64,000 nt of DNA, taken from the NCBI RefSeq assembly GCF_023055435.1, contig NW_025963913.1:12772001-12836000 (forward strand). The letters are read 5' to 3'. This stretch comes from Haliotis rufescens. Lineage: Eukaryota. The position numbers were made by a program, and so were the translations under genes. How positions within the stretch are numbered: the first letter of the stretch is position 1; each line of letters begins with the position of its first letter. This document shows, in pieces, positions 1 to 64,000 of this stretch. A model generated the notes under the pieces. The model was not told the DNA's origin. It made no database searches and saw nothing but the letters and a program-made list of their open reading frames with translations.

Positions 1-132
1 AAAGAAAATCACCATGTGTTGCCTGGTTTGTTCACTTGATAAACTACACCACATATACAGTGTCACCAAATTTTTTTAAATTTCACCTTCTTACATATTT
101 CGAAACTTTGGATGAACATTTAATAATTAACT

Positions 133-843
133 TTGTTTGTTTGCCGCACTCACCAATATTCCAGCTATATGATGGAGTCTGTAAATAATCAAGTCTTGAC
201 CAAACAATTGCAGAGGTAGATTTAACAACAAATTCATGTATAGCCAGCTGGTCTTGCTCCTTTCAAAAGTTACTGGCCCTTCTCCAAACTAACTAGCCCA
301 GAACTAAATGTTACAGGCAATGACTGAGTTTCCTGGTCCCTGAAAATTTAAGAACTCCTCACCCTTAAAATGTCATTTTCTGCAGCCTGAGATTAAATCA
401 TGGCTTCCAACTGCTTCATTTTGTGGCAATTTTAGGAGCAAATAAATATGTTCTTGTACAGAACATTACAAAATGGCTGCCGGTTGTGTCATTCTACTGA
501 GATGATCTTTGAGCCAATCATCCCCCCTAAATATTTTCTCATCAAAATTATGTGATACACAAGCCGTGTCCAATCAAAAATATTAAAGATAAACAGAGAA
601 ACAGTGAAATATTGCCAGCCAGACGGGCCAACTACTTTGTTTCAGCAAGCCTTTCATAATTTTAACTGGCCACGGGCCAACAGACCAGCAGTTAAATCGA
701 CCCCTGCAACTGGGATCCGATGACATGCATCAACCAAGTCAATGAACCTGACCTCCCGATCCTGTTAGTCAGTCTCCTCTTATGACAAGCATAGTTGTCT
801 TTTACAGTTGCTGAAGATCTATTCTAACCCAGATCTTCACAGG
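133..843 (-). mobile_element. SINE-like interspersed repeat (family A, (AAAC)n tail), interrupted by a MITE
   Basis: Same sequence blocks (aatattccagcta..., gatgacatgcatcaaccaagtc, gttgctgaaga...gatcttcac) as copies at 43361, 45693, 55619 and 61711. Confidence 0.8.
211..706. mobile_element. non-autonomous DNA transposon (MITE) nested in the SINE
   Basis: 16-bp TIRs cagaggtagatttaac / gttaaatcgacccctg (2 mismatches); flanks caattg / caactg as an imperfect 6-bp TSD. Confidence 0.7.
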
Positions 844-1839
844 TTAATAATTAACTGATGTTTTTTTAACAGACACAATTTTTAAAAAATGTGCCACAGT
901 TCTCTTGCTCTCAGATACTTTCAAAATGAGCTGAATGTTATGTTGTCAAACCTTAGTGAAGTGTCCCCGTGTAATGTGATCTGGTTGATATGAGTGGACA
1001 GAATAATCTCAGTGTGCTATTCATATTGTTTTGCTGAAACAAACCTTCGTTCAGAGTATCACCATAACATTGGTACAGAAATATCTGAGATCTATGAACA
1101 TTATTAACATTAGCCCAAATGAGTGCAGATTGTGGCACATGAAAGTAACTTTACAGTCATTTTTGACTCACAAGTTCCAGCTTGATCATAATGATTAAGG
1201 CCTATTCTTAAATTTTCCTTTTATTTTCAATTCTAAGAAAAATATTTATGCTTAATCTGAATGCCATGATTTAGTTTGTTTCCAAGGTGGTGCTGAATTA
1301 ATATCCTGTCATTATACCAGATTTCTGAGCCTTTATAATTTTTAGAAGATATGATATTGGATCTACAGTGGATGACACTGGAATATGACAAGAAACAAAC
1401 CCAAACAAACAAAGCTTAGCCTAGGTTTCTAGATCTATAGGCTCGCCTATCAGATTCTATTTCACGTTTCAGTGTGCAGCAAACATTTTGAACTTGACAT
1501 TTGTCATTTGTAATGCATGTCAAGTTCATTCACAATGATACAGTTAGCCTTAATGTCTCTGACTAATTCTAAGTGCTTCTATGATTAAAAAACGATAAAA
1601 TGTCGTCACATGAAATCTGCCATGGACTTTTTCGTAAAACATTTTGTAGCTGGATCTGCTTGCTTTCGGAATGTTCCCGATTTTCGTGCCATATTCGATG
1701 CTTTGCGACAGATCAAGATTGTTTTGTTTTTTTGTTCAATGAAATTTTATCTTTTAATATAAAGATTTAACATCAGTTAACATCCCTTCACTTACCTACC
1801 AAATATATTTATGTCCATGTACAGCAGACGACACAAGTT

Positions 1840-2010
1840 TGACCCGGAAATACTATATTCGAGCGGAAACGTACGGAAATGGCCGAGTAAACAACGTTAT
1901 GTCACGTGACAAAGAGCACCTGTTGGGATTGGCTTTGATGTGACCACATGACCAGGTAAATCGCGTGTATTTACATACGAAGGGGTTGACTAGCTACCGT
2001 AAACAACGGA
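1840..2010. promoter_or_regulatory. putative promoter of the C3orf84-like gene
   Basis: Locally CpG-rich; three CGGAA (ETS-like) motifs at 1844-1880, palindrome GTCACGTGAC 1901-1910, ATTGG, two GTAAACAA forkhead-like motifs (1887, 1999), all upstream of ATG 2132. Confidence 0.45.
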
Positions 2011-2131
2011 TTGTTTATTCCGCCATTGCTTGGTGGTACCTGGTTACCCACATGCTGGTTAATCTGGATATCTGAAAAATAAATTTTATGAAGTCGCAAT
2101 GAACTGACGGATAGTAAATCAGAAATTTAAG

Positions 2132-2158
2132 ATGGCAAGCGAAATTGCTGGAAGTTGG
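2132..2158 (+). CDS. C3orf84: C3orf84-like coding exon 1
   Basis: aagATGG start, MASEIAGSW, donor gtaaga. Confidence 0.75.
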
Positions 2159-5100
2159 GTAAGAACTTTAAAACAAAAATCATATTATATTGATTAGGAT
2201 CGAATTTTCAATGCAGATCGAGTGATCTACGTGAAGACGTTAAACTACGATAATGTATATATATTATTTTTACTATAGTGTACAAATGTTTTTTCATGCT
2301 GTCATTTAGTGCAGCACTTCGTTTGTTTGACATCATTATCACCACATTTGCAAGGTAAAATAACAGAAAAATATGAATATTCAAATAATGCCAAGTATAA
2401 AAAATAACAAACATCTAACATCTTAATGCTTACTTTCTAAACTGTTTCATCTCTTGATCAAAATCCTAACTGAAGCATAAATATAACAAATTATCCTCAT
2501 GGCTGTAGGCCTATTTCATTTGGATGAACCCCTTTTCTTTTTCAAAGTCATTTTGTAATGGCTCTGGTTTTCATCAAGAAAGCAACTTTCATGGTGCTGT
2601 CCAATGTATTTGTGCTATATTCTTTGTACGTCAACTTTTATACTTTATGATATCTCACTGCAGATGCTGATGCACCTTTATATAGCAAGTCACAGCTGTT
2701 TTAATAAATTCATTCACAGATACTGTTGGGAAGTTTATGATTGTATCTGAGAGTATGCACATATGCACTAAAGATAAATACTCATCAATCATGTAATTAA
2801 GACATGTTATATAATTTGTAATAGTTGCAAGAGCAGATTTTCACATTTTTCGACTTGGTTGAAGGATTTCTTGAGTCAGCGGCTGTTAAAGGGCCAGTAT
2901 GTCAATGGTTTATGTATGAAATAATTCTGGAGTGTGACATAACACCTTTTGTTCATGCATGTTTTAAATTCTGAAACCAAAACAACAGAGCTCTGCACAG
3001 TGAAGCTGACAACATAAGCGCTGCGCAGAATATTTGGTTTTGGTCATGTTTTTATTGGAGGCAAACTGAAGAGAAAATTGAGTGTTTTTCTTGGAGATGA
3101 GTTACAAAATAATAATTGCCAGCTCGATTTGATTAGAAGCCAGTGTTTATCAAAGCATGGATTACAATATGCTGACAGCCTGAAATGTTTATATTCGAGA
3201 GATATATTTTTTCCAGAATTTAATTTCCCATGATTAAGGATGCATATAACACACATATTATACACAAATAAATATGTCTTGTGTACATTGATCAATCGGA
3301 AGGGGTGCTAATTGGGATTGTTCACTTGCCAATATATCAGCAAATATCGCTGTGGGCGCTTATAAGAGCGGGGCGATTATTACGTCGAATACAGTATTTC
3401 CAATTGCGTATTAAGCCTTTGTTTACATTGGTTGTACGGCTCCACATGATGTCATCGAAGCCCTATGGAGAGCTAGCCATACAGCCTCTGTGATGTATAA
3501 AGATATATTGCCATGCACCTCAATGTCGCAGTTGTAATAGCATATCTATAAAATTATGCAAAACAATATGTAAAGCCAAAGAAAGGCTTACATTAGGCAC
3601 ATCTGTTCTCATTTGAAATAAGTGAATATGTTCACAAACAAGAGTATAGTCCGGTCACATGATCAGATATGAGAACAGCAAAACTTGTTTTTTGAGGAAC
3701 ATTGCCATTCGAGGGGTGTTTGGGTGTTTGAGTCCACTAAGGTAATGGGAAACAACTACAGGGAAAGAGCTTTATGATTATCCACACAGATAAACTGCAG
3801 AACTGCACAAAATCCTATGAGAAAAAATCCCATTGAGATAGATCTATATGAGTTGTATTTGGGTTAAGTGTTTCCAAGGTCCAAAGGTAGAATATTCCAG
3901 CAAATGAGAAAGATGAATACCAGTACTTTTAATCATGTTTATCAAAATCGTCTCTGCAAAAGAATATGCAGAAAGGTTTTGGGTCTCTTTATCAGAAGAT
4001 GAATGTTTCAATGTGGTAGTTTGATGAATGCAACTGGTGTCAAATTATTGCCAAGAAATGTAAGGTACATGGCAGAAAGTGTAGGTTTTACATGTATGTT
4101 CAGTGACATATAGCATGTGCAAGGCCAGTACGAAAACAATGCCATACCACATGATCTATTTTTCAGTTGATGTCATCTTATTTTGATCCTATATTCTTCC
4201 AGTTTCCCTCTGGCTATTATGGGCATTACCGCAGTAAGTCAAGGAATGACTTTGTGTGTGAATATCGCCAGTTAGCCAAACCACAGCCACCTGAGAAGTT
4301 CTACAGAAGAGCAAAGGTAACAGTTTTGAGTAACTAAGGCCCCATTTTTTTCACATGCTTTACAGATTTTTTTGGGTAGGTGGGGGGAAAAAGTAATTTG
4401 ATAATAGCAATTCAATTTTTCAGTTTTCTGCTCCACTTCTGGTTGGCTGGTATAAACAATGAAAGATGGTTGAATGTGGGAGGAGAGCCTGCAACACAAC
4501 TGTTGCTTTTAGCAATGCAAACCTGCTGAATCAAGCTGGAATATGCTATTTTAGCTTTCTTTCAAGCTGTTTAATTGCACAAGAAGAAGATTTTTTTGTT
4601 CTGTCAGTGTCTTGCATTTTCCTCTTTTTCAGATCATGGTCCCTTAAGGAAAAAAGACTGCCTAATTTGAAAATGAAAAATATGATTTGTAATATTCAAT
4701 ATGCGGCGATAAGTAAATTGCAACATTCACAGGCTTTGAAATCATAGCCATCAGCCTTCAAAGTTTACTAGGAGTTAGATCTAAAATAGCTGTATCCCCA
4801 AATCCCAAAGGCTTTTGGCTGATTTCTCTCCCAAGTTTGACTGCTGCTGTGGTCTCGTGGATAGAGCGTTAGCCTAGAGAACAAAAGGCCAGTGGTTCGA
4901 TCCCCGGCTGCATCTACAAGCAGACACACGTGCATCACACAGGCACACACACATCCTGCAGGAACAGATCCTGCAGTTGTTATCAAACCAGGACTACATG
5001 TATTTGCAGGTAGAACCAATTTAGAAATGGTTCGATAGCTTGGTTCTGTCTGACTTATATCATGGAATGGACATTACCACAACATATTTGTCTATCAAAG

Positions 5101-8100
5101 TTAACACACAGCAGTGGGAGATCATTTATGTTCATTTATGAGCAACATAGTTTGATAACATTTCCTTGGGCTCCACAAAAGTTATTTGCCAAGAAGGTGG
5201 GAAGACAGATATAGATTAATCTATCCAACATGGCAATATAATGACTGCCTTAGGCCCTTGACAACTAAGCTGTCTATTTCAGTTGACAGTCGTGTTTCCA
5301 GCATGTTAAGCAGGGAGTATGCTCTTGTGTTAAGATCTAGGAAATCCCTCAATTTGTCAAAATATTCCTTTTCACCTGACTGGTCAATACATCTTCCCTC
5401 TCACAAGCTGCTACAAGTGATCGGAATCTATATGCCAAATCAAACCATTGTGGGTGGCCCTGTAGTACTGTGGTGGAGTTTTCGACATGATCCATGGCAA
5501 TCAATACATGTATTGATCTGCCTGGTTTTCTATAGTGCTGGTCCACAGCTTTCTACCGTGTTGTTCCATATGACCCCAATAGACTGATATCATGACACCT
5601 TTATCAAACAGAAGTAAATGTTTTCCTTTGTCCTGTTTTGGTTGGATTCACGGAGTGATAATAACGAGAGCTTTATGATCTTTGTACAAAGTATGTGCAG
5701 CATGTATGCAGCATGTATACAGCACACTGTTCTATAGTGTTTAGTTAGTCCAACAAATATGTATTTGTTGTGGGATCCTTTTGGAGTTTGCAGCAGGTCA
5801 TTGCGTCTAGGCTGTGAATTGAGCATGGCAGCCAGTGTAATTGACTTTCACTGTGAAGGACAACTAGACACATTGTAGGCTACACAAGATGTTGTAGATG
5901 CCAAATCCTTTTGATGTCAAATCTAAAGCTTAAAGAGTTTTGGGACATACCTCACAAAACTTCTTAAACTTAATTGTAAAATGATGATATGATCACCTCT
6001 AATAGTGATGCTGTTCATTTTCAGAGTATGACAATAAGAGCTGCTATTTTTTGTCTAAAAGGGTAAATCCCCAGCAATGTTGATTTTGTCTGATGGAGAA
6101 CTTGCAGACCTGTTAACCCCCAACCACCAAATAAGGAATTAATATTTCATCTGACATGAAGAATTTGAACTGCTCCCTACCCATGCTAAGAGAGTTTAAG
6201 TCGCTGTCCTCTGCGTAATGCTACAGTATTGATTAAGGACTTTCACATGGCTCAAGTGCTACCTTCTATGCAAGTGGTTGCTGTGTGAATAAGGTCGAGT
6301 CACCCAGGGAAGTATGAACGGCTGGTGCTCTGTGTCATGCCAGATATCTGCACTTACTACAGTTACCAGGCATGTTTGGGTTTGACAGTGTCTGATATGG
6401 GTCTGATAAATACAAAAAATTCATTGTTGACATACTCATGATATTGCCTGTGAAAAGGCAGGGTGATTGTGTGAACCAAAGGTAGTTTTCAGCTTTGCCC
6501 TGACTTGCATAATAAGGCCTTGACATGCAATGAATTTACAATGAATAGTTAAATCAGTACCTTTCTCACATTTGAAGTTGAAGTATGTGAAGGTCGGAAA
6601 TTACTGCCACATACAATAACATGTATTGAATTAGATAAGTTACTGGCGAATTGTTTTCAATTTTGCATCATAAAACATTGCACACTTGACATAGCCTACA
6701 ATATTCAATAAAAGGTACAGTGTTGGGTTTCAGTGTTTTTCACGCTTTGTATTTAATTTGATATGGGAACAGTAATAAATGGTGATTATTACCCTGCCCT
6801 GTGCAGGTTTTAAGTGGTAATCAAAAAGGAAAAATATAGGGTTGTCGACTACACTTTACCAGTCATAGTAGGTTTTCTCTCCTTTGAACTTAATGCAATG
6901 TAAAACCTACCCAGAACCAGTGTGAAGTATGTCACTCCTTCAAAGGTAAAGTGTACTATTATTCTATAGCAGACCTAGATGGCTTAAATACTGTCATGCT
7001 GAATATTGATAGTGATATATTATTCACATCAGGGGATGTGAACACAATAACTGACGAACTTACATCTCGAATTATAAAAGTTTGTGATAAACATATTCCT
7101 AATAAAATTGTTACCATACGATCAAAGGATCAACAGTGGATCAATAATGTAATACCTTCCTTAATAAGAAAACGAAATCGCCAACAAAGAAAGCTAAAAG
7201 ACGTAATACTCAAGCTGATTGGGCAAATTTTAGGCTGTTAAGAAATAAGGTAATTAACTACATGTATGTCCATAAGGCGACGAAGGCACTTGCATCTAAA
7301 ATTGATACTGTAATAAATAGTTCTCATGGAACTTGACTTGGTGGCGTTTAGTAAAGGAATTTCTTAAACTTAAAACTGCAAAACACAACTTTCCCCCAAT
7401 TCTTTTTGGGAATAGGTTGTATGATAATTCCATGGATATTGCTAATATTCTCAATAACTTCTTTGTGGACCAATCTCGCATATGTAATCCTGATATGCAC
7501 CTTCCAACCGAAGAATTAGATAAAGTAAAAAATCCATTAGTAAATATAATTTTGATGGAAGATGAAGTTAGGGATATACTTTTGTCCGTGGACACCACAA
7601 AGGCAACTGGCCCTGATGATATTGGAAATAAAGTACTTAAAAACACAGCTTACAGTTTAGCCCCAATCCTAAACTATTCAATTTCTCTCTTAAACGAGCA
7701 ATATTTCCATCACTTTGGAAAGAAGCTCTTATCATTTCTATTCATAAGAAGAACAGCGTGAATGAATGTACAAATTACAGACCGGTTGCGCTCACAAGTT
7801 GTTTAGCAAAGATATTTGGAAAATGTATATTTAAACATGTGTAAAACTATTTAAGGAATAATAATGTGCTCACTAACCTACAATCTGGATTCACGCAGGG
7901 AAACTCCACCTCAAATCAGTTGACATATTTATATCACTTTATTGCAAAGGCCTTAGATGAAGGTAAGGAAGTTAGAGCTGTATTTTGTGACGTAAGTAAA
8001 GCTTTTGATAAAGTTTGGCACAAAGAAATAATTTATAAGCTACACAATTATGGTATTTGTGGAAATTTATTGAGATGGTTTGATAGTTACTTAGAAAATT

Positions 8101-11100
8101 GATATCAAAAAGTAGTTATAAATGGCTATAGCTCAGATCCAAAAGCTGTCTTGGCAGGTGTGCCACAGGGCTCGGTCCTAGGACCATTTTTGTTTATTAT
8201 CTATATCAATGACAATGTTGAAGGAATACATAGTAATATAAGACTTTTAGCTGATGACACATCTTTGTATGTGATCATAGAAGGTCCTGATATAGCTGCT
8301 CCTGATCTCAATAATGACTTGGACAGAATTTCAGAATGGGCTGCCAGATGGCAAGTTAAATTTAGTCCCGAAAAAACTGAATCTATTCAATTTACCCGTA
8401 AAGTAAACCCTAGTCGCAAACCTAACTTATATATATGAATGGTACAGAAATCAACGATGTACAAAGTCATATGCACTTAGGTATGACTTTACAAAGTAAT
8501 TGTACATTGAAAATGCACATTGATGATATTGTAAGGAAATGTTGTCCTCTGGTTAACGGTTTAAGGAGTTATAAATATCGTCTATCCCGAACTACCTTAG
8601 AAACTATGCACAAATCATTTATTTTACCAATTTTTGATTATTGTTGTCATATTTGGGACAACTGTACTAATGAACAAGCTACCGGTAACTTATTGGAAAA
8701 TTACACTTAGATGCTCTTAGAACCATATGTGGCGCTGTCCGGGGTACGAGTCATCAGAAGATTTACAATGAAACAAATTGTAAGTCATTAAAAGACAAAC
8801 GATACAATTTAAAACTGGTAATGTTTTACAAAATGAATAACTATTTATCCCCGGAATATCTTTGTAGGCTTATTCCTAATACAGTTTCAGAAAACACAAA
8901 TTATGACTTAAGGGATAAAACTAATCTTCAAACAGTGAAGTGTAAAACAAAAGCCTATGCAGATTCATTTATACCAGCTACAACACAACTTTGGAATATG
9001 TTACCAGAAAATCTAACGGGGGCAGAGACCGTTACACAATTTAAGAATTTGCTTCACGTAAAGGGAGATAATGGTATACACTGGGATTTAAATTATGGAA
9101 GCAGATTACCGGTATGCCAAATCATTCACAGTCACCTCAGGCTTGGCTGCAGCGATCTTAACGCAGATCAGTATAATAGATATATCTTTGATACAAAAAC
9201 TTGTTCCTGTGGATATCATACCGAAGATGCTCTACACTTCTTTTTTGTGTGTACAAATTACTATGCTCTTCGAAATGAAATGTATTTTTACCAACATGGT
9301 TATTCTTTACAAACAGTGCTATGCGGAAATTCGGATTTGAGTAAGGAAGAGCAAATGCTAATATTAGATTCTATTCAACACTTTATATTAAAAACTGGCA
9401 GATTTTCAGTTAAATGATTGTTTAAAATAAACTGCAAATAGATTTATTATATAAACACATCTAGCTTGGCATGTACAATTTATTTGTTACATGTAACCTT
9501 CATTGATGTATTTATTGCAATATGTCCTATGTGTAATGGAGCGGTATTACATAAGTGCTTCGCTTGTTTACCAATCCATTTTCACGCTTTTGTGAAAATA
9601 AATATGTTTAAACCAAATGTATTGGAAGTCTGAAATGTTCGCTACAATAGTGGCAGTGTTAGTTACAAGATTATTCCCTCTTTCAAGTGTGCATACCATC
9701 TTTCTAGAAAGTAGTACAATATACTTGATATCATACATACTTCTATTGTATTTGTGAGTGAGTGAAGAAATGTTTATTAGCCATAGTCAGAAAGTTTAGT
9801 TATATCACAGGGGATTGTGAATAATATCTGGACCAAATACAAGCTGTATAATGAATCTGTCATCAAAGTGTGGCTTGAAATTGTTACTTTGTGTGAAACA
9901 TGTCTTGTATTTTTAAAAAAACTTCTTTTCAGCAACCTATTGCCAAGCATGTGTTCTCCCACCATGATAACCGTCACTCCTTCCTCAACAATGCTCTCTA
10001 CTTCGAAGAGGTAAGGATAAATCGAAGTGCATGTGCAAATAAATGACTAAATATTACATTGAAGTTCAGTCCAAGCAAACCATATTTCCTCAATTAAACG
10101 CTGGATAAAACGCTGGGCCTCGATTAAATACTGGCTAATTTTTATGTGTGGAATTTTCCCCATTATTATTGTGGTGTGTGGTGTGGTGCGGTGCGGTGCG
10201 GTGCGGTGGAGAGTGTCTGGAAGAAATATACGCACAGGCGTTTAACCTGGGGAAATATGGTAACCTAACTTTATCATATGTACTATCTTCCAAATTACAC
10301 CAGCTTCTTACAAAGGTAGCTATCAAGGCTCTCTATTGTCCAGTCTGCTAGAGGCTAAATGTACTCCAGTACTATATGAGATTGCTTTTAAGCATTTTCA
10401 AACAGTTCATTGGAATTGAACACCATGCAATATGAACATCGTTCATTACCACAATTTTGTAAAGAATTGTACATTGGCATGTGAATTGTAGATGAAAAAG
10501 AGAGAGATGGACCTAAAGTTAATAATTTCTTGTCAGAAGTGTTATCATCACCACAATATTAAATATATGGGTACGTTTGCTTTTAAGTCATATATGAGGT
10601 GCTTCTTGAAACAGGACAGTTTTAGGAGATAAAAAGGTTTGTCTATACTTTAGCTGAATTTATAACAGTTGTTAACATGTGAAATGTCTTTTTATATAAT
10701 GACTTTCTTTGTGAATATAAGGGGACTATGATCTTTGGTATGTAATAACTTTAGCCATAGTATGCTTGTAGTAATTTGCAGATATTTTCATTTTTTATAA
10801 AAAATCTTTTCTTTAAAAAATCTTTATTTGGAAATATGTATATTTTTAAGAGTATACAGATATCTTTTGAAGTGTACAAAATGTCTGTGTTCTATAACTG
10901 TCTGTCCACAATCAGCCTAATGTAAACATGGTAAGTGGAAGTTATAAGTAAGATGTGTCGCCCCTGACAGTGCATAGGGTATGTTGTGGTAATTACATTC
11001 TCATCTGTCATGCTGTCACCTGGTCTAATCCAACATCGACCGACCTCCATATATAGGAGTGGTCTCAAAAGTATTTTTAATCCGGGGCCCACATTAACAG

Positions 11101-14100
11101 ACCATTCAGCCTAGATTGGTGGGCTCTAACTCCCTATATTTTAACATAGACTTAAGTTTGATTCTCAGCTTTTTTAGATAATACACTGACAGTTTCGAAA
11201 GTGTTCAAATGAGGGTGTGTGTGTGGTGGGCAGGACATGTGTTGCCAAGTGTTCTTAGGTCCTTAGTCATGCCAGAATCCTAGGATCATAGGTTCAAAAC
11301 CCTGATTTGCAATTGTAATTATGATCCTTGGATTGTCAGCACCATATCCATGCTCCCTGTTCTTCTGATTGAGCTGAAACACCTTGACTGACTGAAATAC
11401 TCTTCAAAGTTGAGTAAACCCAGAATCACTTACTGAATTATGGTGTTATTTGGGAATATATCAGAATAGTTGGTTTTATCATTTTCATTTTCGCTTTATT
11501 TGTAGATGAATAAGCTTTGTAGTACAAGAATTATTTAAAAAATACACACAGTAAATATTTTTAGCTAAGTATTATGGCCCAAATGTTAAAGTACTAAAGG
11601 ATTTTGTATGTGAAAGTACAGAATGAAAGCTGATAGGAATCAGAAAAGAGGAAATTATAGGAGGATTATCGTTCAGGTTGTTAGAGAAAGTCCCACTCTC
11701 CAGTTTGCTATTACATGTTTGGTCATGTGTTGACCCACACAATGCTGGCAGTATCAGCAGGTGTAGAGCGAAATCAAGCATTACTTATCTGGCACATCTG
11801 ATAATGTCCTGTACAGATCTACTCATGTGCAGCTGAGTGGCACCAAGTCGATAAGCTCTTTAAGAATTAAATACCAGCAAAGTAACCTAATCTCCTTGTA
11901 TTGTTTATATGTCATTGTAAGGAGCCTGTGTTGGGTTGTAGAGTAATAGCTGTTGGAATAGTCTGGCTTGATGTTAAGCTTGAATGTCTTTGTTATTAGT
12001 GGATAAACTACAATAGTGCATACTTTACACAAATTAAATTGCGCTTTGGATTTATATTTATGTTACAGCTACAACAAAGTAGACACAAGGCGTTATACAG
12101 TCAAACTTAGAGTTATAGTTACTAGAGATATTACAATTGATCCAATCTCATTAAAATCAGATCTTGTGCTCGCTCCCCTACATAAAGACCTGAGGTATTC
12201 CCTTTACAGGTCACATCATAACACCTTTTGTGAACTTAAACTGACCAATGAAACAACTAACAGGAAGTCAACACTAGCCAATAAGAAAACACCTTCTTGG
12301 GCTTATGGCACTAGTTTCAAACTGGCAACTTTCATTCCAGATTGCACTTTGATTGCACTCGATTCAAAATTTGAAAACTGAACAAAAGAAAATTCTTGGA
12401 TGTCTAATAGATAGCTGAGATTGTATGGTAGTTCTTCCCATGCACCTATGGAAAATGTCTTCCGTTTCAAATATTTATCCCATTGAAGTGAGAGATAGAC
12501 TATGACAGCCATAAATGTTCTTCGGAATACCCAGTGTTAAACTTTTTGAGATTGTATGATAAGAAAACACATTGGAACGTTCTTGATTTGATAAGTGACA
12601 CTCTGATTGGTCGGATGAAAGGTCATTCTGACAAGACCCATAATGGGAAGTCCTCTGAACAAAGATATGATTTGAATGAGATTGCAATTTGTCTTATCCG
12701 TTTTTGCCATGTTTACCTTTTCAGTTGAATAATTGTTACATGTGTGTTATTTCAACCTTTCATCCTACAATTGTTATGTCATCCTGCATGTGTTATTACA
12801 TCCTACATGTGTTATTCACCTTTCATTCTAAATGTGTAATTTCATCCTCCACCAGACCTGTCAACCCCTCATCATGACAATGAGGGAGATTTTTCTGCAA
12901 AGGGGGGGGAATTTATTTTTAAAATAGTGAAATTAATTTAATTAAAATATATAGTATTTTCTGTCTGTGATAGTCTGTTGATAGTCCGATTACAACACTT
13001 CATAAATTTCCTGGAAATGTTCATGTTATTCCATTCCTGAGAAATGTATGCTGTATTTGTAAGTATTGTTACCTTTTTCTACAGTTTATGAATGAGGTGA
13101 GCCTCGTTGCCGTTGTTAACCTTTCTGACGTTGACATGTATTAAGCTCATTGGTCGATTAGTACTGTTGTATCCACATTAGATTGCTGAACATCATCTTC
13201 CTGAGGCAAGAGAGTTAACTGACTTTAAAAGTCCAGTTTCCACCCTTGCCGAACTAGGTTGGTATTATGGAGTTACATTTTGGCTGAACTAACAAGTCTA
13301 TGCATAGTCCAATCAAAACCGCGCACCGAAATCGAAATCCGGTTCGTAAACTGTCGTGCAGATTTCGGTCGATTGTAGGATTTGCAAAGCATGTGCACCG
13401 CCAACTCGTTGTCAGCAGATATGAAATTTGATACAGTTCTTTGTGTTGATATTTCCGTCAAGTTGTCAGTCAAAAGGAAGTATATGAGTTTTACTTAAAC
13501 ATTGACTTTGAAACCCTAGCTCTGAGGAACCCTGATCGTGTAAGTCATTGTTATTTCGACAAACGAATCAACCAATCACACAAAGTGTTGTTTTTGGAGA
13601 TGGATTTTGTTGGTCATATCTGGTTTTCATACCGAGAGTTTAATGGCATAACCTCGAGGAATAGTGATGTTTCAACAAAGTTTCAGAATATCTGATAACC
13701 AATAAAATCACTTATAACTGGGCAGAGGAATAAACACGCTAAGAACATGAAGAGAACAGTTCATTTCAGGAAGTGATAAGTACTCAGCTGATTATTCAGT
13801 TTAAGTTCCACCCTTCAGGCACCTGTGAGGATTGTTCAAGTTTTCTTTACAGTTTACATTGTTAAATCGTTCACCACATGAATTTTATTACCAGTTGATT
13901 GCTAGACATAGGTCAAACGATGGGTGACCGTGATAAGAGTCGCTAATCCGGAGCCTCCCGCACAGATCAAGAGGTATCTCATACATGTATGCATACAGAT
14001 TTAATCAGAAAACTTACTGGTAGATATCTGTAATCGTAAACTTCATGTTCTTTGTTTATACTCAAGGGACAAGGAATGTGATTTTTTAAGATAATGAAAA

Positions 14101-15068
14101 ATGCTGTTTTGCAGAATGTCCCACATGTCCCGCCTCATCCTACATGTTATGCCACCTTTCAACCTACATGTTCTTCAGTCTCTTATCCTATGTGTGTAAT
14201 TTCATCCTACATGTTATTCCACCTTTCAACCTACATGTTCTTCAGTCTCTTATCCTATGTGTGTAATTTCATCCTACATGTTATTCCACCTTTCAACCTA
14301 CATGTTCTTCAGTCTCTTATCCTATGTGTGTAATTTCATCCTACATGTGTTATTTGTACTTTCTTCCTAAATCTGCAAGTGTTATTCCACCTTTCATCCT
14401 ACATATGTTATTTCATCCTACATGTGTGTTATTTCACCTCCTTTCATCCTACATGTGTTTTATTTCACTTTTCATCCTACATGTGTTTTATTTCACTTTT
14501 CATCTTACATGTGTGTTATACTTTCAAGGGTCTTGGAAGGAAGCGTGTCACAAACAGTACCTACAACTTCAAACCAGAGTTTATATCATGGATGCCTGAA
14601 CGAGAATATGTAGCTAGGATGCGGCCATTAACTTCAACATACAAGACAGACTTTATGCCGGAAAGACAAAGTCATCAGTTGATAGTTAAAAGACCTCAGA
14701 CCTCTTTTGATGGCGTTGCTACAACAACTTATAGATATGCCCATGGAAAAGAGTCACCAAATAGGGACTGCATAAATGCTATGAACAATCAAGCATTAAT
14801 GTTGTCAACACATTCAAAGCGTCTGAGGTCAAAGTCTGCTCGGCCACAAGTCCGAGAAACTGTAGCTTCATGTTTAAGTTGGTATGTGCCTCGCCCACCT
14901 AATAAACCTCAGGTTCCTATGGCAACTGAAGTGATGGATTGCAAAGAACCCAGGGCAGCAGAGGAGAGTACACAGGGGTTGTCTCCCCCTGAACAAACAT
15001 CCCCAGAGATGGCGCCTCAATCACTGCCTGCATCATCCCCGGTGCAAGACCCAGCCATGTCAGAATAA
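2132..15068 (+). CDS. C3orf84: HDNR-motif protein, C3orf84/CIMIP7-like; join(2132..2158,4203..4316,9933..10010,14529..15068), 252 aa
   Basis: Four exons, all GT-AG and phase 0, splice to MASEIAGSW-FPSGYYGHYRSKSRNDFVCEYRQLAKPQPPEKFYRRAK-QPIAKHVFSHHDNRHSFLNNALYFEE-GLGRKRV...TVASCLSW...; matches my recollection of human C3orf84 (GSW, GHYRS, AKPQPP, FSxHDNR, GxGR motifs). Confidence 0.8.
4203..4316 (+). CDS. C3orf84: C3orf84-like coding exon 2
   Basis: ttcttccag acceptor, 38 codons, donor gtaaca. Confidence 0.85.
6850..9617 (+). mobile_element. 5'-truncated, decayed non-LTR retrotransposon (CR1/L2-group LINE) with reverse transcriptase remnants
   Basis: Collinear ORF fragments: KATGPDDI, NYRPVAL, QSGF, DVSKAFDKVWH, GVPQGSVLGPFLFIIYIND, LADDT, C-terminal CSCG...HFFFVC; many stops and frameshifts; AATAAA near the 3' end; 5' boundary approximate. 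Confidence 0.9.
9933..10010 (+). CDS. C3orf84: C3orf84-like coding exon 3 (HDNR motif)
   Basis: cttttcag acceptor, QPIAKHVFSHHDNRHSFLNNALYFEE, donor gtaagg. Confidence 0.85.
10172..10208. repeat. (GTGTG)n/(GTGCG)n microsatellite
   Basis: Pentanucleotide run visible directly. Confidence 0.85.
14135..14520. repeat. degenerate tandem repeat (catcctacatgtgttattt... core, including 64-bp units) abutting the exon 4 acceptor
   Basis: Repeated catcctacatg / caacctacatg motifs; a related decayed patch lies at 12735-12850. Confidence 0.8.
14529..15068 (+). CDS. C3orf84: C3orf84-like terminal coding exon 4
   Basis: ctttcaag acceptor, 179 codons + TAA; the 5' part of ORF 14379..15068 is only intronic repeat. 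Confidence 0.85.
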   Translation, partial: GLGRKRVTNSTYNFKPEFISWMPEREYVARMRPLTSTYKTDFMPERQSHQLIVKRPQTSFDGVATTTYRYAHGKESPNRDCINAMNNQALMLSTHSKRLRSKSARPQVRETVASCLSWYVPRPPNKPQVPMATEVMDCKEPRAAEESTQGLSPPEQTSPEMAPQSLPASSPVQDPAMSE

Positions 15069-17167
15069 GGCTGCATCGATGATAGTTTGTCACTATCTTA
15101 AGAGCTTGTGGTCAGAGATCTTCAAATATTACATTGACCAATATCGTCATGTTGAAAAAAGGTCCCCAAATTTCTTTCTGGCACCTATTTGGGTGGAACA
15201 AAATCAGCTGATCATATCAAAGACGTAACAGACATGTAAAACCTAGGAAGTGGTTATCAAGCCTTGTTATGCTGAATCTTATGGCAGTAAAATGTGAGGA
15301 TATTCCTAGTGATAGCTGAGTGGTGATTAATGTTCCAGATACATGTAGCCTGGTATAACCTGGGTAAATACACGCATATTCTTGTTATTAGGCCAGATTA
15401 ATTTATTTAATATACAATGTTTCTCGGTCACTATGCCTAGATGCAGGAGTGAAGACAAAGATTACAGATTTTGCTTGGTCTTAATTGAGGTAAATTAGAA
15501 AAAAAAAGCTTAATGGAAAGTTATAATCCTAGGATTTGATGTTCTACTATAGTCAGCTGGTTGTTCTAGTTTCCTTGATAACACTGTCTATATATTTCGT
15601 CTTTACAACTTCAAAGATGTACAAGTCGTAAGAACAAAATTGATTTGGCCTTACTCTTATGTACTGGTATATATGGTGTAATCCTTGTATATATTGTAAA
15701 TGAATCCTTATGGTTGTAATGTTTACCCGGACTGCATGTTTTTAAGTCCATTGCACATTAGAGCTGTTAGAGGTTCAAATTAACAAGACACTCTGGACCC
15801 CTATTGTAGGTGATATTCTGGATGCACAGTGTGACATATTGAATGCATATGACACACATAATGGCAATATTGGTTTTGTCATTTCAATTTTGAAAGTGTT
15901 CTTGATGCATAATTTTTAAGTTGAAAAAGATAATCATGTCTTAGGTTCAAGTGTTGCTCTGTTATTCCATTTGTGAGTAGTTTCATTACACTAAAATGGA
16001 TAAAATGTTACAGACAAAATCCATGATTTAGCCCAGGGCTTAAACACGTGCAGTCCCGGTGCAATGAATGATTGTATAATTACATGATAAAGATAGTAGT
16101 CACATTTTATACTTTGTGACAGTGCCTGTGATAACTGTACATTTATGGCTATATACTACTTACCTGCTCTATAACAATATATTATGCATTGTATCATGTA
16201 CTACAGCATTGATTGCATGTTATCAAAAGATAAATCAAATATGAAGCTGTGAAAACTGCTCCTGCACTATCCCATGAAGCCTTAACATCTTTTACCTCAA
16301 ATGTTTTAATGAAATATTTGTTTCACCTTCAGCACCACAAGTCAGCATTATTGTACTTTTACATTAACATGATTAAGAAATGAGAGAGTTTGCTCAGCGA
16401 ACGAGTCACGCCCCACAAAGTATCTCTAGCTCCATCAGCAAGTCATGCGATAATTAACTAGGTGTGTACATGTTGGAGGTCAGGTAGTTATGGTGTTATT
16501 GTATTGTGTCACCTGTTCATTTTGATTTTTAGAAATACTGCTCGCTGGACAAAGACCATTTTCAAGTGAAGAAGTGGTTCAACTTCCTTAAACATGATAA
16601 ACTAGAGGTTTTATTTGTTCAAGGTCACATAACATTTTCTTTTTGTGCTGTGATTTCTTGATATGGCTGGACAATTTCTTTGAATGATTTCATATTCTTG
16701 AAGTAAAACATGCAAAAAACGTCCATTTAGAACAGGTCACAACACAGCTCATTCTGGAAAATGCTGTGGTCATGCTACAAGATAAAGTGTGAAAATGATT
16801 GTCAAAGCTGGAGGTAGTTTATGAGAATAAGTGTGGTGTATATTTACTGTCAGTAGTGTAGATGTCTTTTACATGTATGTTCTCTATCAAAGCACAACTG
16901 TGATGTTCCTTGTTCAGAGGAACACTTTACATAATCTGATTAATATTTAGTGTTTGATGGAAATACATACCTTAGATTATTATTAATAGTCAATAAGAAT
17001 CAATATCTTTAACGTGTTTAAAGAAATTATTAAAATATGCACTGATTTCTGATAGAAATCACATAACATGTTATATCTTAGGGTGAACAAGCCTTTGTAG
17101 TGTCTTATCTCTCACACCAAAGAAAACTCCATACAATGTACTTATACCATGTACTGCTTTACATCAT

Positions 17168-17641
17168 CAGTGTTCCCGTTTACCGGTAATTACCAGTTTT
17201 TTACTGGTAAAATTAGGTTTGGACCGGTAATTCAAGTGACTGCCAGTCCCTGTGGACCAGCAAATAAAGTACTTTTAAATCTTTGTTGTTGAACAAAACA
17301 TCGGTGATATTCATAAAAGTACATTTTTCGAACAAAGTCAGCTTGTCTATTAACCATCAGGGTTTAACCTTGTCTATTTCTAGGTTAAATATCCAGTTGT
17401 AGCGACTTCGTCTTGAAATATTAAAAAATAAAGAAAAAATTGTGACTGAAGTTTGTGTGAATGACATATAGATCTAACTAAGTTACTTCAGAGATGACAT
17501 CTTTGCACTGAACATGAAGTTGAAAGAATTAAAACCAAATAATTTTCATACGTTTTTTTATTTGTTGAAAGTTGGGACTGGTAATTTTTAGAGTTGCAAG
17601 TCCACAAGGACTGGCAGTTTCAAAAGCCAGCGGGAACACTG
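17168..17641. mobile_element. MITE (family B), copy 1
   Basis: TIR cagtgttcccg / cgggaacactg, atcat on both flanks; near-identical inverted copy at 40712..41186. Confidence 0.85.
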
Positions 17642-19280
17642 ATCATGTTCATCAAAGGCCTTTTAACATCAGATATTATTTTAACTTTTACAAAGATTTA
17701 TCTTGTGCCTCTGTCCTCATGTTTATCAACTTAGGCTACTCCAACAAACTGACATAAGATGATGTCATAGGTGGTATAACAAGCGTTTACAGTTATGCAC
17801 TTGTGGCGACCCTGTACTGGGCTGAAATGTCCATATAATAATGCAATGTTCTATTTTGTGTCTCATCAAACACATTGCATTAATTTTGCAATACTGTTTT
17901 TCAACAGCTAATACAGTTTCTCCGTTCGGGAACATAGCACCAATTAATGCTTAAGATTTTTTTCCACAAGAACTTTTGTTAAATCTAGTACTTAGAGCTA
18001 TTTAAGTGTTGAGCCATTATGCAGTGCACCCCAGCTGCTACAATGCAGGTGTAGGCAGTTGCTTCCTGGCTTAGTCAACTCACTGGAAGCAGCTGGGAGG
18101 ACTGCTATTTTTGACAAGGGAAAGTGACATTGAGATCACACAGTTATCATAATTTACTGAGATTGGTGTTCTTAAAAAACAAACTGAACTTATGTTGGTT
18201 GTTCTGATTTAGAGAACTTGTGTGAAGTAAAACACATGAAGTGTATTCAAAGTTCATGCATGTTTTCATGTTTTGTATTTGTCCTGGGGACATTATAAGT
18301 AGTAGCAGTATCACTTTGGGTATATGTGTTTTTTATGGGCCAGCATTAGGTTTTATGCCACGAGCCCCCTTGTTAAACTCATTCACTCAATTGTTCATTT
18401 TTCACATTCATCGAACAGAGTTATTCTCACCAGATCAATTTCATTCAGAAAATAATGTAACTATCTGGAGAATAGCGTCTTATATAATTAATTTGAGATA
18501 CAAAATGCAGTTGGTATGTCGCAAATGTTATGCCAGCTGTACAACTGCCTGTAGAATCCTACATTCCTGTGTACGGTGAGATATCTGGTCAATTGCATGT
18601 CACAGTGATGTCAGCAGTCCTGTTCAAGCTGCTGTAGGAAACATATTCAGTTCTTAAAATGTTGTTAATCTTGACTATCATAAACATGATAAAACATAGT
18701 ATTTTATAGTTAGTTTTATAATACAGCTGAGGGTATTTCTACAACATGCGTCTGTCTGTATGGATCAGTAAAGCCGCCTGATGACACTACCCATATCTTG
18801 TGTTTTATATTTGTACAGATGGTGCATTTTCTTGACTCAGCACATAAACTGTGAAGCACTGGTAGTAGGAGATCTGCCAAGATAAACAATAGATAACTAC
18901 CAACAAGCCAGACTGATACATAATGTATTTGCCTGTAGCTGTGCAGGTCAAATCAGGAGTTAACGCCCCTGAAACAAGTATGCTTGTGATTGTTGACAAT
19001 GTCTTCAGTTTATCAATTATGAAGAAACTTTTCATGGCACAGCCAAAGAACATGATGGACAAGAAAATGGTTAATATTTTATTCCTTCTCATCTGTATGT
19101 ACAATTCTATGTTAGTTTCATTTAGTGTATCAACAAAACTATCAGGTTGGAGGCATCAGCACTGGAGACAATCAGACTCCTCCAAACCTAGAGGCCTCCA
19201 ACACCAGCCACCAGAGTATTCAATACTTGATTAACACAGCACAGTTACATGTCACATTCACAGTCATTCATAAGCAGATA

Positions 19281-19335
19281 CTAAATCCTGTCCCTGTCTT
19301 TTGGGGTTCGAACTTTCCTGTACTTCTTCTGTGGC
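19281..19335 (-). CDS. MRPL42: MRPL42 exon 6 (terminal)
   Basis: tctttacag acceptor; QPQKKYRKVRTPKDRDRI-TAG. Confidence 0.9.
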
Positions 19336-22300
19336 CTGTAAAGATAAGGAGGCACCATACATGAACTGAACACAGCCACACTATCTCCATTTGATACACA
19401 ACTCCCCTACATCTGCCCAGTGACAACTGAGTTACACATAGATGCACAAGAACACTTTGGGGAAATCATCAAAGAAGCTCAGTTGATAGATACACTTTTA
19501 GAGATATACAAAATGGCACGATGACAATAATTCCTTGTGAGTCTCTTGCTGACGGTACAAGACCCATCCTGGGGTAGGTCATGTACCAGCCAAGCTGGAC
19601 ACTAAGATCTGTCAATATTCAGTAAAACATGAAACTACATCATTTTAATTGTTAAGAGATCAACACCAAGAGAGAATCAGTTCATTCCCATTTGGCTTAC
19701 AGTATGTCCCAACCAAATGGTGTGACTAGCAGGATATTTGACTTGGTGAAAGTGACACGTTTGTCGTGTTCCTTTCTCTGAATACATAGAATGCTTATAT
19801 TAAAAGTAGGAAAGCTCACTGTGGATACCACCGATGTTTGGATGTGAAGAATATGTTTGCTAGCTCTTTGTCTGTTGGCCCATCCTCTCGATGTTTCAGT
19901 TTCTCTGACATGAGATACTGCACCTTCAGCACTGACTCCCCCTGCACATGGGCAACAACTTTAACATAAACAGCTCAAGAACTTCAGACAGACAGACACA
20001 CCAGGATGTTAAAATGACTTGAAAAAGAAAAGCATTCAAATCGGTTAGATCAGGGGTACGTTATTGACCTTCCTTTCAACATTGAACTTCAGTTATCAAG
20101 TGACATTTTCTGTGATTCTAAAATGCTAAAAAAACCTGAACATTATACATATGTGATCATGCCAGGAATGAAATCTTACCTGTATGATTATCATGATAAC
20201 CTACCTCTGCTAATTCTTCAATTTTCCTTGGAATAGGCTGGAAAAGAAAGATTGAAATAGATAAATAAATAATTATGGTAACACTGAACCCAGGTGCACC
20301 CAAACTGTGTGCTGTATTAGTTTGTGTTAGCTCTACCAGAGATATGCGTCATTGTGTATCATCTTGTTATTGTATACTTGATGATGAAGTACGCCAGTAA
20401 AACACTGTGATTGACAGTTGTTACACAACAAGAAATATGGACAACTAGAAAGGTTTTGCATAACATGCAAAATCAGAGCAGGCCCATCCTGAACTTTTCT
20501 TGAATGCCCCCGAACAGAAACTTGTGTCTCAAACCACTTTAACTTTACCAAATAAGTTGACAGCTGACCTCACCAATATCTAATGATAGACAACCTCAAA
20601 ACAGAAAGTCTCATGCCTCTTGCCTACATAATAAAAAAGTTATATGTGCCCTTACAGTGTAATGACCTTGACCCTCAATTTCAGGTTATCACATGCTTGA
20701 ATATTTCTAGTGAAGAACATGGGTTTGGTTCTTATGCAAACAACTTTGAAAGATCCAACAATTACCCAAGTCTCAGGACTGTACAAATGCTACAGCACCT
20801 GCAAGGGCTAGGACTGGTAATTTGGGTAGTAAATTTGGACATCTCCCAGCCCTAGTAACTTGCAATAAATGATACAACCATGTTTCCCAATAACCTCAAA
20901 CGTGACCTTGACCCTTGACAGACATATCACCAATATTAGATGTAGAAGGAGTTGTAAAGATACATGAAAATACTACTCACTACTAACTGCAACTTCAACA
21001 TTTTTCATGAAACATGAAAAAGAGCAATATTTTCTCAGAAAATCCACTTATCAAAATCAAACTTTACACTGCACCTCCCCAAAGTTTAAGTAAAAAATGA
21101 AAATAAAGGGCTGTATTTGTTCAGTAAATCCAAATATTGAAATCAAACTTCACACTGTACCTCTCCTATAGGTATATGAAGTGTTCACCAAGTTTGAAAA
21201 TCCATTGGGTATTTTTCAAGTTATAGGTCATAAAAAACAAATGTCCTTGGAAGGACAGACAGAAAGACGGCTATGGACAGATGGAATTCCGTGGTTTAAC
21301 AATATACCCCCGCCCTTTTAGGTCCGGGGTATAATATTATAAACCAGTTTGAAAGATAATTCTACCATGACAGTGAAAAAGCCTTCATTCTGACAGGTCA
21401 AAATAAGATTAAGATCAGGTATCTAATTCCATTCAATACCTCAAAACTAACATGCCACTTCACACAAAAACCTTTCATTTCAAAACATTGACCTATTGAT
21501 AGCCTACACATTGATGCATACATTCAATATCATAACAACAGCTTATCAAACATTATGAAATTCATTTCATAACACAATGAGTAAAACACATGCTAACCAC
21601 CATGTAAGGGCCACATAATCATCGGTCACAAAAATTATTAGTGTCTTCGACTCTTTAATGTTGTACAATGCTGACTCATCTTGAGCTAAAAATGTCTTTA
21701 TGTTGCCATATATAAAGGAGTTTCCATTGTCCATTGCTTGGATCACCCATCAGCCAGCCTACATTTAAGGTTTGCTGCATGTGGTATTTGAATCACATGA
21801 TCCTGATGATATGTCTTTAGTATTTAACACTTGAGTCAGGACCCCCTTGACTGACATGCTTTATTTCAATCACTGCGTATGGATGACATCACGTTGTACA
21901 TGGAGCCACCACTTGAACCTTGTATATCAGCACCCTATTGTCCATAATGTCTAACCTTTGTGTGTTGGTACGGGAACTCCATGGCTGGGTGCCAGCACAG
22001 CAGAGTGCTGCCGTCTGGGGACATGCTCACTTTAGGCCTTCTACAAGACAAGTATGACTCAGCATCAGACAAGCAAATAACATGGAAAACACAGAATCTT
22101 GCAGCACACATCGTCTATGGTACTGAAGGTGACCATTGATCATGATGCCTTGAATCAAATTATACATACTCCTATTATCATACACAACTAGTTTCAGCTG
22201 TCTATATCCCCTGTGGTCCTAGAGAAACATTTTTTAAAAATTTGTTGGAGGTTTGAATGATTTGAACACAATATGTCATCATTAGGAGGATTATATGCTT

Positions 22301-25300
22301 TCCAAGCTTGTTCCTGGTAAAGTAACTTTGCATCTGTTTTGTCTTGTGTTCCCAGGTAGGTCTGATTGGAACATGGAGCACATCGCTTTCTTACACAGAT
22401 GGCATCCCACTACATATAGTTCACCAGCTTATATGGGAAGACAAGCTTCAGTTTTTAACTTTCTTTTTATTGACTATTACTTTCTGTTCTCAAACAAGTG
22501 GGAAAGGCAATCAACAGACAATGTACTGTTAAAAGCACTGAACTGCAATATGTACAACAATGTACAAAAAGAAACAATATTTGCTCAGTTTCAGTATTAT
22601 ACAGCGCTGCTATTATTCAGCTGTACTGTAACATGAGTGAGTGAGTGGGTTTTTACAGTATTCCAATTACGTCATGGCATGTGATCTTAATGTGGGAGGA
22701 TAGCCAGAAGTGATGCAGGTCTCAGACGTTTACCACTTCTGTGAAACCCACAAGCATGGGTATGGCGCTTACAAACCTAGAAACATAATTGGGGCGAACC
22801 AGGATTCGAACCCTAAATCATTGGTTACTGGCGTGCCCAAGGGACGCAACTCTGCACAGCAAATCGCGGCGCCTTAGTACTGCTACGTGAACAGACTGGT
22901 CAGTTTAATTTCAATTCCCTCTTTTTCTTTTGCAGATACCTCAAGGTTTCATAATATATTGTTTTCATTAATTTGATATGACATTAATTAACACCAATTT
23001 TTATATATACTCATGTATATATACAATGTAGTGCATGTCAATTTGTCTTGTACTACCATCAGTTGTCATACCCTTTTACAGTGTCACTAGTGATATACTT
23101 TATGTCTATTCATATCTGAATGTGTAATGCTTGCTATGTGTTGTACTGTCATGTGGTTGTTTTTATGGAAATACTTGGAAATTAACATGTAAAAAAACAT
23201 AATTACCACATATAGGACTGAACAAGGAACAGTGCAACAGTAACTGGCAATGATTAAATAGAATGATACAACCATATTCTAAATGACCCCAAAGATGACC
23301 TTGATCATAGACAGACATAGCACCAACATTAGATGTAGGATTTGTAAAGATACATGCTAATATAAAGTATCAACTTTAATTATACATGCATTAATACTCT
23401 TTGAGAGGGTGAAACCACAAACCTGCTCCATGTGGAAAAAGTCCCTACCTGGATATCTTCTAATCTATCCCATTAAAATCAGATCTCTAACTCTTATACC
23501 TCTCCGTATAAAGATCTAAGGCCACCTCCATAGGAGTTTGTGTCAGATGAGCTTACTAACTGCTGGTACTAGTCTGTACTGATGCCAGTTTATAGTGCCA
23601 GCTCACTGAGGTACCAGGGAGTTCAACGACCAACCTTGCTTCTCCAGAGAGACACTCTATCCACTGGCAAAGATGTAGTTAGTTACCCAACAGGGTGTAA
23701 AATCAAAGGAATACTAGTATATGTGTACTGTGTGGATGTTCTTTTGTTAAAACCAATTATTTTTTTAATTGAAGTGGTAAAGAAATAAAACCAAAATCCA
23801 TTTGGCAACTTGAATTTTTTTCCCAGGTATATTGCAGCAAAACATAAAATTTATGTGATCATAAACATGATGAATAGCTTTACAAGAAGTGACTCGTGAA
23901 CATGATAGAGATCTGCATCAAAATGGTACCAGCAGACCGTCTCCGCTGATCGAGATTGTGCATGGAGTCTTTCAGGACGAAACCCTTGTTACTTCAATGT
24001 CAAACAAGGGTTAACTACTACAGTCAGGCCTTTGGATTTAAAAACAAAATCTGTTATAAACACTACTGGCTTAATGACATCACATACAGTTGAAGAATGC
24101 ACATTTCTAATGAAAGCAACCTAAAAACAGAAAGTCCTATACCTCTAAAGACATTCAAATTGAAACCATAAACACTTCCAGTATATTGACATCACTTACA
24201 TTTTGGAAAAAAGACATTCCCAATGCAGTACAACTTTGAAACAGAAAGTCCTATGCACCAACCTATCTTAATGACAAAATTATAAACATTTCCAGTTTAA
24301 TAACATTACTTTCAGATGGGGAAATCTATGCCCAATGCAGCACAACCTAGAAACTAAAAGTCCCATGGCTGATGCCACCTAACAAAGTCATAAGTACTGT
24401 ACGTTTTATGACATCATGTCCAGGTTGGGAAAATACTTGCACAAACTTTCAACAGAAAGTCTAATGCCTCTTACCATCTGAATAAGAAGGTTAAATACGC
24501 TCTTCAGGTTTACCTTGAACCTTAATTGCATCCAATCACATTCTTGATTATAGCTAGTTGAAAAAATGGCTGCTTGCCCTTACAAACATTTGGTACACTC
24601 TCAAAGGGTAGGTTCAATACACAAGTAAGCAATATTACATTATCAGGAATGTCTGTTTTATGAAAGTCTCAAAACCTTACCAATATCCCATCCTAAGGAT
24701 GATATGTACCCACATATGACATTCTTTAGTGTAAGACCTTGAGAATGAATTTGACATCAACACATGACAATCATTTCCAAAATATTCCAAGGAGTTATCC
24801 ATCACATAAACCAGATATATCCCTTGGTGGAAATCAGCAAAACAATGTAAAAATAGCACATGATACTCACTGGAAGTAGCTCACAGAGACATGCCACTGA
24901 TATCATTCACTATAACATGTCATCACTTGTCAAACATAATTACATGTATTTAAATTATATACTCACCACCAAAAGAAACATGAAACAGAGAAAAGTATGT
25001 ACATTAATATGAGATGTTTCCAATGTGTACCAATTAATGACAAAACTAACAATCAGTCAAACATTACTACAGTGTGACTTTATTCTTATCACAATATGCT
25101 GCACATGAATTCCAAACTTTACACACTAATCCTGCATGAGACAAATGGTGCATCTCGAGTCGTAGATCTATGACGTCACACGTGGCGCATTCATGAGCAT
25201 CGGTTCACACAGCATACCAGGTTGTTCGTTAATGCATCAAACCAGCCTAATATCTCTTGTAAATGAGTCTTCATCTATTGACCAACATGTATGGTATTCG

Positions 25301-27964
25301 CGTTTCTTTTGGCGGTGAGTATATCACTAATGGTATACCTGCAGAAAAATGCATTTTAACGAAATGACAAACATGCTTTATGAATGACCTTCCCTGTGAA
25401 CTAGACCTCACACTTAAATCACTCATTTCACGATCTGGGCCCTACCCTGACACTTCCTGAGGAAGACATGTGACATATTTTATGGACCCGCAGCAAATTC
25501 TTCTGAGTGTTTAACCTTGAATGTGAATTTTACTTTCAATATCACTGAGAAGTATTCATGAACATTCCAAAAGTATACCCAGCATATACACCAAATACAA
25601 TGTTTTGTTCAATCTATGACCTTGAAAATGACCTTGACCCCTGACATGACATACAACTGTGCGAAAATGATCACCCTGGATTATAAAGGAGATATGCAAT
25701 ACATGATATTCACAATATTTTCAGATATCCCAAGGATTAGATATTTCAATTACAATCCAGAAAACAGACTTACCTGTCATCTTTGTTGTGAACACTGCCA
25801 GGTGGCGATGTGCTGGCAACCCTTCTATATGTCAATCCTGCTGGAAGGGCTAGAATGAGAAAGAAAATTCATAAGCCATGTATGTTTCACAATTATCATT
25901 TTCACAAATCCTTTGGACCTTTGTCAGTATGGCAAACCGAACATGAATTTCACAGCGAGAAAAGGCAAAATTTTCAACTTTCATCTGAACTCTCTGTCAT
26001 TGTAAGTTCTGATTTGCAATTCTATCATGGCTTTTAAAAATTATGAAAATACTGCAATTTACTGGGCTCATCTTTTCAAATTCCAAACAGCAGGCTTAGA
26101 TAAACGCCTGATTAGTGATCTTTTACCAAGTGATCAGAACCTGTTTTTCTTCAAATTACATTGCAATATTTGTCAAAAAGGAGAGATAGCTGACCCATAC
26201 TCTAACACATGCTGAAGCAGTGAAGGGTAATACAGATATATACCCCAGGTACTTTTTGGTATACAGAAATATACCCTAGCCAAAATCAGAAACCAGAACA
26301 GTAACCCTGGGATGAGTACATTTCACAGTGCACTAAAATTGTTCATTGCATTCATCTAAATGGCTCTGTTTCTTCATTTTCTGAATTTTAACTGTCATAC
26401 TCTTGTATGAGATGCCTGCCAGTTGCAGTATAAAAAGGAGCATACAGTATGAGATGCTGTACGGACTGTAATTGCGTGATGCACAACATGATCTCACAAT
26501 CAGCAAGGCAAACTGAACTACAACATGAACTGGTTTCTGTGTGAGGAATATGGACTCATCTGCCATTTTAGGTACCAAGTACCTTCCTGTATTCTGATTT
26601 TGATGAGGGTACATTTCTGCATAACAAAAAGTACCTGGGATAAATATCTGTAGTACATGTGCTGACAAGATCGCTTCAGAGCAACTCACAACTAGCTAGT
26701 GGTGTAACAATTTACAGTGATATAGTATTGTGTCGCGATACAAGGCCATGATATAATACATCAACTTATGACCACATACGATACACAGATGATTTCATTA
26801 CAAGTTATACTGGTGGAAAACCATGAATAATAACAGATACTGTTCAACCACCACCTTATGCAATTCTCTGTTATTTCATAGTTGGACATAAATAGCACAT
26901 TAACAGTGCCCTCTACCAACATGACTAACATGTTTCTGTCCTACAATAACCCATGTTTGATCACTGAAATTTAATAACAAATTATTCAGGGTTGTGATTC
27001 ACCTGCAAAAATAAAGAATATCAACTTGTGAAATAAAAGTACTGTATCAGGATATGAATCGTATCGCACCCATAGTTTTGGGATTTGTATCGTATAGCGA
27101 CCCCACCGTATCATTACACCTCTACAACTAGCCTAACCCAAAGGATTGAAAGGGATGCCTTATCCTAAGGATTGTCAAGGAGTGTTTGATGGGAAAGGGG
27201 TACCTAACCCTTATGATCGTAATAGAGGTGCCTGATTGGAAAGGGGATCCATTGGCTAAGGAAACACGTACAGAATAAGGGACCCTAACCTCTGTACCAG
27301 TGGCACTTTTCCGGATATTAATTAGCGCCGCATGGATTATCGACCTCACATTGACAGACTGAAAGCTAAGCTAATGATCAAATAAAAAGGTTCATCGGTT
27401 TTATGACATCATACGTTTTCGGAGGGCCATGTTTATCGTGATTACTTGCGCTTTTACTGGGGGTGTTGCATCACATTGACAATGTAAATATTCAGATGAT
27501 GATATGTTCAAGAGAAAGTTGTCTTTATATAGTGAATGAAATGTTTTACAGTTGTTCACAGATTAGAGAGAAAACAACGAATGTTTCTTCGCGTCCGAAA
27601 ACCCATAATATATAAACTGTATTGTTGCAGTAACCACAGGACCATGTAACTAATAATAGTAACAAACTGGCAGACGAGGCCTCTTCTACGATATTTTAGC
27701 GATTTTTTTTATTGATTGTTATTAATATTAGTTACATGGTCCTGTGCAGTAACCTACCCTACACCAAACATAACTATAGATCTAAACCTTAGGATCGAAA
27801 AAGCACTCGACATCTATTAGTGCTATAATCTGAAACCATTAAACTGCAGGGTTCTTGCCAGATTGGCCGATGGGCATTTATGTAAATTTTGACTGACTTT
27901 GTTTACCATTAGTGCATTTGCGAACAAACATCTGACAAAACACACTTCTCATGGGCGCCGCCAT
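19281..27964 (-). CDS. MRPL42: mitochondrial ribosomal protein mL42 (MRPL42); complement(join(19281..19335,19820..19941,20205..20237,21956..22040,25774..25849,27907..27964)), 142 aa
   Basis: Six GT-AG exons with consistent phases give MAAPMRSVFCQMFVRKCTNALPAGLTYRRVASTSPPGSVHNKDDRRPKVSMSPDGSTLLCWHPAMEFPYQHTKPIPRKIEELAEGESVLKVQYLMSEKLKHREDGPTDKELANIFFTSKHRWYPQPQKKYRKVRTPKDRDRI*; mL42 motifs DGxTxxCxHP, PYxHTKPIPR, FFTxKHRWYP, PKDR; basic targeting-like N-terminus. Confidence 0.93.
19820..19941 (-). CDS. MRPL42: MRPL42 exon 5
   Basis: GESVLK...FFTSKHRWYP, donor gtgagc. Confidence 0.93.
20205..20237 (-). CDS. MRPL42: MRPL42 exon 4
   Basis: cttttccag acceptor; PIPRKIEELAE; donor gtaggt. Confidence 0.88.
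21956..22040 (-). CDS. MRPL42: MRPL42 exon 3
   Basis: RPKVSMSPDGSTLLCWHPAMEFPYQHTK; donor gttaga. Confidence 0.92.
22635..22895 (-). mobile_element. decayed tRNA-derived SINE
   Basis: B-box GGTTCGAATCC on the minus strand (22802-22812) and an (ACTC)n tail at 22635; boundaries approximate. Confidence 0.6.
24960..25321. mobile_element. Tc1/mariner-type MITE
   Basis: 20-bp TIR tactcaccaccaaaagaaac / gtttcttttggcggtgagta (1 mismatch), TA on both flanks. Confidence 0.85.
25774..25849 (-). CDS. MRPL42: MRPL42 exon 2
   Basis: cattctag acceptor, open phase 1 to 2, donor gtaagt. Confidence 0.85.
26697..27124. mobile_element. hAT-type MITE
   Basis: TIR tagtggtgtaa / ttacacctcta, perfect 8-bp TSD caactagc, subterminal CGATA/TATCG motifs. 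Confidence 0.85.
27635..27746. mobile_element. 112-bp MITE with CA...TG ends
   Basis: Perfect 21-bp TIR cacaggaccatgtaactaata / tattagttacatggtcctgtg; cagtaac duplicated on both flanks. Confidence 0.85.
27907..27964 (-). CDS. MRPL42: MRPL42 exon 1
   Basis: aagATGGCGGCG start; MAAPMRSVFCQMFVRKCTN; donor gtaaac. Confidence 0.85.
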
Positions 27965-28060
27965 CTTTATTTGAAATCGAGGCTTCTACGAAAAGATCCT
28001 TGCAGTGTTAATAGGCATTACTGCCAATGAACTTCTACATTGAAAGGGACTAACAGTGTC
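27965..28060. promoter_or_regulatory. putative compact bidirectional promoter MRPL42 / APEH
   Basis: 96 bp between divergent ATGs; YY1-like AAGATGGCGGC over the MRPL42 start; CCAAT at 28024; depends on the APEH exon 1 call. Confidence 0.5.
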
Positions 28061-28105
28061 ATGAGTACAGAGACCGTTCAGGGTTCGAAGATGGTTTCGA
28101 GAAAG
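28061..28105 (+). CDS. APEH: APEH putative exon 1 (start at 28061, or in-frame 28091)
   Basis: [15 protein letters not shown], phase-0 donor AAG|gtagaa (weak), fits phase-0 exon 2. Confidence 0.5.
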
Positions 28106-31100
28106 GTAGAACGGGGTGTTAATGACTGAATATATTCTCAAGACATCTGATCCCATGACAGTTATTTGTAGCTGATATCAAAACTTTCACTGTTCATTGT
28201 CTGTCACTATCTCTGACTCTGCAAGATAAACCTACGTTCGTTATGAAAAAAACCAAATCACTTTGAAAAGTTCTTTGTAATTTTGTATCATCAGCTGACC
28301 ATGCATTAGGACAATTTAGAGCTGGGACGAGTCCAAATTTACCATCCGGGTACCCGACCCAATTTCTACGGTACCCCACTGCAAGTCTCAAGAGTTGGGA
28401 ACAAGATGTCTGGTTCTGAATTGTTTCACACGTATCAAACGATCAGATCATGCGTACAGTGAAGTTGACTGGCTTCGGCTCTATCGTTACTCAAACATAT
28501 AGTTACAAGTTAAAGGAATGTGTGCATTGTCAGAAAAAAATGCGAACATTAGCGACGGCCTACCTTTAGAATACAGTACCACAAACTTTTCAAACACGTG
28601 ACAATAGCCTATGACGTAATTTGTAGTATTTTGTTGCCAGTCACACCAGCGAAACAATGCCCTGTGACGTCAGGGGTCATCGAGTGTGCATAAGCTCCTC
28701 CCAGTGATCTATCATCTCTACACGAAATGTCATTTAATACGCCAAGCGCTGTGGAGAGTTTTGAATATTTGTTTACTGAATATAGCCTGCGGCGGCACAT
28801 TTTATAGCAAGCGCCAGTTTACGAAAGCACTGTTATTTTTTATATATTTTTTATTTCGTTTTTCTCGTAATTCAAGTGGCTAAAAGGGTTATAAATGGGA
28901 ACTAATATACATATATTATTTTTTCGGTGCATTAATTTTCATTATTATGCACAAGAATGTAGTTTATTAGGGATATTATAGTGATGCTGAACACATCCAA
29001 ATATCGCTAGTGTTAGGGTAGATTACCCCGAACTCTATCCTTAGCCCTTGGATCCCCTTTACGATCAATCACCCCTTTTTGATCATTAGGGTTAGGTACC
29101 CGTTTAGTGGTTATTAGATTACCCCAAAATCCCCGAATTCTGTCCTTAGCCCTTGGATCCCCTTTACGATCAATCATCCCTTCACGATCATTAGGGTTCG
29201 GTAAATCTACCTGTTTAGTTTCTCCTAAACGTAATTCTTCACACAAAAACATCGAGTAAAAAGAATTACATGGTTTTGTGTCGAATACTTTGGCTACTGG
29301 AAACTGTCCTGGAACATTCACACAAGCCGCTTTCACCGGCTACATTTTTTCAGTACTGATTCAAAAGCGAACTCACCGTTGTGTCGTCACTAGCCATGCA
29401 CATGCCTCCCTCATTCCTTACTATTATCCACATCATCCTTACCGTGTTCCCTACCACACTTTTCTGTCACAAAATCCACCCGACAAATTATTAGATAAAT
29501 CGTCATTCATGCGTAGTCGCGAGTTCAACGTCTGACGTCTGACGTCTGATGCCTTGAGCCGTTTTCAGTTCAGCCACTCGGTATCTTGTAGATTACGGAA
29601 TGGGACGAGTGTGCCAAATGGCATCGGGATCATTTGTAAGTGTCGACTTAAGTCACGAGACACCATGCCTACCCGTAACCTTCGTAAGGGTCCGTCACCT
29701 ATTCGACCCTTTTCGTTCAGTTCCGTAACGTCGTAGGCATGACTAGGTAAATTTGCACTTTGTTTTACAGTGTGGACGTAGCTCAGTCGGTTAGCTGTCG
29801 GGCTAACAATCCGAAGGTCGCGAGTTCGTGTCCGACGGTTTCTCACAAAAACTGGTTGCTTGTCTTTGAGACATGTGACCTATTGCAGAGATCGTCCTCA
29901 CGAGAAGTTGTGGACTGTATTCTAAAGGTGCTCCTTAGCGACTTGTAGTGTAACCACTGAGCTATCGTGAGTTTTTGTCATAAAATAATATATCACGTGA
30001 CTTACCATGGGTCCAGGTAGTCCTGTGGGTACCCGAGGAACCACCTGACCTGAGTACCCGAGACTGGCCGAGTTACCCGTCCCAGCCCTACCATGCATGT
30101 GGTCATACAATTTACGAGCTTTGTGATGGGATTCCAACCATGGACCTTCTGATCCGAGGTTGGACGCCTTGTCCACATGACCAGAGAGGTTAACACTGTC
30201 AGCAAGCTGACAAGGTGACGATGGCATTTGTGGGATAAGTCCATGCCCTGCTACACAAGACATTGCAGTTTCTTTCAAGCCAACTCATGGCCTGTTTTTA
30301 TGTCGTTCTTCATCTGTTGTAACCATCTCATCAGAATTCACTGAACTATATGGGCGGCCATTCGGTTTAAAAAATACGATGTTAAAAAAAAAGGACAAAA
30401 GTACACAATACACAATAAATGTCAAATATTACGAATAAAGAACTAAATGTTACTTATAAAGGTCAAAATACAAAACTATGAGACGCCGGTTTAAAAAATA
30501 CAAAGTTGAAATTAAGGTCAAAAGTATGGAATATTAATAGTCAAATGTTACGAAAAGACGTCATAAGAAAAGAAAGAACAATGTGTTCGAAAGAACGTCA
30601 GTGAGCATGAAAGGACGTTTACAATAAAGAACTTCAGTGAACACGAAAGGACGTTGACAATAAAGAACGTCAGTGAGCATGAAAGGATGTTGACAATAAA
30701 GAACGCCAGATGGCGCTTCAATTTGTAAAACATTCCAAGTTTAACCGGCTTGTTCTGCTGTGTATATGATAACTGAATGCATGCCGAGGTGCACAATGTA
30801 TTACGTCACTCCTCGTGCTCTCACCGTCTGACGTCATATATATAATGTATGTATGTATAATGTACACATTGTGTATATACACGTTGCGTTTAACTTTAAG
30901 CATCGTCATGGGTCAAGGGCTTTTTCATAAATACAGTACACTGTGTAATCTGACATCTGCCTAATTAGTACATGTATTTTGTATACAACCTTCAATAAAC
31001 ATTCATTTAACGTTTAACTAGGATTAATCAACAATGATCCAATTAATTGTTCATGCACGGTGCAACAAGAGGGCGCTACAATGCCGAGTCTTGTTTCAGA

Positions 31101-34100
31101 TGCACATATTGTCATAACATCTGAACAGTGAACGCTGTGCAAGAATTTGTTTTATTTAAAAGCTTTTCGGGAACTCTGTGCGAACAAAATGCTGCCTAAT
31201 ATCTGAACGTCAAAAATTAATATCATATAGATTTGTATGCATATGTATCACATTACACATTGGTTAGGAAAAATAACTTTCCATAAATAAAGAAAATTGA
31301 TTTTTCCTATGACACCAGCGTTCGTTTTCAAACCAGATTAATTTCGCTTATTTCTATTTGTGACAAAGACTAGTAAGTTGATGCCGAAACGTACGAATAA
31401 TTCAGGGATGTATCTATCGCAGCTGTGTGTGAAATATATGTGATGTTATATGCTTCTCATAACCGGCATACATTAAACATGTCTTTGTATCCAATATGGC
31501 AGAAAGTTCGCTTTTAAACGATTCTATGGTTAATAAAAATTAGCATATATATATATATATGCATGCATGCATGCAGTTATCATATACACGGCGGAACAAG
31601 CCGATTAAACTCAGAATGTTTACAAATTGCAGCGCCATCTGGCATTCTTTATTGTCAATGTCCTTTCGTTCTCACTGACATTCTTTATTGTAAACGTCCA
31701 TTCTCACTCACTGACGTTCTTTCGAACACATTGTTCTTTCTTTTCTTATGACGTCTTGTCGTAACATTTGATGATTAACATTGATACTTTCGACCTTTAT
31801 TTCAACTTTGTATTTGTTAAACCAGCCTCTCATAGTTTTGTATTTTGACCTTTATAAGTAACATTTAGTTCTTTATTCTTAATATTTGACAGACCGCCTC
31901 CGTGGTCTAGAGGTAGAGCGTCCGCCTGGAGAGCGGAAGGTCCGGGGTTCGATCCCCGACCGCGTCATACCAAAAGACGTTAAAAGATTGTACTTGTTGT
32001 TACCCTGTCTGGCACTCGGCATTAAGGGGCTAAAACAAGGACTTTTTAACACTAAAGCACATTCTGTGGGAAAGCGGCACAGTTGTCTAAGGTGCTGCAG
32101 TTCACTGTGTAGTGTTGCGTAGTTTAGGCATGCCCAAACGCTTTGATCATGGGTAGGACTCCCAGATTCATCCAGATTATGATTCTTGGTCCTTCAGCAC
32201 TATACCCATGCTCGTGGTTTCGTGGAAGTGGAAGTGACTAAGACCTACATCATTTTGGGCTTCCTAGCTTACACTGAAACTTACACTCCATCATATGGCT
32301 GAAATATTGTTCAAAGTGGCTTTAAACCACATTCACTCACTGCATCACAATTGAACCTGGTTGATCAGATTTGTTACAAATGGTTTCTATTGTTGTCAAC
32401 TGATCCAGAAATCTATGCAGATTTCTTGCATTTGAATTCCATTTCAGAATGTTTATAAACCAATCAGCTTGTGGCACACATATTATACAATTGGCATTAT
32501 TCTACAGGCAAAGGATATAGTTTCTGTATTTCGAGAGTTGGCGAAACAAGCACAGCCGACTTCAGCAACATTCAGCAATCAGTCTGCAGGGGATACACTT
32601 ATCGCAAACACAAAATGGTCTCAGAGGGACTTACTGAGGGGAGAGAAAACATCTTTCTCCAAAACATACATCCTGTCTCCAGATGGTCCCTCAGGTCTGC
32701 GTGTTGTCATGGCAACACCCCCACAGGAATTCTCAAATGTGTAAGACCTTGAATTGTGACAATATCTTCAGTTCATGGATTGAATATATTTATTAGTTTA
32801 TTATCACCCACTTCTCAATGTGAAGAGTTCTTCTCTGAAACTCTTCAAGAGAAGTGAAATTTTAGACACTTTTGATACTGGATACGATCTCAAATGAGTT
32901 TGAAAATTGGTGTGGTACATCCACTTTTTCAGAGTTATGGCCCTTGCTCCATGCTTTTCATCTTAGTGCATAGTACTTGCAATGGGGACAACTTTTCTCA
33001 GAAACTGCTGAGGTTGCATGAATGAAAGTTTATCTAAGACTAAGAGATACTTGTCAAGACTGAGTTTGAAAATTGGTCCCGTAAATTATTCGTTTACAGA
33101 GTTACGGCCCTTGATCCATGTTATTTTACATAGTGCGTCCAGTCTGCAATGGGGACACGTTTTCTCAGAAACTACTAAAGTTAGCTTATCTAAGAGATAC
33201 TTATCAATACTTATCATGAGTTATTTTTCCAGAGAAGGGGCCTTTGTGTGTATAAATTTCACATTCAATATTTTTTTTCTATTTTTAAACAAAAAACCCC
33301 ACAAAAATCCTATTTAGCCTGCCAGGTTCAGAATCCTAGATATATCTCTGTCATATAGCATGTTTTGAATATGTAAGAATAATTTAACCACAAGTGTCAG
33401 GCCAGAATGCACATTAACATGACACATATGCTGGTCACAGATTATGGAACCGGGAATCCCCATCTGGTCGACTGCGAGCTGTTGTCTGCAAAGTGAAGAA
33501 CAAGAAAGGGGAGGAGAAGCAATACTTTGAGGTAAGGCGTTTGTAATGCATGACATGCTATGTCTCTCACTGATGGCAGTCATCCAGATAGCTCAAATAT
33601 TCACTTTGTATACTGAGTCTGTCATGTCTTTCCATTCATCTAAATATATCTAAATATATGCTCCAGAACCTCTTGCTTTTCCCACTAAAACTGGAACTGC
33701 TAATAGAAGCTGTTCCATGCTTAAATTAGGAGAAAATCTGGATACACCTTGGAGAATACCAGCAGAACATGATTGATCTTGTACATGTACAGTCATAAAG
33801 GAGGACATATCCTGCAGTGCACAGAAGGAAATAGAGGGACTCAAAGTTCACACTGAGTTTTGAGAAAGAATGACAGGAAACCTAGAAGCTCTAATTGTGT
33901 GATTCATCTGGTTTTTTTATTTCAAGATATGGAACTCCAGTCGGAAGGTGAAAACCTTTGATATACAGTGTTGTGAGAAACATGGGAAGGTTTATGAAGC
34001 AGACGGTAAGGAGAGGATCCTTCCTCCTTTCTTTCCCCATTGGTATACATGTGTCATGCAAGTACAACCAGCGATTATTGCTAGACTGTAGGGCTGTGTG

Positions 34101-37100
34101 TGGGTAAATTTTTTTTGTAATATATTGTGATACAGGTATTTGTATTGCGATATGTATTGATATTTAATGGGAGCTAAAGTGTTGACAGTGATTGTTCATG
34201 CAGATCCCAGTTTCTACAAACTGAAGTAACTATTACAATGTCAAATTCAGCATAGTCAGTCCCCGCCATTTTGTAGTCATGGATACTGGGGATAACAACA
34301 TGAGAGAGAAATAACACAAATCCTCCGTTTTGTCAATCAATTTCTGTGTATATTTTAGGTTAAATGATACAAATAATAATGAAACTTGTTTTGTTTTCTT
34401 TACCCAATATACTGGAATAATGGAAATATGTTGCAACATAGGTATCATTTGAAAAGCGTATTGCAAAATACTGGTATACTGGTAAAACCATGCAGTCCTA
34501 CTAGGATGTGGAGAGAAACAGTAGGACTGCTTGCAGGTTTAAGCTGTATCCTCCCTCCGTTGTTCCCCATTGTGTCATGTGTCATGCTGGACTGCAGGAG
34601 AGACTGTTGCTCTTCCAGGCCAGTTCGGCTGCCTGGAGTGGTCTCCCTCCGAAAGGTACTTGGTGTATATAGCTGAGAAGAAAGTCCCCAAGACTGGAAG
34701 CTTTTTCGAGGAAGACAAGCAACCTGCTGATGAGGGTGCTAAGAAAGAGGAGATAATACGAGTAAGAGGGTTATGTTCTTAAATCAACTTCCTAAGGATC
34801 AAAATGTTTGTATGGATGCTGAATAAGTCTATCTTAAGCTTTGAAGTTACAGAGACAATGCAGCAAGAGGTGATGTTCTTTTTCCTTCGAAATTCCCAAG
34901 TATATTGGCAGTTATAGCTTACCTTGTATACCATCAGACCTATGGAGTAGCTTCTGTCTACAACCCTGTCACTGGTTTTTGTTTTTGGAAAACCCATTCA
35001 CTAAAATGTTGGAGTAAAAGCAATATTATGGACATAAGCATTTGATATCCAGCAAGGTTAACATTAGTGTGTGTCATATCGGGATGATAACTGGGACAAG
35101 TGTTGGTGAGTTTAGACCAAGTCAGTTGCAGTCAAGTCCAATACACACGCAGGTCTGGAGGTCCATTTATGAGCAGATTGATTTCCTTCCATTTCTCTGA
35201 AACTTGATAAATAAACAGATAAAGAAGCTACACCTCTTTTTTAATTTTATATACTGTCACACAAGTTTTATGTTCATTTTCTATAATACGGTGGTTAAAC
35301 TCTATTCCGTCCAGCAGTAGTATTGAAAGCATTTTAACAGTGCTTCAGTAAAGCCACATTTAGAAGTGGCAGGGCATGCTAATGATGGGTGTGTCCTCTG
35401 CAGGGGAATGAACATGTGTTCCGAGGAGACTGGGGAGAACAGCTTGTGGACAAACATCATCCTGTGCCGTGTGTGATTGATGTGAGGTCGGGCGAAGTCA
35501 CAGTGCTGGACAACATTCCGGGGGATATATCTGCTGGACAGGTAAGACCTCATGATGTTGTGGTTAGGTAACACCATAGAGGTTCGACAGTACTGGAGGA
35601 GGTCACTAATAAGAAGGCGTTATGTTGATCCTGAAGGCTAATGTTTGTGTGGCCACTTCTTGGTGTTGGTAGTGTCTAGTGTTAGGCAGCAGAACAGGTT
35701 CCAAGCACCCTGTTTGTTGTAAGAGCTGACCAAAATGACATCGGTGGTTAGTTATTTATTGTTGCAGTAAGCACAGCATTAAGCCCCTATTTTGTTGTAT
35801 CCAACCACAGCGATGTACTGTTTCAGGCAAGTTGGGCCAGTGACGATGCAGGTGTGGTGTTTGTAGGCTGGAACCATGATCCATGGAGGCTAGGACTCAT
35901 CTACTGCGTCCAGAGGAGGTCAGTCCATAGTCCTGCACACTCCATGTAAAACAGTTGTAGGCTGGCCAGGAAGCAGGAGTCAGTTCTGACCCTGGTTCAT
36001 TGTTACAATCATTTGGATGATACATCCTGAAAATATGATGGGCATAACACTGTTCTAATCATGATAATCAGCATTGTAGAAATACACGAGGTAAATAAAA
36101 ATAAATAGATATAAATGCAGTTACCTATATATCAACGAAATATTGGTCATCATATGAACTATACTTCATAAATTACTTAGTGTTTTGTTGCTGTTTCAGG
36201 AGTGGAATTTACTTTGTTGATCTGAAGAACACAAAATGTTGTAAGTATTGTCACATTAATTGGGAAAAAGTAGTGTCAAGGTATCCCTGATGTTTTGTGT
36301 GTCATTGTGTTGCGCCTTGGTATCCCTGATGTTACATGTGTCCGTGTGTTGTGCCTTGGTATCCCTGGTGTTACATGTGTCTGTGTGTTGTGCCTTGGTA
36401 TCCTTGATGTTACATGTGTCCGTGTGTTGTGCCTTGGTATCCTTGATGTTACTCGTGTCAGTGTGTCGTGCCTTGGTATCCTTGATGTTACATATGTCAG
36501 TGTGTTGTGCCTTGGTATCCTTGATGTTACTCGTGTCAGTGTGTTGTGCCTTGGTATCCTTGATGTTACTCGTGTCAGTGTGTTGTGCCTTGGTATCCTT
36601 GATGTTACTCGTGTCAGTGTGTTGTGCCTTGGTATCCTTGATGTTACTCGTGTCAGTGTGTTGTGCCTTGGTATCCTTGATGTTACTCGTGTCAGTGTGT
36701 TGTGCCTTGGTATCCTTGATGTTACTCGTGTCAGTGTGTTGTGCCTTGGTATCCTTGATGTTACTCGTGTCAGTGTGTTGTGCCTTGGTATCCTTGATGT
36801 TACTCGTGTCAGTGTGTCGTGCCTTGGTATCCCTGATGTTACATGTGTCAGTGTGTTGTGCCTTGGTATCCCTGGTGTTACATGTGTCAGTGTGTTGTGC
36901 CTTGGTATCCTTGATGTTACTCGTGTCAGTGTGTCGTGCCTTGGTATCCCTAATGTAACATGTGTCAGTGTGTTGTGCCTTGGTATCCTTGGTGTTACAT
37001 GTGTCAGTGTGTTGTGCCTTGGTATCCTTGATGTTACGTATGTCAGTGTGTTGTGCCTTGGTATCCCTGATGTTACATGTGTCAGTGTGTTGTGCCGTGG

Positions 37101-40100
37101 CAACACGAAGCCCCTGCTGATGGAGGCAGTTGTTTTACCACCATGTCCTGTTACATCCAGTGGTACTGAGTGAGGAAAACCGGTCAGTGAGGAGTCCACG
37201 CTTCAACCAGGACTGGTCAAGACTGGTATATTTGGACAACCCAGCCAGAGGAGGACACAGCCAGTGTTCACGGCTAATGATGGTCAGTTGTTTCCCCATG
37301 TGGTGTTCATGGTATATACGGAAGAATCTAATTGGCATCGAGCAAGAGGCCATCTTACTTTTCTATTGAATCAGATTTGATTAAGATGTTACCTGATTAT
37401 GTAGCAATAGTATAACATCATGATGATGATGATAATGAACAGTTCAGGTAATGACAGCTATCTCTTGTCCTGTTGAGAAACAATTACCCATTTGTGCCGT
37501 AGGTGTGCTTCACTATGTAGATTATTTGTTTCAGTATGACTGGAACACGAAGAAAACAAGTGTAGTTCAGGACATTGTAGACTCTGCAGCAGGTTTGTGA
37601 TACTCTGATTGTGCTATAAAGATTTCATGTTCACGTCGTACTAACTAGTCCCTCAGATTTTTACATGAAAACATGATTGTAATTCAACATGTGTAATGTC
37701 TACTTCAACAAAATGTCATCTTTTTGTCATCTTGCAACTGGTGCTCAATAAAGCATTTTTGGAATTGATATATAGACCTTATATAGGCAATTGATGATAC
37801 TTACTCAGTACAGACAGATGTTCTGATACAAGACATCACTTCAACAATGGCTCCATGTTACCCAAGTCCAGTTCTTCAACTCAGATAATCAGGCTGATAA
37901 ACTAAACTTGTACTGGTGTCTCCTTACAGGGGAAGAGTTCCAAGGTATCTTTTCTGGCAACCTTCCTAGAAGACCGTGGTTACCTGGAGGAAGGGAGATA
38001 GTGCTGACTACCTTCTGGAGGAGTAGGCAGGTGAGTTACCTAGACGAGGGTGTTACCTGGAGGGAGGGAGATAGTGCTGACTACCTTCTGGAGGAGTAGG
38101 CAGGTGAGTTACCTAGACGAGGGTGTTACCTGGAGGAAGGGAGATAGTGCTGACTACCTTCTGGAGGAGTAGACAGGTGAGTTACCTAGACGAGGGTGTT
38201 ACCTGGAGGGAGGGAGATAGTGCTGACTACCTTCTGGAGGAGTAGACAGGTGAGTTACCTGGACGAAAGGTGTTAGACAGGTGGAGGAGTAAACAGGTGA
38301 GCTACCTAGACGAGGGTGTTACCTGGAGGGAGGGAGATAGTGCTGACTACCTTCTGGAGGAGTAGACAGGTGAGCTACCTAGATGAAGGTGTTACCTGGA
38401 CGAAGGTGTTACCTGGAGGGAGGGAGATAGTGCTGACTACCTTCTGGAGGAGCAGACAGGTGAGCTACCTAGACGAAGGTGTTACCTGGAGGGAGGGAGA
38501 TAGTGCTGACTACCTTCTGGAGGAGTAGGCAGGTGAGTTACCTAGACGAGGGTGTTAGACAGGTGGAGGAGTAAACAGGTGAGCTACCTAGACGAGGGTG
38601 TTAGACAGGTGGAGGAGTAAACAGGTGAGCTACCTAGACGAGGGTGTTACCTGGAGGGAGGGAGATAGTCCTGACTACCTTCTGGAGGAGTAGACAGGTG
38701 AGCTACCTAGACGAAGGTGTTACCTGGAGGGAGGGAGATAGTGCTGACTACCTTCTGGAGGAGTAGGCAGGTGAGTTACCTAGACGAGGGTGTTAGACAG
38801 GTGGAGGAGTAAACAGGTGAGCTACCTAGACGAGGGTGTTACCTGGAGGGAGGGAGATAGTGCTGACTACCTTCTGGAGGAGTAGACAGGTAAGTTACCT
38901 GGACGAGGGTGTTACCTGGAGGGAGGAAGATAGTGCTGACTACCTTCTGGAGGAGTAGACAGGTGAGTTACCTAGACGAGGGTGTTACCTGGAGGGAGGG
39001 AGATAGTGCTGACTACCTTCTGGAGGAGTAGACAGGTGAGTTACCTGGACGAAGGTGTTACCTGGAGGGAGGGAGATAGTCCTGACTACCTTCTGGAGGA
39101 GTAGACAGGTGAGCTACCTGGACGAAGGTGTTACCTGGAGGGAGGGAGATAGTGCTGACAACATTCTGGAGGAGTAGACAGGTGAGTTACCTAGATGAGG
39201 GTGTTACCTGGAGGGAGGGAGATAGTGCTGACAACATTCTGGAGGAGTAGACAGGTGAGTTACCTGGACGAAGGTGTTACCTGGAGGGAGGGAGATAGTC
39301 CTGACTACCTTCTGGAGGAGTAGACAGGTGAGCTACCTAGATGAGGATAGTCATCTTTGATGATACTCCTAGTTTCAGTGTTGAGATATGTATTGATTTG
39401 AAGGATTTTGATTTGTGTGTTTGTGCCTCCTAGATATGTTATGCCTGTTGACATAGTTCATTATCTGGTTCTGTGTTACCTATAGCATTAACAACTGAAA
39501 TGATCAGATATGTCTGGAGATCATATACTCCACTCAACTTGTGTTGTCACATTCATTCCTTGTTTTTGTGTGAGATCTGGAATTGCTGTAAACGTGACTT
39601 GGGTCCTCACTTCAATCCAGTGAGGGAATAGTACAATGTGTGAAGCCCATTTCTGGTGTCCCCCGCCGTGATATTGCTGGAATATTGCTAAAAGCGGCGT
39701 AAAACCATACTCACTCACTCACTCCCAGTGAGGGAATAGCAATAAAATAAATAATGTTCTTGTTATGACTGGCAGTAATTTCTTTGTTTACCAAGGTGAT
39801 AAAACTTTTTATCTTCTTAAGCATACACTATGGTTTCATTGTGATTTTCCTCGCAGGTGCCAGTGATCATTGACATCAACTCAAAAACAGTGAGGAAACT
39901 TGATACAGGTATTTGACTCATGATTATCAAATTGAGGTACAAATGACACTGTATTGTTGTGTTGGTCGGCTTCCTCCTTGGAAGAAACAACATGAGTCGG
40001 GATTCAATACACAAGCAATTTACTCAACTTATTAAGATGGTGACATGATGTGGTGATGTCATCAAAAGCTGTGCTCACTGTAGAAGGACAAGGTTCAGTC

Positions 40101-43100
40101 TCTGATATCAATTATGCCACAGTATCCACATGTTGTACCTCATCTGTTTTTAGCAACAGCCATGTTCAGTAACCCATTAAAGTCTTAATCAGCCATATTT
40201 TTTTTAAATATATTGAAATTGGGCACAGATGTAGTTATCATGTATGTTTTAGAGTCCACCTGTACAGCATACTAGTTGTTGTCATGGAAGTGAAGATACT
40301 GCCATGGCTTTGAAAATCAAAGCAACAGCAAACTTAGGAATCATTTATAAGCCTATCAGGGATATTGACCATTGGTTTTAATGAGACTTGTATTTTCATA
40401 ATAACCTCTAAGGAGTGCACTTTCCTTGTAAGACCTGTCATGACACTGCAGTTGAAAGACCTTCACAAGTTTGGCATGCTATTAAATATCTCTCATACTG
40501 TTTGACTGATGAAGCTGAAATTTGCAGGAACCCTTCTTATGAAGACCATTCGTCACCAATCGCCCCTTTCCGTAACCTGCAAGAGGACTTGTCCCCCTAT
40601 CGATGAATGTTATGTGTGAAAATACAACAAACCAAACAGAATGCGCATATGATTTCAAGTTCTTCGTCAAAGAATCCCTCAGAAATAATTTTTGATTTTC
40701 CATATGTCTTGCAGTGTTCCCGCTGGCTTTTGAAACTGCCAGTCCTTGCCAGTCCTGGCATCTCTTAAAATTACCAGTCCCCCCTAATTTCTGCCAGTCC
40801 CAACTTTCAACAAATAAAAAAACGTATGAAAAGTATTTGGTTTTAATTCTTTCAACATCATGTTCAATGCAAAGATGTCATCTCTGAAGTAACTTAGTTA
40901 GATCTATACGTCATTCACACAAACTTCAGTCACAATTTTCTCTTCTTTTTTTTGTATATATTTCGAGACAAGTCACTACAAATGGATATTTAACCTAGAA
41001 ATAGACAGGGGGAAACCCTGATGGTAACAGACAAGCCGACTTGAATATCACCGATGTTGTTCAACAACAAAGATGTATAAGGTACTCTATTTGCTGGTCC
41101 ACAGGGACTGGCAGTCTCATGAATTACCGGTCCAAGCCTAATTTTACCGGTAAAAAACTGGTTATTACCGGTAAACGGGAACGCTGGTCTTGCATCTAAA
41201 AATATACCCAAGACACAGTTACATGTGTTTAGTCATACTGTATAATTCCGCATGTCACGATGTGCTTTAAATTGCATCTGAAATATATATAATATATGGG
41301 GAAATATATGTGAACCATTACGCAACGACTTGACAATTGTTTAAGGTATGCCCATTTGCGCTAAAACGGAACCCGGTCACGAAAATGGTCACGAGAGGGG
41401 CACGAATTGCTATTCGGCTTGTCCCGGAATAACATGAGTTGGTCACGAATGTATGAAGACACCTTATCATGTTCAAATCAATGTGATTTTATTGTTTGAA
41501 TATAAATAACTTCAAATTTTACACAAAGTTTTGAGAAAAAGGGTACATGGCTTAATGTGATGTTGTGACTATAAGCAGATCTAAGTTTCTTCAAGACATG
41601 ACATATTTGCTTTCAATTTCATTGTCCTAAACGATGCTGCAAACGGACTTCTTTACCTCAGAATATTTTGCACCAATTTCACATTAACTCTGTCAATATT
41701 TGTGCCAAAATAAGGTTGGAAGTGTCATGAACTTTGATGTATGTACCAGATACTAGTATAGTGGTAGTATACATCTATGTTTCAGATAATAGCTTATTAT
41801 ATTCATAAGTCAGGTGAGCTACAGAGCTTTGTAACTATTTTTTGTGTTCAATTCTTCTGTATTCCTTTTGTTGGATTGTTGATTGTATATGATTGATATT
41901 AGTGGCATATTTTATTGTGCTAAATGTATCATACATATTTAGTGCATTAACTGTTTGCTGGTTTCCCGTAGCGCCTCACACAGGCTCCAGTGTGGTGTTG
42001 GATGTGTGGAATAACCATGTGATACTCCAGTCGTCAGCTCCAGACCAGATCCCGTACCTTGTATGTATATAGTGTGCTCAATTGTATCGATATTATATCA
42101 TCCTTTTAATTTTTAGTAAGTTCATTTTTGTTCTTAACCCTCTAGTGCCTATTGTAGCATATGCTACATAACACTTCACCCAGTGGGAATGTGTACTGTA
42201 AGGCTGTAAGAGTTGTCTCCCTTCAATGACCTTAATTTTGTCAACATTTTAAGATGGCCACTTCCATGTACAAGGCTTGCTTCTCTTCGGCAGTGTATGT
42301 CCAGAGTAATATACATTCTTTCAGGTTAGAACACATTATGCAAACTGTTTCTTCTCCTTCATGGGATATCTACACAACAGTTTGTGATGATTGTGTGGTG
42401 TTATTACATTTTGATCTTTTCATGCATATCCGTGTGTAGCATAGATGCAACAATGGGAATTAGAGGAACTGAAAAGGCAAGATAACTTCTCAAGTGAAGT
42501 TAAAGGAAACATTAATTTGGGGTTAAATTATTAGGTTTAAAAAATAAACAATTGGTTCTCAGGCAATGGCTCTTGAATACTGTAAATCTGGTAATTACTG
42601 CGTCTCCAAATTAATATGACTGCTGACCCCTAGCCAAAAATGAGACTCAATATCAATGCGACTTCCCCCACCCCATCCCCAGTGGAATGATGCATAGCCT
42701 TACCTTAATCCAATCAGAAAGCAAATAGCACCGCTTATTAACACTGAGTAGAGCACTTCTGTAAAAACAACAAAACAGTGTTTTCCTAAAAACAACAAAC
42801 AGTTTATATGTTTACTCTGTTGCCTGGCATTAAGGAAGTATAAAGGCAATAGAATAACTGAACAAACAACAGTTCACTGATAACTATGTGGAGAAGGTGT
42901 CAACAAGCTTGACACGAACGGGTAGAACTCTTGACCCCAGCAGTGATAACTCACCAGATGCACATTGTGTAATTCCTATTAATATTCCTTGAATGACATT
43001 GTTATATACTTGTTACAACTGCTGCTCAATATACCATCTTTGTGTTTATATTCAAGTTGGTATTCATACTATTCAAAGTGTGCAGTGAGGCCGTCTTATT

Positions 43101-46100
43101 GTTGACATTTGGAGACATAAATGTGAAGTTAATTAATGTGAGCAAAGACCACTCACATTTTTTTATTTAATTCACGCTCTCGTTAATTTCAAGATTTACA
43201 GTATATAGCATGGGCGGGCAGTATATTTTTTGTTCAAACTAGTACGTAACCAAATAAACGGTTGTGTACAATCAACCAGGGAAAAGGCCTCCCCGCATAA
43301 ATGTATTCCTTGATGAGTAAAATACTGGAATACAGTAATTGACTACCGCATGATACACTCTTTGTTTGTTTGTTGTTTAGTGCAACACTTAGCAATATTC
43401 CAGCTACATTGTATATGACAGCGGTCTGTAAATAATCAAGTCTGGACCAGACATCATGAGTATCGATCCATGCAATTGGGATACAATGACATGCATCAAC
43501 CAAGTCAGCGAGCCTGACCACCCGATCCTGTTAGTCGCCTCTTACGACAAGCATAGTCGCCTTTTATGGCAAGCATGGGTTGCTGAAGAATTATTCTACC
43601 CCGGATCTTCACAGGTCGCATAATACACGCATACAATGAGCTTTGATTTTTTTGTGAGCACACATCACTAGAAGAAGCATGTCAACATATCCATACTGAA
43701 GTACGCAAGTTAGTCCTATTATTACTCAATCTGGCAACAAAAGTGTTCATTGTGTATCTGGACATACTTTTTTAATCTATTATTTTCCTTTTATCCAAGA
43801 TTTCATTGAATTTTGTTACATTACGTTAATTTCGGCTAGTATGTGTATGAACTGATTTGCAAATCACATTGAATTACCATGAACTCGCCTTGAAACGAAC
43901 ACACAAAGATACAAAGTCTTCAGTCTTCCTAACACTACTGAAATTTCTTTTTAGGCATAATATTGGCCATGACATTAAGTATTACATAAACTAAATCACC
44001 CATAGATGGGGAGAACATGTGTGAACAGCTGATTGCTATTTCCAGCTTATTTTACAAGACAAATCCACATGCAAGCTTAACCTCTGCGTATGAAACATTG
44101 TCCGGCATACAGTACACAAATACCATTGAATTTGTAGATCATCATGTCTTGTGATGTTTTATTGTAAAATATCATGTTTTCATTTACCATATTTGCAAAC
44201 GACAAAACAAGCACACAAACTCCTATTGCCGCAATAACCGTAACACAATGATGCAGTGGCTTCAGATTCATCAAATGCTTGAATTGTGGACTCCATTTGT
44301 GTCTAAACAAAGACAGAAATTGGTTCCTAGGTTTACATCCCTGACTACAGACATTCTTCTATTCTGTCCAAACTTTGATACAGACCTAATTGAATTTTAT
44401 CTAGAGTGATTTTGATTTATTAAGTTACATTTGTGTTCTGCATTGTTGAATTCTTATTGGTTCTTGTTATTAAAACAGTTAGATAGAAGAAAACACATTG
44501 TTTGAGTTCACTACATGATTAAATGCCTCATTTATTGTCACAGTAAATATTAAAAAAGTGACTAAAATTTCAGCTGGGATGTTCAAATATAACCATAAAC
44601 AAATATTTGAATTTTTAGACATTTGGATCATGATGTGGACATAAGAGGGTTAACCAGATATGTACCTTAATTGTGCACAACATCTTCACTGTTTTTATGA
44701 ATCTTATCAATTCTTTTTTTTACCTCAGATGTTGGGTAAACTGGATTCAGCTGAAACAAAATGGCTGACATTGGTGGCTGAAGAAACAAAGATTGATGGA
44801 CTTGACTGGAAGATTATCCAGCATCAGCCGTCCCAGGAAAGAGTCCATGTCCAATACAGTGAGCAGTGACAGACAGACAGACAGACAGACACAGCATGTC
44901 ACTGGGAAACCCCAGTAACTGAACGTGCATTGTATCCAGTGTAGGGATGAGTTTCCAAAGTTCACCGGCCAGGAGGGCTTGTTTACAAAAAGTGTTGCAA
45001 CCCCTTCTCATGTTTTACTAGCACAAAACACTGCAAAATGAAAACAAATTGAAGCAGACTTTGACATTAAACGATGCCTTAACTGACTTGATGATTCATA
45101 GAAATATAGGTGTATTGACTGGAATTTCAATCAGATAGTCGGGCCAGCTTTGCAGAAATGTTACTAGTCCAGTTCAAAAGTCATTGGCATAGGCAGCTAT
45201 TTCTAACACTGATTGTATCATCCAAACTGTACATTGAATTATTAGAATTTCAAGACAAGTTGAGTGGTAAAACTGACAATAAGACGAAAGTGAGTGTTTT
45301 ACAGTATGTGATCACAGTGGCCTGGATGGGAAGGGAGTGAAAGTTAGGATTAGGATACACAATCTGCCTAGGTACATACAGCAACCATCCAGTCAGCATG
45401 GGCCAACTCTGCTTCACCTTTTCTGTACTGATACCTCGCAAGTGGGAAGAATGGAGTGGTTCTGTTTATCCCCAGGATATATAATTTACGGAGCATAACT
45501 TGAAAACTTGAAAACTGTGAAAGCTAAACTTGGTAATACAATAACCAGGGGTACCTTTTGCTATTTTGTGAGCCAGGGGTATTTGTCATCTTATGATGAC
45601 TCTTGTTTTAAATTTGTTTCAACCTGTTTCACACAATCACAGAACTCCTACTACATCGTACAATCAGATACATGCTCTCACAGTTTTGTTTGACCCATGA
45701 AGATCCGGGGTAGAATAAGTCTTCAGCAACCTATGCTTGTCTCTCCGTGAAGATCAGGGGTAGAATAGACCTTCAGCAACCCATGCTTGCCGTAAAAGGC
45801 GACTATACTTGTTGTAAGAGGCGACTAACCTGATTAGGTGGTCAGGCTCGCTGACTTGGTTTGATGCATGTCATTGAAATCCAATTGCGTGGATTGATGC
45901 TCATGATATCAGTCACTGGATTGTCTGTTCCAGACACCATTATTTACAGACTGCCGTCATATAGGTGGAATATTGCTGAATGGGGCGTTTCACAACAAAC
46001 AAACAAAGTTTGGTTGGTGTTCCCAAGTTTTCCTGTACACTTGTGAAGGAGGATCGTTTTGTATGAGGCGTTTTAGTGGTGGACTGAACTGACTCAAATC

Positions 46101-49100
46101 AAGCAGTAAAAACTCTTCTATGGCTTGGGTTGTCATTAATGATGTTGCTGTGTGTTGTAGGTGACCTGGACTACGAGAGTGTGTTGTGCATGCCGACATC
46201 AGCAACCCTCCCAAGAGACTACAAGCCACCTCTCATTGTCTTTCCACATGGTGAGGTTACAACAGGGTGTATCACCCTGGAAACATTGTGTCTCCTGAAA
46301 TGTAGTTCATAATTACATTGTAGGTTATTTGTTTGCTAACATTAAAGTTGCCATTGAAAATGATGTCCCATTGTGTTATGCAATATGATGCTTTTGTATA
46401 CCAAGATCAACACACATTCCAACATACCCCATCTTAAGTATGTAAGTAAATCCACCATCTACATATAGTTAGCTGCATAACAGAAATAATATATTTAAAT
46501 TGGTTCTGATTTTATCATAGATCAATATTTTGTATGTTGTAACATCTTCTTGATATCTTCAAATCAGTTGTTTCCCATAGAAATGTTGTTCTGAGTTATT
46601 TATTGTTCGTACCCTGTATATGGGAAGTCTGTTTGTTGTTGCATTGAGATGGATATGTGTGAAGGCTAGTCCACTGTTTCAGGTGGCCCACACACCACGT
46701 TTGACTGCCAGTTCCAGATGTACACAGCAGGCTTCTGTCAGTGTGGATATGCTGTGCTCATGGGTGAGTAGGTCAAGGATATGCTGTGCTCATGGGTGAG
46801 TAGGTCAAGGATATGCTGTGCTCATGGGTGAGAAGGTCAAGGATATACTGTGCTCATGGCTGAGTAGTTCAAGGATATGCTGTTCTCATGGTTGAATAGG
46901 TCTAGGATATGCTGTGCTCATGGGTGAGTAGGTCAAGGATTAACTGTGCTCATGGGTGAGTAGGTGAAGGATATGCTGTGCTCATCAGTGAGTAGGTGAC
47001 AGATATGCTGTTCTCATGGCTGAGTAGGTCAAGCACGGGTATGCTGTTTTCATGGGTGAGCAGGTCACAAGCAGCTTCTATGGCAGAATATAGGTTCAGG
47101 ATAAGGTGACCCCCTTACACATTTGAACGCAAGAAGGTGACGTGGGCTTGGGTGGCCAGGTGCTACAACCTCACAATTCTCTCAATGGATTTTTTTGAAT
47201 GGACACTCCTGATCTGTAAAATTCTGAATTTCCTGCTCAATTAGTTTATGTTATGTTGTCTTTTAATGTTTTAGTGAACTACCGTGGCTCTGTTGGGTTT
47301 GGTCAGAACAGTATTGACTCTCTCCTTGGAAATGTTGGGGATCAAGATGTGAAAGATGTCTGGGTGAGATGGGTAACAGATTTGTTACCTTTCAACAGCA
47401 ATAATTCTTGAAGAGTGACTGAGAACTATTTTCATGTTAAACTGTCAGCAATGTTTCAGCTGCGAGGGGTGTTCATTAAAGATTTCCCCTAAACCACTTT
47501 TAATAGGGTTATCATATTTGGTTGAAATTTCACATGTGTAATGATACATGTATCTATGGGTTATGTCTGAATTTGCAGCACCGAAGTATTAATCTTACCA
47601 CTTTTACAGGTGTTATGATCGAGTAGGGTGTGACAATGGAGCCAGTAGAATACCGAGCAGTGATTAGGTTTTTATATTTGAAAGGTCGCACACCAAAAGA
47701 GACTTTCGATGAAATGAAAGCAACTTATGGGGAAGATGCCCCATCGTATGACGTTGTTAAACACTGGCATCGCCAGTTCAAGTGTGGTCGGACATCTGTG
47801 GAAACAGCTGCCATTCCTGGTCGCCCCCATTGAGCCATTAATGAGGACACTATCCATCAAGTGGAGACCGCCATTTTGGCAGACCGATGTATAACTGTTC
47901 GCCAGTTAGCACAAGATGTCAAGATCAGTGTAGGGTCTGTGGAAAAAATCATCCATGACAATTTGAACATGCATAAGGTGTCTGCACGATGGATTCCCAG
48001 GTTGCTCACATCTTTCCAAAAGCAGGAACGAGTCAATTGCTCAAAGGATCTTTTGGACATGTGCCAAAAAATACAGGCAAACTTTTTTGACAGACTTATC
48101 GCACAAACATGGGTCCATCACTATGATCCTGAGACTAAAGTTCAGTCGATGCAATGGAAGCATGTGGGGTCACCACCCCCAAGGAAGTCACGTGTCCAAC
48201 CAGGGTCATGCTCACGGTGTTTTGGGACCAGCACGGAGTAGTGATGATGGATTTCTTGGCAAAGGGTACCACAATTACAGGAGCTTATTATGCTTCACTG
48301 CTGCGGAAATTGCGGGACGCTATCAAGCTTAAGAGGCGTGGCATGCTGACCAAGGGTGTCCATCTCCTGCAAGACAATGCTCCAGTACACAACACTCTCA
48401 TGTTGCCCAGACAGAAGCGCGGTCCTGTGGCTATGAAATCCTTCCACATCCTCCTTACTCTCCTGACCTTGCACCATCTGACTTCCACCTCTTTCCAACC
48501 ATGAAGTCATTTTTGAAGGGAAAACGTTTCACAGATGATGAAACACTGATTTCTGAAGTCAAGTCCTGGTTTGAGATGCAAAATGAGGGCTTTTACAAGC
48601 GAGGTCTCCATAGTTGCATAAAACGATGGGAGAAGTGTGTAACTCTTGTTGGTTCCTATGTGGAGAAAGACTAATACCTATGCCAAGTTTCATTCCACTA
48701 GGTCCATCGGAAGTGGGTCTGGGGAAATCTTTAATGAACACCCCTATCATTGTTGCCTCTTATAATCATGTCTGGACAAGGCAACCTTGTTGCTGACATA
48801 TCACATATTTTAAACCCCTTAATGAGTTTTTATCCCCTGCCTGGCCAGAATGGCCGAAGGGGGATTATGTTGTGGCGCAGTCCGTCCGTCCCTCTGTCTG
48901 TCCGTCCCACAGAGGGAACTAAGCTTGTGAAATCAACTCCTCCTACAGTTTCCAGAGAATATCCCTGAAACTCTACACACAAGATGTCTACATGTTGATG
49001 ATACGCATATCGCAGTCCCGTTTCATTTCGCCTATTTTTGACAGAGTTACTGCCCCTGTTTTACAGAACTTCATTTGCCTCATTGTGAGAGAGGGTACTA

Positions 49101-52100
49101 AGCTTGTGAAATCAACTCCTCCTACAGTTTTCAGAGAATATCCCTGACACTCTACACACAAGATGTCTACATGTTGATGATACGCCTATCGCAGTCCTGT
49201 TTCATTTCGACTAATTTTGACAGAGTTACTGCCCCTGTTTTATGGAGCTTCATTTGCCTAATTGTGAGAGAGGTACTAAGCATGTGAAATCAACTCCTCC
49301 TCCAGCTTTTAGAGAATATCTCTGACACTCTATACACAAGATGTTGACATGTTGATGATACACATATCGCAGTCACGTTTCATTTCGACTAATTTTGACA
49401 GAGTTACTGCCCTTGTTTTACGGAGCTTCATTTGCCTCATTGTGAGAGAGGGTACTAAGCTTGTGAAATCAACTCCTCCTACAGTTTTCAGAGAATATCC
49501 CTGACACTCTACACACAAGATGTCTACATGTTGATGATACGCATATCGCAGTCCCGTTTCATTTTTGACTAATTTTGACAGAGTTACTGCCCCTGTTTTA
49601 TGGAGCTTCATTTGCCTCATTGTGAGAGAGGGTACTAAGCTTGTGAAATCAACTCCTCCTACAGTTTTCAGAGAATATCCCTGACACTCTACACACAAGA
49701 TGTCTACATGTTGATGATACGCATATCGCAGTCCCGTTTCATTTCGACTAATTTTGACAGAGTTACTGCCCCTGTTTTACGGAGCTTCGTGAAATCTACT
49801 GCTCCAGTTTCCAGAGAATATCACAATATCTAACTGTAACTATAACTATAGTTAGTTTCCTTGTATAAGGCTTTTGTGGGTGAGCTACATCCTTATGGCA
49901 TTAGCATTCAGACTGGATTACTCCCAACAAAATGTTCTGCACAATTGTTTCAAATGCAGTGCCATCTACTGTTGTTATTTCATAAAGTACAAAGAAAATA
50001 TAAACTCATTAAAAAAATTCATGCGGGGGATGTTGTGCTCTCAGAGCACTCTTGTCTTATCTTGAGTTAATCTGCTTTGATATCATACACTATTCAGGCT
50101 GCAGCCACGTCTGTGATTGAGATGGGTGCGGTGGACCCGGAGAGGCTGCTGGTATTTGGTGGTTCACATGGAGGCTTCCTCACAACACATCTGATAGGCC
50201 AGTATCCGGTACGTAGATGTATACTAGCTTCCTCACAATACATCTGATAGGCCAGTATCCGGTACGTAGATGTATACTAGCTTCCTCACAATACATCTGA
50301 TAGGCCAGTATCCGGTACGTAGATGTATACTAGCTTCCTCACAACACATCTGATAGGCCAGTATCCGGTACGTAGATGTATACTAGCTTCCTCACAACAC
50401 ATCTGATAGGCCAGTATCCGGTACGTAGATGTATACTAGCTTCCTCACAACACATCTAATAGGCCAGTATCCGGTACGTAGATGTATACTAGCTTCCTCA
50501 CAACACATCTGATAGGCCAGTATCCGGTACGTAGATGTATACTAGCTTCCTCACAACACATCTGATAGGCCAGTATCCGGTACGTAGATGTATACTAGCT
50601 TCCTCACAATACATCTGATAGGCCAGTATCTGATACGTAGATGTATACTAGCTTCCTCACATTACATCTGATAGGCCAGTATCTGGTATGTAGATGTATA
50701 CTAGCTTCCTCAGAACACATCTGATAGGCCAGTATCCGGTATGTAGATGTATACTAGCTTCCTCACAACACATCTGATAGGCCAGTATCCAGTATGTAGA
50801 TGTATACTAGCTTCCTCACAACACATCTGATATGCCAGTATCCGTTGCGTAGATTTATACTAGCTTCCTCACAACACATCTGATAGGCCAGTATCCGGTA
50901 CGTAGATGTATACTAGCTTCCTCACAACACATCTGATAGGCCAGTATCGGGTACGTAGATGTATACTAGCTTCCTCACAACACATCTGATAGGCCAGTAT
51001 CCGGTACGTAGATGTATACTAGCTTCCTCACAATACATCTGATAGGCCAGTATCTGGTATGTAGATGTATACTAGCTTCCTCACAACACATCTGATAGGC
51101 CAGTATCCGGTATGTAGATGTATACTAGCTTCCTCACAACACATCTGATAGGCCAGTATCCAGTATGTAGATGTATACTAGCTTCCTCACAACACATCTG
51201 ATATGCCAGTAGCCGTTGCGTAGATTTATACTAGCTTCCTCACAACACATCTGATAGGCCAGTATCCGGTACGTAGATGTATACTAGCTTCCTCACAACA
51301 CATCTGATAGGCCAGTATCCGGTACGTAGATGTATACCAGCTTCCTCACAACACATCTGATAGGCCAGTATTCGGTATGTAGATGTATACTAGCTTCCTC
51401 AGAACACATCTGATAGGCCAGTATCCAGTACGTAGATGTATACTAGTTTCCTCACAACACATCTGATAGGCCAGTATCTGGTACGTAGATGTATACTAGC
51501 TTCCTCACAACACATCTGATAGGCCAGTATCTGGTATGTAGATGTATACTAGCTTCCTCAGAACACATCTGATATGCCAGTATCCCTTGCGTAGATTTAT
51601 ACTAGCTTCCTCACAATACATCTGATTGGCCAGTATCCGGTACGTAGATGTATACTAGCTCCCTTACAACTCATCTGATAGGCCAGTATCTGATACGTAG
51701 ATGTATACTAGCTTCCTCACAACACATCTGATAGGCCAGTGTCCGGTATGTAGATGTATACTAGCTTCCTCACAACACATCTGATAGGCCAGTATCCGGT
51801 ACGTAGATGTATACTAGCTTCCTCACAACACATCTGATAGGCCAGTATCGGGTACGTAGATGTATACTAGCTTCCTCACAACACATCTGATAGGCCAGTA
51901 TCCGGTACGTAGATGTATACTAGCTTCCTCACAATACATCTGATAGGCCAGTATCTGGTATGTAGATGTATACTAGCTTCCTCACAACACATCTGATAGG
52001 CCAGTATCCGGTATGTAGATGTATACTAGCTTCCTCACAACACATCTGATAGGCCAGTATCCAGTATGTAGATGTATACTAGCTTCCTCACAACACATCT

Positions 52101-55100
52101 GATATGCCAGTATCCGTTGCGTAGATTTATACTAGCTTCCTCACAACACATCTGATAGGCCAGTATCCGGTACGTAGATGTATACTAGCTTCCTCACAAC
52201 ACATCTGATAGGCCAGTATCCGGTACGTAGATGTATACCAGCTTCCTCACAACACATCTGATAGGCCAGTATTCGGTATGTAGATGTATACTAGCTTCCT
52301 CAGAACACATCTGATAGGCCAGTATCCAGTACGTAGATGTATACTAGTTTCCTCACAACACATCTGATAGGCCAGTATCTGGTACGTAGATGTATACTAG
52401 CTTCCTCACAACACATCTGATAGGCCAGTATCTGGTATGTAGATGTATACTAGCTTCCTCAGAACACATCTGATATGCCAGTATCCCTTGCGTAGATTTA
52501 TACTAGCTTCCTCACAATACATCTGATTGGCCAGTATCCGGTACGTAGATGTATACTAGCTCCCTTACAACTCATCTGATAGGCCAGTATCTGATACGTA
52601 GATGTATACTAGCTTCCTCACAACACATCTGATAGGCCAGTGTCCGGTATGTAGATGTATACTAGCTTCCTCAGAACACATCTGATATGCCAGTATCCCT
52701 TGCGTAGATTTATACTAGCTCCCTCACAACACATCTGATAGGCCAGTATCTGATACGTAGATGTATACTAGTGTCAAAGCTGGACAAAGACGTTCTCTGG
52801 GTCCATGTATTTTATTAATACTGAAGATGGTAGACCTAAACAATAATATACAAACTTTTAATATACTTGGTAACATCATGTATAGCCTTTCATAGATGAT
52901 AATGGTGTATCGTATCTGCATATTACACATGCATATAATAATCATATATGGCTGAAAGTATCAGTTATCATACATTTATATTTCATCATAGTAATACACA
53001 CAGTGTAGTTCTTTTCAATGAACTCAATGCATAAAAGTACAATATAAACATTTGCATGGTAGAAAGTATCTTTTACATACAATGTCAAATGTACCAATAG
53101 CACTCACAGTAACTTCCAGTAAACTAACAGATCCAGTGGGTCTGAACACCTTTATAACAGTTTATATACTAAATAATCTAACTAATTACAAAGTAACTAA
53201 CATAAAGAAAGTATAGACAAACAAATGACAATGTACCCGTTGAGGTTTATAGACCTACCCCCAACTACCTCTGTTACATCTGTAAACGACCGGAATGGGC
53301 TTCCAGGCCTAGTAGGACGTAACTACAATACAACATGCAAAACTGACAATTCCATTCAAATACAGTCTTAGTATTTAACAACTTATCAATGCCTAATTCT
53401 ATAAACCACTCTGAGATTCGAGCCTTATTTAAGTCCCTCGCTTGCACGTGGCATTGAAACGTTAACAAAACGGAACAAAAGAAAAACAATGGAGTAGAAG
53501 TGTATAATTACAGTACAAGGGAAATTCGCGTCTCATGCAGTACAGCATGACCAACGGGAGATAACTGCTTATGGGATAGGTAGCTATAACAGTAGTCACT
53601 ACAACTAAAACCCGTACTTAATTTGTTAATCTCATTACACAATTTAAATATTATGCACTTCTTTGTGCTCACACAACCATTGAGAAAAGAAATGTTGACT
53701 AGGTTACAATTCTACTACTACTATGCTGATGAAAATATGTGTAAGCAATGAAACAGCCTCTCCACGGCGTTCCTATACTGACTATAGTACAGTGGCTGCT
53801 ACAAGATGGTAATTCGATACTTAACACAGTTTCTACAAAATTAAACTTTGCCACTAAAACCATCACAGACAAATGTACTTCTATAGCATCAAACAACAAT
53901 ATATCTGCTAAAGGGGTGTACTTACTCATTGATAAGATAGCTAATTAGAGCTTGTCCAAAACAATGTGCTCTGTGTTGAAACAATGTGCTCGGCTGGCTG
54001 GCTAAAACAATGGAATTGGCCTGAGCGCGAGATGGAGTGGTAAGCACAGCATTTTGGGATATCCCACAGTAATTAACTAAGGCCAGATACGTATTTGTGA
54101 ACTTGTAGGAAATAAACAAATCTTAAAAGGATATGGTTACATTAATGTGACATATAAAATAACTTCTTAATCAGGAATGTTTACAAACATTCCCGAGCAC
54201 AGTCGGAAACTGCCGAAGATGATGTAAGCAAAAGTGCGTGTCTGATAGCTACTTTACACTAGCTTCCTCACAACACATCTGATAGGCCAGTATCCAGTAC
54301 GTGGATGTATACTAGCTTCCTTACAACACATCTGATAGGCCAGTATCCAGTACGTGGATGTATACTAGCTTCCTTACAACACATCTGATAGGCCAGTATC
54401 TGATATGTAGATGTATACTAGCTTCCTCACAATACATCTGATAGGCCAGTCTCTCATATGTAGATGTATACTAGCTTCCTTACAACACATCTGATAGGCC
54501 AGTATCTGATACGTAGATGTATACCAGCTTCCTCACAATGCATCTGATAGGCCAGTATCCGGTACTTAGATGTATACCAGCTTCCTCACAATGCATCTTA
54601 TAGGCCAGTATCCGGTATGTAGATGTATACTAGCTTCCTCACAACACATCTGATAGGCCAGTATCCGGTCTGTAGATGTATACTAGCTTCCTCAGAACAC
54701 ATCTGATATGCCAGTATCCGTTGCAGAGATTTATACTAGCTTCCTCACAACACATCTGATAGGCCAGTATCTGATACGTAGATGTATACTAGCCTCCTCA
54801 CAACACATCTGATAGGCCAGTATCCGGTATGTAGATGTATACTAGCTTCCTCACAACACATCTAATAGGCCAGTATCCGGTATGTAGATGTATACTAGCT
54901 TCCTCACAACACATCTGATAGGCCAGTATCCAGTATGTAGATGTATACTAGCTTCCTCACAACACATCTAATAGGCCAGTATCCAGTACGTAGATGTATA
55001 CTAGCTTCCTCACAACACATCTAATAGGCCAGTATCCAGTACGTAGATGTATACTAGCTTCCTCACAACACATCTGATAGGCCAGTATCTGATACATAGA

Positions 55101-58100
55101 TGTATACTAGCTTCTTCACAACACATCTGATAGGCCAGTATCTGATACGTAGATGTATACTAGCTTCCTCACAACACATCTAATAGGCCAATATCCAGTA
55201 CGTAGATGTATACTAGCTTCCTCACAACACATCTAATAGGCCAGTATCCAGTACGTAGATGTATACTAGCTTCCTCACAACACATCTGATAGACCAGTAT
55301 CCAGTATGTAGATGTATACTAGCTTCCTCACAACACATCTAATAGGCCAGTATCCAGTACGTAGATGTATACTAGCTTCCTCACAACACATCTAATAGGC
55401 CAGTATCTGATACGTAGATGTATACCAGCTTCCTCACAATGCATCTAATAGGCCAGTATCCGGTATGTAGATGTATACTAGCTTCTTCAGAACACATCTG
55501 ATAGGCCAGTATCCGTTACGTAGATGTATACTAGCTTCCTCACAACACATCTGATTGGCCAGTATCCGGTACTTAGATGTATACCAGCTTCCTCAGTAGG
55601 TTTGATAGGTCTGTGTCCTGTTTGTTTGTTTGTTGGTTGGTTGGTTAACGTCGCAGCAATATTCCAGCTATATATAACAGCTGCTATAATCAAGTCTGGA
55701 CCAGACAATCCACTGATTGACGTCATGAGCATCAATCTACGCAATTGGGATATGATGACATGCATCAACCTAGTCAGCGAGTCTGACCAACCAAAAGCAA
55801 TAGTCACCGATGACGACAAACATAGGAGCCATTTACAGCAAGCATGGGTTGCTGAAGACCTGTTCTCTGCTAGGATGTTCAGGGGTCTGTCCTGTTTGTA
55901 GATATATATGCAAGTGAATATTATGCAGACCAAGCTCCACAGCCATACAGTAATTTCTTCAATAACATGAAATGGTTAAAGGAATTGAGGAATAAAGGAT
56001 TATTTTGCAGACAAAATTCAAGAGTGCAGCATGCAGAAATCCTGTGACAGATTTAACCAGTGAGTGATTAACTGTATTGCATTTTTTGAAGTCATATCCT
56101 GTAATAATGTTTTTGACAAAGCTTATTTGTATTGTATGGAATACCGAAACTGAAACTGATTATTTAAATCTATGGCAGTAGTTACTTGACAACCCTTTTA
56201 ATTGCTTTTTCTGCTTCCATGCATTTGCTGATATAATTGAGTTCTTGGCAACAATTTGAAGAAATATGATTTAATGTAATTTTTAGTTTAAACATATTTT
56301 GATCACATGTTATGAAAACAACTGGGCACAAGTTATTACATCCCTTGCCTTCTCCCATAACTTTTCAGAATGTACCTGTGTTTTTTTGTATTTGCGGTAT
56401 CCTAGGGGAAGATTAGATCAATGTCATGTATAAATATTATAAAAGATACATGGGTACAATGTGTGAAGCCCATTCCCGGTGTCCCCCGCTGTGATATTGC
56501 TGGAATATTGCTAAAAGCGGCGTAAAACCAAACTCACTCACTCACTCACAAAAGATACATAGAAGCTTGGGATAAAAGAAAAGTAAGAAGGGTTGATCAT
56601 TAAAAATATTTTCCAGACCCATATTATGCCCAGTCTGGAATCAATGCAGTGGCAAACAGGGCCATTAACCTAGTAATGATGCCTGCATCACAAGTGTTGA
56701 CCTAGTTATAGTGCCATGCATCAAGGGAGTTAACCTAGTTCTGGTTTATGCATCAGAGGAGTTAACCCAGATATGATGCCCACAAAAGGGGAGTTAACCT
56801 AGTTATGATGTCTTCATCAGGATGTTAACCCAGATATGATGCCTGCATCTGGGGAGTTAACCTAGTTATGATGGCTGTGTCAAGGGAGGTAACCTAGTTA
56901 TGATGGCTCAAGCTCCTTCCCAGCGTGTGACACCTTCGTTACACTCTCGGTAACATTGCTGCCACCAGTGTGGGCGCGGCCATTACAAGAATCTTGAAAT
57001 TTGCCCTCCAACCCCATATGTAGTAACGTTTATACTTTTGTTTATGTCTTTGGGAATGCCATCATATTTCAATTTGAAAAGGTTTACCACTGACCATGTT
57101 TTCCAGATGAATTTACTTTGTTGTTTTGATAATCAGATTGCTTCGAGATTGCAGACTAACAAAAAATCAACCAACTTCTCCCTTACATTCTTACTATATC
57201 AATAACACGATAGTTTTAATGAAACAGAAATTCAAATTGACAAACGAAGAAAGTAATTTAGAAGCGATAAGTGTATTCGGCGTCACAACAGTTGTCACTT
57301 GTTTGTAAACAAACAGTCATTCGGTTGCGAATTCAACTCCAAGCATGGTTGTGGCCACCTATTCACAGTGGGGAGTTTTGACTGGTGGCAGCGATAGTAT
57401 AGAGAGCTCCGGGAACGTACTATCGCTGAGAGGAGCTTGATGATGGCTGTGTCAAGGGAGGTAACCTAGTTAATGCATACATCAGGGGAGTTAACCCAGT
57501 TAGGCTACTGTGAAAAGGGTGGTTGTTGAGGAATGTAACATGTGTTTCAGACAAAGCTGCCTGTGGCGACCTGGCAGACAAGTGAGTTCCGTATCACCTT
57601 GTCTGTGTCACACCCACCAGAGCTACATTTAGTGATATGCTGATCACCATGAATAACAGACGGCTTTTACTATTGATAATAACAGTACCAGCTGTTCAGT
57701 ATACCTCTTGAGCGCTCTTGGTTGGTGTATGTGAGTAATGGTAGTTAGGGCTGGGACGGGTAACTCGGGTCCTGCAGTGGGTACCAGGGTAGGGTCAGGT
57801 AATGGAGGGTCTGATACCCAGGTAGTAAATGTGGGGTCATCCCGGCCCTAATGGTGGTATCAGTGGGACCTGTAATGATCAAGGCATTGTCCAGCAGTAC
57901 CAAAGGTATGTGTTCAATTTACCACATTGGTACATTTTGGGAGGCCATTTATTGTGATCGCCACCACATACATGGTTTGTTCAAGCAACGCAGTGAAACT
58001 TGTACTGTAGATCAATTTTTTGCAGATGTCCACTCAAATTATATGGTGAGGAATTTTCCAATGATATCTATGACAGCTGTCAGTATTGAATGTAGCTCTG

Positions 58101-61100
58101 GTGGTGGTAAGACCTTGTGTGGGTATTACTCAGATAGTTGACCAGTTCTGCTTGTGTTTCAGCTATGTATGGAGTGACTGATATTCCAGACTGGTAAGAA
58201 AGCTTCTTGTCAAGCCATTGTGCTGATGAAATCTTATAGTTACCTGAACAATTACACTTTTTTTGTTTTCTTATTTCATTTATTGCAAAGCTTTAGACAT
58301 ATTTCCAAACATATAACCAATATCATCAATGCCATTGTTATTAAACAATCAGTAGGATTCCAGGATATTCCATATGCCAGTTGTAAGGGGGTATCACTAG
58401 TCAGTAGGATGTGTTATAACCTGGCTTCCTAACCTCACAGCTGGGTCAGTGTTATCTCACTTCACAGCTAGATCAGTGTTATCTCACTTCACAGCTAGAT
58501 CAGTGTTATCTCACCTCACAGCTGGGTCAGTGTTATCTCACTTCACAGCTAGATCAGTGTTATCTCACTTCACAGCTAGATCAGTGTTATCTCACCTCAC
58601 AGCTGGGTCAGTGTTATCTCACTTCACAGCTAGATCAGTGTTATCTCACTTCACAGCTAGATCAGTGTTATCTCACTTCACAGCTAGATCAGTGTTATCT
58701 CAATTCACAGCTAGATCAGTGTTATCTCACTTCACAGCTAGATCAGTGTTATCTCACTTCACAGCTAGATCAGTGTTATCTCACCTCACAGCTAGATCAG
58801 TGTTATCTCACTTCACAGCTAGATCAGTGTTATCTCACTTCACAGCTAGATCAGTGTTATCTCACTTCACAGCTAGATCAGTGTTATCTCACTTAACAGC
58901 TAGATCAGTGTTATCTCACCTCACAGCTAGATCAGTGTTATCTCACTTCACAGCTAGATCAGTGTTATCTCACTTCACAGCTAGATCAGTGTTATCTCAC
59001 TTCACAGCTGGATCAGTGTTATCTCACCTCACAGCTAGATCAGTGTTATCTCACTTCACAGCTAGATCAGTGTTATCTCACTTCACAGCTAGATCAGTGT
59101 TATCTCACTTCACAGCTAGATCAGTGTTATCTCACTTCACAGCTAGATCAGTGTTATCTCACTTCACAGCTAGATCAGTGTTATCTCACCTCACAGCTAG
59201 ATCAGTGTTATCTCACTTCACAGCTAGATCAGTGTTATCTCACTTCACAGCTAGATCAGTGTTATCTCACTTCACAGCTAGATCAGTGTTATCTCACTTC
59301 ACAGCTGGATCAGTTTTATCTCACCTCACAGCTGGATCAGTGTTATCTCACCTCACAGCTGGATCAGTGTTATCTCACCTCACAGCTGGGTCAGTGTTGT
59401 TATCTCATCTCACAGCTGGGTCAGTGTTATCTCACCCTCACAGCTGGGTCAGTGTCATCTCACCTCACAGCTGGTCAATGTTATCTTACCTCAGAGCTGG
59501 GTCAGTTTTATCACAGTTGGATCAGTGTTATCTCACCTCACAGCTGGATCAGTTTTATCTCACATGACAGCTGGGTCAGTGTTATCTCACCCTCACAACT
59601 GGGTCAGAGTAATCTCACCTGACAGCTGGATCAAAGTTATCTCACCCTCACAGCTGGGTCAGTGTTATCTCACCTCACAGCTGGGTCAGTGTTATCTCAC
59701 CTCACAGCTGGGTCAGTGTTATCTCACCTCACAACATGGTCAGTGTTATCTCACCTCACAGCTGGGTCAGTGTCATCTCACCTCACAGCTGGGTCAATGT
59801 TATCTTACCTTAGAGCTGGGTCAGTTTTATCACAGCTGGATCAGTGTTATCATACCCTCACAGCTGGGTCAGTGTCATCTCACCTCACAGCTGGGTCAAT
59901 GTTAACATACCTCAGAGCTGGGTCAGTTTTATCACAGTTGGATCAGTGTTATCTCACCTCACAGCTGGATCAGTTTTATCTCACATGACAGCTGGGTCAG
60001 TGTTATCTCACCTCAGAGCTGGGTCAGTGTTATCTCACCTCACAACATGGTCAGTGTTATCTCACCTCACAGCTGGGTCAGTGTCATCTCACCTCACAGC
60101 TGGGTCAATGTTATCTTACCTTAGAGCTGGGTCAGTTTTATCACAGCTGGATCAGTGTTATCATACCCTCACAGCTGGGTCAGTGTCATCTCACCTCACA
60201 GCTGGGTCAATGTTAACATACCTCAGAGCTGGGTCAGTTTTATCACAGCTGGATCAGTGTTATCTCACCTCAGAGCTGGGTCAGTGTTATCTCACACTCA
60301 CAACTGGGTCAGTGTTATCTCACCTCAGAGCTGGGTCAGTGTTATCCCACCTCACAACATGGTCAGTGTTATCTCACACTCACAGCTGGGTCAGTGTTAT
60401 CTCACCTCACAGCTGGGTCAGTGTTATCTCACACTCACAGCTGGGTCAGTTTTATCACAGCTGGGTCAGTGTTATCTCACTCTTACCGCTGGGTCAGTTT
60501 TATCGCACCTCAGAGCTGGGTCAGTATTATCTCCTCAGAGCTTGGTCTGTTTTATCTCACCCACACAGGTGGGACAATGTTATCTCACCTTACAGCTGGA
60601 TCAGTGTTATCTCACCTCAGAGCTCGATAAGTGTTATCTCACCGCACAGGTGGGTGGGTCAGTGTTATCTCACCTCACAGCTGGATCAGTGTTATCTCAC
60701 CTCACAGCTGGGTCAGTGTTATCTCACTCTCACAGCAGGGTCAGTGTTATCCCACCCTCACAGTTGGATCAGTGATATCTCATCCTCACAGCAGGGTCAG
60801 TGTTATCTCACCTCACAGCTGGGTCAGTGTTATCGCACCTAACAGTTGGGTCAATGTTAACGTACCTCAGAGCTGGGTCAGTTTGATCACAGTTGGATCA
60901 GTGTTATCTCACCTCAGAGCTGGGTCAGTGTTATCTCACACTCAAAACTGGGTCAGTGTTATTTCACCTCAGAGCTGGGTCAGTGTTATCTCACCTCACA
61001 GCAGTGTCAGTGTTATCTCACACTCACAGCTGGGTCAGTGTTATCTCACACTCACAGCTGGGTCAGTGTTATCTCACCTCACAGCTGGGTCAGTGTTATC

Positions 61101-62176
61101 TCACTCTCACCACTGGATCAGTGTTACCTCACACTCAGAGCTGGGTCAGTGTTATCTCACACTCACAACTGGGTCAGTGTTATCTTACCTCACAGCTGGA
61201 TCAGTGTTATCTCCTCAGAGCTGGGTCAGTATTATCTCCTCAGAGCTTGGTCCGTTTTATCTCACCCACACAGGTGGGTCAATGTTATCTCACCTTACAG
61301 CTTGGTCAGTTTTATCCCACACTCACAGCTGGATAAGTGTTATCTCACCTCACAGCTGGATAAGTGTTATCTCACCTCACAGGTGGGTCAGTGTTATCTC
61401 TCCTCACAGCTGGGTCAGTGTTATCTCACCTCACAGCTGGGTCAGTTTTATCCCAACTCATAGCTAGGTCAGTGTTATCTCACCTCACAGCTGAATCAGG
61501 GTTGTCTCACCCTCACAGCTGGATAAGTGTTATCATACCCTCACAGCAGGGTCAATGTTATCTCACCTCACAGCAGGGTCAGTGTTATCTCTCCTCACAC
61601 CTGGATCAGTGTTATCTCACCTCACAGGTGGGTCAGTGTTATCTCACTCTCACAGCAGGGTCAGTGTTATCTCACCTCACAGCTGGGTCAGTGTTATCTC
61701 ACCTAACAGCTTGTTTGTTTGTTTCGTGTTTAATACCACACACAATTCCAGCTATATGACGGTGGTCTGTAAATGATCGAATCTGGACCAAACAATCCAG
61801 TGATTGACATTGTGAGCATCAATCCATGCAATTGGAATATGATGACATGCATCAAACCAAGTCAGCGAGTCTGACCACCCGATCCCTTGAGTCACCTCTT
61901 ACAACAAGCATAGTTGCCTTTTACGGCAAGCATGGGTTGCTGGAGACCTGTTCTACCCTGGATCTTCACGGGTCCACCTCACAGCTGGGTCAGTGTTATT
62001 CAGCCTCACTGCTGAGGTATTGCAATTGATATCCTATTTGCCTATTCTGTGCAAAATTTCTTTTCACATGCAGGGTGTTTGAAGAGATAGGACAACAGTT
62101 TGAGTTCACATCACTGTCCAGTGCTGAGATCCTAGGGGAACTATGGACGAGATCTCCCCTCAGCTATGTCAGCCAG
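28061..62176 (+). CDS. APEH: acylamino-acid-releasing enzyme (acylpeptide hydrolase, peptidase S9C), 3'-partial; 21 coding exons, 656 codons in window
   Basis: All introns GT-AG with consistent phases; motifs [62 protein letters not shown] (catalytic Ser), RNPV, TDIPDW, SPLSY; the catalytic Asp/His exons are expected beyond 64000. Confidence 0.95.
29772..29846 (+). pseudogene. degenerate tRNA-like sequence (SINE head or tRNA pseudogene)
   Basis: A-box TAGCTCAGTCGG, anticodon-like stem tcggg-ctaacaa-tccga, GAGTTCG; acceptor and T stems pair poorly. Confidence 0.5.
30118..30190 (-). pseudogene. degenerate tRNA-Arg(TCG)-like sequence (SINE head or pseudogene)
   Basis: Minus strand TGGTCATGTGGACAAGGCGTCCAACCTCGGATCAGAAGG...GGTTGGAATCCC resembles eukaryotic tRNA-Arg; T-loop and stems mutated. 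Confidence 0.5.
30352..31891. mobile_element. foldback / long-TIR DNA element, right end truncated at a SINE
   Basis: Arms 30420..30784 and 31565..31891 are reverse complements with internal ~38-bp subrepeats; left boundary approximate. Confidence 0.75.
31892..32341 (+). mobile_element. full-length tRNA-derived SINE with Meta-like core
   Basis: A-box TGGTCTAGAGG, B-box GGTTCGATCCC, core gtcataccaaaagac...tacttgttgttaccctg...gcattaagg, tail gaaatattgttcaaagtggctttaaac + (CACT)n. Confidence 0.8.
32508..32740 (+). CDS. APEH: APEH exon 2
   Basis: [14 protein letters not shown]...WSQRDL...; tacag / gtaaga. Confidence 0.9.
33441..33531 (+). CDS. APEH: APEH exon 3
   Basis: [14 protein letters not shown]...EEKQYFE; gtaagg. 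Confidence 0.92.
33927..34005 (+). CDS. APEH: APEH exon 4
   Basis: [12 protein letters not shown]...[10 protein letters not shown]; gtaagg. Confidence 0.92.
34089..34500. mobile_element. older hAT-type MITE
   Basis: Ends tagggctg / cagtccta; flanks ctagactg / ctaggatg (8 bp, 2 mismatches). Confidence 0.55.
34619..34761 (+). CDS. APEH: APEH exon 5
   Basis: [21 protein letters not shown]...; gtaaga. Confidence 0.93.
35404..35541 (+). CDS. APEH: APEH exon 6
   Basis: [14 protein letters not shown]...ISAGQ; gtaaga. Confidence 0.93.
35827..35918 (+). CDS. APEH: APEH exon 7
   Basis: [30 protein letters not shown]; gtcagt. Confidence 0.93.
36200..36240 (+). CDS. APEH: APEH exon 8
   Basis: [13 protein letters not shown]; gtaagt. 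Confidence 0.9.
36280..37097. repeat. 39-bp minisatellite, ~21 copies, filling APEH intron 8
   Basis: Unit gtgtcagtgtgttgtgccttggtatccttgatgttactc. Confidence 0.95.
37161..37282 (+). CDS. APEH: APEH exon 9
   Basis: [14 protein letters not shown]...HSQCSRLMM; gtcagt. Confidence 0.92.
37535..37592 (+). CDS. APEH: APEH exon 10
   Basis: [19 protein letters not shown]; gtttgt. Confidence 0.9.
37930..38030 (+). CDS. APEH: APEH exon 11
   Basis: [16 protein letters not shown]...FWRSRQ; gtgagt. Confidence 0.92.
37979..39346 (+). repeat. 73-bp tandem array made of the last 52 nt of exon 11, the donor and 21 nt of intron (~18-20 copies)
   Basis: Unit gttacctggagggagggagatagtgctgactaccttctggaggagtagacag|gtgagttacctagacgagggt; copy 1 is the real exon end. 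Confidence 0.95.
39632..39724 (+). mobile_element. 5'-truncated SINE (3' ~90 bp) with (ACTC)n tail
   Basis: 15-bp TSD ccagtgagggaatag; near-identical copy at 56452. Confidence 0.85.
39857..39908 (+). CDS. APEH: APEH exon 12
   Basis: [17 protein letters not shown]; tcgcag / gtattt. Confidence 0.88.
40712..41186. mobile_element. MITE (family B), copy 2, inverted relative to 17168
   Basis: TIR cagtgttcccg / cgggaacgctg; 6-bp TSD gtcttg. Confidence 0.85.
41972..42060 (+). CDS. APEH: APEH exon 13
   Basis: [29 protein letters not shown]; gtatgt. Confidence 0.88.
43361..43617 (-). mobile_element. SINE-like repeat family A
   Basis: (GTTT)n tail plus blocks shared with four other copies. Confidence 0.85.
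44729..44858 (+). CDS. APEH: APEH exon 14
   Basis: [12 protein letters not shown]...RVHVQY; gtgagc. Confidence 0.9.
45693..46007 (+). mobile_element. SINE-like repeat family A with a duplicated 5' segment
   Basis: Reverse complement of the other copies; tgaagatc...cttcagcaac occurs twice; (AAAC)n tail. Confidence 0.85.
46161..46250 (+). CDS. APEH: APEH exon 15
   Basis: [11 protein letters not shown]...PPLIVFPH; gtgagg. Confidence 0.93.
46683..46763 (+). CDS. APEH: APEH exon 16
   Basis: [27 protein letters not shown]; gtgagt. Confidence 0.94.
46745..47067 (+). repeat. 32-bp tandem array made of the last 19 nt of exon 16, the donor and 13 nt of intron (~10 copies)
   Basis: Unit ggatatgctgtgctcatgg|gtgagtaggtcaa. 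Confidence 0.95.
47275..47363 (+). CDS. APEH: APEH exon 17
   Basis: [30 protein letters not shown]; gtgaga. Confidence 0.95.
47463..48747 (+). mobile_element. full-length but inactivated mariner (DD34D) transposon
   Basis: TIRs aggggtgttcattaaagatttcccc at both ends; transposase 47636..48674 with [32 protein letters not shown]; stop at 47831, frameshifts, first catalytic D region apparently deleted. Confidence 0.93.
48826..49856 (+). mobile_element. Helentron-associated (HINE/DINE-1-like) element carrying ~5 tandem ~180-bp cores
   Basis: 5' ttatcccc...ggggatta hairpin, (GTCC/GTCT)n microsatellite, then repeats with actaagc at 48918, 49097, 49274, 49454, 49634; family assignment inferred from architecture. 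Confidence 0.7.
50098..50208 (+). CDS. APEH: APEH exon 18 (catalytic Ser, GGSHGG)
   Basis: [37 protein letters not shown]; gtacgt. Confidence 0.95.
50174..55594 (+). repeat. 53-bp tandem array made of the last 35 nt of exon 18, the donor and 18 nt of intron (~49 + ~25 copies, split by a 1.5-kb insertion)
   Basis: Unit gcttcctcacaacacatctgataggccagtatccg|gtacgtagatgtatacta. Confidence 0.96.
52772..54258 (-). mobile_element. probable solo LTR inserted in the 53-bp array
   Basis: TGTcaaag...ctttACA ends, 4-bp TSD ctag precisely splitting one unit, AATAAA on the minus strand ~40 bp from its 3' end, no convincing ORF. Confidence 0.7.
55619..55888 (-). mobile_element. SINE-like repeat family A
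   Basis: (GTTT/GTTG)n tail and shared blocks. Confidence 0.85.
56011..56059 (+). CDS. APEH: APEH exon 19
   Basis: [16 protein letters not shown]; ttttgcag / gtgagt. Confidence 0.93.
56452..56549 (+). mobile_element. 5'-truncated SINE with (ACTC)n tail
   Basis: 11-bp TSD aaaagatacat; same family as 39632. Confidence 0.85.
56660..57505. repeat. degenerate ~33-bp minisatellite (ggagttaacctagttatgatg...), interrupted by a MITE
   Basis: Recurrent ttaacc(t/c)ag motif about every 33 bp, resuming after 57440. Confidence 0.75.
56909..57439. mobile_element. non-autonomous DNA element with 9-bp TSD (Mutator-like)
   Basis: Ends caagctcct / aggagcttg with imperfect ~60-bp TIRs (gctgccaccagt shared); atgatggct on both flanks. 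Confidence 0.75.
57551..57581 (+). CDS. APEH: candidate alternative (mutually exclusive) APEH microexon 20a
   Basis: tgtgtttcag acceptor, 31 nt, phase 1 to 2, donor gtgagt; encodes [11 protein letters not shown] in place of [11 protein letters not shown]. Confidence 0.6.
57746..57850. mobile_element. 105-bp hAT-type mini-MITE
   Basis: TIR tagggctgggac / atcccggcccta; flanks atggtagt / atggtggt; a related end lies at 30065..30090. Confidence 0.7.
58163..58193 (+). CDS. APEH: APEH exon 20 (20b, canonical TDIPDW)
   Basis: tgtgtttcag acceptor, 31 nt, [10 protein letters not shown], gtaaga. Confidence 0.93.
58432..62003. repeat. 27-bp minisatellite, >100 copies, in APEH intron 20
   Basis: Unit tcacagct(a/g)g(a/g)tcagtgttatctcac(t/c); homogeneous at 58455-59300, degenerate distally; SINE inserted near the end. 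Confidence 0.95.
61711..61974 (-). mobile_element. SINE-like repeat family A inserted into the 27-bp array
   Basis: Shared blocks; the array unit resumes at 61975. Confidence 0.85.
62074..62176 (+). CDS. APEH: APEH exon 21
   Basis: [34 protein letters not shown]; gtatgg. Confidence 0.93.
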
Positions 62177-64000
62177 GTATGGTGTGCTTCCCTCAGTTAC
62201 ATCAGCCAGGTACACAGTGTGTCTCCCCTCAGTTACATCAGCCAGGTACACAGTGTGTCTCCCCTCAGTTACATCAGCCAGGTACACAGTGTGTCTCCCC
62301 TCAGTTACAACAACCAGGCACACAGTGTGTCCCCCGCTCAGTTACATCAGCCAGGCACACAGTGTGTCTCCCCTCAGATACATCAGCCAGGTACACAGTG
62401 TGTCTCCCCTCAGTTACATGAGCCAGGTACTGTGTGTCTCCCCTCAGTTACATCAGCCAGGCACACAGTGTGTCTCCCCTCAGTTACATCAGCCAGGTAC
62501 ACAGTGTGTCTCCCCTCAGTTACATCAGCCAGGTACTGTGTGTCTCCCCTCAGTTACATCAGCCAGGTACACAGTGTGTCTCCCCTCAGTTACATCAGCC
62601 AGGTACACAGTGTGTCTCCCCTCAGTTACAACAACCAGGCACACAGTGTGTCCCCCGCTCAGTTACATCAGCCAGGCACACAGTGTGTCTCCCCTCAGAT
62701 ACATCAGCCAGGTACACAGTGTGTCTCCCCTCAGTTACATGAGCCAGGTACTGTGTGTCTCCCCTCAGTTACATCAGCCAGGCACACAGTGTGTCTCCCC
62801 TCAGTTACATCAGCCAGGTACACAGTGTGTCTCCCCTCAGTTACATCAGCCAGGTTCACAGTGTGTCTCCCCTCAGTTACATCAGCCAGGTACTGTGTGT
62901 CTCCCCTCAGTTACATCAGCCAGGTACACAGTGTGTCTCCCCTCAGTTACATGAGCCATGTACACAGTGTGTCTCCCCTCAGTTACATCAGCCAGGTACT
63001 GTGTGTCTCCCCTCAGTTACATCAGCCAGGTACACAGTGTGTCTCCCCTCAGTTACATGAGCCATGTACACAGTGTGTCTCCCCTCAGTTACATCAGCCA
63101 GGTACTGTGTGTCTCCCCTCAGTTACATCAGCCAGGTACACAGTGTGTCTCCCCTCAGTTACATCAGCCAGGTATACAGTGTGTCTCCCCTCAGTTACAT
63201 CAGCCAGGTACACTGTGTGTCTCCCCTCAGTTACATCAGCCAGGTACACGTGTGTCTCCCCTCAGTTACATCAGCCAGGTGCACAGTGTGTCTCCCCTCA
63301 GTTACATCAGCCAGGTACACACTGTGTCTCCCCTCAGTTACATCAACCAGGTACACACTGTGTCTCCCCCCAGTTACAACAACCAGGTACACAGTGTGTC
63401 TCCCCTCAGTTACATCAGCCAGGTACACAGTGTGTCTCCCCTCAGTTACATCAACCAGGTACACACTGTGTCTCCCCTCAGTTACATCAGCCAGGTACAC
63501 AGTGTGTCTCCCCCCAGTTACATCAGCCAGGTACACAGTGTGTCTCCCCCCAGTTACAACAACCAGGTACACAGTGTGTCTCCCCCCAGTTACATCAGCC
63601 AGGTACACAGTGTGTCTCCCCTCAGTTACATCAGCCAGGTACACAGTGTGTCTCCCCTCAGTTACATCAGCCAGGTACACAGTGTGTCTCCCCTCAGTTA
63701 CATCAGCCAGGTACACAGTGTGTCTCCCCTCAGTTACAACAACCAGGTACACAGTGTGTCTCCCCTCAGTTACATCAGCCAGGTACACAGTGTGTCTCCC
63801 CTCAGTTACATCAGCCAGGCACACAGTGTGTCTCCCCCCAGTTACATCAGCCAGGTACACAGTGTGTCTCCCCTCAGTTACATCAACCAGGTACACAGTG
63901 TGTCTCCCCTCAGTTACATGAGCCAGGTACTGTGTGTCTCCCCTCAGTTACATCAGCCAGGTACACAGTGTGTCTCCCCTCAGTTACATCAGCCAGGTAC
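62153..64000 (+). repeat. 36-bp tandem array made of the last 24 nt of exon 21, the donor and 12 nt of intron (~50 copies, runs off the window)
   Basis: Unit tctcccctcagttacatcagccag|gtacacagtgtg, with 33-35-bp variants. Confidence 0.95.

What the first reader, a model, noticed from the sequence alone, without database searches (positions are those of the whole stretch)
37979..64000. Recurrent splice-donor-seeded minisatellites: four APEH exon ends independently amplified into arrays of duplicated 5' splice sites
Seen: after exons 11, 16, 18 and 21 the intron begins with a tandem array whose unit is [3' end of that same exon + GT donor + first 12-21 intron nt]. Units are 73, 32, 53 and 36 bp, in ~19, ~10, ~74 and >=50 copies. 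The four units are unrelated in sequence, so these are four independent events among 21 donors. All share one polarity (copy 1 is the coding exon end), and I saw no array carrying an exon 5' end at an acceptor. The result is well over 100 donor-like copies, many identical to the real one. Inference: either a mutational process targets exon/donor junctions (co-transcriptional R-loops or breaks at the 5' splice site, then slippage or unequal exchange), or selection filters random duplications; either way the spliceosome must reliably choose the first of many identical donors. I do not know of this being described as a system, but I cannot search the literature here.
Basis: partly seen in the sequence, partly recalled or inferred. 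Interest (0 to 1): 0.9.

Follow-up and report, generated by a model that had tools for sequence, protein, structure and literature searches.

The report
Splice-donor "mirage" minisatellites in abalone APEH
Four introns of the red abalone APEH gene begin with long tandem arrays that copy the end of the preceding exon plus its splice donor; the arrays are real, but this kind of repeat is already known ("mirages" in amphioxus, one VNTR in human F7) and has apparently not been reported in a mollusc.

Summary
The window is Haliotis rufescens (red abalone), and the gene is its RefSeq APEH-like gene. After exons 11, 16, 18 and 21 the intron starts with a tandem array. Each unit is the last 19-52 nt of that exon, the GT donor, and 12-21 intron nt. 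Units are 73, 32, 53 and 36 bp, in 20, 10, 73 and 141 copies. The 36-bp array runs 3.2 kb past the window.

The four units are unrelated and occur nowhere else in the 1.33-Gb assembly. They carry about 200 decoy GT sites, and 29 have the same 9-mer as the real donor.

The phenomenon is published as "mirage" minisatellites in amphioxus and as the human F7 intron-7 VNTR.

Targeting of donors is not shown. Minisatellites make up about half of this gene and 20% of a random 200-kb sample. Array-free introns are only 100-500 nt, so random seed duplications should hit a donor about 1.2 times in 9 (P=0.02 for four or more). I found one further donor array in the random sample, in a PKC-like gene.

I obtained no RNA reads. 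First-donor use rests on RefSeq models and protein conservation. Other first-stage notes report many such arrays elsewhere in this genome.

The parts
37932..38030 (+). APEH exon 11 (ends ..TTFWRSRQ). The real donor CAG|GTGAGT starts at 38031.
   Evidence: tblastn with P0173 is 100% identical; sequence read.
37979..39346 (+). 73-bp array. Unit is the last 52 nt of exon 11 plus GT plus 21 intron nt. There are 1 real and 19 decoy junctions, and all keep GT. Nine decoys have the same 9-mer as the real donor. Shorter 46/47-nt variant units occur.
   Evidence: The unit is found only at this locus. Reading on from the exon frame meets a stop after 22 codons.
39848..39907 (+). Approximate position of exon 12 ([17 protein letters not shown]), about 500 nt past the array. 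The array is therefore not the whole intron.
   Evidence: tblastn with P0173 residues 379-398, 95% identity.
46682..46763 (+). APEH exon 16 ([27 protein letters not shown]). The real donor is TGG|GTGAGT.
46745..47067 (+). 32-bp array. Unit is the last 19 nt of exon 16 plus GT plus 13 intron nt. There are 1 real and 9 decoy junctions. Six decoys keep GT and three have the identical 9-mer.
   Evidence: Found only at this locus. A stop follows after 2 codons.
50098..50208 (+). APEH exon 18 with the catalytic serine motif GGSHGG (ends ..LIGQYP). The real donor is CCG|GTACGT.
50174..52771 (+). 53-bp array, proximal block (49 copies). Unit is the last 35 nt of exon 18 plus GT plus 18 intron nt. It has a higher-order period of 17 units.
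   Evidence: Found only at this locus.
52772..54257 (.). Unrelated 1.49-kb insertion that splits the 53-bp array. ACTAG lies at both edges and may be a target-site duplication. No long ORF.
54258..55595 (+). 53-bp array, distal block (25 copies). Over both blocks there are 1 real and 72 decoy junctions. 54 decoys keep GT and 17 have the identical 9-mer.
62075..62176 (+). APEH exon 21 (ends ..[11 protein letters not shown]). The real donor is CAG|GTATGG.
62153..64000 (+). 36-bp array. Unit is the last 24 nt of exon 21 plus GT plus 12 intron nt. It continues to window-equivalent 67199 (L009:3199). There are 1 real and 140 decoy junctions, and 123 decoys keep GT. All decoys are weaker (mostly CAG|GTACAC) than the real donor. 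The array is in frame and open for 1105 codons. Copy 1 is only 73% identical to the array units, while neighbouring units are 92% alike.
36280..37100 (.). 39-bp x21 intronic array with no exon sequence. It starts 38 nt after the exon-8 donor and ends 62 nt before exon 9, filling 821 of the 921 nt of the intron.
48911..49788 (.). 179-bp x4.9 intronic array, not exon-derived.
56665..56908 (.). 32-bp x7.6 intronic array, not exon-derived.
58432..61711 (.). 27-bp x122 intronic array. It starts 239 nt after the microexon donor and resumes briefly at 61975-62005 after a SINE-like insertion. No exon sequence.

Best explanation
These are 'mirage'-type minisatellites, that is, local tandem duplications that happened to straddle an exon/intron junction. 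Each then grew by replication slippage and unequal exchange.

The red abalone genome carries an extreme minisatellite load. Arrays fill most of many introns, and the array-free parts of these introns are only about 100-500 nt. A 30-70-nt seed duplication therefore has a 10-25% chance of overlapping a splice junction. No donor-directed mechanism is needed to explain most of the pattern.

Junction-straddling arrays persist for two reasons. First, the spliceosome uses the exon-proximal (first) donor, as was shown experimentally for the human F7 VNTR. Second, any use of a decoy in the 73-, 32- and 53-bp arrays would add a frameshift and an early stop, so the transcript would probably be removed by nonsense-mediated decay. 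In the one in-frame array (36 bp) every decoy donor is weaker than the real one.

Shown here: the anatomy, the local origin of each unit, the minisatellite load, the short array-free introns, and the consequences for the reading frame. Inferred: the growth mechanism, first-donor use in vivo, and neutrality.
For: Each unit is unique to its own site in the assembly.

Arrays total 19.3 kb of the 38.9 kb from the first coding exon to the stop codon. In a random 5 x 40 kb sample of the same contig there are 25 arrays covering 20% of the bases.

With array-free intron lengths of 100-500 nt, the short-intron null expects 1.21 donor-spanning and 1.21 acceptor-spanning arrays among 9. P(>=4 donor)=0.02 and P(>=4 either junction)=0.19.

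Growth by multi-unit exchange is suggested by the 17-unit higher-order period in the 53-bp array. Copy 1 of the 36-bp array is excluded from homogenisation (73% identity to the array versus 92% between neighbours). The amphioxus globin paper reports the same edge effect (PMC3087553).

All RefSeq isoforms in four Haliotis species, and the Gigantopelta ortholog, hold a single copy of each exon end. Reading into the arrays gives stops after 22, 2 and 12 codons.

The random sample holds an unselected second case in a PKC-like gene on L016 (minus strand). It has a 44-nt unit and 1+43 junction copies. One donor-spanning array among that gene's four arrays fits the null expectation of about 0.4-0.5 (my own arithmetic with the same formula).

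Published precedents are PMC3087553, PMC3902484 and PMC1557585.
Against: Four donor-spanning arrays out of nine still exceeds the short-intron null (P=0.02).

All five verified units share one layout, about two thirds exon plus only 8-21 intron nt. The exon fraction is 0.59-0.71, with P about 9e-4 under a uniform model (post hoc). A purely random seed does not predict this.

Other first-stage notes on this genome report gene-wide junction arrays in at least five other windows (unverified). That is more than a per-gene chance of a few per cent would suggest.

In the PKC-like gene another array starts exactly at intron position +5.

No RNA reads were available, so first-donor use is inferred and not observed.
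Confidence: 0.6

Rival explanations
1. A mutational process is really focused on splice junctions. For example, breaks or template switches could occur within about 20 nt downstream of the 5' splice site during co-transcriptional splicing. In that case arrays are seeded at exon/donor borders far more often than chance allows.
For: 4 of 9 arrays span a donor against 1.21 expected (P=0.02). The unit layout is uniform in 5 of 5 cases, with an intron part of only 8-21 nt and an exon fraction of 0.59-0.71. An array in the PKC-like gene starts at intron position +5. Many other first-stage notes report donor and acceptor arrays, some gene-wide (unverified).
Against: The window was chosen because of the pattern. 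The excess shrinks from P about 8e-4 to 0.02 once short array-free introns are allowed for, and to 0.19 for either junction.

Five of nine arrays in the same gene hold no exon sequence. A donor-motif test on 25 arrays from a random sample found no enrichment (0 of 25 at p<=0.05), although that test is weak.

GC skew differs in sign between the arrays, which does not fit one R-loop-type cause. No mechanism of this kind is known, and the amphioxus paper calls the mechanism unclear.
Confidence: 0.25
2. The arrays are functional. They might serve as U1 snRNP landing pads that protect long introns from premature polyadenylation, as splicing regulators, or, for the in-frame 36-bp array, as a source of variable 12-residue insertions.
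For: The 36-bp array is in frame and open for 1105 codons. About 200 GT-bearing decoys sit in one gene.
Against: A 12-codon unit is open in a given frame about half the time by chance (my estimate). All 140 decoys of that array have a weaker donor than the real one.

No RefSeq isoform in four abalone species contains an array unit. Half of the arrays in the same gene carry no splice-site copy at all. The three other arrays give early stops if used.
Confidence: 0.06
3. The arrays are assembly artefacts, that is, collapsed or inflated repeats.
For: Long, near-identical tandem repeats are the hardest regions to assemble. Copy numbers could not be checked with reads here.
Against: Units carry many ordered variants and higher-order periods. 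A 1.49-kb foreign insertion sits inside the 53-bp array, and a SINE-like element interrupts the 27-bp array near its distal end. The same architecture recurs in an unrelated gene 10 Mb away.
Confidence: 0.03

Closest known systems
'Mirage' minisatellites of amphioxus (Canestro et al. 2002, Adh3; Ebner et al. 2010, globins, PMC3087553; Pavelitz et al. 2013, PGBD5, PMC3902484)
   Same: Both are tandem, minisatellite-size repeats whose unit spans an exon/intron boundary and carries the splice signal. The units are unrelated between sites. The array lies in the intron next to the real exon. Normal mRNA is reported in amphioxus and inferred here. Edge copies are excluded from homogenisation. The mechanism is unknown.
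   Different: The host here is a gastropod mollusc, not a cephalochordate. The scale is much larger, at 10-141 copies and up to 5 kb, against 3-6 units in the globin genes. Four arrays occur in one gene. Only donor-side arrays occur in this gene, whereas amphioxus shows both sides. Somatic or allelic length instability, shown in amphioxus, could not be tested here.
Human F7 intron-7 37-bp VNTR with 5' pseudo-sites (Borensztajn et al. 2006, PMC1557585)
   Same: The first repeat unit spans the exon/intron boundary, so the authentic donor is followed by identical silent donors. The model of exclusive use of the most upstream site applies directly.
   Different: F7 is a single locus with a handful of repeats. 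Here there are hundreds of decoys. In the PKC-like gene most decoys are stronger than the first site. Usage was tested by minigenes in F7 and is only inferred here.
Intron gain by tandem duplication of an AGGT-containing exon segment (Rogers model; discussed in PMC3087553)
   Same: Both involve duplication of a segment that holds a splice junction.
   Different: The introns here have unique sequence beyond the arrays, and the next exon lies 200-500 nt past each array. The arrays enlarge existing introns and do not create new ones. My test of the idea that the 73-bp array is the whole intron failed.

Membership tests
[quoted passage not shown] | Head-to-tail array with a minisatellite-size unit (about 10-160 bp) | tested here: met
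   Units of 73, 32, 53 and 36 bp in 20, 10, 73 and 141 copies.
[quoted passage not shown] | The unit contains exon sequence, the splice signal and adjoining intron sequence, and one edge copy is the authentic junction | tested here: met
   Copy 1 of each array is the coding exon end, 100% identical to RefSeq protein P0173.
[quoted passage not shown] | The array does not disturb normal splicing of the mRNA | tested here: inconclusive
   RefSeq isoforms and orthologs hold one copy of each exon end.
[quoted passage not shown] | Length instability or polymorphism between alleles or tissues | not testable with these tools
F7-type VNTR with silent 5' pseudo-sites | Decoy donors identical in sequence to the authentic donor | tested here: met
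   9, 3 and 17 decoys share the real 9-mer in the 73-, 32- and 53-bp arrays. None does in the 36-bp array.
F7-type VNTR with silent 5' pseudo-sites | Only the most upstream donor is used | tested here: inconclusive
   The conserved reading frame requires it, because decoy use gives stops after 22, 2 and 12 codons or 12-residue insertions. This is not observed in RNA.
Intron creation by tandem duplication (Rogers model) | The intron consists of the duplicated segment, with its two ends in successive copies | tested here: not met
   The candidate exon abutting the 73-bp array was refuted. The real exon 12 lies at about 39848-39907. All four introns have unique sequence after the array.

The most novel reading that the evidence does not exclude
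Abalone may have a junction-directed repeat-seeding process. Under this reading, tandem arrays arise preferentially from a segment that ends 8-21 nt inside the intron and reaches 19-52 nt back into the exon. They would occur genome-wide at donors (and in mirror form at acceptors), well above what short introns and a high minisatellite birth rate predict. That would point to a link between co-transcriptional 5' splice-site recognition and DNA breakage or template switching. It would also make abalone a natural library of thousands of tandem decoy splice sites, some stronger than the real one.
Probability: 0.25. Interest if true: 0.75.

Novelty: new member of a known kind. Interest (0 to 1): 0.45.

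Why it matters
The arrays are natural experiments in 5' splice-site choice. One real donor is followed by up to 140 tandem copies. In the PKC-like gene, 41 of 43 decoys match the donor consensus better than the first site does. This extends the F7 'first site wins' finding far beyond what minigenes have tested.

The arrays also show how introns of a 1.3-Gb mollusc genome have been inflated. About half of this gene is minisatellite DNA.

Finding mirage-type repeats in a lophotrochozoan as well as in amphioxus suggests they follow from a high minisatellite load and are not a cephalochordate oddity.

On the practical side, such arrays can mislead gene prediction, exon capture and read mapping.

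Tried and rejected
1. I tested whether the 73-bp array is the entire intron, with an acceptor in its last unit and a next exon at 39342-39390. The frame and length fitted orthologs. It was rejected because the RefSeq protein places exon 12 at about 39848-39907.

2. I ran a donor-motif enrichment test on consensus units of 25 arrays from a random 200-kb sample. It found no excess (0 of 25 at p<=0.05). The test is too weak to decide, because the verified 36-bp mirage itself scores p=0.35.

3. I asked whether GC-rich exon ends make better seeds. Arrays in the random sample have 41% GC against a 39% background, so this is not supported.

4. I scanned open frames flanking sample arrays against Pfam to find more exon-anchored arrays. 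Only the kinase exon was recognised.

I did not resend or trim that stretch to the reads tools. Later I used 147 nt from inside it for an own-genome search.

8. The original mirage paper (Canestro 2002, PMC117041) is not held. I cite it through PMC3087553.

Exons were handled one by one.
Full report
**Identity of the locus.** The window maps to G000:C135:12772001-12836000 of a 1.33-Gb assembly. The RefSeq protein XP_048257485 (P0173, acylamino-acid-releasing enzyme-like isoform X2 of Haliotis rufescens) aligns exon by exon at about 100% identity. Its contig length on record, 13,835,785, equals that of C135. The window is therefore red abalone, as other follow-up agents had noted.

**The observation.** TRF reports the four arrays at the stated coordinates. 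Reading the sequence shows that copy 1 of each array is the coding exon end followed by GT.
- Exon 11 ends at 38030 (CAG|GTGAGT).
- Exon 16 ends at 46763 (TGG|GTGAGT).
- Exon 18, which holds the catalytic GGSHGG motif, ends at 50208 (CCG|GTACGT).
- Exon 21 ends at 62176 (CAG|GTATGG).

The units hold 52+21, 19+13, 35+18 and 24+12 nt of exon plus intron. I fetched the next 9 kb. The 36-bp array runs to window-equivalent 67199, giving 141 copies and 5.05 kb.

Counting junction copies in register gives the following.

| Array | Junction copies (real + decoy) | Decoys keeping GT | Decoys with the real 9-mer |
|---|---|---|---|
| 73 bp | 1 + 19 | 19 | 9 |
| 32 bp | 1 + 9 | 6 | 3 |
| 53 bp | 1 + 72 | 54 | 17 |
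| 36 bp | 1 + 140 | 123 | 0 |

In the 36-bp array none of the decoys is as strong as the real donor.

Each unit occurs only at its own site in the whole assembly. The arrays are therefore four independent, locally born repeats and not copies of a dispersed element.

The same gene holds five more large intronic arrays without any exon sequence. These are the 39-, 179-, 32- and 27-bp arrays in the window and a 55-bp x62 array in the last intron. Arrays total 19.3 kb of the 38.9 kb between the first coding exon and the stop codon. No array includes an acceptor or an exon 5' end in this gene.

**Consequences for splicing.** Reading on from the exon frame into the arrays meets a stop after 22, 2 and 12 codons for the 73-, 32- and 53-bp arrays. 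Those unit lengths are not multiples of three. The 36-bp array is in frame and open for 1105 codons.

RefSeq isoforms X1-X3 of H. rufescens, the models of H. cracherodii, H. rubra and H. asinina, and the Gigantopelta ortholog all hold one copy of each exon end joined to the next exon. The conserved protein therefore requires the first donor of each array.

It is suggestive, though based on only four arrays, that the one in-frame array is the one whose decoys all have a weakened donor. Its use would not be cleared by nonsense-mediated decay.

**Is it known?** Yes.
- Ebner et al. [quoted passage not shown] They cite Canestro et al. 2002 for Adh3 and note further loci. They report that splicing is not disturbed, that both 5' and 3' boundaries can be duplicated, that edge copies escape homogenisation, and that the mechanism is unclear (PMC3087553).
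- Pavelitz et al. 2013 add PGBD5 and TnC (PMC3902484).
- Borensztajn et al. [quoted passage not shown] They showed that identical downstream pseudo-sites stay silent because selection follows a 5'-to-3' scanning process (PMC1557585).

Full-text searches for such arrays in abalone or molluscs found nothing. One paper only records a polymorphic 27-bp intronic minisatellite in H. discus hannai (PMC6905558).

**Is there targeting of donors?** A naive estimate uses 22 donors, a 48-nt mean unit and about 19.7 kb of non-array gene. It gives 5.4% per array and P=8e-4 for four of nine. That null is wrong for this genome.

After removing arrays and inserted elements, the array-bearing introns are mostly only about 100-500 nt long; the two exceptions are about 1.2 and 1.9 kb. 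Examples are 100 nt for intron 8, about 160 nt for the intron after exon 18, and 200 nt after exon 16. If a seed of the observed length is placed uniformly in such an intron or across either of its junctions, the expectation is 1.21 donor-spanning and 1.21 acceptor-spanning arrays among nine. P(>=4 donor-spanning)=0.02 and P(>=4 at either junction)=0.19. These figures are before correcting for the fact that the window was selected for this pattern.

**An unselected sample.** I fetched five 40-kb blocks spaced along contig C135. The blocks hold 25 arrays with period >=12 and >=4 copies, covering 20% of the bases. A donor-motif test on their consensus units showed no excess, but the test is weak.

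Inspecting open frames that cross array borders revealed a PKC-like gene on the minus strand of L016. Its kinase exon matches Pfam PF00069 with E=4e-18.
- In one intron a 44-nt unit made of the last 31 nt of the exon (..HLHSTFQSK) plus GT plus 13 nt is repeated 1+43 times. 41 of the 43 decoys (AAG|GTATGT) match the donor consensus better than copy 1 (AAG|GTTTGT). The conserved junction FQSK|SHLFFVMEY needs copy 1.
- The 32-bp array of the next intron starts at position +5 of the donor.
- A 46-bp array ends about 20 nt before the following acceptor.

One donor-spanning array among this gene's four arrays is what the short-intron null predicts (about 0.4-0.5).

**Open points.** All five verified units have the same layout, with an exon fraction of 0.59-0.71 and an intron part of 8-21 nt. 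Under a uniform model such a narrow range has P about 9e-4. This is post hoc for four of the five cases.

Other first-stage notes on this genome list many donor arrays, acceptor arrays and 'gene-wide' cases in at least five other windows. They are unverified AI notes, but they show that the scan has met this pattern repeatedly on other DNA. A junction-directed process therefore cannot be excluded, and I give it 0.25.

GC-richness of exon ends as a growth advantage is not supported by the random sample.

**Artefact?** Unlikely. Units carry ordered variants, and the 53-bp array has a 17-unit higher-order period. A 1.49-kb unrelated insertion splits that array. A SINE-like element interrupts the 27-bp array near its distal end.

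**Verdict.** The structure is real, striking in scale, and correctly described. It is a mollusc instance of a published kind of repeat. Most probably it is a tolerated by-product of massive minisatellite growth in originally short introns. The claims of novelty as a system and of donor targeting are not established.

Noticed in passing
L016:7551-9916 (minus strand; G000:C135 about 2.527-2.530 Mb): A PKC-like kinase gene in the random sample has its own donor mirage. The 44-nt unit is 31 nt of exon end plus GT plus 13 nt, in 1+43 copies. 41 decoys (AAG|GTATGT) fit the donor consensus better than the first copy (AAG|GTTTGT), which the conserved reading frame requires.
   Followed up: yes
L016:5597-7083 and L016:5144-5358 (minus strand): In the same PKC-like gene a 32-bp x46 array starts at position +5 of the next donor, and a 46-bp x4.7 array ends about 20 nt before the following acceptor. 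The introns are filled almost end to end by arrays.
   Followed up: partly
window 57551-57581 and 58163-58193: Two 31-nt microexons are used in a mutually exclusive way. RefSeq isoform X2 has [11 protein letters not shown], while X1, X3 and all orthologs have [11 protein letters not shown]. This agrees with a first-stage note on the same window.
   Followed up: partly
window 52772-54257: A 1.49-kb insertion sits inside the 53-bp array, with ACTAG at both edges. It has no long ORF and its nature is unknown.
   Followed up: partly
window about 55630-55880, 61712-61975 and near 43400-43680: Copies of a SINE-like element sharing a block similar to '..CTGGACCAGACAATCCAGTGAT..' lie just beyond the distal end of the 53-bp array and interrupt the 27-bp array near its distal end. 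The same element translates as an ORF next to an array in sample block L014.
   Followed up: no
window 6894-9414 (+): A string of open frames with reverse-transcriptase-like motifs suggests a LINE-type retroelement upstream of the gene.
   Followed up: no
window 31903-31958 (+): A weak tRNA match (Rfam RF00005, 30.5 bits, just above the gathering score) lies in APEH intron 1. It may be a tRNA-derived repeat.
   Followed up: no
L023-L025 (G000:C135 about 5.513-5.534 Mb): A 172-bp satellite covers about 12 kb (68 copies), with a related 3.6-kb block nearby. It makes up 44% of that 40-kb sample block.
   Followed up: no
protein P0011 (unknown organism, 100 aa) and P0001/P0156: Gene fragments from other, unnamed assemblies show the same APEH catalytic-exon end twice in one open frame (GGF.TGHLMGQHPER.. 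repeated). This hints that this exon border has been duplicated in other species too.
   Followed up: no
protein P0175 (H. asinina paralog, alignment A1 columns 379-429): The H. asinina paralog model lacks the residues encoded by exons 11-12, the exon that carries the 73-bp array in red abalone. This may be a prediction failure caused by a similar array.
   Followed up: no

What the first reader, a model, noticed from the sequence alone, without database searches (positions are those of the whole stretch)
57551..58193. Candidate mutually exclusive 31-nt microexon pair next to the APEH active site
Seen: two segments 612 bp apart share the acceptor tgtgtttcag, the length (31 nt), the phases (1 to 2) and strong donors (gtgagt, gtaaga). 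One encodes the conserved [11 protein letters not shown]. The other encodes [11 protein letters not shown], keeping the D-x-x-D spacing but replacing the conserved Trp. Including both or neither shifts the frame, the classic signature of mutually exclusive duplicated exons. Inference: the segment lies about 30-40 residues after the catalytic Ser, in a part of the S9 hydrolase fold likely to line the substrate pocket, so switching could change specificity or activity.
Basis: partly seen in the sequence, partly recalled or inferred. Interest (0 to 1): 0.8.

Follow-up and report, generated by a model that had tools for sequence, protein, structure and literature searches.

The report
Real alternative microexon pair in abalone APEH
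The two 31-base segments are a genuine pair of mutually exclusive microexons in an abalone acylpeptide hydrolase gene; the same swap occurs in other snails and a ribbon worm, and it replaces a tryptophan that lines the enzyme's substrate pocket.

Summary
In detail: exon A (57551-57581) and exon B (58163-58193) are both 31 nt, in phase 1 to 2, and share the acceptor TGTGTTTCAG. That 10-mer occurs only at these two places in the window. Sequence alone was weak evidence: the exon bodies are 11/31 identical (p about 0.1), and a third equally good 31-nt pseudo-exon sits at 57700.

External evidence settles it. H. asinina has the same pair (NKASCGDIPDK). Same-length isoform pairs that differ only at this position also exist in Pomacea, Littorina and the nemertean Lineus. 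Aplysia and a cDNA-like JGI contig carry only the A type. A truncated Pomacea isoform reads as A followed by frameshifted B.

A-type exons share K/R at position 2, Asp at position 7 and no Trp at position 11. Published porcine APEH structures place that Trp (Trp628) in the S1 pocket, and the retained Asp (Asp624) pairs with Arg677.

In four RNA-like runs only the exon 19-to-B junction was assembled, so A is a minor or tissue-restricted form there. No paper describes this event. I file it as a new member of a known kind, possibly an ancient specificity switch.

The parts
50098..50208 (+). Catalytic-serine exon ([37 protein letters not shown]), phase 0 to 0
   Evidence: tblastn to Gigantopelta and Haliotis APEH proteins; GGSHGG motif.
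56011..56059 (+). Constitutive exon '19' ([16 protein letters not shown] plus 1 nt), donor CCA|gtgagt. It encodes the NPV segment; the Val is equivalent to S1-pocket Val613 of the pig enzyme.
   Evidence: The joint 56059->58163 is present in all four runs.
57541..57550 (+). Acceptor of exon A, TGTGTTTCAG. Its polypyrimidine tract is weak (9 of 18 pyrimidines at -20..-3).
   Evidence: pyrimidines counted by hand from the printed sequence.
57551..57581 (+). Alternative microexon A (31 nt, phase 1 to 2) encoding [11 protein letters not shown]. It keeps the two Asp residues and replaces the pocket Trp with Lys and the Met with Lys.
   Evidence: The peptide is identical to residues 612-622 of H. 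rufescens RefSeq isoform X2, P0157. The region is single copy in its own genome.
57582..57587 (+). Donor of exon A, GTGAGT
57614..57629 (+). Left arm of a 16-nt perfect inverted repeat (CCACCAGAGCTACATT), 32 nt downstream of exon A. The extended arm is 57605-57629.
   Evidence: I2. The stem appears in both the MFE and centroid folds of the A-B intron. The duplex of downA with upB has z = -2.8, 0 of 100 shuffles. Single copy in the genome.
57762..57860 (.). Dispersed repeat fragment inside the A-B intron; not part of the exon pair
   Evidence: 881 first-look candidates in the own genome, all on this piece. Raised depth, bins 57690-57879.
58089..58104 (+). Right arm of the inverted repeat (AATGTAGCTCTGGTGG), ending 58 nt upstream of exon B. 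The extended arm is 58089-58113.
58153..58162 (+). Acceptor of exon B, TGTGTTTCAG. Its polypyrimidine tract is stronger (13 of 18 pyrimidines).
58163..58193 (+). Default microexon B (31 nt, phase 1 to 2) encoding [11 protein letters not shown], the pan-metazoan form that carries the S1-pocket Trp
   Evidence: Joint 56059->58163 (GT..AG) at depth 15-45 in four runs. 196 B-like segments among the fetched homologues.
58194..58199 (+). Donor of exon B, GTAAGA
62074..62176 (+). Constitutive exon '21' (1 nt plus [34 protein letters not shown]), phase 2 to 0. Its 3' end seeds the 36-bp array that follows.
   Evidence: The end coordinate was corrected by hand.

Best explanation
The window holds most of the acylamino-acid-releasing enzyme (APEH, peptidase family S9C) gene of an abalone, Haliotis rufescens or a very close relative. 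Exons A and B are a genuine pair of mutually exclusive 31-nt microexons, most likely descended from an old tandem exon duplication.

B encodes the universal segment [11 protein letters not shown] and is the default. It has the better polypyrimidine tract and was the only form assembled in four RNA-like runs. A is a minor or condition-restricted alternative.

Shown: because 31 is not a multiple of 3, including both or neither shifts the frame and creates an early stop, with at least two exon junctions still downstream. Only A-only and B-only mRNAs therefore encode full-length enzyme. Inferred: the out-of-frame forms are removed by nonsense-mediated decay.

Shown by alignment and published structures: the A segment keeps the Asp equivalent to pig Asp624, the partner of Arg677 at the S2 site, and the second Asp. 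It replaces the Trp equivalent to Trp628, which lines and narrows the S1 pocket, with Lys, and the Met at position 2 with Lys.

Inferred: the A isoform has the same fold but a remodelled S1 pocket that is wider and positively charged. It would therefore prefer different N-acyl P1 residues.

The same A/B choice exists in caenogastropods, heterobranchs and a nemertean. The switch therefore predates the gastropod radiation and may date to early spiralians.
For: - Anatomy, frames and stops.
- Gene identity: tblastn of Haliotis and Gigantopelta APEH proteins maps more than 20 exons on the + strand from 32.5 kb to the window end. Several cleanly bounded exons are 100% identical to H. rufescens. There is one locus of this gene in the own genome.
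- Haliotis isoforms: H. rufescens X1/X2 (P0278/P0157, both 726 aa) and H. asinina X1/X2 (P0156/P0275, both 716 aa) differ only in the 11-aa block.
- Other taxa: Pomacea X1/X2, Littorina X1/X2 and Lineus X1/X2 do the same at the same position. Aplysia P0162 is A type. JGI P0161 is also A type: a 712-aa protein on a 2,932-nt contig, so it is cDNA-like, and it is 73% identical to Aplysia.
- Double inclusion: Pomacea X3 (P0296, 629 aa) reads as the A peptide followed by a frameshifted tail and a stop. I read this as A-plus-B inclusion, which needs transcript evidence and puts A upstream of B there too.
- Orthology of A types: between clades, A types resemble each other more than they resemble B types (mean BLOSUM62 16.6 versus 6.6). 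They share K/R at position 2, G/S/A at position 6, Asp at position 7, D/E at position 10 and non-Trp at position 11.
- Structure papers: Trp628 lines the S1 pocket and may shift specificity towards small P1 residues (PMC9749117, PMC9214879). Asp624 pairs with Arg677 at S2 (PMC9214879, PMC12514842).
- Models: AlphaFold2 models of both isoforms are equally confident. Mean pLDDT is 90.9 and 90.3, the 611-620 block scores 80 versus 82, and the secondary structure is identical. The A-form model matches 7px8/7qun at TM 0.90-0.94.
Against: - In four RNA-like contig sets the only exon 19 joint listed was 56059->58163. Depth over exon A (0-7) equals that of the single unspliced contig, against 14-30 at exons 19 and B. 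Contigs drop rare variants, and 122 joints were not shown.
- RefSeq isoforms are automated models, and I could not see their evidence.
- A and B bodies in this window are not significantly similar (11/31 nt, 2/11 aa). Homology rests on length, phase, the shared acceptor and the better-preserved DIPD core in H. asinina and Lineus.
- H. cracherodii, H. rubra, bivalve, cephalopod, chiton and annelid models in hand show only B.
- No biochemical data exist for any A-type enzyme.
- AlphaFold2 with a mostly B-type alignment is insensitive to such a swap.
Confidence: 0.8

Rival explanations
1. Exon A is really spliced in and conserved, but the product is a catalytically weak or inactive subunit that modulates the APEH tetramer, or has a non-peptidase role. 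It is not an enzyme with a new P1 specificity.
For: The Trp is nearly invariant in APEH from cnidarians to mammals and plants, so losing it may cripple the S1 pocket. A was undetectable against B in four runs, which fits a low-level regulatory form. The position-11 residue of A types is not conserved (K, T or V), which argues against one defined new pocket chemistry.
Against: The catalytic triad, the oxyanion HGGP motif and the Asp that pairs with Arg677 are all retained. Archaeal acylaminoacyl peptidases lack this narrowing Trp, have a wider S1 pocket and are active (PMC9214879). The conserved basic residue at position 2 suggests selection for a specific property.
Confidence: 0.2
2. The A/B pairs in Haliotis, caenogastropods, heterobranchs and Lineus arose by independent tandem duplications of the same microexon, not from one ancient duplication.
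For: Convergent tandem exon duplications in orthologous genes are documented (PMC9741552 abstract; mrp-1 as cited in PMC7434440). The Lineus A exon is closest to its own B exon (5/11 identical). No A type is seen in the bivalve, cephalopod, chiton, patellogastropod or annelid models in hand.
Against: All seven A types share K/R at position 2, a small residue at position 6 and loss of Trp. They score higher with each other than with B types across clades (16.6 versus 6.6). The exon order A-then-B is the same in Haliotis and Pomacea.
Confidence: 0.25
3. Segment A is a chance pseudo-exon or splicing noise that automated annotation turned into an isoform, and it has no function.
For: Body similarity to B is not significant. 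Another strong 31-nt pseudo-exon lies 119 nt downstream of exon A.
Against: The frame, splice sites and 8 of 11 residues are kept in H. asinina, whose orthologue is 87-88% identical overall. The same event is annotated independently in three other genera and another phylum, with peptides too divergent to have been projected from one another. A cDNA-like contig encodes a full-length A-type protein.
Confidence: 0.05

Closest known systems
Tandem duplicated exon substitutions (mutually exclusive homologous exons), as catalogued for human, fly and worm genes (PMC9741552, PMC8373072)
   Same: Adjacent exons of equal length and phase. One or the other is used. The isoforms are identical apart from a short homologous block. 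Key structural residues are kept (here the two Asp). The origin is old.
   Different: Here the exons are microexons of 31 nt. The change at a pocket residue is drastic (Trp to Lys, Thr or Val) rather than conservative. The event is in a soluble serine peptidase of molluscs and nemerteans and is not described in any paper I could find.
coq-2 exons 6a/6e in helminths, annelids and molluscs (PMC7434440)
   Same: A mutually exclusive exon pair of equal length remodels the core of an enzyme and changes which substrate it uses. One form is pan-eukaryotic and the other lineage-restricted. It occurs in lophotrochozoans.
   Different: For coq-2 the functional switch (ubiquinone versus rhodoquinone) is shown experimentally. 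For APEH nothing is known about the A form's activity. The coq-2 exons are longer and differ by two invariant residues.
Mammalian APEH/AAP (porcine cryo-EM structures 7px8, 7qun, 9gne)
   Same: About 41% identical, with the same fold (TM 0.90-0.94). It has the same GGSHGG, HGGP and DIPDW motifs. Trp628 and Asp624 map onto exon B.
   Different: None of the three porcine APEH structure papers consulted mentions an alternative to the DIPDW segment, and all vertebrate models in hand carry the B type.
Ruditapes philippinarum APEH-like isoforms X1/X2 (P0152/P0089)
   Same: Same gene family in a mollusc, and same-length isoforms produced by swapping one block.
   Different: A different exon: a 40-residue block in the beta-propeller (residues 270-309), not the catalytic-domain microexon. 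No counterpart was seen in this window.
RNA-structure-guided exon choice (docking and selector sites; PMC6071210)
   Same: A strong long-range stem (16 perfect base pairs) lies in the intron between the two alternative exons.
   Different: Only one stem was found, not a docking site competing for several selectors. It loops out intron only. No conservation or covariation could be tested.

Membership tests
Mutually exclusive tandem-duplicated exon pair | Neighbouring exons of the same length and the same phases | tested here: met
   Both are 31 nt, phase 1 to 2, 581 nt apart, with no constitutive exon between them.
Mutually exclusive tandem-duplicated exon pair | The two exons are homologous in sequence | tested here: inconclusive
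   In the window they are 11/31 nt (p = 0.10-0.16) and 2/11 aa identical, plus an identical 10-nt acceptor found nowhere else in 64 kb. H. asinina is 4/11 with a shared DIPD core and Lineus is 5/11. Asp at position 7 is invariant in both types.
Mutually exclusive tandem-duplicated exon pair | Mature transcripts carry one exon or the other | tested here: inconclusive
   RefSeq isoform pairs in five species carry A-only and B-only forms, and a cDNA-like A-type contig exists. My own read laying showed only the B junction in four runs. Exon A junction reads in this species were not seen.
Mutually exclusive tandem-duplicated exon pair | Joint inclusion or joint skipping is non-productive | tested here: met
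   Stops arise 16 and 5 codons after exon 19. Pomacea X3 is a truncated 629-aa product that reads as A plus frameshifted B. Decay of such mRNAs is not testable here.
APEH / acylaminoacyl peptidase (MEROPS S9C) | Prolyl-oligopeptidase-type catalytic domain with the GGSHGG nucleophile elbow and HGGP oxyanion motif, plus an N-terminal propeller | tested here: met
   Motifs are present in the exons. The match to porcine APEH has E = 1.7e-183 over the full length. Precomputed Pfam domains include PF00326 and PF19283. The model matches 7px8 at TM 0.91.
Steric-hindrance type of mutual exclusion | The intron between the two exons is too short to be spliced, or the branch point is too close to the upstream donor | tested here: not met
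   The intron is 581 nt. Candidate branch sites (for example ttgac, about 20 nt upstream of B) are near the acceptor; this is by eye only.
U2/U12 spliceosome incompatibility type | One exon flanked by U12-type sites and the other by U2-type sites | tested here: not met
   All four sites are ordinary GT-AG with U2-type consensus, and there is no ATATCC-like donor.
Docking/selector RNA-structure type | One docking sequence able to pair alternatively with a selector next to each variant exon | tested here: inconclusive
   Only one significant pairing was found, 57614-57629 with 58089-58104. Other region pairs were not better than shuffles, except down19/downB at z = -2.2. No orthologous introns were available for a covariation test.

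The most novel reading that the evidence does not exclude
One gene encodes two peptidases. An ancient microexon switch, present before gastropods diversified and possibly in early spiralians, removes the S1-pocket tryptophan of APEH and adds basic residues. This would convert the small-P1 N-acyl-amino-acid-releasing enzyme into a form with a wider, charged pocket and a different substrate range, deployed in particular tissues or conditions. It would be an enzymatic parallel to the coq-2 exon switch.
Probability: 0.4. Interest if true: 0.75.

Novelty: new member of a known kind. Interest (0 to 1): 0.62.

Why it matters
APEH removes N-acylated residues, feeds the proteasome pathway and detoxifies organophosphates and carbapenems. 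Its narrow S1 pocket is thought to set its preference for small residues.

This is a natural, conserved isoform that deletes the pocket tryptophan and keeps the rest of the active site. It gives a ready-made test of what that residue does. It also suggests that molluscs and nemerteans run two APEH specificities from one gene.

The case also adds a clear example of an old mutually exclusive microexon pair in a soluble enzyme in lophotrochozoans, a group with few characterised splicing switches. For annotation, it shows that the RefSeq X2 isoforms are part of a conserved event and not noise.

Tried and rejected
1. My first reading was that A is a chance pseudo-exon next to minisatellite and repeat DNA. 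It rested on weak A/B body similarity, a second pseudo-exon at 57700 and no A junction in four runs. I rejected it after the isoform comparison.
2. A as part of a transposable element: rejected. 57500-57700 is single copy. Only 57762-57860 in the A-B intron is a dispersed repeat.
3. The inverted repeat as the terminal repeats of a MITE: not supported. Both arms are single copy.
4. Paralogues in the own genome for an internal comparison: there are none, only one locus.
I therefore made no DNA-level comparison, dN/dS estimate or stem covariation test.
6. Search for transcript-derived fragments with the A peptide, using an 88-residue part of stored protein P0157: no Haliotis fragments of either form were found, so it is uninformative.
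7. Region-restricted search with H. asinina X2: only 10 candidates, all Haliotis, so it is uninformative.
8. Docking/selector scan with duplex folding: nothing beyond the one stem.
9. AlphaFold2 of both isoforms: indistinguishable, so no help on function.
10. Literature: nothing on an APEH alternative microexon.

I did not search with a spliced model joined by me from the window. Database proteins served instead. One search joined exons only inside a script, to locate stops, and printed no sequence.


Full report
**What is in the sequence.**
Segment A is 57551-57581 and segment B is 58163-58193. Each is 31 nt and each is preceded by TGTGTTTCAG. A is followed by GTGAGT and B by GTAAGA.

Both segments read open in phase 1 to 2 between a 49-nt exon (56011-56059, [16 protein letters not shown]) and the next exon (62074-62176, VFEEIGQQ...SPLSYVSQ). 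I corrected the end of that last exon by hand. The catalytic-serine exon (GGSHGG) is 50098-50208.

A encodes [11 protein letters not shown] and B encodes [11 protein letters not shown]. Both lie 31-41 residues after the serine. Including both exons gives a stop 16 codons after exon 19. Skipping both gives a stop after 5 codons.

**How much of that could be chance.**
- The 10-mer TGTGTTTCAG occurs only at these two places in 64 kb on either strand.
- The exon bodies are only 11/31 identical, which 10-16% of shuffled or random 31-mers reach. The peptides share 2 of 11 residues.
- The + strand has 278 AG-31nt-GT segments, and 183 of them are open in the required frame.
- Of the four with a GTRAG donor and a pyrimidine-rich acceptor, one (57700) lies in the same intron and is clearly unrelated.

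On sequence alone I therefore leaned towards a pseudo-exon.

**The gene.**
A search with the serine exon and then with the Gigantopelta APEH-like protein gave mollusc acylamino-acid-releasing enzymes. tblastn maps more than 20 exons on the + strand from about 32.5 kb to the end of the window. Several cleanly bounded exons are 100% identical to Haliotis rufescens proteins, and identity to H. cracherodii, H. rubra and H. asinina is lower.

The own genome (1.33 Gb) has a single locus of this gene, which continues about 7.4 kb beyond the window. The protein is full-length homologous to porcine APEH (E = 1.7e-183).

**The decisive comparison.**
Cluster members of the Haliotis hits, once aligned, show the following.
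- H. rufescens isoforms X1 (P0278) and X2 (P0157) are both 726 aa and differ only in residues 612-622.
- H. asinina X1/X2 (P0156/P0275, both 716 aa) differ in the same block: [11 protein letters not shown] versus NKASCGDIPDK. The alternative exon therefore keeps its frame, its splice sites and 8 of 11 residues in a species whose orthologue is 87-88% identical overall. There it still carries the DIPD core of exon B.

Looking further, same-length isoform pairs that differ only at this position exist in three more species.
- Pomacea canaliculata: SMVGTTDIISW / FRVWASDSADT.
- Littorina saxatilis: SMFGTTDIQDW / SRVWTSDKPDK.
- The nemertean Lineus longissimus: SMLSVTDIPDW / SKTYTSDIPDV.

Two further proteins carry only the A type. 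The Aplysia californica model has SKSNGADNPET. A 712-aa protein on a 2,932-nt JGI contig has SKASGADNPDK. That contig is too short to hold introns, so it is cDNA-like, and the protein is 73% identical to Aplysia.

Pomacea isoform X3 (629 aa) reads as the A peptide followed by a frameshifted tail and a stop. I interpret this as double inclusion of A and B. Such a model cannot come from protein homology, and it places A upstream of B as in this window.

All seven A types have K/R at position 2 (B has Met), a small residue at position 6 (B has Thr), Asp at position 7 (as in B), D/E at position 10, and K, T or V at position 11 (B has Trp). Between clades, A types score 16.6 with each other, 6.6 with B types, and B types score 40 with each other. 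A is therefore a fast-evolving but recognisable orthologous exon class.

All other metazoan models in hand carry only the B type, including bivalves, cephalopods, a chiton, patellogastropods, annelids, echinoderms, cnidarians and vertebrates. Isoforms hidden inside 90% clusters, and unannotated exons, cannot be excluded.

**RNA evidence in this species.**
One read-laying run was allowed. Four contig sets came from three coded organism labels. Their kind is only guessed, but each contains the spliced joint and so holds cDNA. All four show the GT..AG joint 56059->58163 at depth 15-45.

Unspliced contigs at depth 6-7 run straight through exon A in three runs, and the fourth has nothing there. The bin depth over A equals the depth of that single unspliced contig, so no A-junction contig was laid. 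Two caveats apply: contigs drop rare variants, and 122 joints were not listed.

The fair reading is that B is the default and that A is a minor form or absent in those samples. That fits A's weaker polypyrimidine tract (9 of 18 pyrimidines against 13 of 18 for B). Exon A and its flanks are identical to the window in the organism B contig (X5 record 22, 57462-57755, 0 differences).

**What the swap does to the protein.**
The alignment to porcine APEH puts exon B on Ser618-Trp628. Three papers bear on these residues.
- The meropenem-complex paper lists His325, His588, Val613 and Trp628 as lining the shallow S1 pocket (PMC9749117).
- The first structure paper says the pocket is narrower than in archaeal enzymes because Trp628 lines its lower region. 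It suggests this may shift specificity towards small P1 residues. It also reports that Asp624 salt-bridges the conserved Arg677, which can be released to bind the P2 residue (PMC9214879).
- A 2025 paper calls Asp624 the charge-neutralising partner of Arg677 at the S2 site (PMC12514842).

The A exon therefore keeps Asp624 and Asp627, removes the pocket Trp, and adds one or two basic residues. From memory, not tested here, this Trp corresponds to Trp595 of prolyl oligopeptidase, 41 residues after the serine in both enzymes.

AlphaFold2 models of the two isoforms are equally confident and have identical secondary structure. The A model matches 7px8/7qun at TM 0.90-0.94. This shows compatibility with the fold and nothing more.

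**How exclusivity and choice may work.**
- Shown: the frame rule.
- Not met: steric hindrance (the intron is 581 nt) and U2/U12 incompatibility (all sites are ordinary GT-AG).
- Candidate element: a 16-nt perfect inverted repeat, 57614-57629 with 58089-58104, begins 32 nt after exon A and ends 58 nt before exon B.
  - It forms the closing stem of the A-B intron in both the MFE and centroid folds.
  - It makes the downA/upB duplex better than all 100 shuffles.
  - Both arms are single copy in the genome, so it is not an ordinary MITE.
  - Its role is unknown.

**Comparison with what is known.**
This is a tandem-duplicated-exon substitution event of the kind catalogued in human, fly and worm (PMC9741552). 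Functionally it is closest to the coq-2 exon switch, which changes enzyme substrate choice in helminths, annelids and molluscs (PMC7434440). It differs in three ways: it is a 31-nt microexon pair, it makes a drastic change at a pocket residue, and it sits in APEH.

I found no paper that mentions it. It is present only as automated RefSeq isoforms. I therefore rate it a new member of a known kind.

**Limits.**
- No exon A junction reads were seen for this species.
- The evidence behind the RefSeq models is not visible to me.
- No DNA from other species was available.
One search used a part of stored protein P0157. One search joined exons only inside a script and printed no sequence.

Noticed in passing
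window 36280-37100, 37979-39346, 46745-47067, 50174-55595, 62153-64000: At least three introns of this one gene, and probably five, begin with minisatellite arrays whose unit is the 3' end of the upstream exon plus its GT donor. The three clear cases have units of 32, 53 and 36 bp; the 53-bp unit is ...CATCTGATAGGCCAGTATCCG|GTACGT. These arrays hold many in-register copies of real donor sites. The 73-bp array at 37979-39346 also contains the exon end and a donor. The 39-bp array at 36280-37100 was not compared with its exon.
   Followed up: partly
window 58432-61711: The intron after exon B holds a 3.3-kb array of a 27-bp unit (about 122 copies). Unlike the others, it does not obviously derive from the exon end.
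   Followed up: no
window 56868-57439: A contig of run X1 joins 56867 directly to 57440, across two identical 33-nt copies of a 32-bp minisatellite unit. The 572 bp between them carry an inverted repeat (56944-56969 / 57381-57406) and are high-copy in the RNA-like runs. This is either an insertion polymorphism of a repeat element 111 nt upstream of exon A or a k-mer collapse.
   Followed up: no
window 55695-55884 and 56360-56549; also 61773-61954: Very high word depth (1e4-1e6) in all four RNA-like runs marks abundant dispersed repeats in the intron before exon A. 55686-55866 and 61773-61954 are two copies of one element (81-87% identical), about 6.09 kb apart, each lying shortly upstream of a constitutive exon.
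   Followed up: no
proteins P0152 / P0089 (Ruditapes philippinarum APEH-like X1 / X2): These are two 708-aa isoforms. They differ only in a 40-residue block of the propeller (residues 270-309), which looks like a second, independent mutually exclusive exon pair in a mollusc APEH gene.
   Followed up: partly
window 57700-57730: A third 31-nt open segment with a good acceptor (ccagctgttcag) and a GTGAGT donor lies 119 nt after exon A. Its peptide ([11 protein letters not shown]) has no likeness to A or B. It is useful as a local example of a chance pseudo-exon.
   Followed up: yes
proteins P0274, P0159 (H. asinina): H. asinina has two further APEH-like genes on the same 66-Mb contig as the A/B gene. 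Both models carry only the B-type segment ([11 protein letters not shown]). The genome of this window shows only one locus.
   Followed up: partly
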